From positions 11,901-75,900 of the forward strand of contig CAZSQN010000001.1 of NCBI GenBank assembly GCA_964609095.1: a DNA stretch of 64,000 nt, given 5' to 3'. This document shows, one piece after another, positions 1 through 64,000 of the stretch. This stretch comes from an uncultured Gammaproteobacteria bacterium. GTDB lineage: Bacteria; Patescibacteriota; Patescibacteriia; CAZSQN01. Positions within the stretch are counted from its first letter, which is position 1, and the number at the start of each line of letters is the position of its first letter. The notes under the pieces were generated by a model. It did no database searches. It was not told the origin of the DNA and saw only the letters and a list, made by a program, of their open reading frames with translations. The position numbers and the translations under genes are program-made.

Positions 1-60
1 TCTTTCGCGGGAGGATGAAAAATCCTACAAAGATTTAACGGAAAAATTAAAATTAAAATA

Positions 61-654
61 ATGAAAAACAGGAGGAGGCCCCAAAAAGGAAATATGATTA
101 AACACAAAGATCAGCGCGTCGGTGTTTTTATTGACGTGCAAAATATGTACTATTCGGCGCGCAACCTGCATGACGCTAAAGTCAACTTCAGCGCCGTGGT
201 GGAAGCGGCTGTTTCCGGAAGGAATCTTATCCGCGCCATTGCCTATGTGGTCAAAACGAAAACCGGAGAAGAAAAGCCCTTTTTTGAGGCGCTGATGAGC
301 TCCGGCATAGAAACAAAAGAAAAGGTATTAATGGAATACTTCGGCGGAGCAAAAAAAGCCGACTGGGATGTGGGCATCGCGGTGGACGCTATCCGTATCG
401 GCACGCTTCTTGATGTTGTTGTTCTGGTCTCCGGCGACGGCGACTTTCACCCTTTGGTGGAATATCTGAAAAACCAGGGCCGCCAGGTGGAAGTAATTGC
501 TTTTCGCGAAACCGCCTCAACCAAACTGGTGGAAATAGCCGATAATTTCACGGATATTTCGCAGAATCAGGATAAATTTCTGATAAAAAGCCGCGAACGT
601 TCCCGGCCAAAAGCCGCGATTATAAGAGGAGGAAGAAGGTTGCCGGTGGAATAA
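61..654 (+). CDS. NYN/LabA-like domain protein (PIN-like fold)
   Basis: 197-aa ORF; motifs VGVFIDVQNMYYSARN and VVLVSGDGDF typical of LabA/NYN (DUF88) proteins; alternative start at 94. Confidence 0.7.
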   Translation: MKNRRRPQKGNMIKHKDQRVGVFIDVQNMYYSARNLHDAKVNFSAVVEAAVSGRNLIRAIAYVVKTKTGEEKPFFEALMSSGIETKEKVLMEYFGGAKKADWDVGIAVDAIRIGTLLDVVVLVSGDGDFHPLVEYLKNQGRQVEVIAFRETASTKLVEIADNFTDISQNQDKFLIKSRERSRPKAAIIRGGRRLPVE

Positions 655-660
655 AAACAT

Positions 661-719
661 TTAGCGTATAGCGTATAGCGTTTAGAATTATCCTAAACCC
701 TAAACGCTAAACCCTAAAT
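661..719. repeat. heptamer-repeat hairpin (TAGCGTTTAG ... CTAAACGCTAAACCCTAAA), family copy 1, immediately upstream of pnp
   Basis: seen directly: ttagcgtatagcgtatagcgtttag and inverted partner ctaaaccctaaacgctaaaccctaaa; related copies at 13565-13645, 38442-38512 and partial at 28479-28505. Confidence 0.6.
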
Positions 720-841
720 AAATGTTCTGGTCTCGAGACACACAGATGTCGCAGACATCTCCAGTCTCGCGATCAGGCTCAAATCTTTCGACTTCGCTCA
801 AGCTTATCCTGGGCAGGCGTCGAAGGATAACAACTGATCGT

Positions 842-3070
842 ATGCAAACACAAAAATTTTCCCTTGAATGGGCAGGAAGGAATCTTGAAATTGAAGTCGG
901 CAAATTTGCCGGCCAGGCCAACGGCGCCTGCACCGTCCGCTACGGCGACACCGTGGTTCTGGCCACCGCCACCATGTCCGATAATATCCGCGAAGGCATT
1001 GGATTTTTTCCTTTAATGGTGGATTATGAGGAACGGCTTTACGCCGCCGGCAAAATAAAGAGCTCCCGGTTTATGAAGCGCGAAGGCCGGCCGACGGACG
1101 AAGCCATTCTTACCGGACGCCTGGTAGACCGCTCCATCCGCCCGCTTTTTGACGACCGGATGCGCAACGATATTCAGGTCGTGCTTACCGTTTTCTCCGT
1201 TGACGGAGAAAATGATTCCGATATTCCGGCCTTGGTTGCCGCTTCCGCCGCTCTCATGATTTCCGATATTCCCTGGGATGGGCCGATCGCCGGAATCAGA
1301 ATAGGAAAAGTCGGCGATGAATTGGTTCTTAACCCGACCTTTGCCGCCCGCGAAAAGAGCGAACTTGATTTGGTTGTGGCCGGAACAAAAGAAAAAGTAA
1401 TCATGCTTGAGGCCGGCGCCAAAGAGCTTCCGGAAGAAACGGTCAGAGAAGCCGTCGCTCTGGCCCAAAAGCATTTGCACGCGGTAAGCGAATTCATCAA
1501 AGAAATAAAAAACAAGGTGGGTAAAGAAAAAAGAATCGTAGACGCCCCTCCGGCAACGGAAGAAGAAGCTGCCGCCCGCGAGGAAGAAAAAGTTATTGTC
1601 CAAAAAACCGAGGAATTCCTTGTTTCCCGCTACGAGAACGCTCTTTTCGGCAACCCGCAAGCGTCTAAAAAAGAAAAGCGCACGGCCCGCGAAGAGCTTG
1701 AAGAAAAAGTTGACGAGCACTTAAAAGAATCGGGCTACGGAAAAGAAAAAAGAAAAATCGGCGTTGAGCATGCCGGCCTTTATATGGAACAAGCGGTGAG
1801 CAAGGCGATTCTGGATAAGAACCTCCGGGTTGACGGACGCTCTCTTACCGACATCAGGCCGCTTTCCGTTGAAATATCCGCCATACCGCGCACGCACGGC
1901 TCGGCCGTTTTCTCCCGCGGAGAAACGCAGGTCTTAAACGCGGTCACGCTCGGCGCTCCGGGCGACGAGCAGACGCTTGAAGGCATGGAGCTTTCCGGAA
2001 AAAAGCGCTATTTCCACCACTATAATTTTCCTTCCTACTCCGTCGGCGAAACCGGACCGAACCGCGGTCCGGGCAGGCGCGAGATAGGACACGGCGCTTT
2101 AGCCGAACGCGCCGTTGAGCCGCTGCTTCCTCCGCGCGAAGAATTCCCGTATACCATCAGGTCGGTTTCCGAAGTCCTGTCTTCAAACGGCTCGTCTTCT
2201 ATGGCCTCAACCTGCTCCTCGTCTTTGGCTCTGATGGACGCCGGAGTTCCGTTAAAGTCGCACTGCGCCGGCATTGCCATGGGCTTGGCTTCCGATGACT
2301 CCGGCCGCTGGAAGGTCCTGACCGACCTCCAGGATTTGGAAGACGGCGACGGCGGCATGGACTTTAAAATAGCCGGAACGAGAATTGGAATCACCGCCAT
2401 CCAAATGGATACAAAAACCAGCGGCTTAACGCCGGAAATAGTTGAAATTACGCTAAAGCAGGCGCACGAAGCCAGAATGAAGATACTTGATGCCATGGAA
2501 GCCGTGATTCCGGCTCCGCGCCCGGAACTTTCTCCTTATGCCCCGCGCATAATTTCCTTCCACATCAATCCCGACTCCATCCGCACCGTTATCGGCCCCG
2601 GCGGAAAAATGATCAACGAAATCATAGACAAAACCGGCGTGACTATTGACATAGAAAACGACGGCTTGGTTTTGATAACTTCAACCAATGCCGAGGCGGC
2701 GCAAAAAGCCAGCGAGTGGATTAAAAATCTGACGCGGGAAGTAAAAGTTGGAGAGATATTTGAAGGCAAGGTCACCCGCCTTATGGAATTCGGGGCTTTT
2801 GTGGAAATTCTGCCCAAACAAGAAGGGCTGGTGCATATTTCCGAACTATCCGACAAGCGGGTTGATCGCGTTTCCGATGTGGTGAATATCGGCGATACGG
2901 TTTCGGTTAAAGTTATAGAAATTGACTCCATGGGCCGCACCAATCTTTCCATGCGGCAAGCGAAAAATCCCGACGCGCCGGTTGAAGTGCGCAAAAGAGA
3001 CGAGGGCGACCGCCGCGGCCGCGAACCAAGAAGAGAGCGGAGAGGCCCGCCGCGCGGACACGGCCGCTAA
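842..3070 (+). CDS. pnp: polynucleotide phosphorylase (PNPase)
   Basis: long ORF with N-terminal RNase PH repeats (GKFAGQANGACTVRYGDTVVLATA), KH and S1 domains at C-terminus (EGKVTRLMEFGAFVEILP); start chosen at internal MQTQKF (842) rather than ORF-track start 722. Confidence 0.93.
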   Translation: MQTQKFSLEWAGRNLEIEVGKFAGQANGACTVRYGDTVVLATATMSDNIREGIGFFPLMVDYEERLYAAGKIKSSRFMKREGRPTDEAILTGRLVDRSIRPLFDDRMRNDIQVVLTVFSVDGENDSDIPALVAASAALMISDIPWDGPIAGIRIGKVGDELVLNPTFAAREKSELDLVVAGTKEKVIMLEAGAKELPEETVREAVALAQKHLHAVSEFIKEIKNKVGKEKRIVDAPPATEEEAAAREEEKVIVQKTEEFLVSRYENALFGNPQASKKEKRTAREELEEKVDEHLKESGYGKEKRKIGVEHAGLYMEQAVSKAILDKNLRVDGRSLTDIRPLSVEISAIPRTHGSAVFSRGETQVLNAVTLGAPGDEQTLEGMELSGKKRYFHHYNFPSYSVGETGPNRGPGRREIGHGALAERAVEPLLPPREEFPYTIRSVSEVLSSNGSSSMASTCSSSLALMDAGVPLKSHCAGIAMGLASDDSGRWKVLTDLQDLEDGDGGMDFKIAGTRIGITAIQMDTKTSGLTPEIVEITLKQAHEARMKILDAMEAVIPAPRPELSPYAPRIISFHINPDSIRTVIGPGGKMINEIIDKTGVTIDIENDGLVLITSTNAEAAQKASEWIKNLTREVKVGEIFEGKVTRLMEFGAFVEILPKQEGLVHISELSDKRVDRVSDVVNIGDTVSVKVIEIDSMGRTNLSMRQAKNPDAPVEVRKRDEGDRRGREPRRERRGPPRGHGR

Positions 3071-3088
3071 ATTTAAACGCAAATCTCC

Positions 3089-4009
3089 ATGAGTCCCGTT
3101 TTTGCTGAAACGGCAGTTTCGCAAATTAATAAAAAATTATCAAAGGCGCCCAAAACGGCGAAAATTCTTATCATCGGCGTCCTTTTTGCTATTGCCTCAA
3201 ATATGGTCTTTAACTCGGTTCAACGGAAAATTGAGCCGATTGACGCCTGGAGCGAGGAAACCGTTTTGGTCATCCGCCGCCGCGCCAAGACGGATGAATT
3301 CTGGATTAGCGTAAAAGAAACGTTGATTTCCCTTGACCCGGAGTTCGGCGAGGCGTTAAAAAAAGTGGAGCAGAAAACAACCGTATCCCCTTTTGATTTG
3401 GCCCGGAAGATGCTTCCGGAACCGACAGAGCTTTTGATTATTAAAAAAGCCAACGCGGAAAACAGCGGCCTTCAATACGACTTTGCGCTGGTCACAAAAG
3501 CGGTCGGTCCGGGTATTGAAAATCTTCCGGCGGTTTTGGCGGCGGCGCGCGATTTCGCTTCCTGGTATCTGCCAAAGAAGCGGCTGGCAAAACTGCAAGA
3601 CGGCGCGACAATAACCGCGAATTTCGCGGACCCGTCAGATATACAAATAAAAAACGGCTCTTACAGGGGTTATGAGATAAAGTTTATACGCGAACCTGGT
3701 CTGCCTTTTGAATTTGCTTATGCCCAAAACAGCGGCTGGCTGTTATTTGCCACCTCCAAACTGGCTTTGGAGCAGCTTCTGGGCAGAGACGAACAAAAAA
3801 TTGATTTTAACTCCTTTAAGAGAAATTGCGCTTCGCCGAATAAGGAGATAGAAGTGTTTTTTAACCCCAAGCTGTTTAAAGTGGAGCAGACCCTGAATCC
3901 TATGGCTTTGGGCGGCCCGGTGCGGGCTCTTGTTCCCCTGTTTGATTCCAAGACAACAAAAGTAGTGGCCGATGGCGTGGTCTTAAGCTGGAAGAGGTGC
4001 GGCTTCTGA
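3089..4009 (+). CDS. hypothetical protein with one N-terminal TM helix
   Basis: 306-aa ORF, hydrophobic stretch AKILIIGVLFAIASNMVF; no recognisable catalytic motif. Confidence 0.45.
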   Translation: MSPVFAETAVSQINKKLSKAPKTAKILIIGVLFAIASNMVFNSVQRKIEPIDAWSEETVLVIRRRAKTDEFWISVKETLISLDPEFGEALKKVEQKTTVSPFDLARKMLPEPTELLIIKKANAENSGLQYDFALVTKAVGPGIENLPAVLAAARDFASWYLPKKRLAKLQDGATITANFADPSDIQIKNGSYRGYEIKFIREPGLPFEFAYAQNSGWLLFATSKLALEQLLGRDEQKIDFNSFKRNCASPNKEIEVFFNPKLFKVEQTLNPMALGGPVRALVPLFDSKTTKVVADGVVLSWKRCGF

Positions 4010-4164
4010 ATAAAAGCTGTGCATAACCCTGTGGAAAAGACCGTCCATATGTGGATAATCAAACAGCTTTTAAGCAATGAGATCGTTGATATCTCTGTGC
4101 ACAAATATATTAGACGCTAGGATATCCGCCATTTTGAGCCGTTTCCCCTTCATGGCCGACCGGG

Positions 4165-4193
4165 TTGACATTGAGTTTATTTCCTGATATAAT
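4165..4193 (+). promoter_or_regulatory. consensus sigma70-type promoter (TTGACA-17 nt-TATAAT)
   Basis: ttgaca at 4165-4170, 17-nt spacer, tataat at 4188-4193; no plus-strand ORF for about 590 nt downstream. Confidence 0.55.
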
Positions 4194-4199
4194 AGAAGC

Positions 4200-4560
4200 G
4201 TACAATTGTTCATTCCCAAATAAGAGAACTGCGCCGTAAAGAGTTAAGACGCAATTCCCTCTTCTCTACTAACCTAACATTTTAGGGGTTTCGGCCCCTC
4301 AAAAACAAAAAGAAAAGAAAAACCATTTTCTTCGGGCAAACCTGCATAAATTCCGCATTTTATGCGGAAATTGGTCCCTACCCAAGGATGGTAGAGAAGA
4401 TAAGTTCCTTTGTGGATTTTCATAGGTCTGCGCATGATTGCCGCATACTGGCGTCCCTCGCGGAGAGACACCGGTACGCGGCGGTCACGCAGCGATTGAA
4501 AATCCGAGGCGCGAGATGCCTCTAAGCAACTTTGTTTTTTGAGGCGACAACTCGCGCCTT
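4200..4560 (+). ncRNA. candidate non-coding RNA of about 360 nt, unclassified, in a 620-bp ORF-free region
   Basis: begins just downstream of the consensus promoter; several hairpins (aggggtttcggcccct, ccgcattttatgcgg, ctacccaaggatggtag); ends with stem aggcgcgag...ctcgcgcct followed by tttgtattt; I could not find RNase P, tmRNA or SRP signatures. Confidence 0.3.
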
Positions 4561-4633
4561 TTGTATTTGCGCAATCTTTGCAAAATTGCCATTATTTTTA
4601 TCTTTGTGTAAGGTATAAATATCCCAATAACCA

Positions 4634-4790
4634 CCCCGCACACAACTTGATTTAGGGGCGCTTTATATACACAACAATAGAACAGAAGAGTGTTTTAAAC
4701 TAAAAATAAATATTATTAAAAAACAAACACATCTTGATAATTGAAGCGGCATATTTATATATGCTTCAATAAAACAAGTTGTGTGCGGGG
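4634..4790. mobile_element. MITE/REP-like palindromic element (termini CCCCGCACACAACTTG / CAAGTTGTGTGCGGGG), copy H, 157 bp
   Basis: perfect 16-nt terminal inverted repeat; the element ends 1 nt before the ATG of the downstream DksA-like gene. Confidence 0.6.
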
Positions 4791-4791
4791 T

Positions 4792-5172
4792 ATGGATGAA
4801 AAAACTCTTAAAGAAATAGAACAGCGCCTGCTTGAAGAAAAAGACCGGCTTCTGAGAGAACTTAATCAGTTTACTCGCAAGAATCCTCATAACCCTGATG
4901 ATTATGACGCCAAATTTACGGAATTGCCCGAAGGCGCCGGCGCCGCTTCAGAAGAAGAAAACGCTTATCAGGTGACAACCTATAGCGACAACCTGTCAAT
5001 GGAGCGCACGCTTGAATCGTTGTTAAAAGACGTAAATAAAGCTCTCGCGCGCCTCGCCAAAGGCGAGTATGGCACTTGCCGCCATTGCGGCAAGCCAATA
5101 GACCCGAAACGGCTTTTGGCCAGGCCAACTTCTTCTTCGTGCATAGAATGCAAAAAACGGCTCACGGAATAA
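4792..5172 (+). CDS. DksA/TraR-family C4 zinc-finger protein
   Basis: coiled-coil N-terminus then C-x2-C-x17-C-x2-C (CRHCGKPIDPKRLLARPTSSSCIECK); start at MDEKTLKEIEQ. Confidence 0.7.
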   Translation: MDEKTLKEIEQRLLEEKDRLLRELNQFTRKNPHNPDDYDAKFTELPEGAGAASEEENAYQVTTYSDNLSMERTLESLLKDVNKALARLAKGEYGTCRHCGKPIDPKRLLARPTSSSCIECKKRLTE

Positions 5173-5618
5173 AAACGCGCGTATCCAGCATTTTCATAGC
5201 TTGTTTTGTTTTTGGCGCGTTATTTATTTTTGAACGTTTATTAAAATTGCTTGCCGCAGCTCGGCTCTCCGAAAACCAGACGGAGGGTTTTTTTATTATT
5301 TCCTCGCTTGGCTTGCGCCTGTTTAAAAATAAAAACTTTTTTGGAATTGTCGCGCTCCCTTCTTTCTTTGGAATAGCTCTAATGATTATCTTTTTAATAT
5401 TTATTTTCACCCTCTTGCGCAAAGAACTGGCCGGGGGTAAAAAAGTAGCGGCTCTGTGGCTTTCTTTGGCGCTTATCGGGGCGCTGTCTAATACCATTGA
5501 CCGCGTCTTTTTGGGCCAGGTGATTGATTATCTGGTTATCGGTCCGTGGGCCATCAATCTGGCCGATATGTTGATTGTGTCTGGACTAATAATGTATTTA
5601 AAAGATTCCAAATTCTAA
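5148..5618 (+). CDS. lspA: lipoprotein signal peptidase II
   Basis: four TM helices and LspA motifs GALSNTIDRVFLGQVIDYL and NLADMLIVSG; overlaps dksA-like stop by 25 nt. Confidence 0.75.
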   Translation: MQKTAHGIKTRVSSIFIACFVFGALFIFERLLKLLAAARLSENQTEGFFIISSLGLRLFKNKNFFGIVALPSFFGIALMIIFLIFIFTLLRKELAGGKKVAALWLSLALIGALSNTIDRVFLGQVIDYLVIGPWAINLADMLIVSGLIMYLKDSKF

Positions 5619-5620
5619 AC

Positions 5621-5735
5621 AAATCACAAAATTTTCAATTTCTAATTTCTAATTTTCAATAAATTTTCATTGAAACAATGAAGCATTGGAAATTGACTGT
5701 AAATTGAGAATTGAAAATTGATAATTATAAATTCT
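5621..5735. repeat. AT-rich palindromic intergenic element (aattttcaatttctaat ... attgagaattgaaaattgataatt)
   Basis: inverted arms seen directly; related copy at 60018-60100 (tcaataaatttttattga core). Confidence 0.4.
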
Positions 5736-5740
5736 AACTT

Positions 5741-7261
5741 ATGCCTTCAAAAATTCTGTCGGCCGCGATTATCGGACTTGACTGCGAAAAAATTGAGGTG
5801 GAGGCGGATGTGGCCAGCGGATTGACCAATTTTGTGGTTGTCGGATTGCCCGACGCGTCTGTTCAGGAATCGCGCGAAAGAATCCGCGCCGCCATGAGAA
5901 ACTCGGGACTGCCGTTTCCGCGCACGCGGATTACCGTCAACTTGGCGCCGGCTGACTTAAAAAAAGAGGGTCCGGCTTATGACCTGCCCATTGCCATCTC
6001 CATTCTTGCCGCCGACGGACAGCTTCAGCCGACTAAAGATTTGGAAAATTCATTTTTTGTCGGGGAGCTTGCTCTTGACGGAACATTGCGTCCCGTCTCC
6101 GGCGCGCTCTCTGTCGCGCTTTTCGCCAAGGCGAGAGGAGGGAGCGCTATTTACGCACCGGAAGAAAACGCGCCTGAAGCCGCGCTTGTGGGAGGAATAA
6201 AAGTTTATCCCGTTAAATCTCTTACCGCCCTTCTAAAACATTTTTCAGGCGAAGAAAAAATATCTCCTAAACGACAAACCAAGCCGAAAATTTCTTCCAG
6301 AGGCGAGAGCGCCTATGATTTTGCTTTTATCCGCGGCCAGGAGCATGTCAAAAGGGCTATGGAGATTGCCGCGGCCGGAGCGCACAACATTTTAATGAGC
6401 GGCCCGCCCGGAGCAGGCAAAACACTTTTAGCCAGAACCATTCCCACCATTCTTCCTTCGCTTGCTTTTCCGGAACAGCTTGAGGTGACTAAAATTATGA
6501 GCGTGGCCGGAGCGCTTCCGGCCGGACTGACGCTCTTAGACGAACGGCCGTTTCGCTCTCCGCATCACACCGCGTCCGCCGTATCTCTTGTGGGCGGAGG
6601 AACTTGGCCAAAACCGGGGGAAATCAGTTTAGCGCACCGGGGAGTGCTATTCCTAGACGAATTTCCCGAATTCAGCCGTTCGGTTCTTGAAGGCCTGCGC
6701 CAGCCGCTGGAAGACGGCTTTGTCACCGTATCGCGCGCCGCCGGCACGCTCAAATTCCCGGCAAAATTTATGCTGATAGCGGCCAAAAATCCCTGTCCTT
6801 GCGGTTATAATGAAGACCCGCAGGGGAAATGCGTCTGCTCGCCGCTCCAGATTATTAAATACCAAAGAAAAATCTCCGGACCTCTTTTAGACAGAATTGA
6901 CATTCACATTGACGTGCCGCGGGTGGAGTTTGAAAAACTGACTTCGGATGAACGCGCCGAGGATTCCGCTTCGGTGCGCGAACGCGTCAGCCGCGCGAGA
7001 GATTTGCAGGCCAAACGGTTTGCCAAAAGCAGGACGCTGACCAATTCCGAAATGACAAGCCAGCAAATACGCGAATTTTGCGCCCTTGACGCAAACTCGC
7101 TCGGCCTCCTAAAGGCGGCGATTAACCAGTACCGCCTTTCCGCCCGCGCTTACAGCCGCGTTTTAAAAATCGCCCGCACTGTTGCCGATCTGGCCGGCTC
7201 GGAAAATATACTCCAAACCCATGTTGCCGAAGCGTTAAATTACCGCCCAAAGACGGATTAA
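5741..7261 (+). CDS. YifB/ComM-family Mg-chelatase-like AAA+ ATPase
   Basis: N-terminal Lon-like domain (MPSKILSAAIIGLDCEKIEVEADV), Walker A GPPGAGKT, C-terminal ComM domain. Confidence 0.9.
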   Translation: MPSKILSAAIIGLDCEKIEVEADVASGLTNFVVVGLPDASVQESRERIRAAMRNSGLPFPRTRITVNLAPADLKKEGPAYDLPIAISILAADGQLQPTKDLENSFFVGELALDGTLRPVSGALSVALFAKARGGSAIYAPEENAPEAALVGGIKVYPVKSLTALLKHFSGEEKISPKRQTKPKISSRGESAYDFAFIRGQEHVKRAMEIAAAGAHNILMSGPPGAGKTLLARTIPTILPSLAFPEQLEVTKIMSVAGALPAGLTLLDERPFRSPHHTASAVSLVGGGTWPKPGEISLAHRGVLFLDEFPEFSRSVLEGLRQPLEDGFVTVSRAAGTLKFPAKFMLIAAKNPCPCGYNEDPQGKCVCSPLQIIKYQRKISGPLLDRIDIHIDVPRVEFEKLTSDERAEDSASVRERVSRARDLQAKRFAKSRTLTNSEMTSQQIREFCALDANSLGLLKAAINQYRLSARAYSRVLKIARTVADLAGSENILQTHVAEALNYRPKTD

Positions 7262-7336
7262 GCCGGCCGATTGACTTTAAATCCAAAAAGATTTAACCTG
7301 TTGCTTACACGCAGTTCCCTCACAAGGAGGTAGTAA

Positions 7337-8002
7337 ATGGCCTGGCCAAGATGTCTGGTTTTGGTTCGCCATGCGGAATCCGAAGGAAATGTGCTTTCGG
7401 TAGATGAGCGCGCTCGATTTGATAAAGCCACGCACGCTTACCCGCTGACGGCAAGGGGGCGGGAACAAGCCAGAGTAACCGGCGAATATCTTCAAAAGAA
7501 GTATGACCGTTTTGATATTCGCTATGTTTCCTACTACCAGCGTTCGCGGGAAACAATGGAGATAATGTGCCCGGGAGAAAAGGTTTACGAGGACCCGCGA
7601 TTGGCAGAAGCCCAGCGCGGCATCTATCACGCCATGACGCGCGATCAGATTAGAGCGCAGTTTCCCAGTGAACTTGAGCGCAAAAAGCGCGAAGGATTGT
7701 ACCATTACCGCCCGCTTGGCGGTGAAAACTGGCCTGATGTGGAATTGCGCATTCACAGTTTTCTCTCCACTCTCTCGCGCGATTATGTTGGAAAAAATGT
7801 GCTGATGGTAGTGCACGGACATTGGCTTTTGCTCTTCCAGCGGCTTATCCATCATTTCTCCATAGATGAAGCCGTGCGGCGCTACAAGGCCGGCGTGTTT
7901 GAAAACGCCTCGGTCACGCGCTATTGCGGAAGGCCCGCCGACAACAAATCCCATCTGGCGCTAGTGGAAGAAAATTCTGTTCCTTGGGCTGGAAAAATTT
8001 AA
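7337..8002 (+). CDS. histidine phosphatase (phosphoglycerate mutase-like) family protein
   Basis: RHG motif LVRHAESEGN near N-terminus and catalytic H further downstream (VVHGHWL). Confidence 0.8.
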   Translation: MAWPRCLVLVRHAESEGNVLSVDERARFDKATHAYPLTARGREQARVTGEYLQKKYDRFDIRYVSYYQRSRETMEIMCPGEKVYEDPRLAEAQRGIYHAMTRDQIRAQFPSELERKKREGLYHYRPLGGENWPDVELRIHSFLSTLSRDYVGKNVLMVVHGHWLLLFQRLIHHFSIDEAVRRYKAGVFENASVTRYCGRPADNKSHLALVEENSVPWAGKI

Positions 8003-8037
8003 TCACCCTAAACGGATAACTGATATTAGGTTTCCAT

Positions 8038-8128
8038 TGTCATTCCCGCCCCCGGTCGCAGCCGAGGGCAAGCTCCAGCGGGAATCCAGAATTTGAACCC
8101 GTAGATTCCCGCTTTCGCGGGAATGACA
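8038..8128. repeat. nested palindromic structure (TGTCATTCCCGC ... GCGGGAATGACA with inner CAGCGGGAATC / GATTCCCGCTT)
   Basis: 12-bp outer and 10-bp inner inverted repeats read directly; intergenic; the motif ctttcgcggga also occurs at window positions 3-13. Confidence 0.4.
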
Positions 8129-8220
8129 GATAACTGGCAAAGTTTAAACCTAAATTTTTGGCTAAATTTATAAACAATTTTTTATAAACCTAATACCAGC
8201 TAGGATAAAGACAAGATGAA

Positions 8221-8248
8221 AAATCCCGCTTAAGCGGGATTTATTTTT
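8221..8248. terminator. bidirectional rho-independent terminator hairpin (aaaaatcccgcttaagcgggatttattttt)
   Basis: perfect 8-bp GC-containing stem with A/T runs on both sides, between convergent genes. Confidence 0.5.
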
Positions 8249-8954
8249 AACTCTTGAGACGCGTTTCAAACGCGTCCAAGACCTTAGAAAGGATATTGCG
8301 CGCCGTTTCGGCTTCTTTTTCTTTTGAAGAGTCGTGCCAGCACATCTTGGGGTTAGAGCCGCAATTAAATCGCTCCCAAACGCGCTCATGGGCTTTGAGC
8401 AAATCCGCGAGCGTCCGCGGATTCATGGTCTTGCCGTGCTTTTTGGTTAAAGCGCGCGCCAGTTCGCGGCGGATAGCCGCTTCGGGATTAGCCACCAAAC
8501 ATACGTGAGCGTCAAAAAGCTCTCTGTTCCATGGCAAGAGAAAATAATTCTGGATTGTCTGCCTCTGCTCAACGGTCAGAATTGCTTTTTCTCCGTAAAA
8601 ATCCATCCTCACCACGCCATCCATAATGGCGCGGTCAAAAATCACCAGATGAAAATTCGGGTCATAAGAACGCTCGCGCGCCATCCCCAACGCGTACTCG
8701 GTTGTCTGGAAGTTGTATTGCGGCTCATCGCGAGGCAATTCCACAATTTCCGCGCCTTCGGTCGGCGTGGAAACACTCCAACCATTCCTGCGGAAAAAGT
8801 GCTTAAGCATTTCCTTCATCGTGCTTTTGCCGGATTTGGGCGTGCCAAAGAGCTCTATCATAAAAGGACGGGGCGAACCAACGGTTCTGCGGCCTTCGGG
8901 GTCAAAACTTTTTAGAATTTCCGCCGCGCGAAATTCCAGTTCTTCCTGCCTCAT
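8247..8954 (-). CDS. P-loop NTPase / putative nucleotide or nucleoside kinase
   Basis: Walker A LFGTPKSGKST; start taken at MRQEELEF (8954); specific substrate unknown. Confidence 0.5.
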   Translation of the reverse strand: MRQEELEFRAAEILKSFDPEGRRTVGSPRPFMIELFGTPKSGKSTMKEMLKHFFRRNGWSVSTPTEGAEIVELPRDEPQYNFQTTEYALGMARERSYDPNFHLVIFDRAIMDGVVRMDFYGEKAILTVEQRQTIQNYFLLPWNRELFDAHVCLVANPEAAIRRELARALTKKHGKTMNPRTLADLLKAHERVWERFNCGSNPKMCWHDSSKEKEAETARNILSKVLDAFETRLKS

Positions 8955-9142
8955 TCTTCTCCTCCGCAATGGACTTACATCAAAGTAAGCTCTTTTTGAA
9001 AAAAAGACAATTGTGCATATCTTGGAGGAGCGCCCGCTGATGATTGACACGCCCCGTCGCAAGAGTAAAATGTACACGAATAAGTCCTTTGACAAACAAA
9101 TCCAAGCAAGCCCGCGGGCAAGCTCAGGGCTGGGAGGTAACC

Positions 9143-9730
9143 ATGATCATCACCTTAACCGGTTCTTCCGGAGCGGGAAAAACCACCTATTGCCGGGAAC
9201 TGCTGGGCCGCAAGCCCAATTGGAAACTTGTGCCCAGCTACACCTCAAGAGCGCCGCGGCAAAAAGACCTGCCGGGTGAATATGTTTACAATGTCGGTCC
9301 CGAAGAGTTCGGCCGAATGGCAACAAACAATGAAACTGTCTGGCAAATAAACGAGCACGGAAATACTTATGCCACTTTGCGGCGAGACGTGGAAGACGCC
9401 GCAAAGAGCCCCGATGTTCGCCTGATGCTCCTTGCGCCGGACGCCGTGGAAATTCTGCGAGAAACCTTTGCCCGCGAAGAGATAATGCATTTTTATCTGC
9501 TTTCTCCGCCGGAAGCGGAGCTGCGCAAGCGGCTGGCGCGCCGAAACCTCCCGGAAGAGGAGATTGAACGCAGAATATCTGATTGTAAGGATTGGGATCA
9601 CGAAATACAGTGGTTTGAGATGACGCGGTACAGATTTATCCCGGGCGACATCAAGATAAATGATGCTGTTGACCTCTTGCTTAGAGATTACGAATTACAT
9701 TGTTATTTTCAAAGAAGGGAGCCAACATGA
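9143..9730 (+). CDS. guanylate kinase-like P-loop kinase
   Basis: Walker A TGSSGAGKTT and GMP-kinase-like motif SYTSRAPRQKDLPGEYVY; start at MIITLTG. Confidence 0.65.
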   Translation: MIITLTGSSGAGKTTYCRELLGRKPNWKLVPSYTSRAPRQKDLPGEYVYNVGPEEFGRMATNNETVWQINEHGNTYATLRRDVEDAAKSPDVRLMLLAPDAVEILRETFAREEIMHFYLLSPPEAELRKRLARRNLPEEEIERRISDCKDWDHEIQWFEMTRYRFIPGDIKINDAVDLLLRDYELHCYFQRREPT

Positions 9731-10491
9731 CGCAGGAAGAGAGATTCGCGCAAGTATTCAGGATGAACATAGCGCGGCGCAGCCGCACTGCCAAAGGCAA
9801 GGATGAAGGCGCCAAGACATCTTCAAAAAAGAAGCATCTACTTCTCTCCGGAGAGGAGCTCAAAAAACAGGTTGTTGTCAATACGGAAAAACTGATTGCT
9901 GATGTAGTAGCTTTGCCCATAGAGAAAATCTCTCCGAGCAAACTTCGGGAAATGGCAAACCTTTGGTTTGACATCACAACGGAAAGGCTTTGCGACCTAT
10001 CGGCATATGAAGAAGAATTTAAAACGCTTGAAGCCGCCGCCAACCGCTTTGGCCGGTCTTTGGGGACGCCAATTCAAATCAACAGGAATTACCGTCTGTG
10101 GACGCCCAAATACACAACGGCCAACATTCCTCCGCTCTGGCTTGAAAAATTTATGGACGAATTCTATTTTGATCTTTCACTCCGTATGTGCATAATGCGC
10201 GATATTTTCCCTGCCAAGGATTCAGCGGCATCCGGCGCCGCTTCTGAACAGGCAGCGCAAATCATGGCTTATGCCGATCTGATGATGGACGGAGAAATTC
10301 ATCCCTGGATTGACGGCTGCGGCAGGGTTTCCACCGCTTTGGTTATGTATATCGCACGCTACCTTCAAGCGCCTCTTCCGCTCTTTGCTCCAACCAGAGA
10401 AGAGCACTATGCTTCCATTAACGACATAGAAAAGCATACTAATTACTTTTGGGATGCCATGATGAGGGCAAAACAAGAAGTTCCAGAATAA
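9727..10491 (+). CDS. hypothetical protein with Fic/Doc-like motif (HPWIDGCGRVST)
   Basis: motif resembles Fic HPFx[DE]GNGRxxR but with Cys for Asn and lacking the terminal Arg; start overlaps upstream stop (ATGA); RBS aaggga 8 nt upstream. Confidence 0.45.
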   Translation: MTQEERFAQVFRMNIARRSRTAKGKDEGAKTSSKKKHLLLSGEELKKQVVVNTEKLIADVVALPIEKISPSKLREMANLWFDITTERLCDLSAYEEEFKTLEAAANRFGRSLGTPIQINRNYRLWTPKYTTANIPPLWLEKFMDEFYFDLSLRMCIMRDIFPAKDSAASGAASEQAAQIMAYADLMMDGEIHPWIDGCGRVSTALVMYIARYLQAPLPLFAPTREEHYASINDIEKHTNYFWDAMMRAKQEVPE

Positions 10492-10557
10492 CTTTCAAAT
10501 CTGCCTTGCAACTGCTACAATAACGGCGTTGCAAGGTTTTTTTATCCCGTTAGAGAT

Positions 10558-11175
10558 ATGACTAACGACTACAACCAAAAAAGAGAGGACGCGCTAAATT
10601 TTATAAAAAAGATTCACACCGGACAATTCCGCGCCAACAAAACCCCGGTCTGGCATCATCTTGACCGCGTGTCCAAACTTTTGGAAATTATAATGAGCGA
10701 AACAAATGAAGGAGATGAAAAAGAACGTGAAATAATCTGTCTGGCCGGATTGGGACACGATTCGCTTGAAGACACCGAGGTGTCGGAGGAAGAGCTTAAG
10801 GCATATTTTGGCGAACAAGGATTAGAGCTTATCCTTGGGATGACCAATCGTTTTGGCGACAATCATCCGGAGCCGTATGTGAAACAAATTTGTGAAAGCA
10901 ATGAGGGCGTGCGGCTGATAAAACTTTCGGATTTACAGGAAAACTGCGCGAGCGTCATTTATACGATTAAAGAATTGGGCGCAAAATGGACTGACGAATT
11001 CTTTCTTCCCATTGTCACGCCGATGATAGGAGCGATTATAAAAACAGAATTCCAAACATATCCCCAAAGCGCGGAGCGGCTTAAAAATATGGTTAGCGCC
11101 TCTTACGCCCTGCTTCTAAATGAACGCGAAAAGTTTGAAGAAAAACAAATCCAGTTAGAAGCCCCGATTTATTAA
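10558..11175 (+). CDS. RelA/SpoT-type HD-domain (p)ppGpp hydrolase (small alarmone hydrolase-like)
   Basis: HxxxRV ... LAGLGHDSLEDT ... VRLIKLSDLQEN matches the HD hydrolase signature of RelA/SpoT (LHDvvEDT, KLADRLhN). Confidence 0.75.
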   Translation: MTNDYNQKREDALNFIKKIHTGQFRANKTPVWHHLDRVSKLLEIIMSETNEGDEKEREIICLAGLGHDSLEDTEVSEEELKAYFGEQGLELILGMTNRFGDNHPEPYVKQICESNEGVRLIKLSDLQENCASVIYTIKELGAKWTDEFFLPIVTPMIGAIIKTEFQTYPQSAERLKNMVSASYALLLNEREKFEEKQIQLEAPIY

Positions 11176-11294
11176 ATCTTATTATCTTGTTCAGTAAAAT
11201 ATTCTCGGACGCGAGCTTCTAACGGGATAAATTGACCTTAAATAATCAATTTGAGATACTAAAATCGGCTCTTTGAAAAAGAAAGGCGGTAAAG

Positions 11295-12026
11295 ATGAGC
11301 ACGAGCGCGCGCCAAGCGGCTTTGGAACTGCTTTCCGAACCATTTGCCACCGTCTATGGCTTCTGCCACGCTTGCGTGATTCAAATACAAAGATTAGAGC
11401 CCAACGAAAGGATTGGATTTCTAATCTGTATTTTGGAAAACTACGGGCTTGTTCCGCTAAAGAAGACGCTGTTTATGACCGAACATCTCTTGTCGGTTGA
11501 AAAACTTGACCAACTGGAGGCCGAACAAAATCAGAATCTGGAGATATTGTACAAAGCAACAGCAACTGTTTTTCCGCCAACAGAAGAATTTGCTAAATAT
11601 TTGCTTGGGGCCATGGATGCGCATAAGACGCCGGAGGAAAAGGCACTCGTTATCAGGCATCTGATTTTGCGCCAGCTTCTGCCTTACGCGCCGGTTCTGC
11701 CTAAGGCCTCCAAATGTCTTGCCGAAACGGAGATGGAAAAAGCTTTTGAGGAGTATCCAAAAGAAGCCGCCGCGATCAAACGGCTCTTTGCCTTTGGCAC
11801 AGAGGAGCACACTTGGTGCGAGGTGGCGGAAATTCTAATGAAGATACTGGCGAAAAAACCAGACGACGCTCAGATATTGCTTTTAGCCCTTTTCCTGACC
11901 GGATTAGCTAAAAAAGTTACCGTTGAAGCGGCCAGAATAGCGCTTGAAGAATTTCTAAAAGACAACGAGGTAATGATTGTTGCGGAAGAAGACGGTTCCA
12001 AGAATCCGCCAAAAAACGGAAATTGA
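11295..12026 (+). CDS. hypothetical protein
   Basis: 243-aa ORF followed by strong terminator; no motif recognised. Confidence 0.5.
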   Translation: MSTSARQAALELLSEPFATVYGFCHACVIQIQRLEPNERIGFLICILENYGLVPLKKTLFMTEHLLSVEKLDQLEAEQNQNLEILYKATATVFPPTEEFAKYLLGAMDAHKTPEEKALVIRHLILRQLLPYAPVLPKASKCLAETEMEKAFEEYPKEAAAIKRLFAFGTEEHTWCEVAEILMKILAKKPDDAQILLLALFLTGLAKKVTVEAARIALEEFLKDNEVMIVAEEDGSKNPPKNGN

Positions 12027-12044
12027 ACAAACTAAAATCCCTCC

Positions 12045-12080
12045 TTGTTAAAGGAGGGATTATTTTTTTTGAAATTAACC
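12045..12080. terminator. rho-independent terminator (atccctccttgttaaaggagggat + T-run)
   Basis: 10-bp stem then tttttttt; between convergent genes. Confidence 0.55.
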
Positions 12081-12103
12081 GCCGGATGCCGACCGCAAAA
12101 CTT

Positions 12104-13447
12104 TTATCTTATATAACCCAAGGGATTCACGCGCCTGCCGTTGACGAAAATCTCAAAATGCAAATGAGTGCCGGTTGAGCGGCCGGTTGTTCCGGTTATG
12201 CCCAATTGCTGGCCCTTTTCCACTCTTTGTCCATCGGTAACAAAGATTTTGGAAAGGTGGGCGTATCTGGTCTGCATGCCGTCCTCGTGGTCAACAACTA
12301 CTTGATAACCGTAGCCGGTTCTTCCATAACGAACCAGCTTAACCACGCCCCCGTCAGAGGCAAGAATCGGATTGGAATAATCGCCGTCTATGTCAACGCC
12401 CGGGTGGCGCAGGCGAAAATATTGCGTAATATACCTTCCGTTGTTTGAGGAGGTGCCCAAAATAGGCCAAAGCATTTTGCCGGTTGCCAACGCGTTTGAG
12501 GCCGCGGGAACAATCAGATTCTTAACCGGCGCCGGCCTGTTTGGCGGCGGCGGCGGCGGCGGTTTGCCGTTTGGAATAATTATGACCGCCCCCGGCGAAA
12601 GTTTCTCATTCGCTTCCAGCCGATTATACGCCGTTATTTTTTCCGTATCCGCCCGGTAGGTTTGCGCGAGCTTGGCTATGGTGTCGCCCCTTTTTACGGA
12701 ATAGACAACTCCGTCAACCGGAGGAATCTTTAATTCCTGCCCGGGCTTAATATAGGAATAAGCAGACAAATTATTGGCCCAGTAAAGAGTCGTGAGCTTA
12801 AGGCCAAAGCGCGAAGCAATTCCGCCGGGCGTATCGCCGGCTTTAACCGCATATGTCTCAATTTTCGTCCTTGGCGCCGCCGAAGGAGAGGCCGATGAAA
12901 TAACCGGCTGGACAATGGCCCCGCCGCCCAAAATCAAAGCCAAAACCTCGTCCTCCTCTTCCGGCACGTAATAATCGCTGCCAAGACCCGCGCCGGAGGC
13001 AACCGCGCCCTCGCCGGCTGGCGCGCCCTGCCCGTTCTGCAGCCCGCTTTCAGAAATCAGTTCTTCCTGCTCGCCGTCCAAAAAAGAAAAAAGGATGGAC
13101 CTTCTCCCTGGTTCCGCCTCTTGGCTTTCTGTTTTGGCATAAATGCTGGAAGCGGCCACGAGCATGGAAGTGGCTAAAAGAAAAAACGGCACGGCCTGCC
13201 TGCTCCCAAGCAAAAACAGAATTTTGCGCCTGGCCGGCAGAGACACCACCTCTGCCGAATGAAAAATGCCGCGCAACAGCCGGTAAAGCGGGAAGAGGGC
13301 GAAATAAAATAAAAATTTATCAACTCTTCCGGCAATCGGAGCAAAAATACGCAAAACAAAAAAAGCGAGTCCTTTGCCCAAAAGACGAATCAGGCGAAGA
13401 ACGCGCACAAAAACCACGATAAATGTTTTTTTGACTATATTGAGCAT
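12104..13447 (-). CDS. LysM-domain M23 family metallopeptidase
   Basis: two LysM repeats (YAVKAGDTPGGIASRFG, YSVKRGDTIAKLAQTY), proline-rich linker, C-terminal M23 motifs HPGVDIDG and TGTHLHFE. Confidence 0.85.
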   Translation of the reverse strand: MLNIVKKTFIVVFVRVLRLIRLLGKGLAFFVLRIFAPIAGRVDKFLFYFALFPLYRLLRGIFHSAEVVSLPARRKILFLLGSRQAVPFFLLATSMLVAASSIYAKTESQEAEPGRRSILFSFLDGEQEELISESGLQNGQGAPAGEGAVASGAGLGSDYYVPEEEDEVLALILGGGAIVQPVISSASPSAAPRTKIETYAVKAGDTPGGIASRFGLKLTTLYWANNLSAYSYIKPGQELKIPPVDGVVYSVKRGDTIAKLAQTYRADTEKITAYNRLEANEKLSPGAVIIIPNGKPPPPPPPNRPAPVKNLIVPAASNALATGKMLWPILGTSSNNGRYITQYFRLRHPGVDIDGDYSNPILASDGGVVKLVRYGRTGYGYQVVVDHEDGMQTRYAHLSKIFVTDGQRVEKGQQLGITGTTGRSTGTHLHFEIFVNGRRVNPLGYIR

Positions 13448-13564
13448 AGCATCCGAAGAAAATCTTCAACCGCTATCTCCACAGAGAATACCCAAAAACG
13501 CGGCGGGAGTCAATCCCCCTTGCTCTAAATAGAGATTTTTGTTAATCTTCAAATATCTTAATTA

Positions 13565-13645
13565 AAGCGTTTAGCAGTTAGCGTATAGCGTTTAGTTTTT
13601 ACACTAAACCCTGAACCCTGACCGCTAAACCCCATACCCTAAAAT
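13565..13645. repeat. heptamer-repeat hairpin family copy 2 (gcgtttagcagttagcgtatagcgtttag ... ctaaaccctgaaccctgaccgctaaaccccataccctaaaat), abutting ppa ATG
   Basis: same GCGTTTA / TAAACGC and CCCTAAA heptamers as at 661-719. Confidence 0.6.
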
Positions 13646-14182
13646 ATGAATCTTTGGCACGATTTGGCTCTTGGCGATAAGGCCCCGGAAGAATTTAATG
13701 TGGTCATTGAAATCCCGCGCGGCAGTTCTAATAAATACGAAGTGGACAAGGACTCCGGCTTGATAAAATTGGACCGGGTCTTTTACAGTCCTGTTTATTA
13801 TCCAACTGATTACGGTTTTGCCCCGCAAACCTACTGGCATGACAACGACCCGCTGGATGTGATGGTTTTAACCACGCACCCGCTTCTGCCCGGCGTTATT
13901 GTTAAAGTAAGGCCGATTGGCGTAGTGCATATGGTTGACTCCGGCGACAAAGACGAAAAAGTGGTGGCCGTGGCGGTAAAAGATCCGCGTTATGCCGATA
14001 TCAAAGATATTTCCGATCTGCCAACGCATTGGACTAAAGAAATCCAAAACTTTTTTGAACATTACAAAGACCTTGAGGGCAAAAAAGTGGAAATCAACGG
14101 TTTTGAAGGCCGCGAAGCCGCGTTAAAAACAGTCAAAGAGGGAATAGCGATGTATTCGGAAAAAATAAAAAAGGAGGCCTAA
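13646..14182 (+). CDS. ppa: inorganic pyrophosphatase
   Basis: VVIEIPRGSSNKYEVDKDSG ... DPLDVMVL family I PPase signature. Confidence 0.95.
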   Translation: MNLWHDLALGDKAPEEFNVVIEIPRGSSNKYEVDKDSGLIKLDRVFYSPVYYPTDYGFAPQTYWHDNDPLDVMVLTTHPLLPGVIVKVRPIGVVHMVDSGDKDEKVVAVAVKDPRYADIKDISDLPTHWTKEIQNFFEHYKDLEGKKVEINGFEGREAALKTVKEGIAMYSEKIKKEA

Positions 14183-14275
14183 GCCGTGCACCCATTGGCC
14201 TATGACGGTTTTCGCGTCATACGAATATCCGTAACGCTCAAAAAGAGCGCCAAAGACGGAAAAAAAGAAAAACGG

Positions 14276-14491
14276 ATGGCGAATTTCTTACAAAAACGCG
14301 TTGAGGCCATTGTCAGCGGCAAAACCAATTCTCCTTATTACGAAACTATTGAGGCCATCAGGCAATATCTGAACGGATTTATAAAACAGCTTAAAGATGA
14401 CAATGTCAGCATAGACGACATATCTGTTGTCATGAAAGGCCGGGCCGGCAGAAACGGCAACTCTATTGGCACGACCATGCTTGTGCCGTAA
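14276..14491 (+). CDS. small hypothetical protein (71 aa)
   Basis: short ORF between ppa and tig, weak RBS. Confidence 0.3.
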   Translation: MANFLQKRVEAIVSGKTNSPYYETIEAIRQYLNGFIKQLKDDNVSIDDISVVMKGRAGRNGNSIGTTMLVP

Positions 14492-14585
14492 CAGCTCATT
14501 AGAACCCTCCGATAACTATCGGGGGGTTTAAATTTAAAGTTCAGAAAGTTGACACGGACGCAAAATTCTGCTATATTCTCCAAAT

Positions 14586-15869
14586 ATGCAAACCATCTTA
14601 AAAGAATTGCCAAAATCAGAAATTGAGCTGGAAATTACGCTCCAGCCGGAAGAAATTAAAACCGACATTGAGGCGGCAGCCAAACGAATTTCCGAGTCCT
14701 CAAAGATTCCCGGTTTCCGTCCCGGCCATGTTCCCTATGAAATGGTAAAAGCGCGCGTCGGGGAGATGAAAATCTGGGAAGAGGCGCTGGAGACAGCAAT
14801 TCGCCGCACTTATCATCAGGCGCTTAAAGAACACAAGCTGGCAACGGTTGGCCAGCCGTATTTTTCTGTTTTAAGTTTGGCTCCGGGAAATCCGGTCGTC
14901 TATAAAGTTAAAACGGCAATCCTGCCAAAAATTTCAAAGCTTGCCGATTACAAATCCATAAAAATAAACAAAAAAGAAATCAAGATATCTGACGCTGATA
15001 TTGACGCGGCTCTCGGGGAGCTCTCGCGCATGCAGGTGCGGGAGAAAGAAGTTGACCGCGCCGCCGCCTCCCAAGACAAAGTGATGGTGGATATGAATAT
15101 GTTTCTGGACAAAGTCCCCCTGGAGGGCGGCCAGACAAAAAATCACGGTATTTATCTGGCGGAAAATTACTATATTCCCGGCATTCAGGAAAAACTTTTG
15201 GGCATTAAAAAAGGGGAAACCAGGGAGTTTGTTTTGCCCTTTCCCAAAGAACATTATCAAAAAAATGTGGCTGGAAAAGATGTGGAATTTAGGGTAATGG
15301 CCAATTCCGTTTTAGAGCTGGAGCGTCCGGCTTTAGACGATTCGTTCGCCCAATCTTTGGGGCAAAAAACAGTGACCGACCTGCGCCGGCTTATAGGGCA
15401 GAATTTGGAAAAAGAGGCCGCGCTTAAAGAAGTTCAAAGAGAGGAGATAGAAATCCTTGAGGAGCTTGTTAGCAGGTCGTCATTTGACGAGGTCCCGGAC
15501 ATTTTAGTTAATTCGGAAATTGAACGGATGCTCCGCGAGCTTGAAGATTCCATTGCCGCCCAGGGCCTGGAGTGGAATAAATATCTTGAGGGAATAAAAA
15601 AGACCGTCCCCGAGCTTAAACTGGATTTTACCTCCCGCGCCTTAAAACGGGTTAAAATCGCGCTGATTATCAGGGAGATATCCGACCGCGAAGGCATAGA
15701 GCCGGATGACGCTGAAGTGTCGCGGGAGATTGGCCGCGCCTTGAATCAATATAAAAACGACCCCGAGGCGCAAAAAATAATCCGCGGCGAAGAGTACGCG
15801 GAAGAAGCAAGAATCGTTTCGCGAAACCGCAAAACCATTGAGTTTCTGCGCCAAACCGCTCTTAACTAA
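14586..15869 (+). CDS. tig: trigger factor
   Basis: N-terminal ribosome-binding domain with GFRPGHVP motif, central PPIase-like domain, 427 aa. Confidence 0.92.
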   Translation: MQTILKELPKSEIELEITLQPEEIKTDIEAAAKRISESSKIPGFRPGHVPYEMVKARVGEMKIWEEALETAIRRTYHQALKEHKLATVGQPYFSVLSLAPGNPVVYKVKTAILPKISKLADYKSIKINKKEIKISDADIDAALGELSRMQVREKEVDRAAASQDKVMVDMNMFLDKVPLEGGQTKNHGIYLAENYYIPGIQEKLLGIKKGETREFVLPFPKEHYQKNVAGKDVEFRVMANSVLELERPALDDSFAQSLGQKTVTDLRRLIGQNLEKEAALKEVQREEIEILEELVSRSSFDEVPDILVNSEIERMLRELEDSIAAQGLEWNKYLEGIKKTVPELKLDFTSRALKRVKIALIIREISDREGIEPDDAEVSREIGRALNQYKNDPEAQKIIRGEEYAEEARIVSRNRKTIEFLRQTALN

Positions 15870-15880
15870 TCGGACCAAAA

Positions 15881-16453
15881 ATGATTCTGACGAAAAAAAT
15901 AGACGCTAAAACCATTGAGCGGCTCAACTGCGGCGACGAACGCGCTTTAGCAACGGTATATGATTGTTTTGCCGGCCGCCTGCTGCGCCACGCCGCGCTG
16001 CGGGCTCCGGACGAAGAGACGGCCAAAGACCTGGTCCACTCGATTTTTCTTAAACTCTGGGAACATATCCGCGGCGGGGGCAAGATTTCCCATCCTCAAG
16101 CTTTTTTGTATAAAAGCCTGCATAACGCTCTTATAGACCAATACAGAATCAAAAACAGGGAAACGGAACTTCCGGAAGATGATGCTGTTTCTACTCCATT
16201 CTCCCCAGACGAAATAACGATTGAAGTTGACCGAGCTTTGGACTCCAAAGAAATAAGAAACGCGCTTCAAAAAATTCGTCCGGAATATAAAGCGGTTCTT
16301 GTGATGCGTTATATGGATGAATTGAATATGGATGAAATCAGCGAGGCGCTTGACAAAAGCAAAAATGCCTTATATGTCCTGATTCACCGGGCGACGAAAG
16401 ATTTGGCGCGGGCGCTCGTCAAAAGCAATAACGGGGAGATATCTAAGAAATAA
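15881..16453 (+). CDS. ECF-type RNA polymerase sigma-70 family factor
   Basis: sigma region 2 (LVHSIFLKLWEHI) and region 4 HTH (MDEISEALDKSKNALYVLIHRA). Confidence 0.85.
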   Translation: MILTKKIDAKTIERLNCGDERALATVYDCFAGRLLRHAALRAPDEETAKDLVHSIFLKLWEHIRGGGKISHPQAFLYKSLHNALIDQYRIKNRETELPEDDAVSTPFSPDEITIEVDRALDSKEIRNALQKIRPEYKAVLVMRYMDELNMDEISEALDKSKNALYVLIHRATKDLARALVKSNNGEISKK

Positions 16454-16459
16454 GAGAAT

Positions 16460-17689
16460 ATGGCTAAATTTACGCTAAAAAACCTATTTAACCTGCTTCA
16501 CAAAGATACGCCGGTTGACCGTGCCTGGCTTAAAGAGCAGAAGCTCTGGCTGATTAACTATGCCCAAAAAAACCCTGTAAGAAACGCGCCCCTGACTCGT
16601 CTAACCGGACGGAAGGGATTTGTTTTTCCCTTTGTCCTAAATCTTAAACGATCGCCTATGTTTGTTTCTCTTATTCTTGCGGCATCCTTAATCCTTGGAG
16701 GCGGAGGGGTTGTCGCGGCAGCGCAAAATGACCTGCCTAACGAACCGTTTTACGGCGTTAAAATCGCCAGTGAAAAAGTCAGGGTGGCGGTAACCGCAAA
16801 TACCGAAACTCGCGCCGAACTTCGCGCCCAATTTGCCAAGCGCCGCCTGAATGAAATGGCAAAAATAAGCGCTGATATAAAAATAAGCGCGGAAGCGCGG
16901 GCCATAGCAGTGGCCAAAGCGGAAGAAAATTACCGCGCCAATATGGCAGCGGCCAGCTCTGAAATTATAAAAACAGAGCCAAGCGCGACCGTCTCGGCGG
17001 AAAATTCAGCGGCTTTAAAATTAGATAATGAAGTTTCGGCGCAGGAACAATCGCTCATTCAACTGGAGGCGGAGGCGCCAAAAGAGGCAAAACAAGCCAT
17101 CCGCCGCGCTCTAATGATCGCTAATGAAACGCGCAAAACAGTTGCCGCGCTAAAAGCAGGGCTGGCGGCGGAAGCAGAGGCCAGAGCAGAATCAATGGGA
17201 ACTGCGCAAGTTCAGGCGGAGGCCGGCGGCGAAGCGGAAGTTGGCGGACAGGAGGACGCCACAAACGCGCCCCAGAGAAAAGACATCTCGCTAATAGGCG
17301 AGCGCGCCAGGACCGAAGGAAGAATTATCGCGGCTGAACACAAGCTTAAAACCTCAACAGAGGTTGTTACAAAAATTGAAGAAAAAAACGGCGTTCAAGC
17401 CGAAGCAAAAGCAAAATTAAATCTTGCCAACGAAGCTCTTATTCGAGCCAAAGCAGAATTTAAATCGCGCGATTATAAAAATGCCTGGCTAAACGCCTCG
17501 GCCTCAATAAAACTGGCAGTGGAAGCGGCTCTTATTGCCCTTAAATCAAATACAGATGTTGATCTTGGGCTTGATATCAATCAGCCGCCGAGAGTTATCC
17601 CGTTGCCCCCAAACGACAAGGTAAATATATTACCCGTGCAGAAGGCCAATATCAATCTAAGATTAGACGGCGAAGTTCAGGTTAGATAA
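16460..17689 (+). CDS. putative membrane-anchored anti-sigma factor-like protein (DUF5667-like)
   Basis: immediately downstream of ECF sigma gene; one TM helix; Ala/Glu-rich extracytoplasmic domain with NEPFYGVKIA motif. Confidence 0.5.
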   Translation: MAKFTLKNLFNLLHKDTPVDRAWLKEQKLWLINYAQKNPVRNAPLTRLTGRKGFVFPFVLNLKRSPMFVSLILAASLILGGGGVVAAAQNDLPNEPFYGVKIASEKVRVAVTANTETRAELRAQFAKRRLNEMAKISADIKISAEARAIAVAKAEENYRANMAAASSEIIKTEPSATVSAENSAALKLDNEVSAQEQSLIQLEAEAPKEAKQAIRRALMIANETRKTVAALKAGLAAEAEARAESMGTAQVQAEAGGEAEVGGQEDATNAPQRKDISLIGERARTEGRIIAAEHKLKTSTEVVTKIEEKNGVQAEAKAKLNLANEALIRAKAEFKSRDYKNAWLNASASIKLAVEAALIALKSNTDVDLGLDINQPPRVIPLPPNDKVNILPVQKANINLRLDGEVQVR

Positions 17690-17702
17690 GTGACGGATAA
17701 AC

Positions 17703-17742
17703 CAAAAAAACCTCCCCAATCAGGAGGTTTTTTGTCTATTTT
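17703..17742. terminator. bidirectional terminator (aaaaaaacctccccaatcaggaggtttttt)
   Basis: stem cctcc...ggagg flanked by A-run and T-run. Confidence 0.55.
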
Positions 17743-18019
17743 TAGCCGATTTTATTGGGTCCATGCCGCCGGCAGAAAACGGGTTGCAGCGTAAAAGGCG
17801 CCAGACGGCCATTATCCCTCCTTTTATAAGACCGCGGGCGCTTATTGCCTCGGCTGCGTATTGGGAACACGAGGGCTGGAATTTACAATAACCATAAGGA
17901 TAGAGGAATCTAAACAAGCCGTGATCAAACGAGATTGTCTTTTGATAAAGCTTAATCAGTCCCAACGCGGTTTTTATCCCTATCTGCTTAAGATAAAACG
18001 CAATTATCATACGGGGCAT
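17720..18019 (-). CDS. yidD: membrane protein insertion efficiency factor YidD
   Basis: conserved [20 protein letters not shown] ... RCNPF motif. Confidence 0.85.
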
Positions 18020-18022
18020 ATT

Positions 18023-18373
18023 CTATTTTTCCGGCAGCAATAAATTCATTCTTTTAAGAGCTGTCCTTACTTCCGCTTTGATCTCGGGAAAATCAGCGAG
18101 GAGCGCGGCAGATCTAGCCGAAACAACAATATCAAATCCGCGTTTTATGCCGGGCAGTTCCGCTCGGAGCGCCTCTCTTAAACGGCGTTTGATTAAATTC
18201 CTTTTAGTGGCTCTTTTGTGGACTTTGGTGCCGCAAATAATAGCCAGCCGCGTCAAAGGCAGCTTATTGGGCCTAAATCTAAAAATGGCAATCGGCGTAG
18301 CCAAATATCTGCCCCGCTTAAAGACCTCTTCAATTTCGCGGGATTTCCGCAATCTGTTTGCCGTCGGGTACAT
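18023..18373 (-). CDS. rnpA: ribonuclease P protein component
   Basis: basic 116-aa protein, RLRKSREIEEVFKRG, directly downstream of rpmH. Confidence 0.9.
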   Translation of the reverse strand: MYPTANRLRKSREIEEVFKRGRYLATPIAIFRFRPNKLPLTRLAIICGTKVHKRATKRNLIKRRLREALRAELPGIKRGFDIVVSARSAALLADFPEIKAEVRTALKRMNLLLPEK

Positions 18374-18405
18374 AAACAGCTTTTGTTCAAACGGCCCTAA
18401 AATGA

Positions 18406-18540
18406 TTATTTCCTTCTTTTTGCCACAACTAACCGGTGCCTGCCCTTGGCTCTTCTTCGACGCAAAACATTTCTGCCTCCGAAAGTTTTCATTCGCGAAC
18501 GAAACCCGTGAACTTTGATATGTTTTCTCTTTTTAGGTTT
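18406..18540 (-). CDS. rpmH: 50S ribosomal protein L34
   Basis: translated by hand: [50 protein letters not shown]; too short for the ORF track. Confidence 0.9.
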
Positions 18541-18700
18541 GTATGTCCGTTTTGGCATAAATTTATGAGGCGTTAATTGTTTAGATATTAATTATACACA
18601 TATTTTCAACAGTTTATCAACATTTTGATAAATTTTACTATATCTTCTATCTCATATATGATTGTGTTATAGTGTTTTTAGAATTCTTGAACCATCTTTT
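18541..18700. promoter_or_regulatory. rpmH-dnaA divergent intergenic region; candidate oriC / dnaA promoter
   Basis: AT-rich; near-consensus DnaA box TTATCAACA at about 18613 and TGTGTTATA nearby. Confidence 0.35.
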
Positions 18701-20083
18701 ATGGAGCCATCAACTCTCTGGCAGGCGACCTTGGGCGAGCTGGAACTCCAGCTTTCAAAGGTCCACTTTCTGACCTGGTTTAAAAATACCTACATCTCTT
18801 CCATGAACGATGGACGAATAACTATTAGCGTCCCCAATACATTTACTAAAACCTGGCTTGAAAAAAGATACCATACCGCCATCCTGAAAGCGCTTCAACA
18901 TGTCCTGAATATCCCCGTGCGCGATATATCCTACGAGGTTAGAGCGGTCGCCGATACAAAAATCAGCTCCGCCCCGCCATCCGGCTTTGGGACATCCTCC
19001 GCCCCAATGGAGCGCGGACGAATCAAAGATCTACCGACCGTTGCCGAAACAGTTAACAAATACGGTCTCAGGGTAAATTATACTTTTGAGAATTATATAG
19101 TCGGGAAAGGCAATGAGCTTGCCCATGCGGCGGCGCAAGCGGTCGCCGATAATCCCGGCCAGAAATATAACCCTCTTTTTATTTATGGCGGCGTTGGTTT
19201 AGGGAAGACCCATCTTATCCAGGCGATTGGCAACAGATTGCTTCAAAAAAATCCCCACGCCAAAGTCCTTTATATTACTTCGGAACAATTTACCAATGAT
19301 TTTGTCAATGCCATGAGAAGCGGCAGTGGAAAAGAATTCAAGGAACGTTATCGCAATGTTGATATTCTTTTAATTGACGACGTCCAGTTTATATCTGGAA
19401 AAGAAGGCACCAAAGAAGAGCTTTTTCATACTTTTAACACCCTCCACCATGCCGGACGCCAGGTCGTCTTTACTTCCGACCGCCCGCCAAAGGAAATAGG
19501 GGCGGAAGAACGGTTAAAATCAAGATTTGAGTGGGGTGCCACCGTTGATATCTCCATTCCCGATCTGGAAACAAGAATCGCCATTTTAAGCCATAAGTGC
19601 GGGGAAAAACAAATAAATATTTCGACCGAGATACTTCATTTTATCGCCTCTGCCCTTCAATCAAACGTAAGAGAGCTTGAAGGTGCTTTGAATAAGATTA
19701 TTGCCAATTATCAGCTAAGAAATACCCCCATCTCGCTTGAGACGACCAAGGCGCTGCTTTCCGGGTTTGCCAATAATTCGGGCAAAAAATCCCTCACTCC
19801 CAAATTCCTGATTGAGGCGGTGACAAATTATTATGATTTATCCATTGACGATATAATCGGCAAAAGCCGCGAACAAAAGCTCGCCTTTCCCCGCCAGATT
19901 ATAATGTTCCTTTTGCGCGAAGAGCTTGAGGTTTCCTATCCCTCAATCGGCAAAGAAATCGGCGGCCGCGACCATACTACAGCCATGCACGCTTATAACA
20001 AAATAAAATTTGAAATAGAAAATGATGAGCGGGTTAAAAGAGATGTGGAAATTATTAAACAGCGCCTTTATAACAGTGCATAA
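18701..20083 (+). CDS. dnaA: chromosomal replication initiator DnaA
   Basis: Walker A GGVGLGKTHL, sensor motifs, C-terminal DNA-binding helix; start at MEPSTLWQ. Confidence 0.95.
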   Translation: MEPSTLWQATLGELELQLSKVHFLTWFKNTYISSMNDGRITISVPNTFTKTWLEKRYHTAILKALQHVLNIPVRDISYEVRAVADTKISSAPPSGFGTSSAPMERGRIKDLPTVAETVNKYGLRVNYTFENYIVGKGNELAHAAAQAVADNPGQKYNPLFIYGGVGLGKTHLIQAIGNRLLQKNPHAKVLYITSEQFTNDFVNAMRSGSGKEFKERYRNVDILLIDDVQFISGKEGTKEELFHTFNTLHHAGRQVVFTSDRPPKEIGAEERLKSRFEWGATVDISIPDLETRIAILSHKCGEKQINISTEILHFIASALQSNVRELEGALNKIIANYQLRNTPISLETTKALLSGFANNSGKKSLTPKFLIEAVTNYYDLSIDDIIGKSREQKLAFPRQIIMFLLREELEVSYPSIGKEIGGRDHTTAMHAYNKIKFEIENDERVKRDVEIIKQRLYNSA

Positions 20084-20323
20084 AATTGTTAATAATCAGT
20101 GGAGGAGTCATGACTTATAAACTGTCCGGCGGAAAAAGAGGATTATTTTAATTTTAATCCCTTTTCTTCTCACTGTTCCCTCCACAATTTATTCTTCGCG
20201 ATAAAATCTAAATTCTATTAGATAATCGCTCCACCAAGCCATCTTTTGGAGCGATTATAATTTTTTGCACTTACTAACACCTCCTACTACTATTACTATT
20301 AATAAATATAAAGAGATAATATT
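20084..20323. promoter_or_regulatory. dnaA-dnaN intergenic AT-rich region; alternative oriC candidate
   Basis: AT-rich stretch ctactactattactattaataaatataaagagataatatt and degenerate DnaA-box-like cctccacaa. Confidence 0.3.
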
Positions 20324-21466
20324 ATGAAATTTTCCTGCACACGAGAGAACTTGGCGCAAGCGCTTTCCATCGTCAGCCACATAACTTCAAAAAATATCCA
20401 ACTGCCCATCCTTAATAACGTTTTGATGAAAACCGACGGAAAGATATTGAAATTTTTCTCAACTAATTTGGAAATATCCATTTCCTGCTTAGTGCGAGGG
20501 CATGTTGAAGAGGAGGGTTCATTCACTGTTCCTTCAAAACTTTTTTCCGATTATGTCGGATTATTGCCCAATGACAGGATTGATTTAGAGCTTCGTAACG
20601 ATGACACTATTAATGTTGTCTGCCAAAGCCATGAAACCAAAATTAAGGGCGTTTCAGCCGTTGATTTTCCCCTTTTTCCAAAAGTGCAAACAGATTCAAA
20701 ATTCAGAATTAACGCCAAGGATTTAAAAGGAGCGATTGAAGGGGTTATTTTTGCCGTTTCGCCAAATGAAACAAGGCCGGAGATAAGCGGCGTTTTGTTT
20801 GATTTTAGGCCTGATGGCGTTAATGGAAAATTAATTCTTGCCGCCACAGACAGTTATCGCTTGGCGGAAGCCACAATTGGCTTGCATGGAGAAGGAAACG
20901 GCTCAAAAGTAATTATTCCGTCAAGAACAGCCGCGGAATTAATGAGAATATTATCAATAAAACGGGATGATATGTCCGAGGGCGAATCGGTTGAGGTCTC
21001 AATTGGCGAGAGCCAGATTGTCTTTGCTTATGACAGCATTGAACTCATCTCTCGCATTATTGAAGGAAGATACCCGGAATATTCGCAAGTCATCCCTGAT
21101 TCTTTTGGAACAGAAATGACCGTAGAAAAAGAAGTATTGGCCGGAGCCGTCCGCGCGGCGTCTCTTTTTTCAAAGTCGGGCCTGCACGATGTGACTATTG
21201 CCGTAGAAGACGGCGGGGAGGTGCTTATTTCTTCGGCTGATAATCAGATCGGCGAAAATAAGAGCAAAATAAAAGCTGAACTAAAAGGCAGGGAAAATAC
21301 GACCACCTTGAATTATAGATATCTTTTGGACGGGGTGGGCAGGATAACGTCAAATAAGATCTTTTTTAGAATGGTGGACGGCGTGAGCCCGTGCGTGATA
21401 ACCCCCGGCGTTGGCGCTAACGAGATTCAAAAGTATGTTTATATTGTCATGCCGATCAAACAATAA
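20324..21466 (+). CDS. dnaN: DNA polymerase III beta sliding clamp
   Basis: 380-aa three-domain clamp; MKFSCTRENLAQALSIVSHI N-terminus. Confidence 0.95.
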   Translation: MKFSCTRENLAQALSIVSHITSKNIQLPILNNVLMKTDGKILKFFSTNLEISISCLVRGHVEEEGSFTVPSKLFSDYVGLLPNDRIDLELRNDDTINVVCQSHETKIKGVSAVDFPLFPKVQTDSKFRINAKDLKGAIEGVIFAVSPNETRPEISGVLFDFRPDGVNGKLILAATDSYRLAEATIGLHGEGNGSKVIIPSRTAAELMRILSIKRDDMSEGESVEVSIGESQIVFAYDSIELISRIIEGRYPEYSQVIPDSFGTEMTVEKEVLAGAVRAASLFSKSGLHDVTIAVEDGGEVLISSADNQIGENKSKIKAELKGRENTTTLNYRYLLDGVGRITSNKIFFRMVDGVSPCVITPGVGANEIQKYVYIVMPIKQ

Positions 21467-21486
21467 AGAATAATCGGATAAAATAA

Positions 21487-21512
21487 GACCCCTCCTTAAA
21501 AGGAGGGGTCTT
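21487..21512. terminator. bidirectional terminator (agacccctccttaaaaggaggggtct)
   Basis: perfect 11-bp stem between convergent dnaN and PBP genes. Confidence 0.6.
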
Positions 21513-21524
21513 ATAGTTTCCAAC

Positions 21525-24401
21525 CTAATTGGAATTAATGGTTATTGGCATCAATGGCTCTAAAAGATAAGTATTGCCCTCTTTATATATTTTAATTTTT
21601 AAATTGAAAGAGCCGTCAGGAGGCGGAGCGCCCCAAATCCAGCGAAAAGTTCCGTTTGACTCCCTAATGGCCGCGCCTAAGGAGATATCCTCTTCCCGCC
21701 CGTCTAAAAGAAGTTCTGCCCGCCCAAAAGATGGATCGTCAACAGAAGCCATTACGGAAAAGGGAAATTCGCTTGTTCTTATGGTTCTGCTGGTTCTGGG
21801 GTTTTTCCATTTGAGAGCGGTACCTTGGAGAACCGAGGTCGCCAGGATGTCTTTTAATTTAATGGTTATTTTTTCATCTCTAAAATAACCGTTTTCATCA
21901 TAAGCTCTGGCGGAGAGAATATGGTTTTCGGCGGAAACGGAAGAATCAAGGTTTATAGCCGTAAACCATGGCTCGCCGACGAGAGTCATAAGAAGTTTTT
22001 CATCAAGCCGCAATTCAATTTTGGTTATTGGCGCGGCCGAAGACACCTCAAGCGAGGCGTTAAAGTTTTTTTCCACTTCCAGATTGCCTTCCGGCTGAAG
22101 AAATTTTATTGATATATTTTGTTTGTCATCCGGCAGAATGGGATTTTCCGTTTTAATGCCCTGTTCGGCAGCCCATCTCTGGACCGCTGCCTCCCAGCTT
22201 TCATATTGCGGGTCGTCTTTGGGATTGGCGGGCGGCGAGCCGCGCGGGTCGTCGCGCCGGATATAATGCAAGACGTTATGTACCTGCCTGTAGGTCTTTT
22301 CTTCAATCTGGTCAGAGGGGGTGTTTTCATCAGCTAAAAGACCGGTTGTTTTATTTATTTTTAGAGTGATATAAGAATACGGCTCGCCGTCCAAAATAGG
22401 TTTGCCGGTTATAACTATTTCCGGCTCGGGAAAGGCGCTGGGCGCGACATTTTCCAGTATTTTCTTCATAAACGCGTTCCATATAGGCGCTGCTATTTTG
22501 CTTCCGTCAGCTCCGAGCTTCATTTCCTTGTTATTATTATTGCCGACCCAGACGCCCGCCACCACTTCCGGCGTGTAGCCGATAGTCCAGGCGTCGCGAT
22601 AATCGTTGGTTGTGCCCGTTTTGGCCGCAACCGGGCGGTCGGGCAAAGTCAGATAATTTTGTTCCCCGAATATGTAAGCCCGGGCGTTATTGTCGGAGAG
22701 GATGCCGGTAATCTGCCTCGCGGCATCTTGCGGCACGCCCTCAACCTCCTCGTCTTTCCATTCCTCCAGAACCCGGCCGGAGGAATCTTCAACTTTAAGA
22801 ATGGGCGAGATTGTATGCTTAATGCCGTCTGCGGCGAAGACGCCAAAAGCCGCAGCGTGTTCCAATAATTTTACTTCCCCGCCGCCCAAAACCAGCGACA
22901 GTCCGAACCTGGACCGTTCTTTTAATGTCGTGTACCCGAGCTTATCAGCCAAATCCAGAACATTTTCCACGCCGGTTAAATAAATCATCTTAACCGCCGG
23001 GATATTTAGCGAGCCGGCCAGCGCCTGGCGCACGGTAACAGGCCCGCGTTCTTTAAGATCATAATTTTTCGGCTCATAATCCTTGCCGATTTCTGTTTTG
23101 AAAACAGTATTAACGTCAAACAGCACCGTGGTCGGAGTATAACCGCGCAAAAAAGACGCGGCATAAACAATGGGTTTAAATGACGAGCCCGGCTGACGCG
23201 GTCTTAAGGTGACATTAACATTGCCGTCATTTTCCATATCAAAATAATCTTTTGATCCGACCATGGCCAGCACTTGCCCTGTTTTGGGGTCAATGGCCAC
23301 CAGAGCGGCGTTTCCCGCCTGCCATTGCTTCTCGTTATTTTTAACTTGGGCGGCGATCGCTTCCTCGGCCGCGTTTTGTTTGTCCAGATCCAATGAAGTA
23401 ATCACTTTTAGTCCTCCCTGTTCAACTAATTTTTCTCCGTATTTTTCCGTTAATATTTCTTTAACGTAAAAAACAAAATGAGGCGCGGTGATTGCCTCGC
23501 GCCGCGGCAGGACGCGCAGAATAGGGTTGTCGGCCTTGGCTTCCGTGGCCTCTTCTTTGCTTATTTTCCCTATCGCGGCCATTTCGTCTATGACATGGCG
23601 GCTTCTCGCGAGCAGCTCCTCTTTGTGGTTGCCGTAGGGAGAGAAATAAGTCGGCGCTTTGGGCAGGGCCGCCAGGAGAGCGGCCTCGGAGAGAGCGAGG
23701 TCGTTTGCTTTTTTGCCGAAAAATGTTTCGGCCGAAGCGGCAATGCCGTAGGAAGTGGAACCGTAAGGAATTTCGTTTAAATACAATTCCAGAATCTGGT
23801 CTTTGCTCATCTTGCTTTCAAGCTTCCACGCGAGGATTAGTTCCTTAAATTTTCTGGTGTAGGTCTTTTCCGAAGAAAGAACCGAATTTTTAATAAGCTG
23901 CTGGGTGATGGTTGAGCCGCCCTGCACCTTGCCCCGTTTGGCGATGTTTATAAAAATGGCGCGAGCAATGCCGCGAAGGTCAAAACCCCCGTGTTCATAA
24001 AATTTTTTGTCTTCAATGGCAATGGTTGACCACTTTATAATCTCCGGAATGTCCGCTAGCTTGATTAGAGTTCTTTTTTCCGCGCCGTGTATGTCATAGA
24101 GAACTGTTTTTCCGGTACGGTCATAAATTTTTGTGGATTGAGGAATCGCGCGGGAGATCAGGTTTCCCGGGTCGGGCAGAGTCCTTTCAACCCAAATGAA
24201 AAAACCGGCCGCGCTAACGCTCCCGGCAATCATGGCGGCGGAAAGCAAAAGCAAAATGCCGCCCCGGAAACCAACGGGTTTTTTAGAACTGCCGCCCCCA
24301 AACCTGCCCAGTCCGTTGAGCCGCCGCGAATAGGTTCTTCGCCGCAGGGCTTCGCGGCGCCAGGATGGAGAATTGTGCGATCGGAGCTGTGGTATTGGCA
24401 T
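21525..24401 (-). CDS. class A penicillin-binding protein (glycosyltransferase + transpeptidase) with C-terminal extension
   Basis: GT51 motifs EDKKFYEHGG and RQGGSTITQQL; transpeptidase SSFKP and KTGT motifs; N-terminal TM anchor. Confidence 0.9.
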   Translation of the reverse strand: MPIPQLRSHNSPSWRREALRRRTYSRRLNGLGRFGGGSSKKPVGFRGGILLLLSAAMIAGSVSAAGFFIWVERTLPDPGNLISRAIPQSTKIYDRTGKTVLYDIHGAEKRTLIKLADIPEIIKWSTIAIEDKKFYEHGGFDLRGIARAIFINIAKRGKVQGGSTITQQLIKNSVLSSEKTYTRKFKELILAWKLESKMSKDQILELYLNEIPYGSTSYGIAASAETFFGKKANDLALSEAALLAALPKAPTYFSPYGNHKEELLARSRHVIDEMAAIGKISKEEATEAKADNPILRVLPRREAITAPHFVFYVKEILTEKYGEKLVEQGGLKVITSLDLDKQNAAEEAIAAQVKNNEKQWQAGNAALVAIDPKTGQVLAMVGSKDYFDMENDGNVNVTLRPRQPGSSFKPIVYAASFLRGYTPTTVLFDVNTVFKTEIGKDYEPKNYDLKERGPVTVRQALAGSLNIPAVKMIYLTGVENVLDLADKLGYTTLKERSRFGLSLVLGGGEVKLLEHAAAFGVFAADGIKHTISPILKVEDSSGRVLEEWKDEEVEGVPQDAARQITGILSDNNARAYIFGEQNYLTLPDRPVAAKTGTTNDYRDAWTIGYTPEVVAGVWVGNNNNKEMKLGADGSKIAAPIWNAFMKKILENVAPSAFPEPEIVITGKPILDGEPYSYITLKINKTTGLLADENTPSDQIEEKTYRQVHNVLHYIRRDDPRGSPPANPKDDPQYESWEAAVQRWAAEQGIKTENPILPDDKQNISIKFLQPEGNLEVEKNFNASLEVSSAAPITKIELRLDEKLLMTLVGEPWFTAINLDSSVSAENHILSARAYDENGYFRDEKITIKLKDILATSVLQGTALKWKNPRTSRTIRTSEFPFSVMASVDDPSFGRAELLLDGREEDISLGAAIRESNGTFRWIWGAPPPDGSFNLKIKIYKEGNTYLLEPLMPITINSN

Positions 24402-24487
24402 GATAGGATTGAAGAATTATTGTTTAACAACGGTCTTTTGTCAACCCCTGCTAGAAGCTACTTTATTATAACACGCGCGAAGATTGA

Positions 24488-24594
24488 CCCCGCACATAAC
24501 CTTCATAAATATCATTAGATAATTTTGTCGAAACTTCGGTTACATAAAATTACCCAAAATAAGTTAAGTTATTTGTATAGGTTTATGTGCGGGG
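24488..24594. mobile_element. MITE/REP-like element copy A (CCCCGCACATAACC ... GGTTTATGTGCGGGG), 107 bp
   Basis: terminal inverted repeat; interior is the reverse complement of the interiors of copies B and C (shared gggtaatt(a/t)tatgtaaccgaagt(c/t)(c/t)cgacaaaatt). Confidence 0.6.
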
Positions 24595-24719
24595 TGGACA
24601 AAATAGATTTTTTTTGATAATTTTAAGCCAATTGCCCCCGTATCTGCGCTTCGCTTGATTCAGGAGCTCATTCGGCGAAAATGTCTCCGACGAGTCGGAA
24701 CCGCTTTGCGCCTCATTTC

Positions 24720-24792
24720 GCCCCCGTAGTTCAATGGATAGAACGCCAGACTTCTAAGCTGGTTATGGGAGTTCGATTCTCTCCGGGGGCAC
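24720..24792 (+). tRNA. tRNA-Arg (anticodon TCT)
   Basis: hand-folded cloverleaf: acceptor GCCCCCG/CGGGGGC, D-arm GTTC..GAAC, anticodon loop CTTCTAA, T-loop TTCGATT. Confidence 0.8.
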
Positions 24793-24807
24793 CGCGTATT
24801 TTTTACG

Positions 24808-24881
24808 GTGGCCATAGCTCAATGGTAGAGCACTGCTCTGTGGCAGCAGTGACACGGGTTCGATCCCCGTTGGCCACCCCA
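24808..24881 (+). tRNA. tRNA-His (anticodon GTG) with encoded G-1 and CCA
   Basis: acceptor GTGGCCA/TGGCCAC; extra G at 24807 pairs with C73; anticodon loop CTGTGGC; 3-prime CCA encoded. Confidence 0.85.
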
Positions 24882-24937
24882 CAAAAAACGACTTCTTTGC
24901 GAAGTTGTTTTTTGTTATGATTGGTTTGAGGTGGAAA

Positions 24938-25237
24938 ATGTTCGTCTATGGAGGGCAAGGCAGAATAAACGTTCTTTTGGGAGAGAGCGAGCTTGAGATA
25001 ATCAAAGCATCGTTTTCGGGGGCGGTCTTTAAGGGCGAATTGTATGCCAAAGTTGTTGCTCTGGAGAAAACAATAAGGCGCGCCATAGAAACCAATGGCG
25101 ATATCATTGTTTCCGTTTCAGGGAAAGATAATGCCGATGCTTGCGGGAATTCGCGCGAAAAAGCGTTTTCCGTTCTTGAACTTTTATTCAAGCGCGCCGG
25201 AGCGTCCTTTGAAATAAATCGCATCAGGATAATTTAG
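24938..25237 (+). CDS. hypothetical protein
   Basis: about 100-aa ORF downstream of tRNAs; no motif recognised. Confidence 0.4.
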   Translation: MFVYGGQGRINVLLGESELEIIKASFSGAVFKGELYAKVVALEKTIRRAIETNGDIIVSVSGKDNADACGNSREKAFSVLELLFKRAGASFEINRIRII

Positions 25238-25300
25238 GATTATCATCCCCGATTGCGACCGGGGGTTTTTCTTTAAATTGATTTGTGTTAGTATTGTTTT

Positions 25301-25546
25301 ATGATTTATACTTGTACTCATTGCGGGGTTCGGAGCCAAGACCAGATTTATTTTGAATGCCCCATTTGCGGCAGATTATCGCTTAAGGAAAAAGACGGCA
25401 AGTGGTTTTGCCGTGAGCACGGCGAGGTATTGCTGGAAGACATTATTCTTATCTGCAAAACCTGCGGCAAACCAGAGGTTCAGGTCGAGAGGCCTGACGA
25501 GCCCGGCGCCGAAGGCGGCAAAGAAACCTTATCTGTGGTAGAATAA
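25301..25546 (+). CDS. small zinc-ribbon protein (three CxxC pairs)
   Basis: CTHC ... CPIC ... CKTC spaced as zinc ribbons. Confidence 0.5.
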   Translation: MIYTCTHCGVRSQDQIYFECPICGRLSLKEKDGKWFCREHGEVLLEDIILICKTCGKPEVQVERPDEPGAEGGKETLSVVE

Positions 25547-25560
25547 AAATATAACGCTAA

Positions 25561-25650
25561 TTTGCGAATTTAATGCGAATGCTGCGAATGCGCGAATACA
25601 AAATTCGCATATTTGCATGATTCGCGATCATTCGCGGATTTGCGTTATGT
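25561..25650. promoter_or_regulatory. array of four TGCGAAT direct repeats followed by three ATTCGC(A/G) inverted repeats
   Basis: ttgcgaatttaatgcgaatgctgcgaatgcgcgaatacaaaattcgcatatttgcatgattcgcgatcattcgcgg read directly; sits upstream of the redox/Fe-S gene block. Confidence 0.4.
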
Positions 25651-25653
25651 ATT

Positions 25654-25968
25654 ATGCTTATAGAACTTCTCTACACCTCTTCCTGCCACGCGTACAGGCG
25701 CGCTATGGACGAACTGGAAGCGGCTTTGAACGAAGCCGGTTTGCCGGTTAAGTTTACGATGGTCAGAATAGACAAGCCCGAACAGGCAAAAGAATTTAAA
25801 TTTGCCGGTTCGCCGGCCATTCATATTGATGGGATTGACGTTGATCCCAAAGCCAAAGAAATTAAAAATTTTGCCGTGGTTGCCTGCCGGCCGTATTATT
25901 GGGAGGGAAAATCATATGATTGGCCGCCCAAGGCCATGATTGCGGAAGTATTAAAAAAATTATTATGA
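25654..25968 (+). CDS. DUF2703-like thioredoxin-fold protein
   Basis: ELLYTSSCHAY ... FAGSPAIHIDGIDVDP ... ACRPYYWEG pattern matches DUF2703 family (remembered consensus EILY..GC ... LGSPTI.VNG.DV ... CR.Y). Confidence 0.65.
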   Translation: MLIELLYTSSCHAYRRAMDELEAALNEAGLPVKFTMVRIDKPEQAKEFKFAGSPAIHIDGIDVDPKAKEIKNFAVVACRPYYWEGKSYDWPPKAMIAEVLKKLL

Positions 25969-26432
25969 AAAAAGAGCATCTTTCTTTTGATTACGATCAA
26001 ATCACGCCCTATGTCTTTATCGGCACCAACGAATGTTGCCAGACGCACTTTAATAAACAACTTTTAGGAAAAGAAATTAAGGCCAACATAAGTTTGGAAT
26101 TTGAACGGATTGATGCTCCTTATGGAGTAAAATATTTTTTGTGGCTGCCGGTGCGCGACCACAGCGCGCCGAGAGAAACCCAACTTATGGTCGGCGCCAA
26201 CGTCCTTGCGGATTTGGTGGAAGCTAAAGTAAAAACCTTTGTTCATTGCCAAAATGGTCATGGACGGGCGCCAACCTTGGTGGCGGCCTATTTTGTCTTA
26301 AAAGGAATGGATTTAGATGAGGCCATTGAATTTGTTGAAACCAAGAGAAGGGCCGCCCATGTTGAACCATCACAAAGAAGAGCGCTTAAACAATTTGAAA
26401 AAACAATTAAAAAACAACGGCATAAACATTAA
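25965..26432 (+). CDS. dual-specificity / tyrosine protein phosphatase
   Basis: CX5R P-loop VHCQNGHGRAPT; start at MKKEHLSF. Confidence 0.7.
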   Translation: MKKEHLSFDYDQITPYVFIGTNECCQTHFNKQLLGKEIKANISLEFERIDAPYGVKYFLWLPVRDHSAPRETQLMVGANVLADLVEAKVKTFVHCQNGHGRAPTLVAAYFVLKGMDLDEAIEFVETKRRAAHVEPSQRRALKQFEKTIKKQRHKH

Positions 26433-26447
26433 AATATTCGTATTTTT

Positions 26448-26714
26448 ATGAAAGTTTTAATTTACTCAACTAAAACCTGCCCTTTTTGCAAAATGGAAAA
26501 GGAATATTTAACTCAGAAAGGCGTCGCCTTTGAAAATATTTTTGTTGATGAAGATGAAACAAAAGCGGAGGAAATGACGCGTAAAAGCGGGCAAATGGGC
26601 GTGCCGGTAACGGTTGTCACCGGCGACGACGGCAAGGAAGAGGTAGTAGTTGGTTTTGATAAAGAAAGATTAAACCAAGTTTTGGGCTTAAACCCCGCAC
26701 TTAAACCCACATAA
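26448..26714 (+). CDS. glutaredoxin-family protein (NrdH/YruB-like)
   Basis: CPFC active site, 88 aa; its stop codon lies inside MITE copy B. Confidence 0.8.
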   Translation: MKVLIYSTKTCPFCKMEKEYLTQKGVAFENIFVDEDETKAEEMTRKSGQMGVPVTVVTGDDGKEEVVVGFDKERLNQVLGLNPALKPT

Positions 26715-26798
26715 ATAACTTAACTTGTTTTGGGTAATTATATGTAACCGAAGTCCCGACAAAATTGCTTAATGATATTTATGAGGTTATGTGCGGGG
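26693..26798. mobile_element. MITE/REP-like element copy B (106 bp), followed by TTGACA-17-TATTAT promoter-like sequence
   Basis: termini CCCCGCACTTAA / TTATGTGCGGGG; interior near-identical to copy C; gtgcggggTTGACAtaaaaatcagaaaagatTATTATaatcc directly after the element. Confidence 0.65.
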
Positions 26799-26852
26799 TT
26801 GACATAAAAATCAGAAAAGATTATTATAATCCTAGTTGGTGACTAGGATTAT

Positions 26853-27275
26853 TTGTTTATAAATATGGCTTCATTTTTTAAGGTTTCGGCCCGTTGCCAC
26901 GACGGACTGGTGATTATGGAAATGTTGGCGCGCGTTTGGAAAAGAGGCGCTTCAATGCCTTTGGAGCAGATCTCCAAAGAGACGCTTTCTCCGTTTGGAT
27001 ACCTTGAGCAGATTGCCGCTTCGTTAAAACAGAGCGGCCTTATTTGCGGCGAACGGGGATTTGGGGGCGGTTATAAACTGGCGCGCGACCCGAAAAGAAT
27101 AACGGTCAAAGAAGTTATTGAATCCGTGGAGGGGCCAATCGCGCTCGTTGATTGTTTGGGGAGGCGGGATGGCTGTGAGAAGGCAACCGTTTGCAGGACG
27201 CGCGGCACCTGGAACAATCTTCAGAAAAAAATTGAGGGAGCCGTTTCAAACATAACCATTCTTGATATTTTATGA
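26853..27275 (+). CDS. Rrf2-family (IscR-like) transcriptional regulator
   Basis: N-terminal wHTH KVSARCHDGLVIMEMLA and C-terminal Cys cluster CLGRRDGCEKATVC; heads iscS-iscU. Confidence 0.8.
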   Translation: MFINMASFFKVSARCHDGLVIMEMLARVWKRGASMPLEQISKETLSPFGYLEQIAASLKQSGLICGERGFGGGYKLARDPKRITVKEVIESVEGPIALVDCLGRRDGCEKATVCRTRGTWNNLQKKIEGAVSNITILDIL

Positions 27276-28489
27276 AGGTGAAAGAAATTTATTTGGATAA
27301 TTCAGCCGCGACTTCTGTGGATCCGCGAGTGCTCTCTGCCATGCTGCCGTATTTTTCCGAAATCTGCGGCAACCCCTCAAGTTTTAATAGCGCCGGCAAG
27401 CTGGCCAAAGACGCTGTTGAAAGAGCGCGCGAAAAAGTGGCCCGGATTTTTAATTCCAAGATTGACGAGGTTATTTTTACGGCCGGCGGCACCGAAGCCA
27501 ACAATTTGGCAATTTTGGGCTATGCCCGCGCCAACAGGGAAAAAGGCAATCATCTGATAACGCAAAAAACTGAGCACCACTCGGTTCTTGAAGCTATGGA
27601 GCATTTGGAAAAGAAAGAAGGGTTTAAGGTCACCTATCTTGATGTTGACGAATATGGCCTGGTTGATTCCAAAAAATTGGAGGCGGCCATTACCAAAGAA
27701 ACAATTTTGGTCTCCATTATGTATGCCAATAACGAAATTGGCACCGTAGAGCCAATCGCGGAGATGGGAAAAATCATCGCGGCTAAGCGCCAGGAGCTGG
27801 GAAGCGCCTTGCGCTTCCACAGCGATGCCTGCCAGGCGGCCGGCAGCTTGGATTTGGATGTAAACAGATTGCATATTGATTTGCTGACCATCAACGGTTC
27901 AAAAATTTATGGGCCTAAAAATGTCGGCGTTTTGTACATCAAAACCGGCGTAAAACTTCAGCCGCTTATCTTTGGCGGGCCGCAGGAACGCGCCTTAAGG
28001 CCCGGCACGGAAAATGTTCCCGGCATAGTCGGCCTTTCTGTTGCTTTAGAGATTGCTCAAAATGAAAAAGAAAAAGAAAACAGCCGCCTTACGGCTATCC
28101 GCGACCGCCTTATAAACGGGATTCTCTCAACTATTCCAAAGTCAGTGTTAAACGGGCATCCCGCCAAACGGCTTCCAAACAACGTTAATATTTCCATTTT
28201 GGACATAGAGGGCGAAGCGCTTGTTTTGTATCTGGACGCCAAGGGCGTTTATGCCTCAACCGGCTCGGCTTGCACCTCCGCCTCCCTTGACCCATCTCAT
28301 GTTATTGTGGCCACCGGCATGCCTTATGAAGCAAGCCACGGCAGTTTGCGCCTGACGCTCGGACGCCAAACAACGGCCGAAGACGCCGAATATGTGATAA
28401 AAATTCTGCCGGAAATAGTAGAGAAATTGCGGGCGATTTCGCCGGTTAATTTAGATATGAAGCACTATAAACGAGTGCTTAGCGGTTAG
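27272..28489 (+). CDS. iscS: cysteine desulfurase
   Basis: PLP-dependent class V aminotransferase; SGSACTS active-site Cys loop; 405 aa. Confidence 0.95.
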   Translation: MKVKEIYLDNSAATSVDPRVLSAMLPYFSEICGNPSSFNSAGKLAKDAVERAREKVARIFNSKIDEVIFTAGGTEANNLAILGYARANREKGNHLITQKTEHHSVLEAMEHLEKKEGFKVTYLDVDEYGLVDSKKLEAAITKETILVSIMYANNEIGTVEPIAEMGKIIAAKRQELGSALRFHSDACQAAGSLDLDVNRLHIDLLTINGSKIYGPKNVGVLYIKTGVKLQPLIFGGPQERALRPGTENVPGIVGLSVALEIAQNEKEKENSRLTAIRDRLINGILSTIPKSVLNGHPAKRLPNNVNISILDIEGEALVLYLDAKGVYASTGSACTSASLDPSHVIVATGMPYEASHGSLRLTLGRQTTAEDAEYVIKILPEIVEKLRAISPVNLDMKHYKRVLSG

Positions 28490-28519
28490 CGTTCAGCGTT
28501 TAGAAATTAATATTTTTTT

Positions 28520-29161
28520 ATGGAAACACCCGATATTCAATCTCATAATAAGAAGGATGAGTGGTTTTACACCGAAGAGGTAAAAGACCATTTTTTCCAT
28601 CCGCGCAATTTTATGGACGCGAGCCCGGCTGATTTTAACGGCATGGGCATGGTCGGCTCGCCGGCCTGCGGGGACATGATGACCATCTGGATTAAGGTTG
28701 ATCCGGAATCCGAGCGCATTAAAGAATGCAAATGGAAAACCTTTGGCTGCGCCTCGGCCATTTCTTCAACCTCAATGATGTCGGTAATGGTGACGGGAGA
28801 CGAAGGAATGAAAATAGACGAGGCGCTGAAGCTCAAACCGCAGGATATAATCGCGCGGCTGGGAGGGTTGCCGCAAAGGAAATTCCATTGTTCGGTTTTG
28901 GGAGACAAGGCCCTGCGGGCAGCCGTTAATGATTATTTCAGGCGGACAAACCAGAAAGAAAGGATTGTGCTTGAGGGCGCGAGAGTTGTAGATAAGGTTT
29001 TAAAAATCACTGACCGTGATATTGAAGAAGCGGTGCTGGAGGGCGCCGATACTCTGGAAAAAGTTCAGGCAAAAACAAAGGCGGGTACGGGAGACCCATC
29101 CTGCATCCCAGAGGTGGAACAGCTCATAAGATTTTATAGGGAAAAATATTTTGGAATTTAA
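28520..29161 (+). CDS. iscU: Fe-S cluster assembly scaffold IscU/NifU N-domain protein with C-terminal extension
   Basis: GSPACGDMM ... FGCASAISS conserved Cys motifs. Confidence 0.85.
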   Translation: METPDIQSHNKKDEWFYTEEVKDHFFHPRNFMDASPADFNGMGMVGSPACGDMMTIWIKVDPESERIKECKWKTFGCASAISSTSMMSVMVTGDEGMKIDEALKLKPQDIIARLGGLPQRKFHCSVLGDKALRAAVNDYFRRTNQKERIVLEGARVVDKVLKITDRDIEEAVLEGADTLEKVQAKTKAGTGDPSCIPEVEQLIRFYREKYFGI

Positions 29162-29239
29162 TTGGGAATTATGAATTAAAAATTACGCATTATGAATAAT
29201 TTGAATCTTAATTCTTTATTCCTGATTTTTAATTCAAAT

Positions 29240-29494
29240 ACTATGGAGCCGGTAAATATATATTCAAATGATCAAATAGCACAAGCAGTAGAGCATATAC
29301 TAAATGAAATCAGGCCGTCATTAAATCAGCACGGCGGAGACGCGCTTTTGCGCGAAGTCAGGGATGATAAGGTTTATATAGACCTTCATGGCGCCTGCCA
29401 GGGATGTCCCATGAGCGTGATGACTTTTGGCACCGTGGTGGATGAGATGATCAAGCAGCGCTTGCCTCAGATAAAGGAAGTGGTGTATGAATAG
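29240..29494 (+). CDS. NifU C-terminal domain (Nfu-like) protein
   Basis: CQGCPMS motif; start at MEPVNIYSN (ORF-track start 29192 also possible). Confidence 0.7.
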   Translation, partial: TMEPVNIYSNDQIAQAVEHILNEIRPSLNQHGGDALLREVRDDKVYIDLHGACQGCPMSVMTFGTVVDEMIKQRLPQIKEVVYE

Positions 29495-29502
29495 ATTAAA
29501 TG

Positions 29503-29686
29503 CCCCGCACATAACTTTGCTTATTGCTTTAGCGCGATGCGGGAACTAGAGGAAGGCCGATTAAATCGGATTAAAAGAAAAGATTTTAATAGCACGACTA
29601 AACATAAAAAATAATAAATTTACCTAATTTTTAAGTCCGACATATAACATAAATTATGTTTCGGATTAAGCAAATTATGTGCGGGG
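29503..29686. mobile_element. MITE/REP-like element copy D (184 bp) ending 1 nt before ferredoxin ATG
   Basis: termini CCCCGCACATAACTT / AAATTATGTGCGGGG. Confidence 0.55.
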
Positions 29687-29687
29687 T

Positions 29688-29957
29688 ATGCCCAAACTGC
29701 GAATAAAAGTTGATCCGGATTTGTGCATCGGCGCCGCTTCCTGCGTTGCCATAGCCGAGAATTATTTTGAACTTAACGCCGACAACAAAGCGGCCGTTAA
29801 GGACCCCGAGCTTCCGATGGACCCGGATGTTTTTGAGCGGGAAATTGTCGTCACCGAAGAGCAAAAAGAGCTTATTTTAATGGGTGCGCGCTCCTGCCCG
29901 ACTCTGGCCGTTTTTGTCTACGATGAAAACGGGAAACAATTGTTTCCGGAAACATGA
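29688..29957 (+). CDS. ferredoxin (single [4Fe-4S]-type)
   Basis: MPKLRIKVDPDLCIGAASCVAIAENYFEL ... ARSCP pattern; start at ATG 29688 rather than GTG 29679. Confidence 0.75.
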   Translation: MPKLRIKVDPDLCIGAASCVAIAENYFELNADNKAAVKDPELPMDPDVFEREIVVTEEQKELILMGARSCPTLAVFVYDENGKQLFPET

Positions 29958-31132
29958 TAAAGTGCGAGTATTTAATACTTGGCGGAGGGATCGCCGGCTG
30001 GACCGCGGCTGAAACATTGCGCGCCGCCTTGCCCGAAGCGGAGATAATTTTAGTAAACGAAGAAAAGCACCCGCTTTATTCACGGGTGCTTTTACCGCTT
30101 TATGTAAAAGGAAAAATTCCTCGCGAGAAGGTCTTTTTAAGGCCGCCAGATTATTTGGCCAAAAATAATATTAAATCGTTTGCGGGCGCTCGCGCCATCG
30201 GCGTGAATCCGGCAAGCAAGACCGCGGCGCTTAATAACGGCGGGGAGATTAATTATCAAAAATTACTCATAGCCACGGGCGGCGCTCCGGCGGCGGTAGA
30301 GGAAAAGAATCTGCCCGGCGCGCATTTCTTTAGAACTTTGGATGACGCCGACGGCATCGTCTCCGGCCTTGGTTCGCTTCGGGCCGGAGCTCCTTGCGCC
30401 GCTCTTGGTTCCAGCTTCATCGCCCTTGAATTCCCGTCTATTTTTGAAAAATTCGGGATGAAGACGCTTTTGGCCATGCGCGGACCCGGGTTTTTCCACC
30501 GTCTTTTGGACCGCGACTCCATGGATTTAATTGAAGCGGAGATAATCCGGCACGGAGGGCAGGTGCTTAAAAATCAGAAAGATTTTGAAACCGTTGAGGC
30601 GGATTTTTTTGGATTGGGATTGGGGATGGAAAAAAACACGGATTTCGCGCGGGCGGCCGGCATTGGAGCGGAAACAGGCATTTTAACCAACGAGTATCTG
30701 GAAACCAACATACCCGATATCTGGGCCGCGGGCGATGTGGCGGAGTTTTATGATGTGATTGCCGGCAAACACAGAATATCAGGCAATTGGATGAACGCGG
30801 AAGCTCAAGGCAGGATGGCCGCCGCTAACATGATGGGCGAACATCTAAGATTTGAAACGGTCTCATCTTATTCTATGCCCGTTTTTAACCTCGCCATTAC
30901 CTTTGTCGGCGATGTGGCCGCGGATGAATCAACCAAAATTATTATCAGGTGCTCGCGCGAGGCAAAATCGCTGGTCAGGATTTTAATAAAAGACAATTTG
31001 GCCCGGGGGGCGACGCTTTTAGGCAGAAATTTAGATCGCGGGCCGCTGACGGCGCTTATTGGCAGGCGCGCGCCTCTTGCCGTGAGGCCGGAACTAAGCG
31101 ACCCCGATTTTGATTTGAAGCAACTTTTATAG
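29954..31132 (+). CDS. FAD-dependent pyridine nucleotide-disulfide oxidoreductase (ferredoxin/rubredoxin reductase-like)
   Basis: N-terminal GxGxxG (LILGGGIAGW), second dinucleotide fold, GDVAEF motif. Confidence 0.8.
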   Translation: MIKCEYLILGGGIAGWTAAETLRAALPEAEIILVNEEKHPLYSRVLLPLYVKGKIPREKVFLRPPDYLAKNNIKSFAGARAIGVNPASKTAALNNGGEINYQKLLIATGGAPAAVEEKNLPGAHFFRTLDDADGIVSGLGSLRAGAPCAALGSSFIALEFPSIFEKFGMKTLLAMRGPGFFHRLLDRDSMDLIEAEIIRHGGQVLKNQKDFETVEADFFGLGLGMEKNTDFARAAGIGAETGILTNEYLETNIPDIWAAGDVAEFYDVIAGKHRISGNWMNAEAQGRMAAANMMGEHLRFETVSSYSMPVFNLAITFVGDVAADESTKIIIRCSREAKSLVRILIKDNLARGATLLGRNLDRGPLTALIGRRAPLAVRPELSDPDFDLKQLL

Positions 31133-31330
31133 AAGTTAAAAAAATTTTTGGCCAGCCGGGCGGTTTTTCCGTATTTTATAAAATATGGCGGGCTGTGGAT
31201 GAAAATATTTTTTAATCGTGGTACATTAATCGCAGATGCGCGCAATTGGCGCAGCTCCGCGGTCATCGCAGCCATGCTTGGCGATGACCGCTTTTTATTT
31301 TATCGCGATGATGTGAAATATGATAAAAAA

Positions 31331-31360
31331 ATCCCTTCTCCGGCAGGAAAAGGGATTAAA
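31331..31360. terminator. bidirectional terminator (aatcccttctccggcaggaaaagggatt)
   Basis: stem with flanking A/T runs between convergent genes. Confidence 0.5.
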
Positions 31361-32582
31361 TCAGTTCGCGGATTTGTTTATTGAAGGAAGAATACGGCTT
31401 AAATTCCATCAGCCGCGCGTTTAGAGAGCCGTCAGAGAAATGCTCAACCAGAACAAACGTCAATTTGGTTTGGGAAACAAGCTTTGGCCGGCGCAACTTC
31501 CTTTTAATATTCCTGAACGGCCGTTCCAGCGAACGGAAGCTGTTCCAACTGTAAAACTCCGGTTCCTCGGCTTTGTCATAGCATCTCGTCCAGGTGCCTG
31601 AATTTATATAAGTGCCCGATTTCGGGCCGCGGGAGATGGTCACTCTCATGGCCTCGTGGTCATGTCCGCAGACGACGACTTTGATTTCCGGCCGGTTTTC
31701 AAAAATACGCCGGGCGTATTCTTTGAGGTCATAACCGGTCATTGTCCAGAGCAGGATTTTTATGGTGGTGGCAAAACTGGCCTTTTTTCTTAAATCCCAA
31801 AAAGCGAAAAATCTGTTGTGGATGAATACCCAGACGTAGAGCGCCAAAGCAAAAATGCCAAAGTACCAGTCGCGCAGGGCCGACTCAACCCAGATTAATC
31901 CGTTGGCGCGCAACCGTCCGACCAGCGGATTTTTAAGCTTGAGCCGATTGGCAAGGTCTACGGTAAGAAAGGTTCCGTATGGGTAGTTTAGGAGCGGCCG
32001 TTTGAGCTTAACGCCATAGCGCGTTGTCAGATATTTGTTTTCCGGCGTGACCGTATGCGGCTCAATATTGCCGTGGAAATAATGCACGCCTTGATGGTCT
32101 TCGCTATAAAGGAAACGCACTTTTTCCGGGCAGTTTTTGGCAATCCGCAAAACGACCATTTTCTGCACGCCGGCCCACTCAAGGAAGAAATCGTGGTTGC
32201 CGATAAATATGTCAACCGTCCTTCCGGGCGATTCCAAAAATCTGGAAAGCGAGTCAAAGACGCGGGTGTGGCCGCGGATGATTTTTTTCATTTTATAGCG
32301 GTGCACTGCTTCATAAGGCATATCATAATTTCTGCCATGGAAAAACACCGACTGCGAATCAAAAATATCTCCGCCGAGCTTGAGGCGAACCTTTGGAATA
32401 TTCTGGAATCGGCTTAAAATAGTACTTATGAAGCGGCTGAACTCGTAATCATGTTCAAATTCCTCCAGAATATCTTTACTGCCGTCGGGCAGATAAAGGC
32501 CGGATCCAAGGTGCAGGTCTGATACCCAGACAATTACCTCTTCCGGCGACTCTTTTCCCCGGTTTAACGCGTATTCCATCAT
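31356..32582 (-). CDS. calcineurin-like metallophosphoesterase with internal TM segment
   Basis: motifs WVSDLHLG, GGDIFD, GNHD, GHDH, NSGTW; start at MMEYAL (ORF-track N-terminus overlaps divergent neighbour and is not used). Confidence 0.75.
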   Translation of the reverse strand: MMEYALNRGKESPEEVIVWVSDLHLGSGLYLPDGSKDILEEFEHDYEFSRFISTILSRFQNIPKVRLKLGGDIFDSQSVFFHGRNYDMPYEAVHRYKMKKIIRGHTRVFDSLSRFLESPGRTVDIFIGNHDFFLEWAGVQKMVVLRIAKNCPEKVRFLYSEDHQGVHYFHGNIEPHTVTPENKYLTTRYGVKLKRPLLNYPYGTFLTVDLANRLKLKNPLVGRLRANGLIWVESALRDWYFGIFALALYVWVFIHNRFFAFWDLRKKASFATTIKILLWTMTGYDLKEYARRIFENRPEIKVVVCGHDHEAMRVTISRGPKSGTYINSGTWTRCYDKAEEPEFYSWNSFRSLERPFRNIKRKLRRPKLVSQTKLTFVLVEHFSDGSLNARLMEFKPYSSFNKQIRELI

Positions 32583-32661
32583 TGTCTCCTGTTTGTAAAA
32601 GATCCGGTTTGAGATTAACATAGATAAACAGCATTGACAACGACTTTTAACAGAAGGGGCT

Positions 32662-33714
32662 ATGAATATAATCTCCATTTCCGACATCCATCTTTGCCGC
32701 GGCGAAGCGGACGGTTTTTGTTTTGATAAAGAACTGTCAAGATTCTTAAGGCATGTTATCAGCCACCTTTCTCCATTTGAAATTATTCTGAACGGTGATA
32801 TTTTTGATTTAATCGCGATTGAAGACGAGGGCGATATGGCGCAGATTTTAGCCGAAATAAACAAAGAGCACGCGCTTGTTTTTGACGCTTTTCGCGAAGT
32901 TGCGAAGAAGGGGCATTTGGCGCTGGTGCCGGGAAACCATGATTATCATCTTAAAGATGAAACGATTTCCAGCATTGCCGGCGCTTTAATTCCTGGGATA
33001 GAAGTAATAACTTCGGGAATATACAGAACGGGAGACAAATCGGGAAATGTTTATCATTTTGAGCATGGAGACGCGCATGATCCGTGGTCATCCCTTGTTT
33101 CGCCGCAAAGCAACGCGCCGGCCAAAACCAATATGATTGTAAAGAATCTGATCCAGGAATTTTTGCGGCATCCGTTGAAGATTTTGACCAGCAGTCCCGG
33201 CGGAGCGGCTTCCGAGGCCTTGCAAAGAGTGATTAAAAAAATCAAGCTGGCGGAACACGAGAGAAAGCTGTTTGAGGACAGAGTCGTGCCTTTAATAAGA
33301 AGATTTAAGGTTAATCCGAAAACGCTTTGGGAATTGGCGGCGAGCTTATCGGCGCGGCGATTAAAAAAATTCGGCAAGATTTATATGGATATGGTGGGCG
33401 CCGAAATGGCCACGGGCGAGGGACCTCATTACAGAGAAGCGGCCGGTCGCATAGCCAAAAGTATGCCGGGGACAGCTTTGCGCGTTGTCGGTTTCGGCCA
33501 TACGCATAAGCCAGAAGTGGCTGATTTGGAAGGCGGAGCGATTTATGCAAATAGCGGCACCTGGGGGCGTGATATAAGCAAAGATGACGAGGGAGAGAAA
33601 TTCTATGAGATAACCAAAGGAACATATCTTCTTTTTAATCAGGACACTTTGCGTTTGAGGCAGCTAATTTTAAACTATTTTATTCCTCCCACCAGGCGGT
33701 TGGTTATGAAATAA
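32662..33714 (+). CDS. calcineurin-like metallophosphoesterase (paralog of 31356-32582)
   Basis: motifs SDIHL, NGDIFD, GNHD, GHTH, NSGTW; divergently transcribed from its paralog. Confidence 0.8.
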   Translation: MNIISISDIHLCRGEADGFCFDKELSRFLRHVISHLSPFEIILNGDIFDLIAIEDEGDMAQILAEINKEHALVFDAFREVAKKGHLALVPGNHDYHLKDETISSIAGALIPGIEVITSGIYRTGDKSGNVYHFEHGDAHDPWSSLVSPQSNAPAKTNMIVKNLIQEFLRHPLKILTSSPGGAASEALQRVIKKIKLAEHERKLFEDRVVPLIRRFKVNPKTLWELAASLSARRLKKFGKIYMDMVGAEMATGEGPHYREAAGRIAKSMPGTALRVVGFGHTHKPEVADLEGGAIYANSGTWGRDISKDDEGEKFYEITKGTYLLFNQDTLRLRQLILNYFIPPTRRLVMK

Positions 33715-33820
33715 CCCCGCACATAAACCTACATAAATGACTTAATTTATCTTGGGTAATTATATATAACCGAAGTCCCGACAAAATTATCTCATAATAT
33801 TTTTGAGGTTATGTGCGGGG
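33715..33820. mobile_element. MITE/REP-like element copy C (106 bp), begins 1 nt after MPE stop; followed by TTGACG
   Basis: termini CCCCGCACATAA / GTTATGTGCGGGG; interior near-identical to copy B. Confidence 0.65.
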
Positions 33821-33922
33821 TTGACGAGCCGGTTTTTTTATGTTAAGGTGAGCAATGCTCTTTACAATTAAAATTGGCTGAAAAAACAGCAACAAAACAA
33901 CCACCAAGAAGGAGAAAGAAAA

Positions 33923-34180
33923 ATGGCCAATGAAAACGATGACCGCGATCAAAATCGCGGCAGAGGAAAGAATCAGACGCAAGGAAGCGGCGAAATGCAA
34001 CGCCGTCTTGCCGCGCTGGAGGCGGAGATTCTCCGTTTGAAGTCGCCGGTGGTAAAATGCGCTTTTTGCGCCGGCACCGGCTCCCAGCCGGATAAAGACG
34101 GCAAACCGCTGATTGATGGAGACGACCACCCGATTCCGTGCTTGGTCTGCAGCGGTCGCGGCAAAGTCAGGATTCCGTAA
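33923..34180 (+). CDS. small zinc-ribbon protein (CxxC ... CxxC), basic N-terminus
   Basis: KCAFCAGTGS ... PCLVCSGRGK; first gene of GC-rich block. Confidence 0.5.
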   Translation: MANENDDRDQNRGRGKNQTQGSGEMQRRLAALEAEILRLKSPVVKCAFCAGTGSQPDKDGKPLIDGDDHPIPCLVCSGRGKVRIP

Positions 34181-34200
34181 GACGAGGAAAGGGAGAAAAA

Positions 34201-35013
34201 ATGGATATCGGCGAAAAGATCAAAGATGTAGTGGCCGGCGTCAAGCCGGACCATCCGCACGGTTTGCTCTCCGACGCTTGGCAGCAGGCGGTCCATCGTT
34301 TCGGGCCGAAGATTGCCAAAGCAATGTGGGAAGCGTTTCCCAACGAAGTCAGGGAGAAGCTTTCCGAGGGTTGGGTTAAAGAACTTTTTCAGGGCGTTTC
34401 TCTTCTTGTTGCGCAGGTTTTGCCTAACAAGGGCATTGCCCAGATGATTGACGCGCTTCAGGTTGAGGTGGCCGCGGAATTGCACGAGCTCGCCTCGGCC
34501 CATAAGAAAGGTGAACCAGAACAGGAAAAAGGAACTTCCGTCTCTGCCGGTTCTCCGCCAGTGGCAGCGCGGTATGGAGTTGAGGGAACGGAAAAGATTT
34601 TCCGTATTGAGTTTGAGCGCGCGGAAAAATTGATTGTTTGGTTTGCCTCTGCCGTGGCCGCCGGGATTGACGGCAAAGAACTTGCTCAGTTCCTGAATGG
34701 CCTTACTTTGGCCGAGCTGCGCGTCTTCGCCGACAGCGATGACGACGCCAAGCGCGTGTACGCGGCCGAGCGGCTAAAGGAGCCAGTTCCCAAGGTTAAT
34801 TCAGAATCATTGGCAAGGAAAATTGTCAACTGGTTTGGTAGCCGTTGGGAAGCGGCCAAGGCATGCGCGAGCGAAGTTAACTCCGGCCTTGAGGAAATCG
34901 CGTTGATTCAAGAGAGGGAAACTTTGATGCTTGAACAAGCGCTTGAGGAGAAACGCGCGGAACTGCGCAGGCCGCCCGCCTTGTGGGAGCGTCTGCAGTT
35001 CTGGAAGCTCTAA
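34201..35013 (+). CDS. hypothetical protein (271 aa)
   Basis: RBS aggaaagggagaaaaa before ATG 34201; GC-rich codon usage; no motif recognised. Confidence 0.55.
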   Translation: MDIGEKIKDVVAGVKPDHPHGLLSDAWQQAVHRFGPKIAKAMWEAFPNEVREKLSEGWVKELFQGVSLLVAQVLPNKGIAQMIDALQVEVAAELHELASAHKKGEPEQEKGTSVSAGSPPVAARYGVEGTEKIFRIEFERAEKLIVWFASAVAAGIDGKELAQFLNGLTLAELRVFADSDDDAKRVYAAERLKEPVPKVNSESLARKIVNWFGSRWEAAKACASEVNSGLEEIALIQERETLMLEQALEEKRAELRRPPALWERLQFWKL

Positions 35014-35029
35014 GAAAGGAGAAGATGAA

Positions 35030-36325
35030 ATGACCGCTATCGTCTTGGGATACCTGCGGCGTTTTGGATTGCGGGCCCAGATTTTGGGCCTTAGCGTCTG
35101 GAACAGTTTGCGGCTTTTCTTTGGACGGGCCGCAAGCGCCGTTTATATCGGAATTATTTCCCTTTTCGTGTTTCTGGTTCCCGGCGCGTTTATCGGCTGG
35201 ATTGGATACATTACCGACACCGAGTGGGCGATCGGGCTCGGCCAGTTCCTGATTTCGCTCTCCGGCGCCATTGTCACCGGAGTTCTGGCCGTCTTCTACC
35301 TCAAGATAGGCGTGATTACCACGCATGTCTTGGTGGGGATTGACGGCGTTCTGGAATTTGTTTCCCGCGGCAAGATTAAGAATTTCTTCTCCAAGGACAT
35401 GGGAGCAAACATCAGGCAGGATCTGCTAAACGCCTTCGCGTGGGTAGCTGTCTTCCTGCTGTGGTGCTCGGTTGTTCCCGTTTGGAAGCATCCGACGGCG
35501 GTGCCGTTGGGGGCCACCTTTTCCTTGTTTTTTGCCTTTGCTTCGTCAAGACTCTGGGAGCTTACCCAAAAGAGGATTGGCAAGGCCGTTGTTTTTACTC
35601 TCCTGGCGCTGGCCTTTGTTTTCCACTCTTTCAATGTCTGCATGGGCGGAGCAATGTCGCTTTGGGTTTCGGCCAAAGGCGATGTTGCCGGCGCGTCCAT
35701 TAGAACCGGAGTGGCGGCGGAATCCGGCCGCGAAGAGATTCTTGAAGAGAGGATTTCCTACGAAGAAGCTATGTCCAAAGTCAGGGTGGCGGAGTATCGC
35801 AACCTTGGCGCAAGGCAAATCTGGCTTTCTTCCGTTGGCCAAGAGAACTCTGCCGAATTTAGGCGTAACGCTCGCCGTATGCGTGAGCTTGAAAGCGGCA
35901 ATCGTCCGGTAAAAAGAAATGTTGCTCCAAATGGAGAGGGCAGCTCAAGTTTCGCGGCTGGCGTCGGCAAACTTGCCGAGCTTGCCGGCGCTAACTGGGG
36001 CTGGCTGCTCATTGGCGGCCTTTCCGTTTTCCTGTTTGCCCTGTTCATTGTCGGGTTGGTTGCCAAACGCAACTGGCTTGCGGCTATGGCGCTTGCCGGT
36101 TTGCTTCTCGCGGGATTTGCCGGAGTTGGATATTGGCTTTTGAGCATGGATTCCGGCCGGACTACGGAGTCCGCAGTAGAGGTTCCGCGCGAGCCGCCAA
36201 TTCGTGAGCCGCTAACTCATCCGGAAACGAGGAGAGCGGCGCGGCGTTCTTGCGGAGGATGTTCTAAAATTCGCGCCGAAGTTGAAGACATCGGGAGAAA
36301 TCTTGATGTCCTCGCGGCGCAATAA
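35030..36325 (+). CDS. hypothetical polytopic membrane protein (431 aa)
   Basis: RBS aaggagaag; multiple hydrophobic helices; C-terminal CGGCSK; GC-rich (sampled 60-mers 34/60 and 38/60 G+C). Confidence 0.6.
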   Translation: MTAIVLGYLRRFGLRAQILGLSVWNSLRLFFGRAASAVYIGIISLFVFLVPGAFIGWIGYITDTEWAIGLGQFLISLSGAIVTGVLAVFYLKIGVITTHVLVGIDGVLEFVSRGKIKNFFSKDMGANIRQDLLNAFAWVAVFLLWCSVVPVWKHPTAVPLGATFSLFFAFASSRLWELTQKRIGKAVVFTLLALAFVFHSFNVCMGGAMSLWVSAKGDVAGASIRTGVAAESGREEILEERISYEEAMSKVRVAEYRNLGARQIWLSSVGQENSAEFRRNARRMRELESGNRPVKRNVAPNGEGSSSFAAGVGKLAELAGANWGWLLIGGLSVFLFALFIVGLVAKRNWLAAMALAGLLLAGFAGVGYWLLSMDSGRTTESAVEVPREPPIREPLTHPETRRAARRSCGGCSKIRAEVEDIGRNLDVLAAQ

Positions 36326-36339
36326 CATACCTGTTCTTT

Positions 36340-36530
36340 AATTTAATACCCTCTGACAAATTGTCAGAGGGATTTTTTTAAAAAAATCCCGCGATACTTT
36401 TTATAGTATCGCGCGGGCTCGAATTCAGCTTTTGTCAATCGTCATTGACAAAAGAATGAATTTGTGGTAAAAGTATATATTCGCTCTTTTGATAAATCCA
36501 GCACATAATCTATGTGCTGGATAAGAAAAG
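36340..36530. promoter_or_regulatory. cluster of five near-perfect palindromes in one intergenic region
   Basis: ctctgacaaattgtcagag; gggatttttttaaaaaaatccc; cccgcgatactttttatagtatcgcgcggg; ttttgtcaatcgtcattgacaaaa; tccagcacataatctatgtgctgga, all read directly. Confidence 0.45.
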
Positions 36531-36543
36531 AAAGGAAAGAAAA

Positions 36544-36984
36544 ATGGTCGGACCGCTCCGTATCGCGTTTGTTTTTTTCATTGTTTCCGGCTGCGGATTT
36601 TCCGCAACGCGGACTGAAGTGAATTCCGCCGGACGCTATTCCACCCGCGGCTATTGCCTGGGAGTTGGTTGCGCCCCTGACTATGGCTTGGGCAATGCTT
36701 GGGTTCCCGGCATTGCGCCGCCATACCCATTCTCTCCCTCTGACGCGCGGTTCGGAGCCGTTGAGGCCTACCGGGCGCGCAATCGCTGGGTAAGAACTCC
36801 CTCTTCGACTTCGCTCGGGACAGCCCCCTCGACTTCGCTCGGGACAGGGGAAGCGAGAGACCCTCGCGTCGCGCCGCTTATCCGCGAGGTTCAGCGGCAG
36901 AACAATGTGCTACGCGAGCTGGAGCGCGAAGTGTGCGAAAATTCCGATGACGAATGCGCAACGGATGAAAGGAGTTCAAGATGA
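36544..36984 (+). CDS. lipoprotein with tandem 9-aa repeat (TPSSTSLGT APSTSLGTG)
   Basis: signal peptide with lipobox VSGC; direct nucleotide repeat at 36796-36850. Confidence 0.6.
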   Translation: MVGPLRIAFVFFIVSGCGFSATRTEVNSAGRYSTRGYCLGVGCAPDYGLGNAWVPGIAPPYPFSPSDARFGAVEAYRARNRWVRTPSSTSLGTAPSTSLGTGEARDPRVAPLIREVQRQNNVLRELEREVCENSDDECATDERSSR

Positions 36985-37457
36985 AAAACTATTGCGTTTT
37001 GGCTGCTTTTCTTTGTTCCTGCGGCTACTCCACTTATCAGTACGATACGCCACACAGCCAGTCATACGGCGATTATGGCGGCGAAGCGAGCTACGCGGCG
37101 AGTTCGGCGCAGATCGCGGTTCCGGTTTCGCCGGCTAACCAGTGGGGTTGCGCTTTGCCGCTTCAGCTGGAGATCAGAAATCCGTCGCGAGAGTATGACG
37201 TGGTGGTGCACGCGCACCGGCTGGTGGATGACGGCACCACTTTTGAGACATCCGTAAATGTGCCTCGCGCGGGAAGCAGAATCATTTGCCTGCCCGACAT
37301 AGGCGCGTATTCTTTTGAAACCGAGTATTATCTTATCTCGCACGGCGTTCCGCAGCTTATGGGCTGCGGAATTGAGCGGGCAGAGTACGGTTTCTATACC
37401 AACTACGACGGCCGGCACGGGTTCCGCGTTTACCCGCGGCCCGACCGTTCTTGCTAA
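36981..37457 (+). CDS. putative lipoprotein / secreted hypothetical protein
   Basis: N-terminal hydrophobic segment ending CSCG; overlaps upstream stop (ATGA). Confidence 0.55.
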   Translation: MKNYCVLAAFLCSCGYSTYQYDTPHSQSYGDYGGEASYAASSAQIAVPVSPANQWGCALPLQLEIRNPSREYDVVVHAHRLVDDGTTFETSVNVPRAGSRIICLPDIGAYSFETEYYLISHGVPQLMGCGIERAEYGFYTNYDGRHGFRVYPRPDRSC

Positions 37458-37470
37458 GAGCAAAGTTCAT

Positions 37471-37510
37471 TAAACCGCAACACCTCCGCATCCGCGGAGG
37501 TGTTTTTTTG
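37471..37510 (+). terminator. rho-independent terminator (cacctccgcatccgcggaggtg + tttttttg)
   Basis: perfect 9-bp GC-rich stem followed by T7. Confidence 0.7.
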
Positions 37511-37538
37511 TAAGCGTGAATTTTGTTAGGGTCCATGT

Positions 37539-37928
37539 TCAAGCCGCGGCTTGAGTGAGCGCGCGGACAACAAATTGCGCGATGCCGTAAGCCAAGACGA
37601 TAATAATCAGACCAATGACCGAGTTTTTAATAATGTCTTTTGCTTTGGTCACCTGGTCTTCGTTTCCGGCGGCTGTCATCCAGAGAAAACCCCCGTAAAG
37701 GATAAGCACAAGCAGGATGGTGCCGATGATGCCCATGGCATAACTTATGATTGTTCCCACTAGCGTGGCCAGAGAAGTTTGGCCGCCGGCGCCCGGGAGC
37801 CGCGCGCTTCTGGCGGTTTCTTCAAGCCCGAATCCTCCCTCGGCCCCGTTTTGAGCCAACGTCAGAGAAGGCGCAATCAGGCCGGCTAATGATATTGAAA
37901 GCTTGAATATCTTTTTTAATTGTTTCAT
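37539..37928 (-). CDS. VirB2/TrbC-like pilin-type small membrane protein, paralog 1
   Basis: signal peptide, then hydrophobic hairpin with conserved YGGFLWMTAAGNEDQVTKAKDII ... GLIIIVLAYGIAQFV. Confidence 0.65.
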   Translation of the reverse strand: MKQLKKIFKLSISLAGLIAPSLTLAQNGAEGGFGLEETARSARLPGAGGQTSLATLVGTIISYAMGIIGTILLVLILYGGFLWMTAAGNEDQVTKAKDIIKNSVIGLIIIVLAYGIAQFVVRALTQAAA

Positions 37929-38058
37929 AAGAATTATTCACTTTCGTGAAGCGGGTTCTATGATCTCATTTGGCGGAATCATAGGCCCCGCTCCACAAGA
38001 ATGCAGATAAAGGGCCCCTCTATAAGAGAACGGCGACGACGCGTCGTGTCGTCCTTCT

Positions 38059-38421
38059 CTACACTGCCGCGGCAGTAAGCGACCGCACGACAAAGCTGGC
38101 AATCGCGTAAGAGGTGACAACGATAATTAAGCCGATAACTCCGGCTGTGATAATCTTTTTGGCTTCCCCAACCTTTTCCTCGTTTCCTCCGGCTGTCATC
38201 CAGGTAAAGCCGCCCCAGAGAATAATCAATACGGCGACAATGCCCAAAAATCCCATAGCCACATTGATGATTCTGGTGATGACCACGCGCACATCAGCGG
38301 TTGGAAGCGCGATTTCTCTCTGCACTTCTTCCAGACCAAGATTCAATTCGGCCGCTTTGGAGACGAGCGGCATCAAAGCCGCGCCAATTCCAGCGCCGAT
38401 TTTAACAAGCATTTTTTTCAT
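38059..38421 (-). CDS. VirB2/TrbC-like pilin-type small membrane protein, paralog 2
   Basis: WGGFTWMTAGGNEEKVGEAKKII ... GLIIVVTSYAIASFV. Confidence 0.65.
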   Translation of the reverse strand: MKKMLVKIGAGIGAALMPLVSKAAELNLGLEEVQREIALPTADVRVVITRIINVAMGFLGIVAVLIILWGGFTWMTAGGNEEKVGEAKKIITAGVIGLIIVVTSYAIASFVVRSLTAAAV

Positions 38422-38441
38422 TTATATCACCTGCCTTTCTT

Positions 38442-38512
38442 GTTAGGGTTTAGCGTTTAGGGTTTAGGGTTTAGTTTTTCACTAAACGCTATACGCTATA
38501 CGCTGAACGCTT
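38442..38512. repeat. heptamer-repeat hairpin family copy 3: (GGGTTTA/GCGTTTA)x4 - loop - (TAAACGC/TATACGC)x4
   Basis: gttagggtttagcgtttagggtttagggtttagtttttcactaaacgctatacgctatacgctgaacgc read directly; between pilin paralogs 2 and 3. Confidence 0.6.
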
Positions 38513-38851
38513 TTACCCGGCCGAGCGGGTTAATGCTCCTATGACAAAGTTAAGTATAGCATAAGCGGCAAAGATTGTGGCTATGCCTAATGTTGCCCAG
38601 ACCAGAGTATCCTTGCCTTTTTTTACTTTTTCGTCATTGCCGCCGGAGGTAAGCCAGAGAAAGCCGCCGTAGATAAACATAAGCAAGGCAATTGAGCCGA
38701 CAATCCCCAGCGCGGCGCGGATAATGTTGGCAATAATAATTCTTATATCCGAAGTGCCTAAAGGGTTGGGCAATTCGCCGGCAAAGGCGGGAAGGGCTAC
38801 TAAGAGATAAGAGATAAAAACTATAAGAGATAAAATTTTTTTTAATTTCAT
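38513..38851 (-). CDS. VirB2/TrbC-like pilin-type small membrane protein, paralog 3
   Basis: YGGFLWLTSGGNDEKVKKGKDTL ... ATIFAAYAILNFV. Confidence 0.65.
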   Translation of the reverse strand: MKLKKILSLIVFISYLLVALPAFAGELPNPLGTSDIRIIIANIIRAALGIVGSIALLMFIYGGFLWLTSGGNDEKVKKGKDTLVWATLGIATIFAAYAILNFVIGALTRSAG

Positions 38852-38876
38852 AAATGTTTTCGTTTAGTGTCTCCAC

Positions 38877-40241
38877 TTATCCTCCCTCCGAAGTTGTTTT
38901 ACAGCAGATGTTAAGTCGTCCGCCCGGGCAATAACCCTGCAAACACTCCCCGCTGTCTATTTTTGACTGAAATTCCGCCTCATTAATCTCGGTGCATTCA
39001 AAGGAGGTTGTTTCCGTGCTTAGATCCTGACATCGGCTGCCCGCTATTTCTCTTGTGATAAGCGTTTGTTGGGCAAAGTTTATGATTGTCGCGGCTCCGA
39101 ATATTATGATAAGTCCGATAACCGCTCCGGTCAATATCTTTCTTCCTTCGTCAACCTGCTCCGCCACGCCGGCGGCTGTAAGCCACTTAAATCCGCCGTA
39201 GATAAACATAAACAGAGCCAGCGAGCCGGAAATGGCCAATATCAGCCGGACAATGTTAATGCCTACCTGTATAAGCTGTGGCAGGCCGCATTTACTAGTT
39301 TCGGTGGCGCCGCGGGTGCAGGCCTCCGGGATAAGACGGGGTAAAAAACTTCTGCCGCCTCCGGCTTCTTCGCTTCCGCCGGCTTGCTCCGGAGGAAGCG
39401 CGGCCCCGCCGCAAATATCAGGGTCGCTGGACACGCTTACAAAATTTCCATCGCCGCATTTGGTCGGGCACGCTTGGTTGCCGTCTTCATCCGGCAGCAG
39501 CGGCTGGGCAATTCCGTCGCGGCATAGGCAGCAGTTGGCGCCGCGGCGCCCGGCCTCTTCTTCCGCGCATTTTTTCGGCCGGCCGGAGCAAACGCCGGAG
39601 AAACATTCCGTATTTTCATTGCAGTTTTCTCCCCCGCTTTTTTTGTTCTCGCAGTTTCCCTGCGGCGCGCAGTATTGGCCAATAAGGCAATCTCTTTCCG
39701 CGGTACATCGGCAGATGCCGCCATCACATCTGCCGGAAGCGCACGTGTCTTCCGGTCTGCAGGCCTCGCCGACTCTTTTAGGCGGCGCGCCGGTCTCGCA
39801 AGCCCCGCCGGAACAACGGAAACCATCCGGGCAATCGCTGTTTAAGACGCATCTTCTGGCGCAGGTGCCTTCTACGCAGCTCCCGCTTTGGCATTGGAGA
39901 TTGCCTTGAGGGCAGGCGCCGCCGTCGCTTACTTTATTAACGCAAACATCATTGCTGCAATATTGGGACGGGTTGCCGCAATGGCTATCGTCTCCGCAAT
40001 CCTCGGCGCAGCTCCCATTATCGCAGGCGCCGCCAAGGCATTCCTGCCTGTTAAAGCAGCTTGAACCATCGGCTTTTTGATTAACGCAGCGGCCGCTGCC
40101 GCAGTATTGAAATGCTTGGCAATCAGTAATTGAGCCGCAATCCTGCGCCAAAGTTTTTTGAGGCAAAAATAAAATAACTCCAATAAAAATGGCAATAAAT
40201 ATGGTAAGCTTATGGCTTATAGCTTGCAGCTTATAGCTCAT
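38877..40241 (-). CDS. large pilin-like protein with an N-terminal cysteine-rich repeat domain, an embedded VirB2/TrbC-like hydrophobic domain and a Cys-rich C-terminal tail
   Basis: signal peptide; four ~45-aa repeats of 8 Cys each (DCxxxxDCxxxQYCxxGRCVNxxxDGxxCxxxxxCxSGxC); then YGGFKWLTAAGVAEQVDEGRKIL ... GLIIIFGAATIINFA as in paralogs 1-3; 454 aa. Confidence 0.65.
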   Translation of the reverse strand: MSYKLQAISHKLTIFIAIFIGVILFLPQKTLAQDCGSITDCQAFQYCGSGRCVNQKADGSSCFNRQECLGGACDNGSCAEDCGDDSHCGNPSQYCSNDVCVNKVSDGGACPQGNLQCQSGSCVEGTCARRCVLNSDCPDGFRCSGGACETGAPPKRVGEACRPEDTCASGRCDGGICRCTAERDCLIGQYCAPQGNCENKKSGGENCNENTECFSGVCSGRPKKCAEEEAGRRGANCCLCRDGIAQPLLPDEDGNQACPTKCGDGNFVSVSSDPDICGGAALPPEQAGGSEEAGGGRSFLPRLIPEACTRGATETSKCGLPQLIQVGINIVRLILAISGSLALFMFIYGGFKWLTAAGVAEQVDEGRKILTGAVIGLIIIFGAATIINFAQQTLITREIAGSRCQDLSTETTSFECTEINEAEFQSKIDSGECLQGYCPGGRLNICCKTTSEGG

Positions 40242-40243
40242 AA

Positions 40244-41659
40244 TTATCTTATTGTCTGATTTACTTTTTCCGCCGTAAAGCGCAGCGCCTCCCGCGCCGG
40301 CAGGGCGCCGGAGATAGTTGATTCAATCATATCAATAAACGCTTTTTCCGCCGACCCCGCGTCTTTGCCTCGGTACCAGCTCTGGGCCGTAAGGGTTTGA
40401 TTGGCAAAAGGCGCCAAGTCCTCGTCTTCCAATTGCCCGCTGATAAGCGCTCTTAATGCGGTTGGCCGGCGGGCCTTGTCCAGATATTTTTTAACCTGTT
40501 CGGCGCCGGCTAAAAATTGCACAAAGTCCCAGGCCTCGTTTGGGTTTTTGGTTTTGCGCGACACCGACTCAATCCAATAGTTGGCGAAATTTATTTCCGG
40601 GTTGCCTTCTATCTGCGGGGCCGGAGCAATGCCCAAATTCAGCTTTGGCGCGCGGGCGCGGATTAGCGGAAGATGATAAGAGTAGCCGAGGAACATCGCG
40701 GATTTGCCGGCGACAAATGCTTCAAATGAAGACGGCATCAGGCCGTTCCAGGTATAAACATCTTTGCCCGGATTGGCAAAATCGGTATAGAAAATGAGCG
40801 CTCCCTCGCCCGGAAGGTCCGGGCGACCAGCCAGCTCGCGGGGCAGCGTATGAAAAGCGGCAAATCCGCTCTCGTCCGTCATTTTGGCTCCGTTTTGCAT
40901 CATTAAGAGCGAGAGAATGTCAAAAGCCCGCTCCACATTTCTGCCCGAACCAATGGCGGCTCCGGCTTGGAGAATGGCGCCGCGGTTATCAAGCCGGGTG
41001 AGCCGCTTTACCGCCTGCTGGAATTCGCTCCAGGTTTGCGGCGGTTGGGGTATTTTGGCCGCGTTTAGAAGGTCGCGGTTATAATAGAGCACCAAAGAAT
41101 CAACAAAAAGAGGCAAGCCGTAGACGCGGTCGGTGACTTCTTCAGGTTTTTTTTCGTCCGGGGTCGGGATAACCGCATCGGCGTAAACCGTGTCTACAAA
41201 GTCGTTGCGCAGCTGGCGCAAAGTGAGCGACGGTTTGGTGCGCAATACCGTCACTTCTTCTTTTTTTATAGCGCCTTGTATCTCGCGGGTGGCGACGGTT
41301 GTTTGCGGCGGCAGAGGAAGCAATTTTGATTGATAGCCGCGCATCCATGTGTTGTGAACGGAAAATATGTCCGGTCCGCGGTCTTCCGCCAAAGCGTTTA
41401 AGAGCTCGCGCTCATATTCTTCCGGCCGCAGTTTTCTGTATTCAACCTGCACGTGAGGATGAAGCGCGCGGTAAGCGGCTATGACATCGTCAAAACTGTC
41501 GGAATCGTCAAAGACGCGCCAATATTTTAACGTAAGCGGTTTGGAAGCTCGCTGGGCCTCTTGCGGCGCGATGCGGCAGGCGCCTCCGAAAAAAATTAAA
41601 AAAGCCAGCAATCCGGTTAAGGCCACTCGCGGTTTTTTAGAAAGTTTTCCTCCGAACAT
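40244..41659 (-). CDS. ABC transporter extracellular solute-binding lipoprotein (family 1, sugar-type)
   Basis: signal peptide with lipobox FGGAC; MalE-like fold by length and composition; start at MFGGKLSK. Confidence 0.8.
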   Translation of the reverse strand: MFGGKLSKKPRVALTGLLAFLIFFGGACRIAPQEAQRASKPLTLKYWRVFDDSDSFDDVIAAYRALHPHVQVEYRKLRPEEYERELLNALAEDRGPDIFSVHNTWMRGYQSKLLPLPPQTTVATREIQGAIKKEEVTVLRTKPSLTLRQLRNDFVDTVYADAVIPTPDEKKPEEVTDRVYGLPLFVDSLVLYYNRDLLNAAKIPQPPQTWSEFQQAVKRLTRLDNRGAILQAGAAIGSGRNVERAFDILSLLMMQNGAKMTDESGFAAFHTLPRELAGRPDLPGEGALIFYTDFANPGKDVYTWNGLMPSSFEAFVAGKSAMFLGYSYHLPLIRARAPKLNLGIAPAPQIEGNPEINFANYWIESVSRKTKNPNEAWDFVQFLAGAEQVKKYLDKARRPTALRALISGQLEDEDLAPFANQTLTAQSWYRGKDAGSAEKAFIDMIESTISGALPAREALRFTAEKVNQTIR

Positions 41660-41660
41660 A

Positions 41661-41756
41661 CCCCGCACATAATTAATAATTAAATAAATTGTAATTTTAA
41701 CCATTGTTCTCCTATTTCCCCGCAACATATATTAACCATATAAGTTATGTGCGGGG
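41661..41756. mobile_element. MITE/REP-like element copy E (96 bp) between SBP start and galU stop
   Basis: termini CCCCGCACATAATT / AAGTTATGTGCGGGG; interior contains a second ccccgcaacat half-site. Confidence 0.55.
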
Positions 41757-42680
41757 CATATTTTTAAGGTATTCCCCAAATTGTTCTCCCACATCAGGAT
41801 GTTTGATGCCTAATTCCACTTGCGCGATTAAAAATCCAAGCTTGGTGCCGCAATCATAGCGCTTGCCTTCGTGAAGTTTGGCATAGATGGGCCGCCCACC
41901 TTTAAGATATGTTTCAAAAGCGTTGGCCAGGCGAATCTCGCCGTCGCGTCCCGGCTTTTGCGCCAAAAGAACCTTCATCATCTCCGGCGTGATAATGGCC
42001 CGGCCGACGAAAATAAGATTGGACGGAGCTTCTTTTGGAGACGGTTTTTCCACAAAATCGCTTATTTCCCAAAGATTGGAAGCTATTTTTTTGCCGTCAA
42101 TTACTCCATAGTGACTTACTTCTTTTTTAGGCACTTCGGAAACGGTAATGACGGGGTCGTTATAACGATGATAGGTTTCCATTAGTTCTTTTAAGGCCGG
42201 TTTTTTACTGGTGATAATGTCGTCGCCAAACATTACGGCTACCGGTTCGTGCTCGTCTACAAAAGGCAGAGCGGAGAGTACCGCGTGGCCGTCGCCCAAG
42301 GGCGCGCCTTGCCGCACAAAGGAAAAATTGGCCAGCTTGCTTATTTTGGCCACTTCTTCCAGCTCTTTTTTCTTTTTCTTTTCGCGCAGCCGGTATTCCA
42401 GTTCAAAATTTCTGTCAAAATGGTCCTCAATGGCGCGTTTGCCCATGGAAGTGACGAAGATGATTTCTTCTATGCCCGAGGCAACAGCTTCTTCCACTAT
42501 ATATTGAATAACCGGCTTGTCCACGACCGGCAGCATTTCTTTGGGCTGGGCTTTGGTCGCCGGCAGGAATCTGGTGCCCAGTCCGGCAACGGGAATAATG
42601 GCTTTTTTTACCCCGTTAGAGACCGCGAGAGCTCGCAGCGCGCTTATGTCCCTAACTGGGTTCACTGATTTTTGCGTCAT
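41745..42680 (-). CDS. galU: UTP-glucose-1-phosphate uridylyltransferase
   Basis: KKAIIPVAGLGTRFLPATKAQPKEMLPVVDKP signature; start at MTQKSVNP. Confidence 0.85.
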   Translation of the reverse strand: MTQKSVNPVRDISALRALAVSNGVKKAIIPVAGLGTRFLPATKAQPKEMLPVVDKPVIQYIVEEAVASGIEEIIFVTSMGKRAIEDHFDRNFELEYRLREKKKKKELEEVAKISKLANFSFVRQGAPLGDGHAVLSALPFVDEHEPVAVMFGDDIITSKKPALKELMETYHRYNDPVITVSEVPKKEVSHYGVIDGKKIASNLWEISDFVEKPSPKEAPSNLIFVGRAIITPEMMKVLLAQKPGRDGEIRLANAFETYLKGGRPIYAKLHEGKRYDCGTKLGFLIAQVELGIKHPDVGEQFGEYLKNMPRT

Positions 42681-43173
42681 AGAATTGATTCTTCCTAACT
42701 TTATCATTATATCCTGTTAGAAGTTTAAGTTCAATTTTTTGTGTTATGGGTGCGTCGGTTAAGTCGGCTTCGGAACTGCCCGCAGGCAAAGGTAAGTCAA
42801 AAAAATAATAGAGGCCTTCGGGCCTCTTTTTATATATAAAGAAAAAGATCAGCCGAGGCTGATCTGTGGGAAAGAGCGGGTGGTGATAAAGGAGCTAAAG
42901 AGCGAGGGTAGTTGGTGAGTGAAAGTTCACTCGGATTTTTTTGAGTTGGCCCTCGTAAGAGCTATCTTTATGATAGCATAGTAAAAAACCAGGTCAAACG
43001 CCTATCTGTGGATAAGTTTTAAGTCGGATTCCGAGACAAAAGAGGGGAAGAAATAACAATTTCTCATTCTATCATTTCCGCCAATTCGGCGGACAAGCGC
43101 GCGAATGAGAGAATGTTAAAATTGGAGGAAATAAAAAAGCCGGCAGCGCGTTAAGCGTAGCCGGTTATTGATG

Positions 43174-43455
43174 CTACTGGAGCTTTTCCAGGGAGTCCAC
43201 AAATCCGATTTTGACCGACACGCCGTCGGCATTCTTTTGGTATCTGTAGAATCCTTGCCTGCCGGAAAGCCGCAGTCCGCAATGGACAGCGACAAGCGCG
43301 GCAAGGCAGAGCATGGCCTTGGTCCCGCCCAGAAGAAAGGTGGGAAAGACGATGAAAAGTCCGAAGACGAAAATGCCAGAAAGGGCGAGAGCCAGCGCTT
43401 TGAGCACCGGATGCTTGATCTTCAAGCCGAAGAAATTCATATCCAGTTTGGCCAT
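43174..43455 (-). CDS. small hypothetical membrane protein
   Basis: 93 aa from MAKLDMNFF; two hydrophobic helices. Confidence 0.4.
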   Translation of the reverse strand: MAKLDMNFFGLKIKHPVLKALALALSGIFVFGLFIVFPTFLLGGTKAMLCLAALVAVHCGLRLSGRQGFYRYQKNADGVSVKIGFVDSLEKLQ

Positions 43456-43689
43456 TGTGGGCCTCCTTTGGAAGGAACTTCGTATTGCTTCGGCCTCATT
43501 GCCAAAGCGATACCAGATTATCATTTTGGGGCTCAAAAGTCAAGGGCCGTGTCTTTCAATTATAATAATTCCTTATTCTACCATTCCCAGAAGTAAGTAA
43601 ATTATCACCAGTGCGGAAGCGGGAGGATTCCCAGCCAAAGGCTGGTGGCGCCTCGGGCGCAGAACATACGCGTGGCGGTGGGGGTGAGA

Positions 43690-43785
43690 TTCGAACTCAC
43701 GATACCTTTTGGGTATATCGGTTTTTCCGCGACATCTCCGCTTCGCGGAGTGCGCGGACCCGCTCACCTCGCTTTGCGAGGATGA
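43690..43785 (-). tRNA. tRNA-like sequence: intact type-II variable arm, T-arm and acceptor 3-prime strand (CCCCACC-G-CCA, Tyr-like) but aberrant 5-prime half; possible pseudogene or non-canonical tRNA
   Basis: minus-strand RNA GGTGAGCGGG-[33-nt hairpin TCCGCG..CTCCGCGAAGCGGAG..CGCGGA]-AAAACCGATATACCCAAAAGGTATCGTGAGTTCGAATCTCACCCCCACCGCCA; no GGTGGGG 5-prime acceptor strand and no standard anticodon arm found by hand. Confidence 0.35.
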
Positions 43786-43828
43786 AGCGGGCGAGACCTA
43801 CCTAACTTCCTTGGCGGAGAGGGTGAGA

Positions 43829-43918
43829 TTTGAACTCACGATACCCTTGCGGGTATACCGGTTTTCGAGACCGGCTCTTTCAGCCGCTCAGACACCTCTC
43901 CGCCAAGTTTGTTAGGTT
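43829..43918 (-). tRNA. tRNA-Ser (anticodon CGA), type II with long variable arm, CCA encoded
   Basis: revcomp GGAGAGGTGTCTGAGCGGCTGAAAGAGCCGGTCTCGAAAACCGGTATACCCGCAAGGGTATCGTGAGTTCAAATCTCACCCTCTCCGCCA folds as a canonical cloverleaf. Confidence 0.85.
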
Positions 43919-43934
43919 AAATCCAATTTTTTCT

Positions 43935-44156
43935 TCAGTTGTCGTCTTCCTTGGCTGGATTTGTAAAATAATTCCGTTTTTCTCGCCAATGTTTTGTTTC
44001 TGTGCGCCTCGTAATAAATAAGTACCAAGGCTTATGTGCTTTTGTTGATGTTACCTCGCCGGCATTATGGGCGGTAAATCTAGCCTTTAAATCATCCGTT
44101 ATACCTATATATAAATTCTTTTTGACAATGCTCTGTAATATATAAGTGTAATGCAT
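43935..44156 (-). CDS. GIY-YIG nuclease-domain protein (YhbQ/UPF0213-like)
   Basis: YTYILQSIVKKNLYIGITDDLKARFTAHNAG matches GIY-YIG core; 73 aa from MHYTYIL. Confidence 0.75.
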   Translation of the reverse strand: MHYTYILQSIVKKNLYIGITDDLKARFTAHNAGEVTSTKAHKPWYLFITRRTETKHWREKRNYFTNPAKEDDN

Positions 44157-44198
44157 ACTCTCGTATTTCCGCACCGGAGACAATTACACCAAAGAGTA

Positions 44199-45434
44199 CT
44201 ACTTTTTTGCCTCTCGGTCAATGTTTTGCGCGATTGCCGGAATCGCGAGCATCAGCCAAAACAGCATTGAGAGGTCATTTTTAAAATAGGGGACATCAAC
44301 AAGACCGTGGATGAGCATCACCGCCATTGCTCCGCCCGAGGCCAGAGCGAACGTCCGCAAGCGCTCGTCTTTTGCCATCTTTTTAATCCGTACGAAGAAA
44401 ACGGAGACAAGGGCGCCAAAAGCAAAAAGCCCCAAGAGCCCCAGCTCGCTCCAAAAGTTTAAGAAAATATTATGCGGATAGAGAAAGGTTTCAATTGCCG
44501 TTGCCTTGTGATATGGAAGCATTGTTTTTTGATATCCGGCCAATCCCGCGCCAAAGACCGGCCGGTCTTTTAGCATTTTCCAAGTTTCATTCCAGGTAAT
44601 TTTTCTTACAATTCCGGACCAATCGCGGAGAAGAAGTTTGTCAGTGACCGGTTTTAAGACCGGCGGCTGGGACACCAAAACAAACGCAATCGTAAAAGCG
44701 ATAATAAAGGCCGCTATTTTTTTTGTCTTGTTTTTTTGCGCTCTGATAATTAAAGATGCCATCACAACTGTGATGGCCACCAGTCCGGATTCTGTTTTGG
44801 CCAAAATTATTGCCGTAAGCATTAAAGGGAGAGAGAGAATAACAATTTTTTTCCAAACCTCGCCCATATATTGCTTCATATATATAAAGAAGATTATAAG
44901 CGGGGCGAGAAAGAGTCCCACGGCATTGGGGTAAGGGTATGGCCCGGTTACGCGGCGCTCCAGGAGCCACGGCTGCGGAATACCGGCGCCGGTAAACTTC
45001 TGCGCAATCGCCCAGAGGGAAATAACCAGCGCCGAAACGAGCAGAGCGCGAAGCATCAAGCGCAAATATTTTTTGTTTTTAAGGTTTTGCGAGACGAGAA
45101 AAAAGAAAATTATCGGTTCCACAAAATACGCTTTCCAAATTCCCAGAGCGGAGACCTTGTCAGGAGAAACGATAACCCCGATAGTAGAGGCAAATAAAAA
45201 TAAAACAATAGGAATTTGGAATTTGGAATTTGGAATTTGGAATTTTCTTTTTGCAACGGCAATGGTAAGAAGAGCGATGGACAGAAGTTCAAGAAGCGTG
45301 GTAGGAAGCGGGCCGAGGGAAGTTCGGATCAAGTATAAAGGAAGAAGTGCCGGGAATATGGAAAGAGCCGAGGAGAAGTTTTTCCAAGCAATGACTCCGT
45401 AAGCAGCGGCGATGGCGATTAAAATTATGGTCAT
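44199..45434 (-). CDS. O-antigen ligase / Wzy-like polytopic membrane protein
   Basis: about 10 TM helices with a large periplasmic loop; operon-coupled (4-nt overlap) with the flippase gene; contains the in-frame repeat KFQIPNSKFQIP. Confidence 0.55.
   Translation of the reverse strand: MTIILIAIAAAYGVIAWKNFSSALSIFPALLPLYLIRTSLGPLPTTLLELLSIALLTIAVAKRKFQIPNSKFQIPIVLFLFASTIGVIVSPDKVSALGIWKAYFVEPIIFFFLVSQNLKNKKYLRLMLRALLVSALVISLWAIAQKFTGAGIPQPWLLERRVTGPYPYPNAVGLFLAPLIIFFIYMKQYMGEVWKKIVILSLPLMLTAIILAKTESGLVAITVVMASLIIRAQKNKTKKIAAFIIAFTIAFVLVSQPPVLKPVTDKLLLRDWSGIVRKITWNETWKMLKDRPVFGAGLAGYQKTMLPYHKATAIETFLYPHNIFLNFWSELGLLGLFAFGALVSVFFVRIKKMAKDERLRTFALASGGAMAVMLIHGLVDVPYFKNDLSMLFWLMLAIPAIAQNIDREAKK
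45212..45246. repeat. heptanucleotide tandem repeat (GAATTTG)x4 + GAATTTT inside the O-antigen-ligase-like CDS
   Basis: ggaatttggaatttggaatttggaatttggaatttt read directly; unit length 7 is not a multiple of 3. Confidence 0.8.
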
Positions 45435-46870
45435 GGATTTATGGGCTTCTTAGCGCGGAGCTTTAAAAGTTCAGTTAGGGTATTTGGCGTGACGGCTCCG
45501 GTCGCGAGTAACAGAGCGAAATAGATAAGCGCGGATAGCGTCACGGCCGCAATCGCGTGCAGGTCGCGCATAAAATATCCGGCCGCGCCCATAATAATTG
45601 CGGAAAGTGCCGCGCGCCAGGCGGATATGATGCCAAAGCCGACCCCGGTTTCTTTTTTTACCAGTATTCCGGCAGAGACAGCGACAAAGGCCTCGGAAAA
45701 AAGAGTGATGCCGGCGGCGGCGAAAACTCCGTAGCGCGGAATAAGCAGGGCATAGAGGGCAAGGGAAAGCACGGCGCTTGCGGCAAAGGCCCAGAGGATT
45801 CTTTTTTGTTTTTCTATGGCTACCACCGTGTGCAAAGGCAGCGCTCCTATAAATAGGAAGAAGACGGCCAGGATGAGTACGCGCAAGATACTGCCGGAAG
45901 AGGCAAACTCTTCTCCGGCCAGAATGGACATTACTTTGTCGCCAAGGGCGAGCGTTCCGGCAACCAGGGGCAGAGCCAGAATAACCAGGGCGTAAAAGCT
46001 TTTTTGGTACAGCCGGGCGAATTTTTCCTTGTCTCCGGTTGCCCAGGCGCCGGATAAGAGCGGCAGAATCAGGCCCATAAAGAGCACGGGGAAGGCGGTT
46101 AAGACATCAACTACTCTGTAGGCGGCGCCGTAAAGTCCGACTTCTTCAACCGTGCGCGAAAGCGAAAGAACGAGCACGTCCGCGCGCAGGTAAACGAGGT
46201 TTAAGGCAATGGAAACAGCGACCGGCCAGGAACGGCGCAAAAGCTCCATCCACTCGCGCGTGTCAAAAGAAAATCTGACGGGAGTAAAAGAGTTGGCAAA
46301 GAGGAGCGCCAGAAGCGCATTAAGGACATTGGCGGCCACCAGCGCGATAAAAATTCCTAAAAGCCCGCCGTGAAGATAGGCGGAAATAATCACTCCGAGG
46401 AGAAGAGCGGCGCGGCTGGCAATTTCGGCAATGGCGATTTTGTCCATGCGGAGGTTGGCCTGGAAAAGCGCCGAGAGCATCTGCGTAAAAGCAGTGGCCA
46501 AGAAGGCGAGCGCGGCAATGGCAATGCCGATTTTAATTTCTCCTGAATACGGAAAGAAAAGCGCGACTATGGGCGCGGCGCCGAAAAATAAAAGTCCGGA
46601 GACAAGGCGGAAGCCGAGCGCGGTTCCTAAAATCTTTTTTCTGTCAGTGTTTGGATTTCCAAAAAGCGAGGCGAGGGTGATAGTTAAACCCAAATCAACG
46701 GCAATGCCGAAGAACTGCAAAAATGCCGTGACGGTGGTAAAAGCTCCGAAGCCGGCCGTGCCGATACTGCGGGTAATAAAACCGATAGTAATAAGGCCCA
46801 GAACAATGGACCCGGCTTTGCCAATGGCCTGGACCCCGGTGTTATAAGCGATTTTTCTAGCGACAGACAT
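45431..46870 (-). CDS. Wzx/MOP-superfamily polysaccharide flippase
   Basis: 479 aa, 12-14 TM helices, typical polysaccharide biosynthesis protein N-terminus MSVARKIAYNTGVQAIGKAG. Confidence 0.8.
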   Translation of the reverse strand: MSVARKIAYNTGVQAIGKAGSIVLGLITIGFITRSIGTAGFGAFTTVTAFLQFFGIAVDLGLTITLASLFGNPNTDRKKILGTALGFRLVSGLLFFGAAPIVALFFPYSGEIKIGIAIAALAFLATAFTQMLSALFQANLRMDKIAIAEIASRAALLLGVIISAYLHGGLLGIFIALVAANVLNALLALLFANSFTPVRFSFDTREWMELLRRSWPVAVSIALNLVYLRADVLVLSLSRTVEEVGLYGAAYRVVDVLTAFPVLFMGLILPLLSGAWATGDKEKFARLYQKSFYALVILALPLVAGTLALGDKVMSILAGEEFASSGSILRVLILAVFFLFIGALPLHTVVAIEKQKRILWAFAASAVLSLALYALLIPRYGVFAAAGITLFSEAFVAVSAGILVKKETGVGFGIISAWRAALSAIIMGAAGYFMRDLHAIAAVTLSALIYFALLLATGAVTPNTLTELLKLRAKKPINP

Positions 46871-46876
46871 AAAATT

Positions 46877-46907
46877 AGCTTATAGCTTATAGCTTATAGC
46901 TTATAGC
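46877..46907. repeat. heptanucleotide tandem repeat (TAGCTTA / GCTTATA)x4 starting 7 nt upstream of the flippase start codon
   Basis: tagcttatagcttatagcttatagcttatagc read directly; degenerate copy agcttatggcttatagcttgcagcttatagctcat forms the first codons of the Cys-rich pilin gene (40203-40241). Confidence 0.8.
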
Positions 46908-46992
46908 CCGATTATTCCAGTTAAACTATTGCTTTTATTTAGTTTTAGGTTAATATCCCTAAAGGTCTTTCCCAATACAACGGAGGTGATGA

Positions 46993-48006
46993 ATGGGCCT
47001 TAATCTGCGTCCCCGAAGGTGGTTTGGCAACAAAAAGAAGGTCGCGCTTATTTCCAATAAGAATTCCGGGCTGGGCACGCCCCGGGCCGGACTGGGTAAG
47101 GTCATCGGCTCCATTTTGACCACGCCCTACTGGCACTATGACACGGCCACGCTCTCCGAGCTGGACGAATCGGTAAAGCGCATTGCTTCGGAACAGCCGG
47201 ATATTTTTGCCTTTACCGGCGGAGACGGCTCGGTCCACCAGATTATTTCCAGGATTCTCCGGGAGTATTCCGAACGCGGAATTCCTTTGCCAAAGTTCCT
47301 TTACATCGGCACGGGCACGATGATGGTCATCGCGCGCTCCCTTAAATTGGACAAAATGTCCGCGGTTGATTTTACCAAAAAGATCACCGCCAAAATTGAG
47401 GCCCAGCAAAAAGGCTTGATCGCGCCCTTTGACACCACGCACGTGAACCCCTTGATGATTAACGGCGAAGGCGGGTTTCTCTACGGCGCCGGACTGCCCG
47501 TAAACCTCCTTCACGAATATTACAAAGGCGGAGACAAGCTTGGCCCCAGCCGCGCCATGAGGGTGGGGCTCGCAACTTTCTGGGATGAGCTCAAAGCTCT
47601 GCTCACATTTAGGAAATCAAAAAAGATGCTGACCAAGCCGGTGCACGCTAGGGTAATCTTGCCCGGGCTTGATCCGCCGGTGGCTCCCTACATGACCCAC
47701 ACCGTGCTCCTGGTCTCGTCGGTTGATCAGCTGGGTATGGGCTGCCGGGGCATGCCGCTCGCGATGAGCAAGCCTAATCACTTTATGCTGCGCTCCAGCC
47801 GGCTGGAGTTCTGGGGACTCGCAGCCAATCTACCGGCCATTTGGGCCGGGTGGTCGCCTCTGCCTTCAACTTTTGATGTTGTTCTTTCCGAATTAGTGAT
47901 TGAGTATGAGAGTCCAACCGAAACAATGGTTGACGGAGAAATGAAGCCGCCGACCTTCCGCGACGTCATCATCTCGGGCCCCCCGCTCGAGTTCATTACG
48001 GGATAA
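46993..48006 (+). CDS. diacylglycerol-kinase catalytic-domain family lipid kinase
   Basis: FTGGDGSVHQII (GGDG motif) and NAD-kinase-like fold; RBS ggaggtga. Confidence 0.7.
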   Translation: MGLNLRPRRWFGNKKKVALISNKNSGLGTPRAGLGKVIGSILTTPYWHYDTATLSELDESVKRIASEQPDIFAFTGGDGSVHQIISRILREYSERGIPLPKFLYIGTGTMMVIARSLKLDKMSAVDFTKKITAKIEAQQKGLIAPFDTTHVNPLMINGEGGFLYGAGLPVNLLHEYYKGGDKLGPSRAMRVGLATFWDELKALLTFRKSKKMLTKPVHARVILPGLDPPVAPYMTHTVLLVSSVDQLGMGCRGMPLAMSKPNHFMLRSSRLEFWGLAANLPAIWAGWSPLPSTFDVVLSELVIEYESPTETMVDGEMKPPTFRDVIISGPPLEFITG

Positions 48007-48019
48007 GTTTCGATTTTTA

Positions 48020-48073
48020 AGCACTCCGTCTGGAGTGCTTTTTAAAAAAACTCCGCGATGGCGGAGTTTTGAG
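48020..48073. terminator. two tandem terminator hairpins (gcactccgtctggagtgc + T-run; aactccgcgatggcggagtt + ttgag)
   Basis: read directly between convergent genes. Confidence 0.6.
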
Positions 48074-48081
48074 ATTTGTAA

Positions 48082-48696
48082 TTAACGAGCAGAAGAACGC
48101 AATTCGTAGAATTCTACATACCTGAATATGTCTCTTTGTAGGCGTAAGGCAGAATCTTGTTTATCCTCGGGCGTGATGGCAAGAAGACGTTCTAGAATGG
48201 GGAAATATTTTTCACGCGTTTCCTCAACCTGCTTGCGCTGGAAATCTCGTTTGCAGCCGTCCAGATGTCGCAGATTGTCCAGACGGTCAGCCACCTTGAC
48301 CATAAGCGCGCGCCAATCGTCGCAGTTTAGAAGCCGTTCAATGTATCCTTCTTTTGGAACTTTGGAGAGCAGCATTACAAGATGCGCCACATTCTGACCG
48401 AAGAGTTCATTAAGAAACTCATAGTCAATATCATGCGTGTCCTCAATACAATCATGCAGGAGCGCGGTGATAATCATAATCGGATTAAAGCATTGAAGTT
48501 CGTCTATCAGGATGAGAGCTACGCGCCGCGGATGCTCAAAATAACGCATTGATTGGCCGGCCGCATCTAATTCCATGCGGATTTGCCAGCGATGGCCGTA
48601 TTTTGCGAGGATATAGGCAAGTTTTACTTTCAAAAAAATTTTACGGTCTAAAACTGGCGCAAGCCGATCAAAGAAGGTGTCGCGATTTTCTTTCAC
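48082..48696 (-). CDS. RelA/SpoT-type HD-domain (p)ppGpp hydrolase paralog
   Basis: HPRRVALIL ... ALLHDCIEDT ... KVADRLDNLRHL. Confidence 0.7.
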   Translation of the reverse strand: MKENRDTFFDRLAPVLDRKIFLKVKLAYILAKYGHRWQIRMELDAAGQSMRYFEHPRRVALILIDELQCFNPIMIITALLHDCIEDTHDIDYEFLNELFGQNVAHLVMLLSKVPKEGYIERLLNCDDWRALMVKVADRLDNLRHLDGCKRDFQRKQVEETREKYFPILERLLAITPEDKQDSALRLQRDIFRYVEFYELRSSAR

Positions 48697-49042
48697 GCCT
48701 ATCTCCTTTTGTGAGGAACCGATTATTCTTTAGCATTATATTGGGTATAAGTCAACTTGATTTTTTCTCAAAAATATGCTATTATATATGTAGTAAAAAA
48801 TAGAAATTGGTGAGAGTAGAAGTAATCCGCCTCTCGATCCGCCGCCAAAACCTCCGTCCCGCTACGCGGGACTGCGGCAATGCGGCACCGGAAAGCTCGG
48901 CGGATTGTAACTGCTTGCGAAAATTTGTTCGTCTCACGACTACAAATTTTCGAGCCAGTTACAAAAACAAAAATAAAAAGCAAAAATGCCTTTTTTAGAA
49001 TTACAAACACAGACGCCGGTTCGCGAGAACCAGGTGTTTGTC

Positions 49043-51085
49043 ATGGCACTCCCGCTAAAATCAGAGCAAACTCGGGCCGCAGCCGCCGCGACGCTTGTCG
49101 CGAGCGTGGCTGTGGCTTTTTTGATTGTCATTTCCGCCGCCTTCGCTTTGCGCGTATTAGAGGCGCGCATCAATGCCGGACGGAGCATTTTTTTACAAAA
49201 ACAATTGCTTAAATCAAAATCAGACGCGACTTCTTTTTGGGAGGCGGGTACGGCAAGACAAAGGCCGCGGCTGGGAAACGGTTATCGCCGTTTGGCTCAA
49301 GCCGTCCGCGCTTATATTCTTATTCCCACGGCCTCGGCGCGCGAGGCCGCGCCTGTTTCCAAGAAAAGATACGAGGCGAAATTTTTTATAGAATCGGATA
49401 AGGAAATCACGATGCGTTCGGGCGAAGTCGCCACCTACACGGTCGGTTTTAAAAATATCGGTTCCAAAGAGTGGAGAAATGACGGAAAAAATTATATTTC
49501 CGTTTACGCGGCCAAGCCATACTATCGCAAAAGCCGGTTTTTCTCTGAACATTGGGAAAAAGACATAAAGCCGGCGCGTTTGCGCGACGCGGTTGTTGCT
49601 CCCGGCGCGGTGGGTTATTTTGAAATAACTCTTAAGGCCCCGGAGAAGCCGGGAAATTATATTGAGAGATTTAATTTAGCCGTTGAGAATTCGGCTTGGA
49701 TGCCGGGCGGATATTTTTATGTGCCGGTAAAAGTTGAAGAAAAACCGGCGTATTCGGCCGCGCTTTTGCTAAAGAGTTCTAATGGGCTTGCCCTGCGCCA
49801 GGGCGAGGAGAAGAAAGTGACTGTCGGCTGGAAGAATAACGGCCGGGCCGCCTGGAAGGAGCGGGCGGTAGTGGTAAAAAGTTTGGAAATCGGGAATGAT
49901 GACGCCGCTTCGCCGGTAATTTTTGCCGCCTCCGGCTGGGGTCCGGAAGGACAGGCCGTGAAAGTCGGCGGAGAGCCGGTGGCGCCGGGCAGAGTTGATT
50001 TTATTGATTTTAATCTGCGCGCGCCGTCGCGTACGGGAGAATTTTCCATCAAATTCGCGCTTGTGGTTGACGGCGAGGAAATAGAAGGCGGCGATGTTGA
50101 TTTTACGGGCAATGTCACAGACGAATCGCGTTCTCTGGGGCTGCCGGCCATTGAACCGCTGGGATTTACAACCGAACCGAACATAAGAATAGGATTATGT
50201 TTTATTCCTTATGATGTTTCTGACAAAGGACAGACAGGCATTGACCCTTGCGTTGCGGACAAAAATCAAATTCTGCGCGTTTCTTCCAGCGCGTTGCTTT
50301 CGCTCCAAAATGAAGCGGGAACGGTTGTGGCGCAAAATATCGGCGCGAATGTTTCCATAAACTTTGATCCGGTAAGCAGATTTACGGTCGCTGCCAATGG
50401 AGTAAGCTATTCATTTATGAATGCCGTCAAAGTCGTGCCGAACGACCTTAATGCGGTTCTTGTTTTTGAAAATTGGAAAAATATAATCAGGAGCGGAGAA
50501 AACGATAACAGACAGCGCGGCATTCTTGAATTCCGGTATTTAGACGACAGAAAGCGGCTTTGGGCGATTAACGAGCTTCCTCTGGAGCGCTATGTTAAGG
50601 GCATTGCGGAGATACCGGCAGGTTGGCCGTTAGAAGTACAAAAAGCCCAGGCCATTGCCGCCCGCACTTACGCGGCTTATTACCTTCTGGCCGGAGGCAA
50701 GCACGCGAGTCAGCAGCATATTTTAAACGCCGGAGAAGGCGACCAAGTGTACCACGGAGTTGGCGCCGAGTTGCGCCGTCCTCTGCTTTCCGCAGCTGTT
50801 GATGAAACGGCCGGCATACTGGTTACCTATGGCGGCGGAGTTGTTTCCACTCCTTATTTCGGACAAAGCGACGGACGCACTAAGAGCTGGGCTGAGGTTT
50901 ACGGTTCAACTAACAGGCCGTGGCTGCAGTCGGTGGAAGCGCCGTATGATTTGGGAAAGACATTGCGCGGACACGGCATTGGCATGAGCCAGATGGACGC
51001 ATATGGGATGGCCAAATCCGGAGCGACTTATGAGCAGATTTTGAAGCATTATTATACGGGCATTGAGCTTAAACGAGCGTATTAA
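49043..51085 (+). CDS. SpoIID/LytB-domain protein with N-terminal TM anchor and repeated beta-rich domains
   Basis: C-terminal SpoIID signature (AQAIAARTYAAYYL ... GEGDQVYHGVGAE ... VSTPYFGQSDGRTKSW); start at MALPLKSEQ. Confidence 0.8.
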   Translation: MALPLKSEQTRAAAAATLVASVAVAFLIVISAAFALRVLEARINAGRSIFLQKQLLKSKSDATSFWEAGTARQRPRLGNGYRRLAQAVRAYILIPTASAREAAPVSKKRYEAKFFIESDKEITMRSGEVATYTVGFKNIGSKEWRNDGKNYISVYAAKPYYRKSRFFSEHWEKDIKPARLRDAVVAPGAVGYFEITLKAPEKPGNYIERFNLAVENSAWMPGGYFYVPVKVEEKPAYSAALLLKSSNGLALRQGEEKKVTVGWKNNGRAAWKERAVVVKSLEIGNDDAASPVIFAASGWGPEGQAVKVGGEPVAPGRVDFIDFNLRAPSRTGEFSIKFALVVDGEEIEGGDVDFTGNVTDESRSLGLPAIEPLGFTTEPNIRIGLCFIPYDVSDKGQTGIDPCVADKNQILRVSSSALLSLQNEAGTVVAQNIGANVSINFDPVSRFTVAANGVSYSFMNAVKVVPNDLNAVLVFENWKNIIRSGENDNRQRGILEFRYLDDRKRLWAINELPLERYVKGIAEIPAGWPLEVQKAQAIAARTYAAYYLLAGGKHASQQHILNAGEGDQVYHGVGAELRRPLLSAAVDETAGILVTYGGGVVSTPYFGQSDGRTKSWAEVYGSTNRPWLQSVEAPYDLGKTLRGHGIGMSQMDAYGMAKSGATYEQILKHYYTGIELKRAY

Positions 51086-51200
51086 ATGTCTAATATCTAA
51101 TTCCTAATTTCTAATCAATGACTAATGATTTAATGTCTAAAAAGATTTAGTTATTAGACATTAAAATATTGATTTGACATTAGAAATTAGTCATTGGTTA
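51086..51200. repeat. ~115-bp AT-rich palindromic element (atgtctaat ... taatttctaatcaatgactaatga ... ttagaaattagtcattgg), copy 1
   Basis: direct-orientation partner at 53950-54060 sharing both ends. Confidence 0.5.
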
Positions 51201-51689
51201 TTTCGTGTTTATTCCTCTTGTCTTATGAGATGGTCGGATTCATGAGACAGGACTGTGAACATTAAAGGCGGCGCCATTTGGAAAGCCGGACAGGTTTTTC
51301 TTCGGAGTTTCTAGATGGCGCTACCAGTATGTCCTTTGAAGAAATTAGAGATGAGAGAGGCAGTGCGGCCGTGGCAGAAAAGAATTCTTTTTTCGTAGCG
51401 CCGCCCATGCAAGCCGGAGCCGAAGGGGAAGTAACACATGTGTTCCTCTTCCCATGCTCGGACTATTCTCTTATCCGCTCAAATGTCTCCAGATTCGTGG
51501 AGAATACTTTTGGTCTTCCGGCGCCGGCGCAGGAATTTGAAACTTTTCCTGACGCGCTTGAAATCAAACAACTGGAGCCCGCATAATGCTCCGCTCAAAT
51601 ACCCCTCGTTCTGCGGACCGAGGGGTTTTATTTTTTATCTGTTTCTGTTAAGCTAATCCCGGTCCTTTTCACAATCAAGGAGGCGCGTC

Positions 51690-52985
51690 ATGCCCATTAC
51701 GGTAGTTGTCGGTGCGCAGAATGGCGATGAAGGCAAAGGCAAAGTAGTTGATATCTATTCGCCTAGTGCCGATTACGTTTCTCGCTATTACGGCGGAGCA
51801 AACGCCGGCCACACCATCATTAATCATTCGGGCGAGTATAAACTTCATCTCATCCCCGGCGGTATTTTGCGCGGCAAGCCGTCCGTTTTAGCAAACGGCA
51901 TGGTAATTGAACCGAATACGTTTGTTGAGGAAGTCAGATATCTGCTGAACAAAGGAATCGCTGTTAGGCCGGGGCTCTTGATGGTTTCCGATCGCGCGCA
52001 CTTTGTCATGCCTTGGCACCTGTTGGAAGACGAAGCAGTTGAGAATTCTTCCGGCAGAGGCGGAGTTGGCTCCACCAAGCGCGGTATTGCTTATGCTTAT
52101 GCCGATAAGATGCGCAGGCGCGGGTTCAGGCCGGCAGATTTTTTGGCACGGCGTGAGCAGATGACCGCAAGAGTTTGCGATCGTATGGTCCAGGAACGCG
52201 AAAGAATTCGCTTTATGTACGGCGCAAATCTTGACTACGCTGGCGGGTTGAATAAGACGCTGGTTCAGTGCGTAGATGCCATCTGCCAGCTTCTTCCTTA
52301 TGTGACCCGTACGGAAGAAGTTTTGCGCCATGCCCTTAAGGACGGCGCTCACCTTCTTTTTGAGGGAGCGCAGGGTTATTACCTGGACATTGATTTTGGT
52401 CGCTATCCTTATGTGACTTCTTCTTCTCCATGCGCCGGAGGTATTTATCAGGGAGCGGGCATTCCTCCAACCGAGGTTCCCAGAGTCATTGGCGTGGCCA
52501 AGGTCTATGAAACCTATGTCGGCAGCGGGCCGTTCCCAACCGAGTTTGATGAAGATTTGGGCGGCTTTGTTCGCTCACGAGGCAAGGAATTCGGCACGAC
52601 CACGGGGAGGCCGCGGCGAGTCGGCTGGCTTGATATCCCTATGTTGCGGACGTCGGTAGAGGCCAACGGCTGCGAAGAAATCATTTTGGTCAAGACCGAT
52701 ATTTTGAGCGGGCTATCATCGCTTAAGATTGCGGTCGGATATAATCTTAACGGCGAGCGCTGCGATTACGTGCCTTCTACGGCAGAAGAACACGCCTTGT
52801 GCGCCCCTGTTTACAGGGAGGTTCCGGGCTGGGACTATCCGCTGGAACAGGCAAAATCGCTTGGCGAAATCGAACAGAATGCTCCGCAGCTGCTTGAGTA
52901 CGCCAGAATGATTGAGTCGCGGGTTGGCGCCAGAGTGATTGCGCTTTCCACCGGACCGCATCACGACCAGACGTTCTTTTTTTAG
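51690..52985 (+). CDS. purA: adenylosuccinate synthetase
   Basis: MPITVVVGAQNGDEGKGKVVD P-loop and conserved GTTxRGIGPAY-like region. Confidence 0.95.
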   Translation: MPITVVVGAQNGDEGKGKVVDIYSPSADYVSRYYGGANAGHTIINHSGEYKLHLIPGGILRGKPSVLANGMVIEPNTFVEEVRYLLNKGIAVRPGLLMVSDRAHFVMPWHLLEDEAVENSSGRGGVGSTKRGIAYAYADKMRRRGFRPADFLARREQMTARVCDRMVQERERIRFMYGANLDYAGGLNKTLVQCVDAICQLLPYVTRTEEVLRHALKDGAHLLFEGAQGYYLDIDFGRYPYVTSSSPCAGGIYQGAGIPPTEVPRVIGVAKVYETYVGSGPFPTEFDEDLGGFVRSRGKEFGTTTGRPRRVGWLDIPMLRTSVEANGCEEIILVKTDILSGLSSLKIAVGYNLNGERCDYVPSTAEEHALCAPVYREVPGWDYPLEQAKSLGEIEQNAPQLLEYARMIESRVGARVIALSTGPHHDQTFFF

Positions 52986-52996
52986 AAAACAAAATA

Positions 52997-53024
52997 CCCC
53001 GCACATAAATGCTTATGCGCGGGG
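52997..53024. terminator. minimal copy of the CCCCGCACATAA...TTATGCGCGGGG palindrome acting as bidirectional terminator (followed by T8)
   Basis: ccccgcacataaatgcttatgcgcgggg then tttttttat. Confidence 0.6.
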
Positions 53025-53029
53025 TTTTT

Positions 53030-53593
53030 TTATGAAGGCCTTATTTCTTCAATTATTTCCGCCGCTTGCCGTTTTCTGTCTTCCTCCATTAAATCCAAAA
53101 TACCCTTTCTTATTTCATGCGGATTGGGCACTTGCTCAAAAACAAATCTTTTTTCTTCTCCGGCTGTTTGGATGTGCACTTCGCCGTAATTGAAGAGGGT
53201 GGCGACAATGCCTTTTATCTCCGAAGTGACATCCTGGATTTTGGTTAAATCAAGTTCGGATATTGTCCGGCCGAAAAGCCCGTGCTGTTCTATGTTCATA
53301 ATGCGGTCGTTGGTGACAATCCAAAGGTCAAGATAATAATCCAAAAACGCGGAAAAAATAAACAGCCAGACGGAGAGTAGGTAAATGCTGGTTCCCAATA
53401 TTATAATCACGCGCAAAACCGGCTGGGAAAGATACAAAGGAAGAGACGAGCTGAAAAAGAAAAATGCCAAAATGGGCACGGCGGCTAAGACGATAAACAC
53501 AAACACGCTCCGCAAAAGAATCAGCGGATGGCGGCGCAAAAGATAAACAATTCGTTCGTATCCTTTTTGCTGGATGAGGTGGCCAAGATGCAT
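53030..53593 (-). CDS. bacterial PH-domain (YdbT/DUF304-like) membrane protein
   Basis: two N-terminal TM helices then beta-rich domain; start at MHLGHL; ORF-track start lies inside MITE copy G. Confidence 0.55.
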   Translation of the reverse strand: MHLGHLIQQKGYERIVYLLRRHPLILLRSVFVFIVLAAVPILAFFFFSSSLPLYLSQPVLRVIIILGTSIYLLSVWLFIFSAFLDYYLDLWIVTNDRIMNIEQHGLFGRTISELDLTKIQDVTSEIKGIVATLFNYGEVHIQTAGEEKRFVFEQVPNPHEIRKGILDLMEEDRKRQAAEIIEEIRPS

Positions 53594-53594
53594 A

Positions 53595-53692
53595 CCCCGC
53601 ACATAACTTATTTAATAAATTAACAACTTATATTTAAATCTTTTTAATTTTATCGCACACATAAGCATTATGAACAAATTTATGTGCGGGGT
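53595..53692. mobile_element. MITE/REP-like element copy G (98 bp)
   Basis: termini CCCCGCACATAACTT / AAATTTATGTGCGGGG. Confidence 0.55.
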
Positions 53693-53949
53693 TAAAATCC
53701 CAATCCCGGCTGCGCGGCCAAAGGGTTGAAAAGCATAAACGGCTCATTCCAATTTATGCCCGCGAGAAAATACCAAGTGGCGTAAAGCAGCAAAACGGAG
53801 CCGGCAAGGTAGCCGAAAGTAACGGCAAAAGAGGTAAAATCGGATGAACGGTATTTAACCAGGTGGGCTATGTCCACAAGCGAAAAGACGCCGAATATAA
53901 GAAGATAGATGCCGTAAGGAATGAGGAAAATTGAAAGAGGAAGCTGCAT
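53692..53949 (-). CDS. small hypothetical membrane protein (85 aa)
   Basis: three hydrophobic helices; no motif. Confidence 0.4.
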   Translation of the reverse strand: MQLPLSIFLIPYGIYLLIFGVFSLVDIAHLVKYRSSDFTSFAVTFGYLAGSVLLLYATWYFLAGINWNEPFMLFNPLAAQPGLGF

Positions 53950-54060
53950 AATAAATGTCTAATGTCTAATCACTCTAATTTCTAATCAACGACCAATGAC
54001 AAAATATCTAAAAATTTTAATTATTAGATATTAGAAATTAGTCATTAGAAATTAATTCGT
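53950..54060. repeat. ~110-bp AT-rich palindromic element, copy 2 (direct partner of 51086-51200)
   Basis: taaatgtctaatgtctaat ... taatttctaatcaacgaccaatga ... ttagaaattagtcattag. Confidence 0.5.
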
Positions 54061-54073
54061 GATTTTGGACTGT

Positions 54074-55087
54074 TTACACTAATGGTGTCTGTTTTGTTGC
54101 CGGCGGATTTAGACCCAAGTGCTTATACGCCAGCTCTGTAGCCATTCTACCGCGCGGCGTTCTGGAGAGAAAGCCCATCTGGATAAGAAACGGCTCATAG
54201 ATTTCTTCAATGGTGGAGACCTCCTCCGAAGTGGCCGCGGCAAGAGTTCCTAATCCCACCGGTCCGCCGGAAAATTTATTGACAATCACATTTAGGATTT
54301 GCCTGTCGGTGGCATCCAATCCATATTCATCTACATCTAAAAGCGCGAGGGCTTCTTTGGCCACCTGTCCATCCGGTTCCATTCCTTTTACCTGGCTGTA
54401 ATCGCGCACCCGTTTTAAGAGGCGATTGGCTACGCGCGGGGTGCGGCGGGCGCGGGAAGCGATTTCCGCAATGCCGTCGGGGCTGATGTTAACGGCTAAA
54501 ATCCTGGCGCTGCGGCTGACAATGGCCTCAATTTCCTTTGGCTCATAAAAGGAAAAATTGTAAGTCGCGCCGAAGCGGTCGCGCAAAGGCGAGGAAAGCA
54601 GGGAGAGCTTGGTAGTAGCGCCGATAAGCGTGAATCTGTTTAATGCGAGGCGCACGGTTCGCGCTGACGGGCCTTTGCCCAAAATTATGTCCAAAGAAAA
54701 GTCCTCAAGCGCCGGATAAAGCACTTCTTCAATGGTGCGATTCATGCGGTGAATTTCGTCCACAAAAAGGATGTCGCCTGTTTCCAGGGAGGAAAGAATG
54801 GCGGCAATATCCCCGACTTTTTCCATAGCCGGGCCGGAAGTGACTTTGATGTTGGCGCCAGTTTCAGCGGCAATTAAATGGGCCAGGGTTGTTTTGCCCA
54901 GCCCGGGATTGCCGTAGAGGAGCACGTGCTCTATTGGTTCTTTTCTTTTTTTTGCCGCGTCAATCAGGATGCTCAAATTTGCCTTGATTTTTTCCTGGCC
55001 CACAAACTCCGAAAGAGACCTCGGCCGGAGCGAGGTATCTAATACTTCTTCCTCCTGATTTATTTTCGGGTCGGTCAGCCGTTCCAT
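54074..55087 (-). CDS. ruvB: Holliday junction branch-migration helicase RuvB
   Basis: [14 protein letters not shown] ... [14 protein letters not shown] ... RuvB C-terminal winged helix. Confidence 0.95.
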
Positions 55088-55146
55088 GCGAAAAGTGTAC
55101 CGCCATTAATACATAAAGTAAATCCCGCCATTTAGCGGGAGTTTGT

Positions 55147-55392
55147 TTAAAATTTGTTATAAGTTGTATCTGATCTCCGTTCAATCGCAATAATCATGAT
55201 TTCATCGTTAAAGATCCGATAAATAATCCGCATGTCCCCCTTTTTTAATCTGTAGACGTCTTTTATTCCTTTAAGTTTTTGTATATCTAAACCCGCTGTT
55301 TCTCTGCTCATGATTTTCTCAATCAGATATTCAATCTGTTTCCGTTGCCGCTCCGGAATCTTTCGCAGGAACTTCTGGATGTGATCCGGCAT
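55147..55392 (-). CDS. RelE/ParE-family type II toxin
   Basis: LKGIKDVYRLKKGDMRIIYRIFNDEIMIIAIERRSD matches RelE/ParE core; start at MPDHIQKF. Confidence 0.7.
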   Translation of the reverse strand: MPDHIQKFLRKIPERQRKQIEYLIEKIMSRETAGLDIQKLKGIKDVYRLKKGDMRIIYRIFNDEIMIIAIERRSDTTYNKF

Positions 55393-55396
55393 AAAT

Positions 55397-55624
55397 TTAG
55401 AGCTTTTTAAGGCGCGCGAGAAGCTCTTTGGCGGAAATGCCGTTTTTTCTAAATTTTGTAAAGTCAATAACTTCCTCCCACCCTTCATCAGCATTAGTTA
55501 GGGGAGTTATTTTGAATAACGGCTTGGATTGTTTGACCACGATAAAAGATTTGCCTCGCTGAACTTCTTTAGCATAGGAGGCAACGTTGTTTCTTAATTG
55601 TTTTAATCCTATGATTTTATTCAT
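55397..55624 (-). CDS. Phd/YefM-type antitoxin
   Basis: 75 aa, immediately upstream of toxin with 4-nt gap; N-terminal GLKQLRNNVASYAKEVQRGKSFIVV. Confidence 0.65.
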   Translation of the reverse strand: MNKIIGLKQLRNNVASYAKEVQRGKSFIVVKQSKPLFKITPLTNADEGWEEVIDFTKFRKNGISAKELLARLKKL

Positions 55625-55642
55625 ATTTTTTTAGTTATTGGG

Positions 55643-55733
55643 TTCACCCCGTTAGAAGCCCTATTCTATGAAGGTTTGACTATCTTGTTTGGTGATAATT
55701 TTTTTAGGAAGGAGCTTCTAACGGGGTTCATCT
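55643..55733. promoter_or_regulatory. inverted repeat CACCCCGTTAGAAGC ... GCTTCTAACGGGGTT flanking a 54-bp spacer, upstream of the TA operon
   Basis: 15-nt arms read directly; the 14-mer CTTCTAACGGGGTT recurs at 60657-60670. Confidence 0.45.
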
Positions 55734-55890
55734 TTAGTTTAACAAAGGATTATCTGGAAGTCAAACTAATCATCCCGCCGTTTGCTTTTGAATTACGCAA
55801 AGTTGGCGGGATGCCCGGATAGCGATCGGGACAAAATAAAAACCCTTAACTTTGTTAAGTTAAGGGCGACGAACCATTTAGGTTTATTTT

Positions 55891-56250
55891 TTATGAATTT
55901 GCGGTTTCCTCGTCCATCGGACGCAAGTTATCGCGATTGCTCCAGGGCAGTTCGCCGTCAAGCCATTCGCGCTTGCCAGTGCGCGGATTTACTCGGCAAA
56001 CATCGGCGAAACACCTTTCGCATGCGCCAACAAGTGTGCCAAGTTCAAATGAACTAATTATGTCCTTGTTACAGCACGATGACAGATATTTGGGGCTAAA
56101 GGCACAAGTACAGGCCCCGACATTGATTGTCCGACCCTCCAGTACACCATGACATTTTTCGCAAAATACCCGTTTGCACCGATTGCAGCGGTGATTATCA
56201 ACTTCTCCAAGTCGGCATTCCGGGCACGATCCTTCGCATCCGCAGGCCAT
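55891..56250 (-). CDS. cysteine-rich hypothetical protein (119 aa, 17 Cys)
   Basis: MACGCEGSCPECRLG ... CNRCKRVFCEKCHG ... multiple CxxC pairs. Confidence 0.45.
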   Translation of the reverse strand: MACGCEGSCPECRLGEVDNHRCNRCKRVFCEKCHGVLEGRTINVGACTCAFSPKYLSSCCNKDIISSFELGTLVGACERCFADVCRVNPRTGKREWLDGELPWSNRDNLRPMDEETANS

Positions 56251-56253
56251 CTT

Positions 56254-56643
56254 TTAGCTTTCCTTTCTTGAAATTCTATAACGATATGGCAATTCATGAC
56301 GAGGATCATCTCTCTCAGGATCCTCTTTAACCGCAAAATCGCGTTTTTTTAATTTGCGAATAGCAATATGGGCAAAAGAATGACTCCAATTGTTAACTCT
56401 CGCCTGTAAATCTTGAAATTCTTGCCGCAGATCAATCAAAACACCGGCTTCTGCTTCCGTTACAAGTTGGGCCAAGGCATCAGATTGAATTAAACCAAAC
56501 TCCGCCTCCCACTTATCCGCTAAGTATTCAGCTAAAGCGTCAGCAAGCCTACCTTCCCGTTCCATCGTCCGAGATCGAAAATCTTCGGAAATTCTTGCCT
56601 TTGCTTCATGAATCAGTTCATGAAGAGATTTTTTGTTGCTCAT
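56254..56643 (-). CDS. hypothetical acidic protein
   Basis: start at MSNKKSLHEL; no motif recognised. Confidence 0.45.
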   Translation of the reverse strand: MSNKKSLHELIHEAKARISEDFRSRTMEREGRLADALAEYLADKWEAEFGLIQSDALAQLVTEAEAGVLIDLRQEFQDLQARVNNWSHSFAHIAIRKLKKRDFAVKEDPERDDPRHELPYRYRISRKES

Positions 56644-57026
56644 TTTGTCTCCTTTGAGTTGATTGTAAAGGTGCAAATTACAGCTTAATCTAAGCTATAA
56701 CAAAGTTAGCAAAAGGTTAAGCAAAAGTCAATGGTTTAAATATTTTTTTAACCGCACTACGATACTATGTAGTATCGTAGTGGGATGGTAAAATGGATGA
56801 ATCATTTTTTATCCAAATACTTTATACTTTTATCAAATGTGTTTTTCTTCAATAATGTGCTATCGCGCGCAATTGAGGCAAGCAAAGCGCGTTAAAAAAA
56901 GCGAATTAAACAAAAACAAAATGGTCCGATCGGACCATAATGTTATTTTATAAATTTTAGTCGGCCCAGTAGGATTCTCCGCCAAAGGCGGATGCGCCGT
57001 AGGCGCAGAACCCATGACAACAAATA

Positions 57027-57098
57027 TGCGCGTGCTAGGATTCGAACCTAGAACCAGTCGTGTATAAGACGACGGCTCTACCATTGAGCTACACGCGC
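57027..57098 (-). tRNA. tRNA-Ile (anticodon TAT / UAU)
   Basis: revcomp GCGCGTGTAGCTCAATGGTAGAGCCGTCGTCTTATACACGACTGGTTCTAGGTTCGAATCCTAGCACGCGCA; anticodon stem GTCGT/ACGAC, loop CTTATAC; flanked by 15-nt inverted repeat atgacaacaaatat / atatttgttgtcat. Confidence 0.75.
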
Positions 57099-57221
57099 GC
57101 ATATTTGTTGTCATCAACGATTGTTATTCTATCCCAAAAGCGCAGTTGTTTCAAGAGGCGCGATGGTCTATTCTTAATAAGAGAACTTAAATTCAGAACA
57201 ATTAAGAAAGGGGGTGGATTT

Positions 57222-57521
57222 ATGCAATGTTGCCAAGAAGAAGGCAAAATAGAGGGCGCCTCTCAATGCAAAGAAGGCGCGTGTTCTCCGCACGGAGAGG
57301 GGCGGTGGCATAATCGGTGGTGCGTTCTCGGCTGCCTGCTGGCAAAGAAATTGTTGTTGCTCGCGGGCCTTGTCGCGCTTGTCGCGGCTTGGGTGACAGA
57401 GAGAACCGGAGAACTGTTTTTGGGATTGGACAGCAACCATCTTTTCCATGACGCGCTGGCGCTGCTTCTTTTGTTCTTGCTTTGCGCCAAATGCGGCCAC
57501 AGACACCACCATTCATGCTAA
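57222..57521 (+). CDS. small Cys/His-rich membrane protein, possible metal-binding
   Basis: strong RBS aagaaagggggtgg; MQCCQEEGKIEGASQCKEGACSPHGEG ... TM helix ... CAKCGHRHHHSC. Confidence 0.45.
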   Translation: MQCCQEEGKIEGASQCKEGACSPHGEGRWHNRWCVLGCLLAKKLLLLAGLVALVAAWVTERTGELFLGLDSNHLFHDALALLLLFLLCAKCGHRHHHSC

Positions 57522-57601
57522 TGAATTTTGGATTATAAAGGCCCCCGGCTTTTGTCAGGCGGGCTTTTATTTTACGGCTCCTCGGGTTAGGATAAGAATA
57601 T

Positions 57602-59131
57602 ATGCCCCGCGTTACAACTTTGAAGAAAAAACAAAACGAGATTATCGGAGAAATGAGCCATAAGGATTTTTCTTTTATCGGCAGAATGAAAAAAAAGTTT
57701 CCGCAGTGTGAAATTTATCTTGTCGGCGGCGCCGTCAGGGATTTGATTTTAAGCCGGCCGACCAAGGATTTTGATTTTGTGGTGCGTGGAGTAGGCGCCA
57801 AGAATCTGGAAAAGTTTCTTGATGGCGAAGGCGATACCGACCTTGTCGGCCGCCATTTTGGCGTGTTTAAATTCCTGCCCAAAGGCAGGAGCGTCGAGCC
57901 GTTTGACATAGCCCTGCCGCGCACGGAACATTCCCTAGACGAAGGAGGTTATCGCGATTTTGACGTGCAGTCGGACCCGTCGCTTAAAATAGAAGATGAT
58001 CTTAGCCGCCGCGATTTTACCGTTAATGCTATTGCTTATCGTCTGATTGCGTTGGGCAGGAATATTGCCATTCGGGAGGTCGTTGACCCTTGGAACGGAA
58101 AAGATGACATAAAGAAAAAAATAATCCGCACGGTCGGCGATTCTGATGAAAGATTCAGGGAAGATTATTCCCGCCTGCTTCGCGGACTCCGTTTCGCAAT
58201 TCAGCTTGGTTTTGAAATAGAACCAGGCGCCTTCGCGGCTATCGGCGCTTTAATTCCAAAAATCAATGATGTTAAAAATAACATCAGGATTGTGCCGACC
58301 GAGATTATTGCCCGCGAATTTTTAAAATCGTTTGCCGCCGACCCCGTCCGCGCTTTAGACCTTTGGGACAAAGCCGGAGCGATTGGCGCTCTGATGCCGG
58401 AGCTGCTGGAAATGAAGGGTTGCGTTCAGCCGTCCAATTTCCACAGTGAAGGAGATGTGTGGACGCATACGCGGCTGGCATTGTCTTTGCTAAAGTCAAA
58501 AGAATATAAAAGACAATTTGGAAGCGAGTCGCCTTCCGCTGAAACGATTTTGGGCGTTTTGTTTCACGATATCGGCAAGCCGCGCACCAAACAAACTCCG
58601 CAAGAACATGGCACAGACAGGATAAGGTTTAACAACCATGATGTTGTCGGCAGTGTTATGGCCGACGGTATTTGCGAACGGCTGACGCTCTCCGCGCCGG
58701 CGGAATTTTCTATTGACGCGGAAAGAATTGCCAACTTGGCGCGGCATCATCTTATCACCGTGCATGGACAAGTGAAAAACATTAGAAACAATACGATTGA
58801 AAAATATTTTTTCAGCCCGTCTTTTCCCGGCGAGGCCTTGCAGAGAGTTATTTTTTGCGATTCCAGTGCCACGATTCCGGAGGTGGGCAAGCCCGACCTG
58901 AAACATTATTTTGACTTGCGCAAAAGAATAGCCAAGCTTAAAAAATTATCCGCCGAACGCCCGATTTTGCCGCCGCCGGTTGTTAACGGCGATGAGATTA
59001 TGAAATGGCTAAAATTAAAACCGGGACCCGAAGTCGGGCGGCTGATTCGGGATTTGCGCGAGGAACAGCTTTCCGGAAAAATTAAAACAAAAGCGCAGGC
59101 GCGGAGTTTTTTAAAAAAACATAAAATATGA
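57602..59131 (+). CDS. cca: CCA-adding tRNA nucleotidyltransferase with HD domain
   Basis: YLVGGAVRDLIL ... DFDF polymerase-beta head, HD motif FHDIGKP. Confidence 0.85.
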   Translation: MPRVTTLKKKQNEIIGEMSHKDFSFIGRMKKKFPQCEIYLVGGAVRDLILSRPTKDFDFVVRGVGAKNLEKFLDGEGDTDLVGRHFGVFKFLPKGRSVEPFDIALPRTEHSLDEGGYRDFDVQSDPSLKIEDDLSRRDFTVNAIAYRLIALGRNIAIREVVDPWNGKDDIKKKIIRTVGDSDERFREDYSRLLRGLRFAIQLGFEIEPGAFAAIGALIPKINDVKNNIRIVPTEIIAREFLKSFAADPVRALDLWDKAGAIGALMPELLEMKGCVQPSNFHSEGDVWTHTRLALSLLKSKEYKRQFGSESPSAETILGVLFHDIGKPRTKQTPQEHGTDRIRFNNHDVVGSVMADGICERLTLSAPAEFSIDAERIANLARHHLITVHGQVKNIRNNTIEKYFFSPSFPGEALQRVIFCDSSATIPEVGKPDLKHYFDLRKRIAKLKKLSAERPILPPPVVNGDEIMKWLKLKPGPEVGRLIRDLREEQLSGKIKTKAQARSFLKKHKI

Positions 59132-59223
59132 TGCCGGCCGTGATTTATGCTCGGCCGCGATTGCCTCATCGAAACGGCGTCGCTCGCTTCCTGCGGCTCG
59201 CGCGCCTCGCGCTCGGCCTTGCG

Positions 59224-59240
59224 CCCCGCAGTATGCGGGG
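59224..59240. repeat. minimal CCCCGCA-GTA-TGCGGGG hairpin (core of the MITE/REP family) in a GC-rich intergenic region
   Basis: read directly. Confidence 0.4.
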
Positions 59241-59309
59241 ACCGAGCCGCAAGGCCTGCGCGATGTTCTCTGAGGCAATAGCGCCTCGCTTATTTTAATT
59301 CGTAAAGTT

Positions 59310-60017
59310 ATGAAAATTGTTTACGAAGACCATGATGTGATTGTGGTAGAAAAACCGGCCGGGTTAATCGTTCATGGCGGGCCGGGAATTAAAGAAAAGA
59401 CGCTGGCGGATGAGCTTTTAATCCTTTATCCTGAAATTAAAGATGTCGGCGAGAGCCCGGAGCGGCCCGGGATTGTGCACCGCTTGGACAAAGAGACATC
59501 GGGGCTGATGCTTATTGCCAAAAATCAGAAATCGTTTGATAATCTAAAAAAGCAATTTGCTGAGCGCGGCATAGAAAAAGAGTACCTCGCCCTGCTCTAT
59601 GGAAAACTGCGCGATGAGGCCGGCCGTATTACATTTAAAATAGGAAGATCGCGAAAAGGCGGACGCATGGCCGCCCGGCCGGAGAGCCAGGAGGGCCGGG
59701 ATGCGGTGACAGAATACGAAGTCATCAAACTATTTGTTAACGCTACTTTGGTTAAAGTAAAAATTTTAACCGGCCGCACGCATCAAGTCCGCGCCCATTT
59801 CCACGCCTTTGGCCATCCGGTTGTCGGCGATCCTCTTTATAAAATCAAAAGGATGAAAATCAGGCACGCGCCGCCGAGATTATTTTTGCACGCGGCCAAG
59901 ATTGGTTTCACGGATCTGGGAGGAAATTATCGGGAATTTGCGTCGCCGCTGCCCAAAGAACTGGAAGATTACCTGGGAAAATTAAAATTTGAAGCTCCCA
60001 GTCCCAAAAAAAGTTAA
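59310..60017 (+). CDS. RluA-family 23S rRNA pseudouridine synthase
   Basis: HRLDKETSGLMLIAKN catalytic Asp motif. Confidence 0.9.
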   Translation: MKIVYEDHDVIVVEKPAGLIVHGGPGIKEKTLADELLILYPEIKDVGESPERPGIVHRLDKETSGLMLIAKNQKSFDNLKKQFAERGIEKEYLALLYGKLRDEAGRITFKIGRSRKGGRMAARPESQEGRDAVTEYEVIKLFVNATLVKVKILTGRTHQVRAHFHAFGHPVVGDPLYKIKRMKIRHAPPRLFLHAAKIGFTDLGGNYREFASPLPKELEDYLGKLKFEAPSPKKS

Positions 60018-60100
60018 TTATCAATTTTTAATTTTCAATAAATTTTTATTGAGAGATGAAAAATTCAATGAAAATTGTTAATTGAAAATTGGAAATTTTA
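60018..60100. repeat. AT-rich palindromic intergenic element related to 5621-5735
   Basis: aattttcaataaatttttattgaga ... gaaaattgttaattgaaaattgg. Confidence 0.4.
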
Positions 60101-60678
60101 TGATTATCACCATTTCCGGCCTGCCCGGAGCGGGAAAAACAACCACCGCCAGACTTTTAGCCGAACGGCTCGGCTACAGGTATTATTCCATGGGCGATTT
60201 GCGCGGGAAGATGGCCACGGAGCGAGGATTGACCATAGACGAGCTTAACGAAAAGGCAAAAAGCGACCCGACGAGCCATACGGCCGTGGATGAATATCAG
60301 AAAAAACTCGGAGAAACAGAAGTCAATTTTATAATTGACGGCTGGATGAGCTGGCGCTTTATCCCCGATTCTTTTAAGGTCTTTATGACCATTGATCCGG
60401 ATGAGGCGGCCTTAAGAATCTTTGAGGCGAAAAAGAAAGACCCCAGCCGGAGCGATGAACCTGATTATACAAGCGTTGAAGATGCCAAAGAGACGATAAC
60501 GCGCAGAGTGGAAGTGACCAGAAAACAATTTAAGGATTTATACGGAGTGGATTTTACGGACCCGGCAAATTATGATGCCGTAATTGATACCACCGGTCAG
60601 GCATCGGCCAATGAGACGGTGGAGAAGATACTAAAGGCAATGAAAGAACAAGGACTTCTAACGGGGTTGACAGTTTAG
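60100..60678 (+). CDS. cytidylate kinase-like P-loop kinase
   Basis: Walker A ISGLPGAGKTT; start at MIITISG. Confidence 0.7.
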   Translation: MIITISGLPGAGKTTTARLLAERLGYRYYSMGDLRGKMATERGLTIDELNEKAKSDPTSHTAVDEYQKKLGETEVNFIIDGWMSWRFIPDSFKVFMTIDPDEAALRIFEAKKKDPSRSDEPDYTSVEDAKETITRRVEVTRKQFKDLYGVDFTDPANYDAVIDTTGQASANETVEKILKAMKEQGLLTGLTV

Positions 60679-60735
60679 GTCGGATATAGTAAAAATAGAA
60701 TCATTATCAGCTCTAAACTGTAAATTTACAAAAGT

Positions 60736-61080
60736 ATGGCAGAAACAGCCCAAAAAACAGTAAATTTGCTTGAGGTCTTGCCCGAAAGGCCGGAAGTGAG
60801 GCCGGGCATGACAATCAAGGTTCATCAGAAGATAACAGAAACAACGGAAAAGGGAGAGCGGGAGCGCGTTCAGATTTTTGAAGGCGTTGTTATAGCTACC
60901 CGCGGCAGCGGAGTTGGCCGCACTTTTACCGTCAGGAAGATTTCTAACGGCATCGGGGTTGAGCGGATTTATCCGCTTTATTCGCCGGTGCTGGATAGAA
61001 TTGAAATAGTTAAACAAAGCAAAGTCCGTAGGGCAAAACTAAACTACCTTCGCGGATATAAGAAAAAGCTGAAAGATTAA
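60736..61080 (+). CDS. rplS: 50S ribosomal protein L19
   Basis: [16 protein letters not shown] ... [23 protein letters not shown]. Confidence 0.9.
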
Positions 61081-61221
61081 AGCGTTGCCTCCGGCTGAAG
61101 TCGGGGGCGATTTCTTCTCAACCTGATTTTCTTAGATTGAGAGGAGATCTTTCACAAGGCCCTTTGACAAGCTCTCCTCGATTCTGAGCTCGGAGCCGAA
61201 GACAAGGCAAGGAGGAAACAA

Positions 61222-62232
61222 GTGGACGAAAAACGAATTGAAAAGTTTCGTGAGATGGTTGGGTCGTGTTCCGACGTCATTGCCATTCTTGTGGCGCAAG
61301 TTGACCCGGACGCTTTGGGGACCGCCGCGCAGATGCGCAAAGCGTTTGAGGCCTTGGATAAAAGAGTGGAGATTTATTACGCCGGCAAAATCAGCCAGCT
61401 CAATCGTTCTCTCTTCTCATTATTTGATTTGGATAAAATCTTTCACCCGCTTCCTAACGCGCTTCCGTCGCACCTGACGCTGGCGCTGGTTGATTCTTCC
61501 ATGAGCGAAGACGCGAGATTTGGCGCGTTGGGCAAAATCAATCCCAAGTTTGTCATTGACCACCACAAGGGTGACATTAGGGACGATGCCGAGCATTGGG
61601 TGGAAATCCAAGGCGTGGGTTCCGCTTCAGCTCTAGCCGCGGATTTGTGCTTTTCTTTGGGGCTTTCTTTTGCCGATGATAGTGATACGGCGATTCTTGG
61701 CGCTATGGGTATTGCCAATGATACCGATGAGTTGGCTGCTCTGGAAACCAGGGCCTTGGACCGGCACATGCATGCCCGACTTATGGATTTTGCCGACCAG
61801 GACACCTATCACCGCGCGCGAAAGTATCAGCTTCCGGAGAGATATTACGACATCCTGAAAAACGTGCTTGATTCGCGCCGAAGCGCGCACTCAACGCTCA
61901 TTGCCTCCGGCGGATTTATTGCCGAAGACGAGAAGGATTTTCTTGCCAGGATTGCCAATAATTTGATGCGCAGTCAGGGCATGACCTGCGTTTATGTTTG
62001 GGCGGTCGTGGACGAAATCAATCTAGTGGTTAAGGCGCGCACCATCGACGCCTCAACCGATTTGAACCAAGAGCTTAAGCGCCAGTTCGGCGAAAAGTTT
62101 GCCGGAGCCAAAACCTGGCAAGGCGGAGCCGAGATTCCGCTGGGCGTTTTGGCGCCATCAGGAGAAGCTTCCAAAGCGCTGCTTCTACAATATCTGGATA
62201 TGGAGATGCGGGCCAAGTTCCGCATCGGCTAA
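61222..62232 (+). CDS. DHH-family phosphoesterase (NrnA-like)
   Basis: DHHKGD motif and DHHA1-like C-terminus. Confidence 0.8.
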   Translation: MDEKRIEKFREMVGSCSDVIAILVAQVDPDALGTAAQMRKAFEALDKRVEIYYAGKISQLNRSLFSLFDLDKIFHPLPNALPSHLTLALVDSSMSEDARFGALGKINPKFVIDHHKGDIRDDAEHWVEIQGVGSASALAADLCFSLGLSFADDSDTAILGAMGIANDTDELAALETRALDRHMHARLMDFADQDTYHRARKYQLPERYYDILKNVLDSRRSAHSTLIASGGFIAEDEKDFLARIANNLMRSQGMTCVYVWAVVDEINLVVKARTIDASTDLNQELKRQFGEKFAGAKTWQGGAEIPLGVLAPSGEASKALLLQYLDMEMRAKFRIG

Positions 62233-62279
62233 TAATCAAAACCCTCGATTTTCATCGAGGGTTTTACATTAATTACTTT

Positions 62280-64000
62280 TTATAGAGTATCATCAATCGT
62301 CGGCGCATTGGTTGTTTCCGTTGCCGGGCCATAATCCGCAGAAGAGGTAATGGTTGTTTCTTCCATATAATCGGTAAAAAGCGCGTCGGAAACATCATCT
62401 ATCTTTTTATTCCAGTCGGCGCCGTAGAGAGCGCGGGCGACTTCCTCTGTCTGCACCCAACGCAGTTTCGCGCCTTTGGCCACAGCGTAGACCTTGGGAA
62501 CGGTCTGGAGTTTAATCATTTTAACTCCGGGACGATAGGTGACGTTTTTTCCAAGCGCGATTGAGGCCAGGTCTTCCGCGCTGATAGTTTTAACAGAACT
62601 AAAATCGGCATACCAGCTTTTATACACCCGTTCGTTGGGGAAAGCATGGCGTTTTTCATCGGCCCCGTAATAATACACGGCCGCGTTATCGGCGGATTTT
62701 AGCAGATCTCCGGCGCCATAGCGGCCGGCCGGTGAAAAAGTAATCACCGCCATTTCATTTAATCTTACATTTTCAGCGTCAACCGTAATCACGGAGGTCC
62801 CGGCCGTTTTTGACTTTACGCCGAAAGATATCTTTCCTTCCGCGTTGGCGACTCCCGAAGTCGGTGAGAACGAATCCGCTTCGGGCCTGGAAGAAGACAA
62901 GGTTACCCGTTTTCCGGACAGCGCCACGCCGCCGGCATTTTTAACGGTAACGGTTACGGTTGCCTCGCCATTGCTTTTTACCGGCGAGATTGACGCCTCA
63001 ACTTTTGATTCTGTCGCGGACGGAACTTGGGAGGCAAGCGTTGCCGCGGAGATGGTCCAATTTACCTTGGGAAAAGTTGACAAAGTGGTGGAATCAATCC
63101 GCACGGTATAGACGGATTCGCCGTGTTTGGCAGAGCTGATGTTAAAAGTAATATAACCACTGTTGTTGGTGGCGCCGCTCTCGGGCGAAATGGCATCCGC
63201 TGATTTGGTTGAAATAACGGTTACGGTTCTTCTGCCAAGGGCGTTGTTATCACCGTCAACGACTTTAACTGTCAGTACGGCGGTAGATGTTCCGTCCGCC
63301 ACAACGGTATCCGGCGAGACGGTCACTTGAGAACGGCTGGGGGAAATAATATTGGCTCCCGAGAGCGGCAACACGATTGACTCTGTTTTAGACACATTGC
63401 CGGGCACGTCCAAAACCGTATTGACGTCATTGTATCCGAATCGTTCCACGCGGACATAATATCTTCCTCCGGTAACGGCAAAAGAAGCGCGGCCAAGGCC
63501 GTCTGTGTCTTTTTGCGCGTCGTTCGCGCCGACTTTTAAGTAGTCATTGGCCAAGACAGAGCGGCCTAAATCGGTGTAAAGGCGCACCACCGCCTCGTTT
63601 AAGAAATTACCTGTCGGGCCTTTGACCTCAGCTGTAAAAGTGGGCGAGGCAACGGCGCAAGTTACAGACGTTCCGGCGGCGACCGAATTTCCGGAAGCGC
63701 AAAAATTGGTTCCCCGCAATTCCACTGTCGTTACCTGCGAAGAGGTTCCGGGAGCGATATTTTGAAGTTGGGTGTTTTGCGCTCCGTTCTCCGTGACAAA
63801 GCCGGTTTTTTCAACAATCAGCGCGCCGCTGGCCGAAGTGGCAAAATAATAAATGCCGCCGGAAGCCCTTTGCGGAGAAAAACCGGCATGATGAACGACC
63901 GCGTCGCTCACAGAAGAGCCGGCGCTGTCTTTAACCAAAACGCGGAGGCGGTAATAAAGAGTGATTGGAGAACCGGTTTTATCCTGCAGTCCGGCTCCGA
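62280..64000 (-). CDS. large secreted beta-rich (Ig-like repeat) surface protein, N-terminus beyond window
   Basis: reading frame remains open upstream of the ORF-track TTG start to the window edge; Thr/Ser/Val-rich repeats. Confidence 0.5.
   Translation of the reverse strand, partial: GAGLQDKTGSPITLYYRLRVLVKDSAGSSVSDAVVHHAGFSPQRASGGIYYFATSASGALIVEKTGFVTENGAQNTQLQNIAPGTSSQVTTVELRGTNFCASGNSVAAGTSVTCAVASPTFTAEVKGPTGNFLNEAVVRLYTDLGRSVLANDYLKVGANDAQKDTDGLGRASFAVTGGRYYVRVERFGYNDVNTVLDVPGNVSKTESIVLPLSGANIISPSRSQVTVSPDTVVADGTSTAVLTVKVVDGDNNALGRRTVTVISTKSADAISPESGATNNSGYITFNISSAKHGESVYTVRIDSTTLSTFPKVNWTISAATLASQVPSATESKVEASISPVKSNGEATVTVTVKNAGGVALSGKRVTLSSSRPEADSFSPTSGVANAEGKISFGVKSKTAGTSVITVDAENVRLNEMAVITFSPAGRYGAGDLLKSADNAAVYYYGADEKRHAFPNERVYKSWYADFSSVKTISAEDLASIALGKNVTYRPGVKMIKLQTVPKVYAVAKGAKLRWVQTEEVARALYGADWNKKIDDVSDALFTDYMEETTITSSADYGPATETTNAPTIDDTL

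Follow-up and report, generated by a model that had tools for sequence, protein, structure and literature searches.

STRR (short tandemly repeated repetitive) sequences reportedly occur in the RNase P RNA genes of heterocystous cyanobacteria (Vioque 1997), and Rickettsia palindromic elements (RPEs; Ogata et al. 2000) are said to lie in frame in conserved protein genes, at surface loops. RPEs are 100–150 bp long and are not built from heptamers. Among the long simple repeats of bacteria, heptamers have been called the most common (Mrazek 2007, in the summary given in PMC4679880), and three STRR heptanucleotides are attributed to Calothrix PCC 7601 (as cited in PMC4692102). TAACTGA heptamers, with 169 direct sets and 1 inverted set, were described in marine Beggiatoaceae, cyanobacteria and Bacteroidetes (MacGregor 2015, PMC4679880), and the G-rich heptamers GGGAATC and GGGGAYT in Xanthomonas and Nostoc (Rehm 2015, PMC4692102). 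REP/REPIN elements are mobilised by RAYT transposases (PMC3116915, PMC3337134, PMC3733652).

Here, we analyzed a stretch of 64,000 nucleotides (the window) carrying four sites with heptamer arrays, termed family A. With a probability of roughly 0.6, these sites belong to dispersed palindromic repeats of the STRR/REPIN/RPE kind, which are transcribed passively and whose effects on mRNA, if any, are secondary. They would not serve pnp, ppa or pilin genes as a dedicated switch.

Heptamer arrays of the window

An earlier note had described heptamer-array hairpins at four sites, and all four were found again at 661–719, 13565–13645, 38442–38512 and 28479–28503. In the window, TTAGSGTWTAGSGT with at most 1 mismatch gave 14 matches against 0.07 expected, and a 17-mer with at most 3 mismatches gave 24 matches against 0.94 expected, all 24 of them in the four family-A sites and a related TAGCTTA array (46876–46907). 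The hairpins of the window are genuine, at frequencies far above chance expectation. The sites were delimited as follows:

659–719, plus strand: copy 1, family-A heptamer hairpin, −21.7 kcal/mol, z −7.8
13566–13642, plus strand: copy 2, family-A hairpin, −24.7 kcal/mol, z −6.1
38441–38512, minus strand: copy 3, family-A hairpin, −23.0 kcal/mol, z −6.0
28479–28503, plus strand: half copy, a one-armed family-A array of direct repeats (TTAGCGG TTAGCGT TCAGCGT TTAG)

Copy 1 (TTAGCGT ATAGCGT ATAGCGT TTAG / AATTATC / CTAAACC CTAAACG CTAAACC CTAAAT) is built from a 5′ arm (TAGCGTW)x3+TAG, the loop AATTATC and a 3′ arm CTA(AACSCTA)x3, and copies 2 and 3 are analogous in sequence. In RNA folding, the stems of copies 1–3 consist of 6-bp blocks with single mismatches between them. 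The description of each site as a long imperfect hairpin therefore applies to these three (z −6 to −8) but not to the half copy, which has no complementary arm and no significant RNA folding (z −0.2). The 5′ arm in this genome is TAGCGTW and the 3′ arm mostly WACCCTA, and by this systematic difference (GCGT vs ACCC) C.C mismatches are conserved among the window copies. Such kept mismatches would suit a binding platform for a sequence-specific DNA- or RNA-binding protein, in which the inverted TAG-S-G-T-W arrays and not the hairpin are conserved; the analysis yielded no candidate for this protein.

Period-7 arrays of several unit types number 11 to at least 12 in the window, compared with 0–1 for periods 5, 6 and 8–11; 836 kb of unrelated bacterial loci contained 5 period-7 arrays. 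Several families of heptamer hairpins, family A among them, are present in this CPR/Patescibacteria genome; the other arrays are:

5630–5727, plus strand: family-B hairpin, (AATTTYC)n ... (GAAAATT)n, in the gap between lspA and a comM-like gene, z −3.3
60016–60097, plus strand: family-B hairpin, 2 nt short of the cytidylate-kinase ATG 60100, z −3.5
51085–51200, plus strand: family-C hairpin, (TCTAATN)n ... (NATTAGA)n, directly past the stop of a SpoIID-like gene, z −4.6
53954–54054, minus strand: family-C hairpin in the gap between ruvB and an 85-aa gene, z −5.0
29166–29235, plus strand: weak AT-rich heptamer hairpin (GAATTAT.../...TCTTAAT) between two NifU-like genes, z −2.6
46876–46907, no strand assigned: perfect direct array (TAGCTTA)x4.6, one base off the family-A unit
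40207–40242, no strand assigned: AGCTTAT array, its unit family shared with 46876–46907
45211–45245, minus strand: perfect (GGAATTT)x5 array, in frame within the Wzy_C/O-antigen-ligase-like ORF 44199–45434 (minus strand)

The cores of the two family-B hairpins are homologous; in the relative L243, the one corresponding to 5630–5727 is absent and the gap there measures 31 nt. The TAGCTTA array lies 5 nt upstream of the start of a polysaccharide-flippase-like gene (46870, minus strand), the AGCTTAT array overlaps codons 1–12 of the pilin-like ORF 38877–40241 (minus strand), and the (GGAATTT)x5 array encodes KFQIPNSKFQIP in its membrane protein. Many unit types per genome, the perfect young direct arrays (GGAATTT)5 and (TAGCTTA)4.6 and the over-representation of heptamers in the literature would all fit a purely local origin, by 7-nt slippage and fold-back copying in place with no movement of whole elements. 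The arm asymmetry common to the three copies of the window is left unexplained by such an origin.

The pnp, ppa, pilin and iscS sites

The first two sites involve the following genes and signals:

842–3070, plus strand: pnp (polynucleotide phosphorylase), start corrected by domain, N-terminus homology and a relative's gene call
13646–14182, plus strand: ppa (inorganic pyrophosphatase), ATG 13646 supported by homologues
13513–13560, plus strand: conserved block upstream of the ppa hairpin, TTGCTY-17/18 nt-TAATCT/TAACCT ... CAATAT, kept in relatives

Hairpin 1 had been thought to end exactly at the pnp ATG, but the ATG at 722 is not the start of this gene. An ORF begun at 722 is 40 codons too long: its Pfam RNase_PH domain starts at residue 52, the homology-type pnp N-terminus begins at M41 (nt 842), and in a 92%-related genome pnp is called from the ATG equivalent to 842. 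Thus, the hairpin is located ~120 nt upstream of pnp and 6 nt past the stop (652–654) of an NYN-domain gene. Copy 2 occupies the divergent gap between an M23/LysM peptidase gene (minus strand) and ppa (plus strand). Its predicted stem (13569–13630) ends ~18 nt before ATG 13646, and two extra C-rich units carry the array to 3 nt before it, so that the array comes close to the ATG but stops short of the exact contact claimed earlier. No Shine-Dalgarno sequence is present between copy 2 and the ppa ATG. The block at 13513–13560 is likely the ppa promoter, although a consensus promoter scanner made no call there; if so, the hairpin makes up almost the whole ppa 5′UTR.

Orthologous gaps were compared for these two genes, as proposed in the earlier note. 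At pnp, the family-A hairpin is absent from the orthologous position in L243 (92% PPase identity), and this empty site retains one CTAAATAA unit; empty sites could also have arisen by deletion instead of insertion. At ppa, a hairpin recurs in the 5′UTR in three of four close relatives, one with a different unit: family A is present in two genomes, the window and L243, the latter with one 7-nt unit fewer, while L244 has a different heptamer hairpin in its place and L251 no hairpin. That a hairpin is kept behind a promoter-like block despite a differing unit is what a cis-acting RNA element would predict. This refinement of the earlier idea supposes a selected 5′UTR or intercistronic structure that stabilises mRNA ends or masks an adjacent start, the downstream gene then being translated only once ribosomes complete the upstream one (translational coupling). 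On the other hand, the absence of the hairpin at pnp and ppa in close relatives speaks against selection of this kind. Hairpins with quite dissimilar heptamers at equivalent sites, the ppa site included, count against a protein-binding platform, and orthologues differing by whole units are in line with a local origin.

The "pilin" genes flanking copy 3 are T4SS-type pilins (PF18895, TrbC/VirB2-like), both on the minus strand. Copy 3 ends 22 nt before the pilin ATG 38421, with a Shine-Dalgarno sequence in those 22 nt, and was correctly placed just upstream of a pilin gene; it equally begins 2 nt past the stop of another (38513–38851). The half copy includes the iscS stop codon (TAG 28487–28489) and is located 17 nt before the nifU-like ATG 28520.

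Family A beyond the window

By a TAGSGTW pattern search of metagenomes, at least 120 contigs were matched, with at least 122 non-redundant family-A hairpins among the matches listed; the search pattern biases this set, which includes related genomes and whose genes are heuristic ORF calls. No TAGSGTW hairpins were found in 2.9 million viral contigs. All metagenome numbers given below refer to the matches listed. The modal arm has 4 units (70/122 hairpins, typically 4+4), with the family consensus (TAGCGTW)4-TAG / 3–12 nt loop / CTA-(WACGCTA)4, and the 120 loci contained 229 period-7 arrays compared with 3, 10, 3, 1 and 1 for periods 6, 8, 9, 10 and 11. Variant units at fixed positions recur across unrelated flanks, which suggests that a master element has been copied in its entirety. 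One unit, one 4+4 architecture and the same variant positions at more than 120 unrelated sites in two phyla are not explained by slippage and fold-back copying in place, and we regard a purely local origin as improbable.

The PPase of the window is closest to those of Azam-, Kerfeld- and Moranbacteria, and Patescibacteria. Hairpin loci were assigned to Paceibacterota (L108), Patescibacteria (L114) and Omnitrophota (L019); also, the GroEL adjoining the L126 hairpin shows 90–95% identity to Omnitrophota GroELs, and the adenylate kinase of L240 is CPR-like. Both Omnitrophota and several CPR lineages carry family A in abundance. No description of this repeat family was found in the searchable literature, making this palindromic, heptamer-built family of ~70 bases a previously undescribed one, widely dispersed in ultra-small groundwater bacteria.

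For the 122 metagenome hairpins, the median distance to the downstream start is 14 nt (modes 0–7 and 14–26 nt) and that from the upstream stop 5 nt, the outer TAG being the stop codon itself in about one quarter. Proximity to start codons, to be checked according to the earlier note, was thus observed, but the hairpins are equally tight to upstream stops. Tandem, divergent and convergent gaps were counted 69, 13 and 7 times, and the 114 genes downstream represent 146 different Pfam families, including genes internal to ribosomal-protein operons. A stop at or inside the outer 5′ unit, a start 0–26 nt from the 3′ base, many downstream genes without room for a Shine-Dalgarno sequence and the frequent ribosomal-protein genes downstream would favor a cis-acting RNA element. 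However, ordinary same-strand gaps in these compact genomes already measure 0–50 nt, so that close spacing is expected of any inserted element, and the neighboring genes have no common function. As a further case of turnover, the groES-groEL gap is 82, 27 or 49 nt long in three Omnitrophota. The occurrence of hairpins in convergent gaps, within coding sequence and within RNase P RNA does not suit a selected 5′UTR or intercistronic structure: two sister heptamer hairpins lie in frame in valS of L249, exactly at gaps relative to the 1GAX structure and with the sole in-frame TGA of the array altered to TGT, and family-A hairpins lie within the ~700 nt RNase P RNA of L108. No in-frame insertion of the TAGSGTW family itself was seen in coding sequence. 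Because hairpins occur inside operons, in a 5′UTR and, in relatives, in a coding gene and RNase P RNA, they must be transcribed; a gene-specific regulation of pnp or ppa by them is unlikely.

Stable hairpins just past stop codons might be intrinsic terminators, the unit GGGTTTA is identical to the telomere repeat of the plant type, and the minus strand of copy 2 has the four G-runs of a G-quadruplex. Nevertheless, terminator prediction made no calls at the three window hairpins, a T-rich tail follows only 11/98 hairpins, and elements reside inside ribosomal-protein operons, a 5′UTR, coding sequence and RNase P RNA. A minority of the family's units are GGGT, and four G-runs are not reached by most copies; the arrays comprise 3–5 units and are interior to a contig of at least 112 kb, not at its end. 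The telomere likeness noted earlier is incidental, the dominant unit being TAGCGTW and not TTTAGGG, and we consider terminator, telomere-like and G-quadruplex functions very improbable.

Sense and antisense strands of the hairpins fold equally well (−31.2 and −31.7 kcal/mol, p = 0.29), and no wobble signal was detected on the sense strand (77 G.U-type vs 87 A.C-type mismatches, p = 0.48), without the sense-strand advantage to be expected of a structure selected in RNA. On the other side, the elements are biased in orientation to the flanking gene (TAGAGCG 18–19 sense vs 3–4 antisense), A.A mismatches outnumber T.T mismatches (125 vs 67), loops and tails are A-rich on the sense strand, and covariation at two unit positions, S4 and T6, partly maintains pairing. 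The orientation bias could result from RNA-level selection, strand-specific insertion or composition skew and is not required of a purely neutral element. Partial covariation and the recurrence of a hairpin in the ppa 5′UTR leave room for function; on balance, we rate a cis-acting RNA element as the primary explanation unlikely.

At unit positions T1, A2, G3 and G5 there is almost no variation, the seventh position is paired in 34% of cases, below the 42% expected by chance, and the TAGSGTW unit is kept across two phyla, all of which would agree with recognition by a protein. The covariation of S4 and T6 instead favors pairing, and the TAGSGTW family is found only outside genes, unlike uptake-signal-type motifs, which leaves only a slim chance for a binding platform.

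Proposed behavior and comparison with known repeats

As dispersed palindromic repeats, the elements would behave as non-autonomous, fast-turning-over insertion or expansion elements that may spread by whole-element copying. They would build up at any site that tolerates a hairpin of about their size, for example stop-to-start gaps and 5′UTRs; sister families apparently also persist in frame in protein surface loops and, in RNase P RNA, in peripheral helices. Carried along passively in host transcripts, the elements are predicted to form stems of 6-bp blocks with an A.A or U.U mismatch at each seventh position. Candidate secondary effects are the protection of mRNA ends, the masking of an adjacent start codon that may be relieved by upstream translation, and stop codons in three frames on both strands. 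The scanned parts of the window revealed neither a transposase nor another gene for mobilisation, and no target-site duplication is visible at the elements; mobility is suggested solely by presence or absence and by shared master sequences.

Like the TAACTGA heptamers (2–6 repeats), family A places a specific heptamer a few nt upstream of starts, often without a Shine-Dalgarno sequence, is present in ribosomal-protein operons, shows no functional pattern in downstream genes and has a patchy cross-phylum distribution suggesting transfer; it differs in its unit and in forming hairpins in place of direct repeats. With GGGAATC and GGGGAYT it shares intergenic, occasionally inverted heptamer arrays whose length and sequence vary between close relatives at the same gaps, but those form G-quadruplexes, while most family-A copies are hairpin-built and lack four G-runs. 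The resemblance to RPEs lies in the sister heptamer hairpins in frame in valS of L249 and in the occurrence in RNA genes and intergenic regions; there is no sequence relation, and the TAGSGTW family was not seen in frame.

REP/REPIN elements are likewise extragenic, high-copy imperfect palindromes with master-like copies at unrelated sites and no target duplication, and a REPIN, with two inverted arms and a spacer, is similar in size. In contrast, family-A arms are internally periodic (heptamers) and lack the end tags GTAG and CGTC, a RAYT was not identified, and copies are also located in promoter-side (divergent) gaps and at start codons. With cyanobacterial STRR, family A has in common the tandem 7-nt units, several types per genome, a mostly intergenic position, variability between relatives, the capacity for stem-loops and the presence in an RNase P RNA gene (here L108). 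Unlike STRR, it is found in Patescibacteria/Omnitrophota, where one unit, TAGSGTW, is shared across phyla, and its standard form is compact, an inverted 4+4 pair around a short loop in place of the long direct arrays of STRR.

Heptamer hairpins of the window and neighboring genes

All family-A sequences reported in the earlier note, i.e., three hairpins of TAGSGTW heptamers and one array without partner arm, were present as claimed. The arrays of the window were located as follows:

661-719: family-A hairpin (copy 1), 6 nt past the stop codon of an NYN-domain gene
13565-13645: family-A hairpin (copy 2), predicted stem end ~18 nt before ppa ATG 13646
38442-38512: family-A hairpin (copy 3), starting 2 nt past one stop codon and ending 22 nt before the next ATG
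28479-28503: one-armed family-A array (half copy), including the iscS stop codon
5630-5727 and 60016-60097: AATTTYC/GAAAATT arrays (family B)
51085-51200 and 53954-54054: TCTAATN/NATTAGA arrays (family C)
40207-40242: AGCTTAT array, same unit as at 46876-46907, covering codons 1-12 of a T4SS-pilin-like ORF (454 aa)
46876-46907: TAGCTTA array, 5 nt ahead of a polysaccharide-flippase-like gene without Shine-Dalgarno sequence
45211-45245, minus strand: perfect (GGAATTT)x5 array, in frame in the Wzy_C/O-antigen-ligase-like membrane protein ORF 44199-45434

Searching the window with TTAGSGTWTAGSGT and up to one mismatch gave 14 matches (0.07 expected), and with up to three mismatches the 17-mer gave 24 (0.94 expected), all of them in the four family-A sites and the (TAGCTTA)4.6 array, whose unit is one base off the family-A unit. 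The claim of long imperfect hairpins held for copies 1–3, with predicted stems of 6-bp blocks split by single mismatches and RNA folding energies of −21.7, −24.7, and −23.0 kcal/mol (z −7.8, −6.1, and −6.0); no shuffled sequence matched the native stability. The half copy, lacking a partner arm, had no significant RNA fold (z −0.2). Hairpin folds are likewise predicted for families B and C, with z-scores from −3.3 to −5.0. A search of the window against Rfam 15 at gathering score returned four tRNAs only and no family at the hairpins.

Tandem Repeats Finder and a period scan revealed at least 12 period-7 arrays in the window with several unit types, including TAGCTTA, AGCTTAT, GGAATTT, and more. 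The period count gave 11 arrays for period 7 and 0–1 for periods 5, 6, and 8–11, whereas unrelated bacterial loci totalling 836 kb, the chance matches of a loose genome scan used as control, held only five period-7 arrays. According to our ORF calls, 12 of the 73 intergenic gaps of the window contain such an array.

Two copies had been described as ending at the ATG codons of pnp and ppa. For pnp, this had to be corrected: ATG 722 as start is an artefact caused by the array, as the Pfam RNase_PH domain begins only at residue 52, and the typical PNPase N-terminus is M41 of the ORF from 722, corresponding to nt 842. Therefore, copy 1 lies ~120 nt before pnp. In L243, a syntenic locus of a close relative (92% PPase identity), the pnp gene call (742 aa) begins at the corresponding ATG. 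For ppa, ATG 13646 holds up as the start, with the array stopping 3 nt short of it. The 22 nt from copy 3 to the next ATG include a Shine-Dalgarno sequence, and the "pilin" genes there belong to PF18895 (T4SS pilin, TrbC/VirB2-like). Between copy 1 and start 842, the pnp leader (720-841) holds a stem-loop region, GGTCTCGAGACAC...CAGATGTCGCAGACATCTC...GTCTCGCGATC, kept in L243 with compensatory changes (GATGTC/GACATC vs GACGT/ACGTC), which judged by its sequence is a candidate autoregulatory or RNase III-type leader structure.

The window PPase is closest to proteins whose database sources are labelled Azambacteria, Kerfeldbacteria, Moranbacteria, and Patescibacteria; from this and the T4SS-pilin genes the window was assigned to the CPR. 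At least five of these pilin genes, including 427-aa and 454-aa forms, are located at 37539-40241 and, past the window end, at 19764-21047 of locus L247, and adjoin a solute-binding protein gene. A yidD-rnpA-rpmH/dnaA/dnaN cluster at 17720-21466 makes it probable that the window includes the region of the chromosomal replication origin; its cumulative GC skew rises steadily after ~24 kb. A tRNA-Ile with anticodon TAT (UAU) was predicted at 57027-57098 on the minus strand. In most bacteria, AUA is read by a lysidine-modified CAU tRNA, so this lineage may decode AUA unusually. Beside ruvB, a small ParE-toxin-like gene and a 75-aa partner (region 55147-55494; 7546-8023 in L247) form a putative toxin-antitoxin pair.

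Occurrence, architecture, and position of family A

On genome contigs, the loose pattern AGCGTTTAGN{4,12}CTAAAC gave mostly chance matches. Genuine TAGSGTW hairpins were found in L108 (Paceibacterota MAG), L114 (Patescibacteria MAG), and L019 (Omnitrophota MAG), each spanning the whole gap from stop codon to next ATG. A specific pattern, which set the metagenome sample by requiring a unit with TAGCGT and 2–12 nt of loop, detected at least 120 contigs with at least 122 non-redundant hairpins; these counts are not independent because related genomes are included. Gene contexts in this set are longest-ORF heuristics, and taxon labels of homologues are those of their database sources. The metagenome loci listed contained 229 period-7 arrays, compared to 3, 10, 3, 1, and 1 for periods 6, 8, 9, 10, and 11.

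Family A is present in at least two phyla, as follows from its neighbors: a GroEL beside one hairpin shares 90–95% identity with many Omnitrophota GroELs, an adenylate kinase beside a TAGGGT-rich hairpin is CPR-like, and many neighbors are amino-acid biosynthesis genes, which are mostly missing from CPR. A phage vector is unsupported, since 2.9 million viral contigs contained zero family-A hairpins. Literature searches with literal repeat strings, and with heptamer terms plus Patescibacteria or Omnitrophota, returned nothing relevant in the searchable literature. CPR and Omnitrophota genomes are held to be streamlined and repeat-poor; in contrast, about one in six gaps of the window has a heptamer array, and family A occupies at least 120 sites in two phyla.

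The typical form is TT-TAGCGTT-TAGCGGA-TAGCGTT-TAGCGTA-TAG / loop / CTA-TACGCTC-TACGCTA-TACGCTA-AA. Among the metagenome hairpins listed, pairing extends over 31 nt per arm and then ends abruptly, and the modal arm has four units (70 of 122). With the unit register optimised while ignoring the seventh position, T1, A2, G3, and G5 were paired in most cells. Position 4 (C/G) covaries, the partner being C in 57% of cells with a 5′ G vs 14% with a 5′ C, and so does position 6. At the seventh position (A/T), only 34% of cells were paired, fewer than the 42% that base frequencies predict (p = 4.5e-4). Accordingly, the stem repeats a block of 6 bp plus one mismatch. Since 7 is not divisible by 3, a run of at least three TAGNNNN units places a stop codon in every frame; by its sequence, the complementary arm does so on the opposite strand.

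By heuristic ORF calls, the listed metagenome hairpins lie in 69 same-strand, 13 divergent, and 7 convergent gaps. Their proximity to start codons, emphasised in the earlier note, is real (median distance 14 nt, modes at 0–7 and 14–26 nt), but stop codons are just as close (median 5 nt), and in about one quarter of the hairpins listed the array's outermost TAG doubles as the stop codon. Ordinary same-strand gaps in these genomes measure only 0–50 nt, so any inserted element would show such proximity. The genes downstream include GroEL, tRNA synthetases, biosynthetic enzymes, and operon-internal ribosomal-protein genes (L11, L1, S13, S16, and others); no common function or regulon was found, with 146 Pfam families among 114 proteins for the hairpins listed.

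Turnover, insertion into genes, and tests for selection

Comparison of orthologous sites showed that the elements are gained, lost, resized, and replaced over short evolutionary scales, and that no site needs one. In L243, copy 1 is replaced by a clean gap of ~51 nt with one remaining CTAAATAA beside the conserved pnp leader, and the family-B hairpin between lspA and a comM-like gene is also missing. At ppa, L243 has an orthologous family-A hairpin one 7-nt unit shorter, while in the same place the relative L244 (86% identity) has a hairpin of other heptamers, (GAAACYT)n...(TTCATGN)n. A conserved promoter-like block precedes the site in L244 as well, and is present in L251 (87%), where the hairpin is absent; in more distant relatives, ppa follows nusA after 17–24 nt. 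Strain-level contigs (L002–L004) are identical at the ppa hairpin, without polymorphism. The groES-groEL gap of three Omnitrophota genomes with 93–95% identical GroEL measures 82, 27, or 49 nt. At non-equivalent sites, AAATCTC/AAAACTA arrays near a divergent start (1119-1147 of locus L246) and a GCGTTWC array between rnpA and dnaA (12066-12087 of L243) show that the period-7 tendency is clade-wide.

Heptamer arrays were also detected inside genes:

L249 1422-1497 and 2138-2206: (TCAGCYN)n/(NAGCTGA)n and (AGTCCAC)n/(CCGTGGA)n in valS of Ga0265297_10000122 (Omnitrophota)
L108 4501-5165, minus strand: RNase P RNA gene with heptamer hairpins in JAESTJ010000004.1 (Paceibacterota MAG)

L249 has many heptamer hairpins of other units than family A, among them TCAGCTN hairpins at 5565-5660 and 7652-7730. 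The two within valS are in frame, contributing SAFSRQPSAISKKRKAESCELKAES and, close to the zinc-binding region, another insert; both fall exactly on loops that Thermus ValRS (1GAX) lacks in the alignment, and the single would-be in-frame TGA reads TGT. In the window, the peptide KFQIPNSKFQIP specified by the (GGAATTT)x5 array falls between predicted membrane segments, and the array looks recently expanded. In-frame insertion into conserved protein genes, a trait of Rickettsia palindromic elements (RPEs), was seen for the sister hairpins in valS, and a direct array is in frame in an ORF of the window; for the TAGSGTW family it was not seen. The non-coding stretch of ~700 nt in L108 holds two family-A hairpins and one AGCTNNN-type hairpin along with GAGGAAAGUCCGGAC and ACAGAAUCCGGCUUA, which are universal elements of RNase P RNA; against bacterial RNase P class A it scores 37.9 bits (E = 3e-10) at a cut-off of 100. 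In CPR genomes, such insertions may keep RNase P RNA genes from being annotated. Judging from the arrays within valS, RNase P RNA, and ORFs of the window, RNA polymerase and ribosomes evidently pass through the hairpins. For annotation, the arrays matter by false ORF extension as at pnp, supplied stop codons, RNase P RNA hidden from covariance models, and inserted peptides.

For strand-specific signals, 98 hairpins were oriented by their flanking genes. Sense and antisense folding were alike (−31.2 vs −31.7 kcal/mol, p = 0.29), and G.U-type mismatches were not in excess over A.C-type (77 vs 87, p = 0.48); hence, no wobble signature of transcript selection is present. The variant unit TAGAGCG is biased to the sense strand (18–19 vs 3–4), the gene-proximal end is GCTAAAA 28 times vs 7, sense-strand loops are A-rich, and seventh-position mismatches are A.A in 125 vs T.T in 67 cases. 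This orientation bias could come from RNA-level selection, strand-specific insertion, or an excess of A over T on coding strands. That the hairpins are selected as cis-acting RNA elements, to which the bias would fit and the missing wobble signature would not, is improbable in our estimation. The gene-specific interpretation of the earlier note fails: there is no regulon, and among relatives sites are gained and lost, none requiring the hairpin. The hairpins as a protein-binding platform, a role that the regularly placed mismatch might suit and that the presence of other heptamers at equivalent sites, as at ppa, does not favor, would be quite surprising.

Two further readings are very hard to maintain. 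An intrinsic terminator would need a G+C-rich stem and a U-tract, but the scanner was silent at the three hairpins of the window and a T-rich tail followed only 11 of the 98. The telomere-like or G-quadruplex reading, suggested by GGGT units, would call for long uniform TTTAGGG arrays at the end of a replicon or four or more G-runs on one strand, and was rejected on unit composition: these units are a minority of the family, and the arrays have 3–5 mixed units and are internal to a 112.8-kb contig. Apart from the telomere-like and gene-specific interpretations, the first description was largely correct.

Mode of spread and comparison with known repeats

The simplest account, to which we assign a probability of roughly 0.6, is that family A consists of dispersed, non-autonomous palindromic repeats built on heptamer periodicity. 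Such repeats would sit in genomes where heptamer arrays readily arise, and whole elements would be copied instead of each being built in place. Copying of whole elements is indicated by the 4+4 architecture with the same variant units at fixed positions, at unrelated sites and in two phyla, and by the common arm asymmetry of the three window copies. The same features speak against purely local slippage, which we consider a poor candidate for family A, even though heptamers are the commonest long simple repeats and polymerase slippage is a possible cause in the surveys as summarised in PMC4679880 and PMC4692102. The family lends itself to studying by what route palindromic repeats disperse where transposases are not apparent, and what makes seven the favored unit length, a question that goes back to the STRR and long-simple-repeat surveys.

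Effects on RNA are plausible from the sequence, i.e., end protection, start-codon masking, and all-frame stops, and a masked adjacent start codon could be freed by a ribosome terminating upstream. Long, regularly mismatched hairpins set exactly between stop and start would probably affect mRNA processing and translational coupling in these uncultured hosts. More speculatively, and unlikely as it stands, the TAGSGTW hairpins might act as a replicator that is still active across phyla, or as a functional module, common to Omnitrophota and CPR, two unrelated ultra-small, host-dependent groundwater groups. It would be driven or read by a protein measuring 7-nt steps (e.g., a hairpin-specific single-strand nuclease/transposase or an RNA-processing factor), with the seventh-position mismatch as recognition feature and the stop-to-start placement coupling or gating translation of the neighbors.

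Of the known systems, TIGR arrays were dismissed, as neither a 36-nt unit array nor an associated Nop-domain protein was found. TAACTGA-type repeats share the start-proximal position; the family-A unit differs and is inverted, not direct. Like REP elements and REPINs, family A is a high-copy extragenic imperfect palindrome with two inverted arms and a spacer, and REPINs are copied as whole elements (PMC3116915, PMC3337134), as proposed here. REP elements, however, have a conserved tetranucleotide, GTAG or CGTC, at one of their ends (PMC3733652), whereas family A ends in TTTAGCG... and ...CGCTAAA, with GTAG solely in the internal variant unit GCGTAGAGCG. No transposase or HUH domain and no gene like the cognate RAYT (Y1/HUH transposase) of REP elements was found among the window genes scanned, with ~70 kb of the source genome being readable. 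With STRR, family A shares tandem 7-nt units and over-representation of period 7, in the window as well as in metagenome loci; its units (TAGSGTW and others) and its hosts, Patescibacteria and Omnitrophota instead of heterocystous cyanobacteria, are different. For heterocystous cyanobacteria, STRR sequences inside RNase P RNA genes were reportedly described by Vioque in 1997; the RNase P RNA hairpins of L108 parallel them. Altogether, these are STRR/REPIN/RPE-like repeats, notable for their regular architecture, their cross-phylum spread, and their apparent absence from the searchable literature.

Follow-up and report, generated by a model that had tools for sequence, protein, structure and literature searches.

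A predicted structured non-coding RNA gene upstream of dksA in Uhrbacteria-like Patescibacteria

The raiA motif RNA, OLE, ROOL and GOLLD are each encoded by a stand-alone gene that has a promoter and a terminator to itself, adopt a multi-helix fold supported by covariation and occur in one lineage, and in none of them is the function evident from sequence. The RNA described here appears to resemble them in all of these respects; moreover, as raiA RNA adjoins raiA, it adjoins a stress- or translation-related gene, apparently without being its riboswitch. 6S RNA and mycobacterial Ms1 are housekeeping-type RNAs made from strong promoters, a likeness that would extend to the predicted abundance of the new RNA; Ms1, an RNA of ~300 nt that is peculiar to its phylum, reportedly binds RNA polymerase and has no sequence relationship to 6S (Hnilicova et al. 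2014). CrcZ and the Hfq-binding class II sRNAs share with the new RNA both elements that contact Hfq, a single-stranded AAN/ARN repeat and the U-tail of a terminator, and CrcZ, which works by protein sequestration, is at about 400 nt also near to it in length.

The Candidate Phyla Radiation (CPR), or Patescibacteria, accounts for a large share of bacterial diversity and is characterised by tiny genomes; to our knowledge, almost none of its non-coding RNAs beyond the universal ones have been characterised experimentally. The RNase P RNAs of these organisms are diverged, yet many of their conserved features persist, and the Rfam model RF00010 retrieves them once thresholds are lowered (Lui et al. 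2021, PMC8172020). The RNA reported below, of which we found no description in the literature, is encoded in a Patescibacterial genome and recurs, with its promoter, terminator and neighbourhood, in related loci.

The RNA gene and its family

The window, by which we mean the whole stretch of 64,000 nucleotides that was analysed, was placed among Patescibacteria by the PNPase encoded at 722-3070, whose best relatives are labelled Candidatus Uhrbacteria and are at most 65% identical. The following features surround the RNA.

4018-4058, minus strand: three putative DnaA boxes, TGTGCATAA at 4018, TGTGGAAAA at 4030 and a perfect TGTGGATAA at 4050 (the reverse complement of TTATCCACA)
4097-4105: a weaker putative DnaA box, TGTGCACAA, beside the 4018-4058 cluster
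4165-4193, plus strand: sigma-70 promoter with a TG extended -10 element (TTGACA, 17-nt spacer, TATAAT)
4200-4565, plus strand: predicted non-coding RNA gene of ~365 nt (nhmmer match 4205-4567, covariance-model match 4221-4401)
4792-5172, plus strand: DksA/TraR-type zinc-finger gene, the downstream neighbour, outside the RNA (Pfam PF01258, E = 3.4e-9)

The promoter agrees with the consensus at 12 of 12 positions, with TTGACA at 4165-4170, TATAAT at 4188-4193 and the TG at 4185-4186, one base ahead of the -10 hexamer. There is no second perfect match to TTGACA-17-TATAAT anywhere in the 64-kb window, and the same pattern with one mismatch was matched four times, against an expectation of 0.22. 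Transcription is predicted to start at G4200, within a conserved GUAC, and the 3' end is likely to lie in the U-run past the terminator, at about 4563-4570; both transcript ends are predictions. The terminator stem, a branched and GC-rich hairpin (GAGGCGCGAG...CTCGCGCCTT), occupies 4507-4560 and is followed by TTTTGTATTTG.

When folded, the plus strand of 4200-4572 gave a minimum free energy of -140.9 kcal/mol (z = -7.1), a value as good as which was obtained with none of 100 shuffled sequences. The minus strand of the same interval likewise folds well (z = -9.6), as is expected of any hairpin-rich DNA. Either strand of 4200-4630 contains only ORFs of 65 aa or less, and none is conserved in position, strand or length across 28 full-length homologues, on which ground the hypothesis of a small ORF was rejected. 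The initial annotation had described a textbook sigma70 promoter at 4165-4193, a region from 4200 to 4630 devoid of any plausible ORF, and several stable hairpins ending in a stem plus U-run, and all of this is borne out by the uniqueness of the promoter in 64 kb, the ORF comparison and the folding energy and stem given above. It had set the limits of the feature at 4165-4560, of which the end misses the likely 3' end by only a few bases, and the start has to be moved, the RNA running from about 4200 and not from 4165. The discrete structured RNA gene that it proposed to be driven by this promoter is upheld by the homologues, which share the promoters, the terminators and covariation on the plus strand.

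The first homologues were recognised as weak collinear nucleotide matches to the candidate region in three PNPase-anchored loci with one layout, consisting of DnaA-box-like repeats, a sigma-70 promoter, ~360 ORF-free bases, a terminator and a DksA/TraR-type gene. Further members were collected by a motif search, from 80 metagenome loci anchored on the dksA-like protein, by iterated nhmmer and with a covariance model of the 5' domain, R1. Hainich and Rifle are among the sites from which the contigs came, and in one complete genome, OZ246408.1, the RNA is located near 67.8 kb. The family now comprises about 60 homologues among 161 loci, in Uhrbacteria-like Patescibacteria; all of them lie on the same strand as dksA, and the 28 full-length members have a mean length of 365 nt (range 328-454). 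R1 found no match in the loci labelled Buchananbacteria, Nealsonbacteria, Peregrinibacteria, Saccharibacteria and others, and only a marginal one in a Falkowbacteria locus; judged by these matches, and as far as sampled, the family is restricted to Uhrbacteria-like Patescibacteria.

All homologues are set in a conserved gene order of NYN nuclease, pnp (PNPase), a variable gene X, the RNA, dksA (DksA/TraR), lspA and comM. A functional connection with dksA, in cis or in trans, could lie behind so close a synteny. The product of the upstream gene in the window, a 306-aa protein, lacks a Pfam domain and retrieved no relatives from the other loci by tblastn, and was rejected as a conserved partner. 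The 224 nt that separate the terminator from dksA in the window consist mostly of one copy of a dispersed palindromic element.

All 30 members whose upstream sequence is long enough have a TTGAC(N)-17/18-(TG)N-TAnnnT promoter in the corresponding position, and a terminator with a U-run closes the RNA in every member shown. In many members dksA has a second, near-consensus promoter of its own between this terminator and its ATG (TTGACA-17-TAAAAT in L006, TTGACG-17-TATAAT in L107, TTGACA-17-TATACT in L154, with similar cases in L099, L105, L153 and L146), and in members of clade A extended -10 elements precede dksA instead. In one locus, L086, DnaA box, promoter and terminator are all retained around the RNA, which is followed by a gene for a membrane protein of 666 aa that has a TTGACA-17-TATTAT promoter to itself, dksA following 2.3 kb beyond; in three others (L151, L119 and L121) the RNA lies about 1-2 kb upstream of dksA. 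Because the RNA has its own promoter and terminator, because dksA usually has a separate promoter and because a gene intervenes in L086, we regard the RNA as a stand-alone gene and not as a leader. These features show 4200-4565 on the plus strand to be a stand-alone gene for a highly structured non-coding RNA of ~365 nt, with its own sigma-70 promoter and its own intrinsic terminator, and they lend no support to the option, named in the initial annotation as the case that would overturn its proposal, of a long 5' UTR of the dksA-like gene.

Conserved fold of the RNA

From 5' to 3', the elements of the RNA in the window are as follows.

4208-4216, plus strand: conserved, single-stranded 5' pyrimidine motif GUUCAUUCC (family consensus G[U/C]UC[Y/A]UU)
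4223-4260, plus strand: hairpin P2, with an AGAGA...UCCCU base and a variable tip
4261-4275, plus strand: 5' strand of P3 (box 1), CUUCUCUACUAACCU, pairing with 4385-4399 (inverted repeat I2)
4300-4324, plus strand: single-stranded A-rich motif CAAAAACAAAAAGAAAAGAAAAACC (family consensus AAAACAAAAACAAAA), with a local hairpin ahead of it, at 4285-4298
4334-4383, plus strand: P4 arm, GGG at 4334-4336 with CCC at 4381-4383, around a hairpin UUCCGCA...UGCGGAA at 4351-4369
4385-4399, plus strand: 3' strand of P3 (box 2), AGGAUGGUAGAGAAG, pairing with box 1
4414-4506, plus strand: P5, a long and nearly perfect hairpin, GGAUUUUCA...UGAAAAUCC, variable in sequence and kept in structure between members
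4507-4570, plus strand: P6, the branched terminator hairpin GAGGCGCGAG...CUCGCGCCUU with its U-run

The 5' pyrimidine motif is kept in nearly all members, and no consistent pairing partner for this GUUCYUU element was found within the RNA. P2 is made of 14 pairs, every one of which shows changes on both sides, with 90% of cells paired; in some clades its tip is an insertion with a CACCCCACG loop. P3, a helix of ~14 bp (CUUCUCUACUnUUC / GAAnGGUAGAGAAG), closes a junction and contains three consecutive pairs (A-U, C-G and a U-G wobble), the ACU/GGU step, which are invariant in 47-48 of 48 sequences. Within this junction, mostly as the loop of a small hairpin, almost all members carry AAAACAAAAACAAAA, which reads AAC-AAA-AAC-AAA. 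Complementarity between the A-rich motif (4297-4310) and the terminator loop (4531-4544), an inverted repeat (I3) in the window, is missing from other members and was taken as chance. The P4 helix of the family, GGNN...NNCC, covaries (GGUU/AACC, GGUA/UACC, GGAA/UUCC, GGGA/UCCC, GGCA/UGCC), as does the outer stem of P6, in which GGCGC.../...GCGCC recurs and the pairs CAAG/CUUG, CCAG/CUGG and CUAG/CUAG are exchanged. On the predicted fold, this is a two-part RNA, with a 5' domain conserved in sequence and a 3' domain (P5 and P6) that varies in sequence with its structure kept.

Two tests of covariation were applied to the 5' domain. In the first, RNAalifold predicted 28 pairs from 29 sequences aligned with MAFFT, and 22 of these had compensatory changes. 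The second used 48 sequences in an alignment fitted to the covariance model, a procedure with a bias towards pairing; the MAFFT alignment, which is independent of the model, gave a concordant result. Here, 90.3% of the P2 and P3 cells were paired, compared with 70.4% after shuffling and 45-54% when partners were slid by 1-3 columns; 24 of 28 pairs (270 cells) were changed on both sides, as against 18.4 pairs (76 cells) in shuffled alignments, and the covariation score was 0.566 versus 0.205, with none of 500 shuffles reaching 0.566. For all five pairing measures, indeed, the observed value was reached in 0 of 500 shuffles.

For P4, the third and fourth pairs occur as UA, AU, GC, CG and GU and are canonical in 32 of 37 sequences at each position, in a tabulation from per-sequence folds that is biased towards pairing; a generic diagonal search in the covariance-model alignment, in which unpaired model columns are aligned by sequence, did not retrieve P4. 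The 3' domain has 31% identity across the family and gave no usable alignment, and since MAFFT alignments of the whole RNA and of this domain were too poor, its covariation was assessed within one clade, that of the L091-like members, where 17 of 27 pairs in P5 and P6 have compensatory changes. R1 scored 95.3 bits on the plus strand and 13.9 bits on the minus strand. Frequent G-U pairs, the invariant U-G wobble and this asymmetry of R1 (95 versus 14 bits) together identify the plus strand as the one transcribed. This is a genuine structured RNA, whose compensatory changes exceed both shuffled and slid controls and whose signal is asymmetric between strands.

Box 2, which is purine-rich, faces three competing pyrimidine-rich segments, namely the 5' motif, box 1 and the GUUCCUUU that often forms the linker between box 2 and P5. 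An alternative pairing of box 2 with this following GUUCCUUU is seen in some clades, the 3' domain being too variable to align, and L003 and L005 contain an X/X'/X arrangement of alternative pairing. The competing pairings of box 2 and the X/X'/X triple hint at conformational switching, which would suit a sensor as well as a scaffold.

Proposed role and alternative readings

The sequence conservation of the ACU/GGU step and of the A-rich motif suggests a role in recognition and not in pairing alone, and consensus promoters together with origin-proximal housekeeping neighbours suggest that expression is high and either constitutive or growth-linked. We favour the reading of a trans-acting, protein-binding RNA that would be stable and abundant, and we hold it tentatively, at somewhat less than an even chance. 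In this model, a protein would recognise the RNA by its A-rich loop, its 5' pyrimidine motif and the invariant step in P3; the RNA would scaffold or sequester this partner, in the manner of 6S, Ms1 or CrcZ; and DnaA would act on its transcription through the upstream boxes. The A-rich loop fits a putative single-strand binding site of the (ARN)4 type, a pattern of the kind bound by Hfq, with S1- or KH-type proteins as other candidates.

The same AAC-AAA-AAC-AAA loop could also serve a base-pairing sRNA of class II, in which the GUUCYUU motif would be a seed for purine-rich, Shine-Dalgarno-like sites in mRNAs, and the A-rich loop and U-tail would bind an Hfq-like chaperone. An ARN repeat combined with a Rho-independent terminator and U-tail, as in class II-like sRNAs, is found in nearly all members, the terminator with its U-run being present in all members shown, and the conserved 5' motif is left unpaired without a partner inside the RNA, as a seed would be. 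Against this, no consistent site complementary to the 5' motif was found in the flanking genes, within the 64 kb of this genome and at most 10 kb of flank in the other loci, and 365 nt, five covarying helices and an invariant helix sequence represent far more architecture than seed-type sRNAs need, so that we consider a base-pairing function unlikely.

The RNA is always oriented as dksA is and usually lies directly upstream of it, and its conserved 5' domain followed by a variable 3' part that ends in a terminator recalls the layout of a riboswitch; these observations, like the alternative pairings of box 2 and the X/X'/X triple in L003 and L005, would be accounted for by a cis-regulatory leader (riboswitch or attenuator) of a dksA-lspA operon, with the 5' domain as sensor and P5 and P6 as an expression platform with a regulated terminator. 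A riboswitch, however, implies that dksA depends on read-through and that the two are obligatorily adjacent; what was found is the separate promoters past the terminator, near-consensus in many members and extended -10 in clade A, the unrelated and separately promoted gene that follows the RNA in L086, and the distances of 1-2 kb in L151, L119 and L121. A stable hairpin of 90 nt stands between the conserved domain and the terminator, no antiterminator conserved across the family was found, in a 3' domain that varies too much to be aligned, and promoters so strong and so close to the consensus would be unusual ahead of a small regulator gene. On this evidence a leader is improbable, and the trans-acting, protein-binding RNA remains the reading that we carry forward.

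The putative DnaA boxes raise a different alternative. In the window, those at 4018-4058 lie just past the stop codon of the upstream gene, and no denser cluster of DnaA boxes, at one mismatch or fewer, occurs in the 64 kb, where dnaA itself is encoded at 18662-20083. One to four boxes, mostly perfect and often including two that are 31 bp apart, are located about 100-200 nt upstream of the RNA, at about 100-150 nt when counted from its start and about 100-165 nt from its 5' motif, in 30 of 30 members with enough upstream sequence; their density there is 1.97 per 320 nt, against a background of 0.015 in the rest of the loci, an enrichment of about 130-fold. Given these conserved boxes, transcription of the RNA is probably coupled to DnaA. 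In the window they stand about 80 nt upstream of the -35 hexamer, which is far for simple repression, and they may consequently serve DnaA titration or an origin rather than regulation of the RNA. Because the synteny is conserved, these purposes (RNA promoter, DnaA titration or origin) are not separable.

The RNA could, alternatively, be a replication-linked transcript, the boxes marking oriC or a DnaA-regulatory site and the promoter and RNA serving origin activation, priming, or the titration or regulation of DnaA. The dense cluster in a window that includes dnaA, and the retention of boxes in all 30 members, frequently as the pair 31 bp apart, would agree with this, as would the GC skew of the window, which stays close to zero over the first 24 kb and turns positive thereafter, and thereby neither locates oriC nor pins it to dnaA. 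In most members, on the other hand, the boxes number only from one to three; downstream, an AT-rich unwinding element that is conserved was not found, the AT-rich stretch at 4650-4790 being a species-specific palindromic insertion; and covariation that includes G-U pairs reveals selection on the RNA fold itself, beyond transcription alone. We therefore judge a replication transcript to be as improbable as a leader, and retain the protein-binding RNA as the preferred reading.

The initial annotation had suggested RNase P RNA, tmRNA or another housekeeping RNA on the basis of length, and had noted that their conserved motifs were not visible by eye. With Rfam 15 at the gathering score, the window yielded four tRNAs only, and 19 homologue loci yielded no family at the position of the RNA. 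In permissive scans, which covered scores from about 10 bits upwards, 3950-4850 gave only chance matches of miRNA type at E <= 10, and 11 further member loci gave no family at the RNA position at E <= 5. Neither RF00010/RF00011 (RNase P) nor RF00013 (6S) was matched in the window and 19 loci at the gathering score or in the 12 member loci scanned permissively, and ARAGORN detected no tmRNA in the window. A regex census of the 28 full-length members agreed with the impression gained by eye: the RNase P motif CR-I (GGAAAGUCC-like) was found in 0-1 and CR-IV (ACAGAA) in none, CR-V-like strings (GGCUUA) occurred in four at inconsistent positions, the tmRNA T-arm (GGUUCGAnUCC) was absent from all 28, there being neither a T-arm/CCA end nor a conserved ORF for a tag, and the SRP domain IV motif (GGAA / AGCA loops) was found in one.

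The fold is likewise different, in that the RNA begins with a conserved motif that is left unpaired and closes with a self-contained terminator hairpin; the ends are not paired with each other, P1 and a tRNA-like domain are lacking, and the whole is multi-branched and not a 6S-type rod, its sole long hairpin, P5, being nearly perfectly paired. A highly diverged RNase P RNA, tmRNA, 6S RNA or SRP RNA is thus hardly credible in spite of the length of ~365 nt, which resembles that of RNase P RNA and tmRNA, of the rnpA gene reported in the window, and of the divergence that takes CPR RNase P RNAs below Rfam thresholds, since RF00010 still picks up such RNAs (Lui et al. 2021, PMC8172020), and here no model of these families was matched in 20 loci at the gathering score or in 12 members at E <= 5-10, and the core motifs are missing from the 28 members.

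Significance and comparison with known RNAs

By sequence and predicted structure, the family is new and previously uncatalogued, a word that we apply to the family and not to its mechanism. That an RNA of ~365 nt, strongly promoted and with five covarying helices, is kept in reduced genomes implies an important function. The constancy of the DnaA boxes and the DksA-type neighbour suggests a possible link between replication initiation, transcription control and the RNA. More specifically, this may be a lineage-specific housekeeping ribonucleoprotein RNA of Uhrbacteria-type CPR, with its synthesis wired to DnaA, and either an analogue of 6S or Ms1 that works with the DksA-like factor or a wholly new ribonucleoprotein; we put this forward as a doubtful proposal. 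If true, it would make the family the first large non-coding RNA class specific to the CPR. The family also offers a defined target for RNA structure determination and pull-downs, and supplies annotators with a model of a gene whose sequence is labelled 'intergenic' by current pipelines.

Of the described RNAs, RNase P RNA (RF00010/RF00011) is similar in length and in being a strongly expressed structured RNA, an expression that is predicted here, in a genome with rnpA. The new RNA differs from it in having neither the P1 and P4 pairings nor CR-I to CR-V, and in giving no covariance-model match.

The feature that defines 6S RNA, a rod-like hairpin of ~180 nt whose large central bubble mimics an open promoter, is absent from the new RNA, whose P5 forms a nearly uninterrupted duplex and whose 5' domain is a multi-way junction. 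A neighbouring DksA-type factor, which binds RNA polymerase, would nonetheless fit a role like that of 6S or Ms1; that the RNA itself binds RNA polymerase is pure conjecture, by analogy.

CrcZ has six A-rich motifs, compared with one in each new RNA, and the extensive conserved architecture of tertiary type that marks the new RNA is not seen in CrcZ or the class II sRNAs.

The raiA motif RNA, OLE, ROOL and GOLLD are all represented in Rfam, and none matches the new RNA in sequence or structure; OLE, ROOL and GOLLD are also larger. Compared with these four, the A-rich loop, the ACU/GGU step and the putative DnaA boxes upstream are the new RNA's own.

Genes and DnaA boxes around the RNA

The structured RNA (window 4200-4565, plus strand) lies in a conserved block of genes, in which the following features flank its 5' side:

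61-654, NYN-domain nuclease gene, directly upstream of pnp
3089-4009, gene between pnp and the RNA, encoding a 306-aa product
4018-4058, paired DnaA boxes

The position of the NYN-domain nuclease gene directly 5' of pnp is kept across loci, and because it immediately precedes pnp, the RNA adjoins two RNA-processing genes. The 306-aa protein carries a hydrophobic segment at its N-terminus; no Pfam domain was found in it, and tblastn detected no relative in the other syntenic loci, in which the slot between pnp and the RNA also holds a gene of similar size. The slot protein is thus fast-evolving, whereas the rest of the block is conserved.

Directly 3' of the point where the upstream gene's reading frame ends, paired DnaA boxes lie in the same orientation and with a typical spacing of 31 bp, both in the window and at the equivalent position of homologous loci from Uhrbacteria-like Patescibacteria (L003, L004, L007, L011, L015, L020, L029, L077 and others). 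The intergenic DNA just upstream of dnaA (about 18592-18614) contains only two DnaA boxes, both imperfect, so this genome does not obviously have its replication origin beside dnaA. Elsewhere in the window, a tRNA-Ile with a TAT (UAU) anticodon was predicted at 57027-57098 on the minus strand; such a tRNA is an uncommon means of reading AUA among bacteria.

Alternative pairings and similar loop motifs in two clades

Two homologous loci carry a three-part repeat in the order GUCAUCUUG - CAAGAUGAGAC - GUCAUCUUG (L003, 9988-10100; L005, 9884-9985). The middle segment, CAAGAUGAGAC, is able to pair with either flanking GUCAUCUUG, forming a local hairpin after box 2 of helix P3 or a long-range helix with P5 inside it; the repeat could constitute a conformational switch particular to that subclade. 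The A-rich motif of the window RNA, CCTCAAAAACAAAA (4297-4310), is 86% complementary to the terminator hairpin loop TTTGTTTTTTGAGG (4531-4544), a complementarity not seen in other family members.

In one clade, a CACCCCA(CG) loop motif lies within an insertion at the tip of hairpin P2 (L003, L004, L005, L007, L011, L015, L020, L029, L077). A clade lacking this insertion has the similar CACACCCCA after P5 (L091, L092, L098, L101), as if one motif had been set at differing sites of the RNA fold.

A dispersed palindromic element

A palindromic element with CCCCGCACA(C/T)AAC(T)T at its ends is dispersed in the 64-kb window, where this end motif has 10 matches against 0.57 expected. It occurs at:

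4633-4791, one copy, which takes up the space from the RNA terminator to the start of dksA
24488
26783
29503/29686
33805
41741
53595/53691

At the same terminator-dksA position, L028 and L081 carry other palindromes, different from that of the window. Several of the element ends form inverted pairs enclosing 80-180 nt of AT-rich DNA, an arrangement in which the element resembles a MITE or REP element.

Follow-up and report, generated by a model that had tools for sequence, protein, structure and literature searches.

The palindromic repeats found at the gene boundaries of a 64-kb stretch of DNA (64,000 nucleotides, called here the window and assigned to Candidatus Uhrbacteria) are probably ORF-less copies of a ~255-bp element that carries a nuclease gene and resembles the Ssn nuclease loci in its architecture. 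The eight units of the window would derive from a small selfish inverted-repeat element, the full-length form of which would be the ~255-bp cassette present in other Patescibacteria, where CCCCGCACATAA...TTATGTGCGGGG surround a GIY-YIG gene of 74-75 aa.

When the window was searched for CCCCGCACATAA with at most one mismatch, 17 matches were obtained compared to 0.34 expected, and no shuffled sequence gave 17. Sixteen of these matches form eight inverted pairs with the termini CCCCGCACATAA...TTATGTGCGGGG, the unpaired one being located at 2541-2552 within the PNPase ORF. The eight pairs delimit seven long units (96-184 bp) and a single hairpin of 28 bp:

4634..4790, 157-bp copy whose termini are the variants CCCCGCACACAA/TTGTGTGCGGGG, with 21-nt inverted arms, ending 1 nt before the ATG of a dksA-like gene
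24488..24594, copy A, 107 bp, in the spacer that separates the divergent PBP1 gene from the tRNA-Arg/His genes
26693..26798, copy B, 106 bp, which the glutaredoxin ORF enters by 22 nt to stop at an internal TAA
29503..29686, 184-bp copy in the nifU-ferredoxin spacer, ending 1 nt short of the ATG of the ferredoxin gene
33715..33820, copy C, 106 bp, running from the phosphoesterase stop codon directly to a host -35 box
41661..41756, 96-bp copy between a galU-like gene and a solute-binding-protein gene (minus strand)
52997..53024, minimal copy, 28 bp (12+4+12), between the convergent purA and bPH genes
53595..53691, 97-bp copy between the stop codon of an 85-aa ORF and the ATG of the minus-strand bPH gene

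All eight units are intergenic or lie on ORF ends, and all fold into long hairpins (z-scores of -3.1 to -6.2). Their inverted termini comprise 12 invariant nt, with imperfect pairing extending to 14-21 nt (at most 2 mismatches), and no ORF remnant is detectable in the copies of 96-184 bp. Copies A, B and C, for which a sequence-only reading of the same DNA had proposed a near-identical interior, are ~85-88% identical over their full length, copy A being indeed reversed relative to B and C. The central proposal of that reading is supported: the repeats form a MITE/REP-like family of non-coding palindromes that are dispersed and located where genes begin or end. Its seven long copies were all recovered, but its total of eight full copies has to be replaced by seven long ones and one of 28 bp; the end that it gave for the last copy, 53692, is a flanking T, and a further proposed member at 59224-59240 (CCCCGCAGTATGCGGGG) has only CCCCGCA in common with the family. 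Of the contacts with coding regions, the two copies reported to end 1 nt before an ATG (dksA-like and ferredoxin genes) do so, but four such copies exist, the others adjoining the ATG of the minus-strand solute-binding protein (41659), on the side of the 41661..41756 copy opposite to the galU-like gene, and that of the minus-strand bPH protein (53593). Likewise, stop codons had been placed at the start of three copies. This holds for the phosphoesterase gene, the stop codon of which, like that of the 85-aa ORF, is directly at the element edge, and for the galU-like ORF, whose end ...MPRT* uses the TAA of the copy terminus; the glutaredoxin ORF extends inside copy B.

Past mobility, also suggested earlier, is supported by subfamilies within one genome, by empty sites in relatives and by 4-bp duplications. 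Related copies occupy distinct loci of a single genome not only in the window but also in L005/L033, where their identity reaches 93%. Orthologous sites that are empty or otherwise filled occur in the related genomes L048, L056 and L081: L056 has only a 5-nt spacer at the 29503..29686 site, where L048 carries a different palindromic element with the target site duplication TATG, and L081 is devoid of the 53595..53691 copy. In L055, a 19-bp deletion spans the left junction of copy A. Exact 4-bp flanking duplications are found for 8 of 58 copies compared to 1.14 expected (p=2.6e-5), although most copies have none. In the window, the 41661..41756 copy shows such an exact duplication (CATA/TATG), and comparison with relatives reveals near-duplications around copy A (TTGA-element-TGGA) and the 29503 copy (AATG-element-TATG); the exact duplications TTGA and TATG of L048 belong to unrelated palindromic elements. 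It should be noted that target duplications of fixed length are classically the signature of DDE transposases, an observation that counts against a nuclease-driven reading. Among the 116 copy flanks, 9 begin with TTGAC and 14 with TCAA, compared to 0.28 and 0.68 expected, respectively. The copies are shown to be insertions that some related genomes have and others lack, with a preferred target TTGA that is typically the start of the -35 sequence TTGACA and is regenerated on one side; in the genome of the window, (T)ATG at start codons is a preferred target as well.

The promoters next to copies A, B and C illustrate this target choice:

24595..24623, plus strand, promoter-like site TGGACA-N17-TAATTT of the host, serving the tRNA genes, outside the element
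26799..26852, plus strand, promoter TTGACA-N17-TATTAT of the iscR-iscS operon, of the host, outside the element
33821..33849, plus strand, host promoter TTGACG-N17-TAAGGT, conserved in L056 and L048 without the element

These boxes had been considered as possible outward promoters of the repeats. They are host promoters, because relatives without the element have TTGACA-N17-TATAAT-like boxes at the same places: L048 has TTGACA-N17-TAAATT at the tRNA promoter, and upstream of iscR-iscS the corresponding position in relatives reads TTGACT-N17-TATCCT/TATTCT. The flanks of copy A (TTGA-element-TGGACA) place its insertion within the tRNA promoter's -35 box, and the -35 box of the host promoters is the insertion target of all three copies. 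A 27-bp palindrome downstream of the iscR-iscS promoter, within 26799..26852, is likely an Rrf2/IscR operator.

A sister family of the same build is represented in the window by two features:

55647..55726, 80-bp unit with termini CCCCGTTAGAAGC/GCTTCTAACGGGG and the exact 4-bp duplication TTCA
60655..60666, plus strand, lone end CTTCTAACGGGG adjoining TTGACA, the -35 sequence of the rplS promoter

At the corresponding rplS promoter spot, L081 carries a copy of the CCCCGCACATAA family.

The earlier statement that no transposase accompanies the repeats is true within the window; elsewhere, the same termini enclose a conserved gene for a 74-aa GIY-YIG nuclease. In other Patescibacteria, outside the window, the 12-nt termini or a compensated variant bound an intact, single-domain GIY-YIG ORF of 74-75 aa in 17 of 17 longer units (L023, L045, L057, L063, L066 and L069-L080), a set that is partly redundant since L075 and L079 repeat the proteins of L023 and L045 and since L070, L077 and L080 share one protein. 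Both 254/255-bp copies from genome loci contain the 74-aa ORF, and in each of the 12 metagenome loci whose termini are separated by 222-250 nt, an intact GIY-YIG ORF of 74-75 aa is present. Three further homologues chosen by protein similarity alone have the same flanking termini, in two cases as the doubly compensated CCGAGCACATAA/TTATGTGCTCGG. The 74-aa protein matches Pfam PF01541 over residues 1-58 (E=2.8e-11), and the closest solved chains, both weak matches, are UPF0213 (1zg2, E=0.002) and SLX1. The motifs Y..Y, YIGYT, RR..EH and YYEA are kept in all 12 metagenome ORFs, at least 11 of which have the same orientation as the gene downstream (the start codon being read from the flank). The ORF has diverged to ~65% identity and is nevertheless intact, which implies that it is selected and not an inert passenger. 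Different nuclease lineages have correspondingly different termini, and some short copies retain parts of the cassette from its 5' or 3' side (L023, E=4e-5; L022, E=2e-4). A GIY-YIG hydrolase is by itself unable to join DNA, and many Parcubacteria copies have extra flanking hairpins with a conserved loop; both points also count against a nuclease-driven reading. No nuclease-bearing copy was seen within the 64-kb window, the sole GIY-YIG gene of which is the following:

43921..44156, minus strand, frameshifted single-domain GIY-YIG gene adjoining tRNA-Ser

This gene belongs to a different subfamily (40-50% identity to the 74-aa proteins) and lacks the termini at its flanks.

Could the copies instead be classical MITEs? 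In that case, they would be deletion derivatives of an unseen DDE-type IS with the same terminal repeats and 4-bp duplications, and the GIY-YIG gene would be a mere passenger in one lineage. The copies are indeed small (~100 bp), non-coding and organized in multicopy subfamilies, their terminal inverted repeats reach 15-25 nt, and duplications and target preference would be expected of such elements. What they do not have is a transposase-coding partner with the same ends: neither the window nor ~530 kb of fetched loci contains a transposase gene between or beside the termini, the 17 longer units hold the GIY-YIG ORF and nothing else, and both the intactness of this ORF at ~65% identity and its co-variation with the termini are at odds with a passenger. 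We therefore consider this explanation rather unlikely. The Correia elements of Neisseria and the ERIC/IRU MITEs are similar to the window copies in being intergenic, co-transcribed, non-coding units of ~100-150 bp with terminal inverted repeats, which form RNA hairpins, can contact promoters or terminators and are flanked by short duplications, as some copies are here. However, Correia elements have repeats of 26 bp and a TA duplication, each of these families is restricted to a single genus or family, and the only coding partner of the CCCCGCACATAA family is the GIY-YIG nuclease, no DDE transposase partner being evident.

A second alternative is that host selection maintains the repeats as terminators, RNase III-type processing sites, mRNA-stability sites or insulators ahead of promoters, inherited vertically without movement. 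The 28-bp copy speaks in its favour. Its GC-rich stem of 12 bp with a 4-nt loop is preceded by an A-rich run and followed by T7, and it is kept at the orthologous site of L081 (loop ATAC, T5 tail), in which PurA is 87% identical; it resembles intrinsic terminators in its stem-loop, T-run and position at gene 3' ends. The earlier description of this copy as terminator-like is upheld, and from its sequence it reads as a bidirectional intrinsic terminator. Unlike in ordinary terminators, the stem is formed by the terminus of the element, and T-runs are absent from the long copies. Also compatible with a host function are the strong folds, the presence in the same genome of further palindromic repeat families and of extended stems near tRNA genes, and the occurrence of copies inside ribosomal-protein operons, the S3-L16 spacer being occupied in three Patescibacteria MAGs. 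By contrast, vertical inheritance is difficult to reconcile with orthologous sites that are empty or hold unrelated palindromes in close relatives, with the existence of target duplications at some copies and with the inversion of copy A, and long copies within operons cannot terminate efficiently. The distribution of the family argues in the same direction. It had been described as genome-specific, but 46 loci with exact copies are found in MAGs whose records label them as Patescibacteria, Planctomycetota, Bacteroidota and Balneolaceae, with host GC contents of 31-55% and more than 20 copy-bearing loci in one Planctomycetota-labelled MAG. Across these phyla the 12-nt termini are invariant and the interiors free, which is unexpected for a mere stem. 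This alternative appears slightly less probable still than the preceding one.

Very improbable is a function of the pairs as recombination or inversion sites for a tyrosine recombinase (Xer/dif-like or invertase). A Xer/dif site consists of two 11-bp arms and a 6-8-bp centre and is present once per replicon. The termini resemble the dif XerC arm (GGTGCGCATAA), the variant CCCCGCGCATAA having GCGCATAA in common with that of E. coli, the 28-bp copy has a dif-like length and copy A is inverted; but the window holds eight units in 64 kb, their arms are 4 nt or 70-230 nt apart, tyrosine recombinases make no target duplications, the copies have no associated recombinase gene, and A, B and C, being at different loci, did not invert in situ. 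Integron attC sites were also rejected: the core RYYYAAC...GTTRRRY is absent from the termini CCCCGCACATAA/TTATGTGCGGGG, and the neighbours are housekeeping genes (pnp, dksA, isc, purA and ribosomal-protein operons) rather than promoterless cassette arrays next to intI.

Like the nuclease gene of the cassette, free-standing GIY-YIG homing endonuclease genes such as seg of phage T4 are small and selfish, lie among housekeeping genes in the same orientation and are expressed through transcription by the host. Homing enzymes differ, however, in having a DNA-binding domain and one long allelic target, and their genes are without terminal inverted repeats, ORF-less multicopy derivatives or duplications. 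The REP/BIME/REPIN-RAYT systems have in common with the CCCCGCACATAA family dispersed extragenic palindromes and inverted doublets, linked to one small nuclease gene that has the repeats on either side and is thought to act on single-stranded hairpins. An identity with REP/REPIN-RAYT was rejected, as the flanked gene encodes a GIY-YIG and not a HUH/Y1 enzyme (IS200/IS605-type), no GTAG-type head is found, and duplications are present at some copies whereas RAYT events leave none.

The closest counterpart is provided by the Ssn nucleases (clade cd10448), single-domain GIY-YIG proteins that cut single-stranded DNA beside hairpin repeats, which flank the nuclease gene and exist as hundreds of dispersed copies (Chenal et al., Nat Commun 2025, PMC11893778). 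By analogy, the architecture of the longer units matches NTS-ssnA-NTS: a single-domain protein of less than 100 aa, inverted hairpin-forming repeats on both sides of the gene, one repeat in many dispersed, mostly intergenic copies, a motif conserved across phyla and co-varying repeat/nuclease pairs. Differences exist as well. The protein has 74-75 aa compared to 94 for Ssn, the host belongs to the Patescibacteria, and the 12-mers pair over an interior of 70-160 nt in short copies or over the whole gene in full-length units, a self-contained hairpin of 20-50 nt being found only in the 28-bp copy. Insertion with 4-bp duplications at a -35 box or start codon is directly supported here and is unreported in PMC11893778. 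The SRM pattern HGTCWYN(0-2)YYVSBRHN(0-5)WNVSBRGN(0-2)RNCYNB matches no CCCCGCACATAA copy; its sole match in the window is the minus-strand hairpin TGTCATTCCCGCGAAAGCGGGAATCTAC at 8103-8130, part of a separate feature:

8041..8130, head-to-head pair of canonical NTS/SRM-like hairpins, unrelated to the CCCCGCACATAA copies

For the mobility of the ORF-less copies of the nuclease cassette, we infer the following mechanism. The termini would form a hairpin on single-stranded DNA, which the cognate nuclease would recognise and cut in trans, and host repair or ligation would then spread or reshuffle the copies. Once transcribed, a unit would fold back and bring the stop codon, promoter or start codon at its flanks side by side. 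Insertions between a stop codon and an ATG would be tolerable because of this folding and because most genes of this genome have no Shine-Dalgarno sequence. Donated stop codons (..PRT*) and the 28-bp remnant acting as a bidirectional terminator would be side effects. A stronger version of this proposal is possible, but we hold it only tentatively and rather doubt it: the 255-bp cassette would be an autonomous mobile element, among the smallest known, in which a minimal GIY-YIG nuclease, and not a DDE, HUH or recombinase enzyme, drives transposition-like insertion with 4-bp duplications, regenerates -35-box and start-codon targets, mobilises ORF-less copies in trans and crosses between Patescibacteria, Planctomycetota and Bacteroidota.

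The CCCCGCACATAA family represents an abundant, unannotated repeat class of ultra-small Patescibacteria genomes that is linked to a specific tiny nuclease gene. For annotation, it accounts for odd ORF ends (..PRT*), for starts without Shine-Dalgarno sequence flush with hairpins and for promoters that seem to be owned by the repeats. It widens the Ssn-type pairing of nuclease and hairpin repeat to include another motif and a smaller protein, and adds to the Neisseria work comparative evidence of insertion, of 4-bp duplications and of a target that spares promoters and start codons. If the nuclease drives insertion, the family would constitute a new route of DNA mobility and would provide very small nucleases that are sequence-specific for single-stranded DNA.

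The 12-nt terminus CCCCGCACATAA was found 17 times in the 64-kb window when up to one mismatch was allowed, against 0.34 matches expected, and 16 of these 17 matches form inverted pairs that delimit eight units. The repeat family recognised from the sequence alone is thus a real, non-trivial feature, made of the following units.

Units of the repeat family in the window
4634-4790, long unit
24488-24594, long unit (copy A)
26693-26798, long unit (copy B)
29503-29686, long unit
33715-33820, long unit (copy C)
41661-41756, long unit
53595-53691, long unit
52997-53024, 28-bp hairpin

The seven long units measure 96-184 bp. A hairpin at 59224, previously counted as a member, has only CCCCGCA in common with the family and does not belong to it. 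Folding predicted long hairpins closed through the ends for all copies, with z-scores of -3.1 to -6.2. The interiors are mostly unrelated from copy to copy, and subfamilies at different loci of the same genome show about 85-88% identity for the window and 93% for L005/L033 (L-numbers denote loci fetched from other genomes or metagenomes); copy A is, as had been proposed, inverted relative to B and C, matching them as reverse complement at about 85-88% identity. Protein HMM searches of six-frame translations returned no ORF remnant better than E=0.12 in the window copies, the 53595 copy was their sole DNA-HMM match and a weak one (E=0.012), and Rfam at gathering thresholds detected no RNA family in the window except four tRNAs.

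Regarding contacts with genes, an ATG lies one base beyond the element end in four copies, where the sequence-only reading had described the same contact for two. One copy is immediately preceded by a stop codon, another is directly followed, in plus-strand reading, by the stop codon of a minus-strand ORF, copy B is entered by the glutaredoxin ORF, and the TAA of a terminus serves as the stop of a galU-like ORF ending ...MPRT*. As the Shine-Dalgarno sequence is missing from most genes of this genome, an ATG flush against the stem would be no handicap. The 28-bp remnant after purA is predicted to act as a terminator, as suggested earlier, given its T-run and its retention in L081, a relative with 87% identical PurA.

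By sequence identity, the window is assigned to Candidatus Uhrbacteria (Patescibacteria), since its IscS and PurA are identical to proteins so named and GCA_016181485.1 matches positions 17259-38489 at 99.9% identity. Over 21 kb the two differ only by a 19-bp deletion in GCA_016181485.1, at 24478-24496, through which copy A loses 9 nt from the start of its left terminus, along with 10 nt of adjoining flank. Contrary to what was first supposed, the family itself is not genome-specific: a scan for exact terminus pairs in one genome from each species located 46 loci in other MAGs. According to the phylum labels of the MAG records, these are Patescibacteria (Saccharibacteria, Paceibacterota, Harrison- and Colwellbacteria), a Planctomycetota MAG (MAG219, >20 loci), and Bacteroidota and Balneolaceae MAGs. 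The GC content of hosts carrying the family ranges from 31 to 55%, and a fused MeaB/methylmalonyl-CoA mutase gene adjoins one Bacteroidota locus, which speaks against a mis-binned CPR contig. Literature searches found the motif 11-12-mers in no paper, and nothing relevant on MITEs or palindromic repeats in CPR. In other Patescibacteria, copies are found inside ribosomal-protein operons, between S3 and L16 (L005, L014/L021, L024), S8 and L6 (L008), L17 and L13 (L015), L13 and S9 (L033), and L15 and secY (L035); the S3/L16 spacer, occupied three times, is either an old retained insertion or a hot spot. In a Bacteroidota-labelled MAG, a copy lies inside a larger, itself palindromic repeat of ~256 bp (L004 4850-5105, L007 64-455, L012 7514-7777), one copy of which contains a further 124-bp insertion, so that palindromic elements are nested.

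The sites occupied in the window were compared with those of L048 (IscS 85% identical) and L056 (80%), in which the gene order is the same and the CCCCGCACATAA motif is absent across the compared region.

Insertion sites in the window and in relatives
Between nifU and the ferredoxin gene: window, GAATAG-ATTAAATG[184 bp]T-ATG; L056, GAATAA-AAGGT-ATG (5-nt spacer); L048, a different 83-bp palindrome with TATG on both flanks
After the glutaredoxin gene: L056, TAA-TTGACT-N17-TATCCT; L048, TAG-TTGA[45-bp palindrome]TTGACT
After the phosphoesterase gene: window, stop codon directly followed by copy C, and this directly by TTGACG-N17-TAAGGT; L056 and L048, element-free TTGACA-N17-TAAATT/TAATTT
Upstream of the tRNA genes: window, TTGA[copy A]TGGACA-N17-TAATTT; L048, TTGACA-N17-TAAATT

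The third relative compared, L081, is without the 53595 copy and carries a family copy immediately upstream of the rplS -35 box, a spot at which the window shows nothing but a solitary end of the sister family (same build, other termini). Among 58 non-redundant copies (116 flanks), exact 4-bp direct repeats were present at the flanks of 8 (1.14 expected, p=2.6e-5), and the flank starts with TTGAC in 9 of 116 cases (0.28 expected) and with TCAA in 14 of 116 (0.68 expected). TTCA stands on both sides of the sister-family copy (55647-55726). These results show the copies to be insertions that favour TTGA/(T)ATG, apparently accompanied by a short duplication. From host to host the interiors drift and the termini stay constant. 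When TTGA is the target, duplication restores a complete -35 box at one end of the element; when (T)ATG is the target, the start codon is restored.

Judging from the comparisons with L048, L056 and L081, the TTGACA boxes beside copies are pre-existing host promoters. The MITE/REP-like character seen by the sequence-only reading is right in part, but its genome specificity is wrong, and so are its outward promoters, which these comparisons reject. Copy B is followed by TTGACA-N17-TATTAT and then by a 27-bp palindrome (ATAATCCTAGTTGGTGACTAGGATTAT, 26826-26852), probably an Rrf2/IscR-type operator, which overlaps the -10 box that precedes the Rrf2 gene. Elsewhere, a consensus promoter TTGACA-N17-TATAAT (4165-4193) precedes ~400 nt without ORF call, with a terminator-like hairpin near 4508-4570; the region 4165-4600 matches no Rfam family and may be an unannotated RNA gene.

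A 74-aa ORF was found enclosed by family termini 254-255 bp apart at two Patescibacteria loci, and it encodes a GIY-YIG catalytic domain that matches PF01541 at E=2.8e-11. The protein has about 300 close homologues, and those with a source name bear the names of Patescibacteria lineages. Sequence searches of NCBIfam and PDB did not place it informatively in a family; among solved chains, UPF0213 and SLX1 come nearest. Three homologues were picked on protein similarity alone, located between NusG and L11, TsaE and PolA, and FtsK and HTH-RecA. All three are bounded by family termini, 2-10 nt from the ATG and 1-2 nt from the stop codon, and two carry the doubly compensated terminus variant CCGAGCACATAA...TTATGTGCTCGG. 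In the reverse test, metagenomes were scanned for exact termini spaced 222-250 nt apart, and at 12 of 12 such loci the content was an intact 74-75-aa GIY-YIG ORF with catalytic motifs kept, co-directional with the downstream host gene at 11 or more of the 12, as judged by start codons visible in the flanks. Taken together, these results show that termini and nuclease gene travel together. Some 100-bp copies elsewhere still have one end, 5' or 3', of this ~255-bp cassette; no window copy retains one. The sole GIY-YIG gene of the window (43921-44156, minus strand) is of another subfamily, frameshifted, and has no family termini at its bounds.

In many Parcubacteria, an extra AT-rich hairpin with a variable stem and a conserved loop (~CTCGCTTCGCTC) flanks the unit (L045 3975-4165, 5235-5570 and 6395-6580; L023 3300-3470; L024 7700-7860) and ends 2-6 nt before the next ATG. 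Such outer hairpins also surround palindromes of other termini families (CCCCGCCCCAC, CCCCGTTAGAT, CCCCGCCCCACTTTT); none stands alone in the Patescibacteria loci, where they always lie beside CCCCG-type palindromes, and the window copies have none. The window holds another palindromic intergenic family, TTAGCGTATAGCGTATAGCGTTTAG...CTAAACCCTAAACGCTAAACCCTAA, at 654-717 and, inverted, 38443-38515 (84% identical), present too in L081 at about 6500-6570. In addition, tRNA-Ser (43800-43917; ACCTAACTTCCTT.../...AAGTTTGTTAGGT) and tRNA-Ile(TAT) (57014-57114; ATGACAACAAATAT.../...ATATTTGTTGTCAT) each lie inside a 19-23-nt inverted repeat extending the acceptor stem by 13-14 bp, which may be a long processing stem or place the tRNA within a palindromic element.

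We propose that the termini would fold, in single-stranded DNA, into the hairpin to which the cognate nuclease responds, and that cutting followed by host repair could spread or reshuffle copies, among them those without ORF, in trans. The RNA of a unit might likewise fold back and bring its flanks side by side. The main weakness of this nuclease-driven model lies in the chemistry: joining DNA is beyond a GIY-YIG hydrolase, and duplications of fixed length are typical of DDE transposases, so that an unseen transposase behind the copies stays the chief rival. The anatomy of the sites, their copy number and their gene context led to the rejection of integron attC sites, Xer/dif and invertons; a viral origin was rejected on the complete absence of copies from 2.9 million viral contigs scanned.

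The closest described system is Ssn, whose single-domain GIY-YIG nucleases (CDD family cd10448; 94 aa in N. meningitidis) cut single-stranded DNA beside a hairpin repeat, NTS/SRM, that flanks the ssnA gene (NTS-ssnA-NTS) and is dispersed in hundreds of copies across several phyla; its authors remarked on an IS-like architecture and a REP/RAYT analogy, mobility not being demonstrated (Chenal et al. 2025, PMC11893778). The present family resembles Ssn in architecture and dispersal. However, its repeat departs from the published SRM pattern, and its nuclease, a possible member of cd10448, is shorter (74-75 vs 94 aa). A head-to-head hairpin pair at 8041-8130, with TGTCATTCCCGCGAAAGCGGGAATCTAC at 8103-8130, is nearly identical to the Neisseria NTS/dRS3 consensus, and single NTS-like hairpins occur in L046 (from a Planctomycetota-labelled MAG) and L048, so that both repeat types coexist in these lineages. 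GIY-YIG-encoding insertions that are not introns and have no homing look in CPR rRNA (PMC11270868), and the transfer of GIY-YIG genes from Patescibacteria to other bacteria that a groundwater study inferred (PMC12455944), fit this picture. The family may be classed as a variant of the recently described Ssn-type nuclease/hairpin-repeat units, to which it adds evidence for insertion and target choice.
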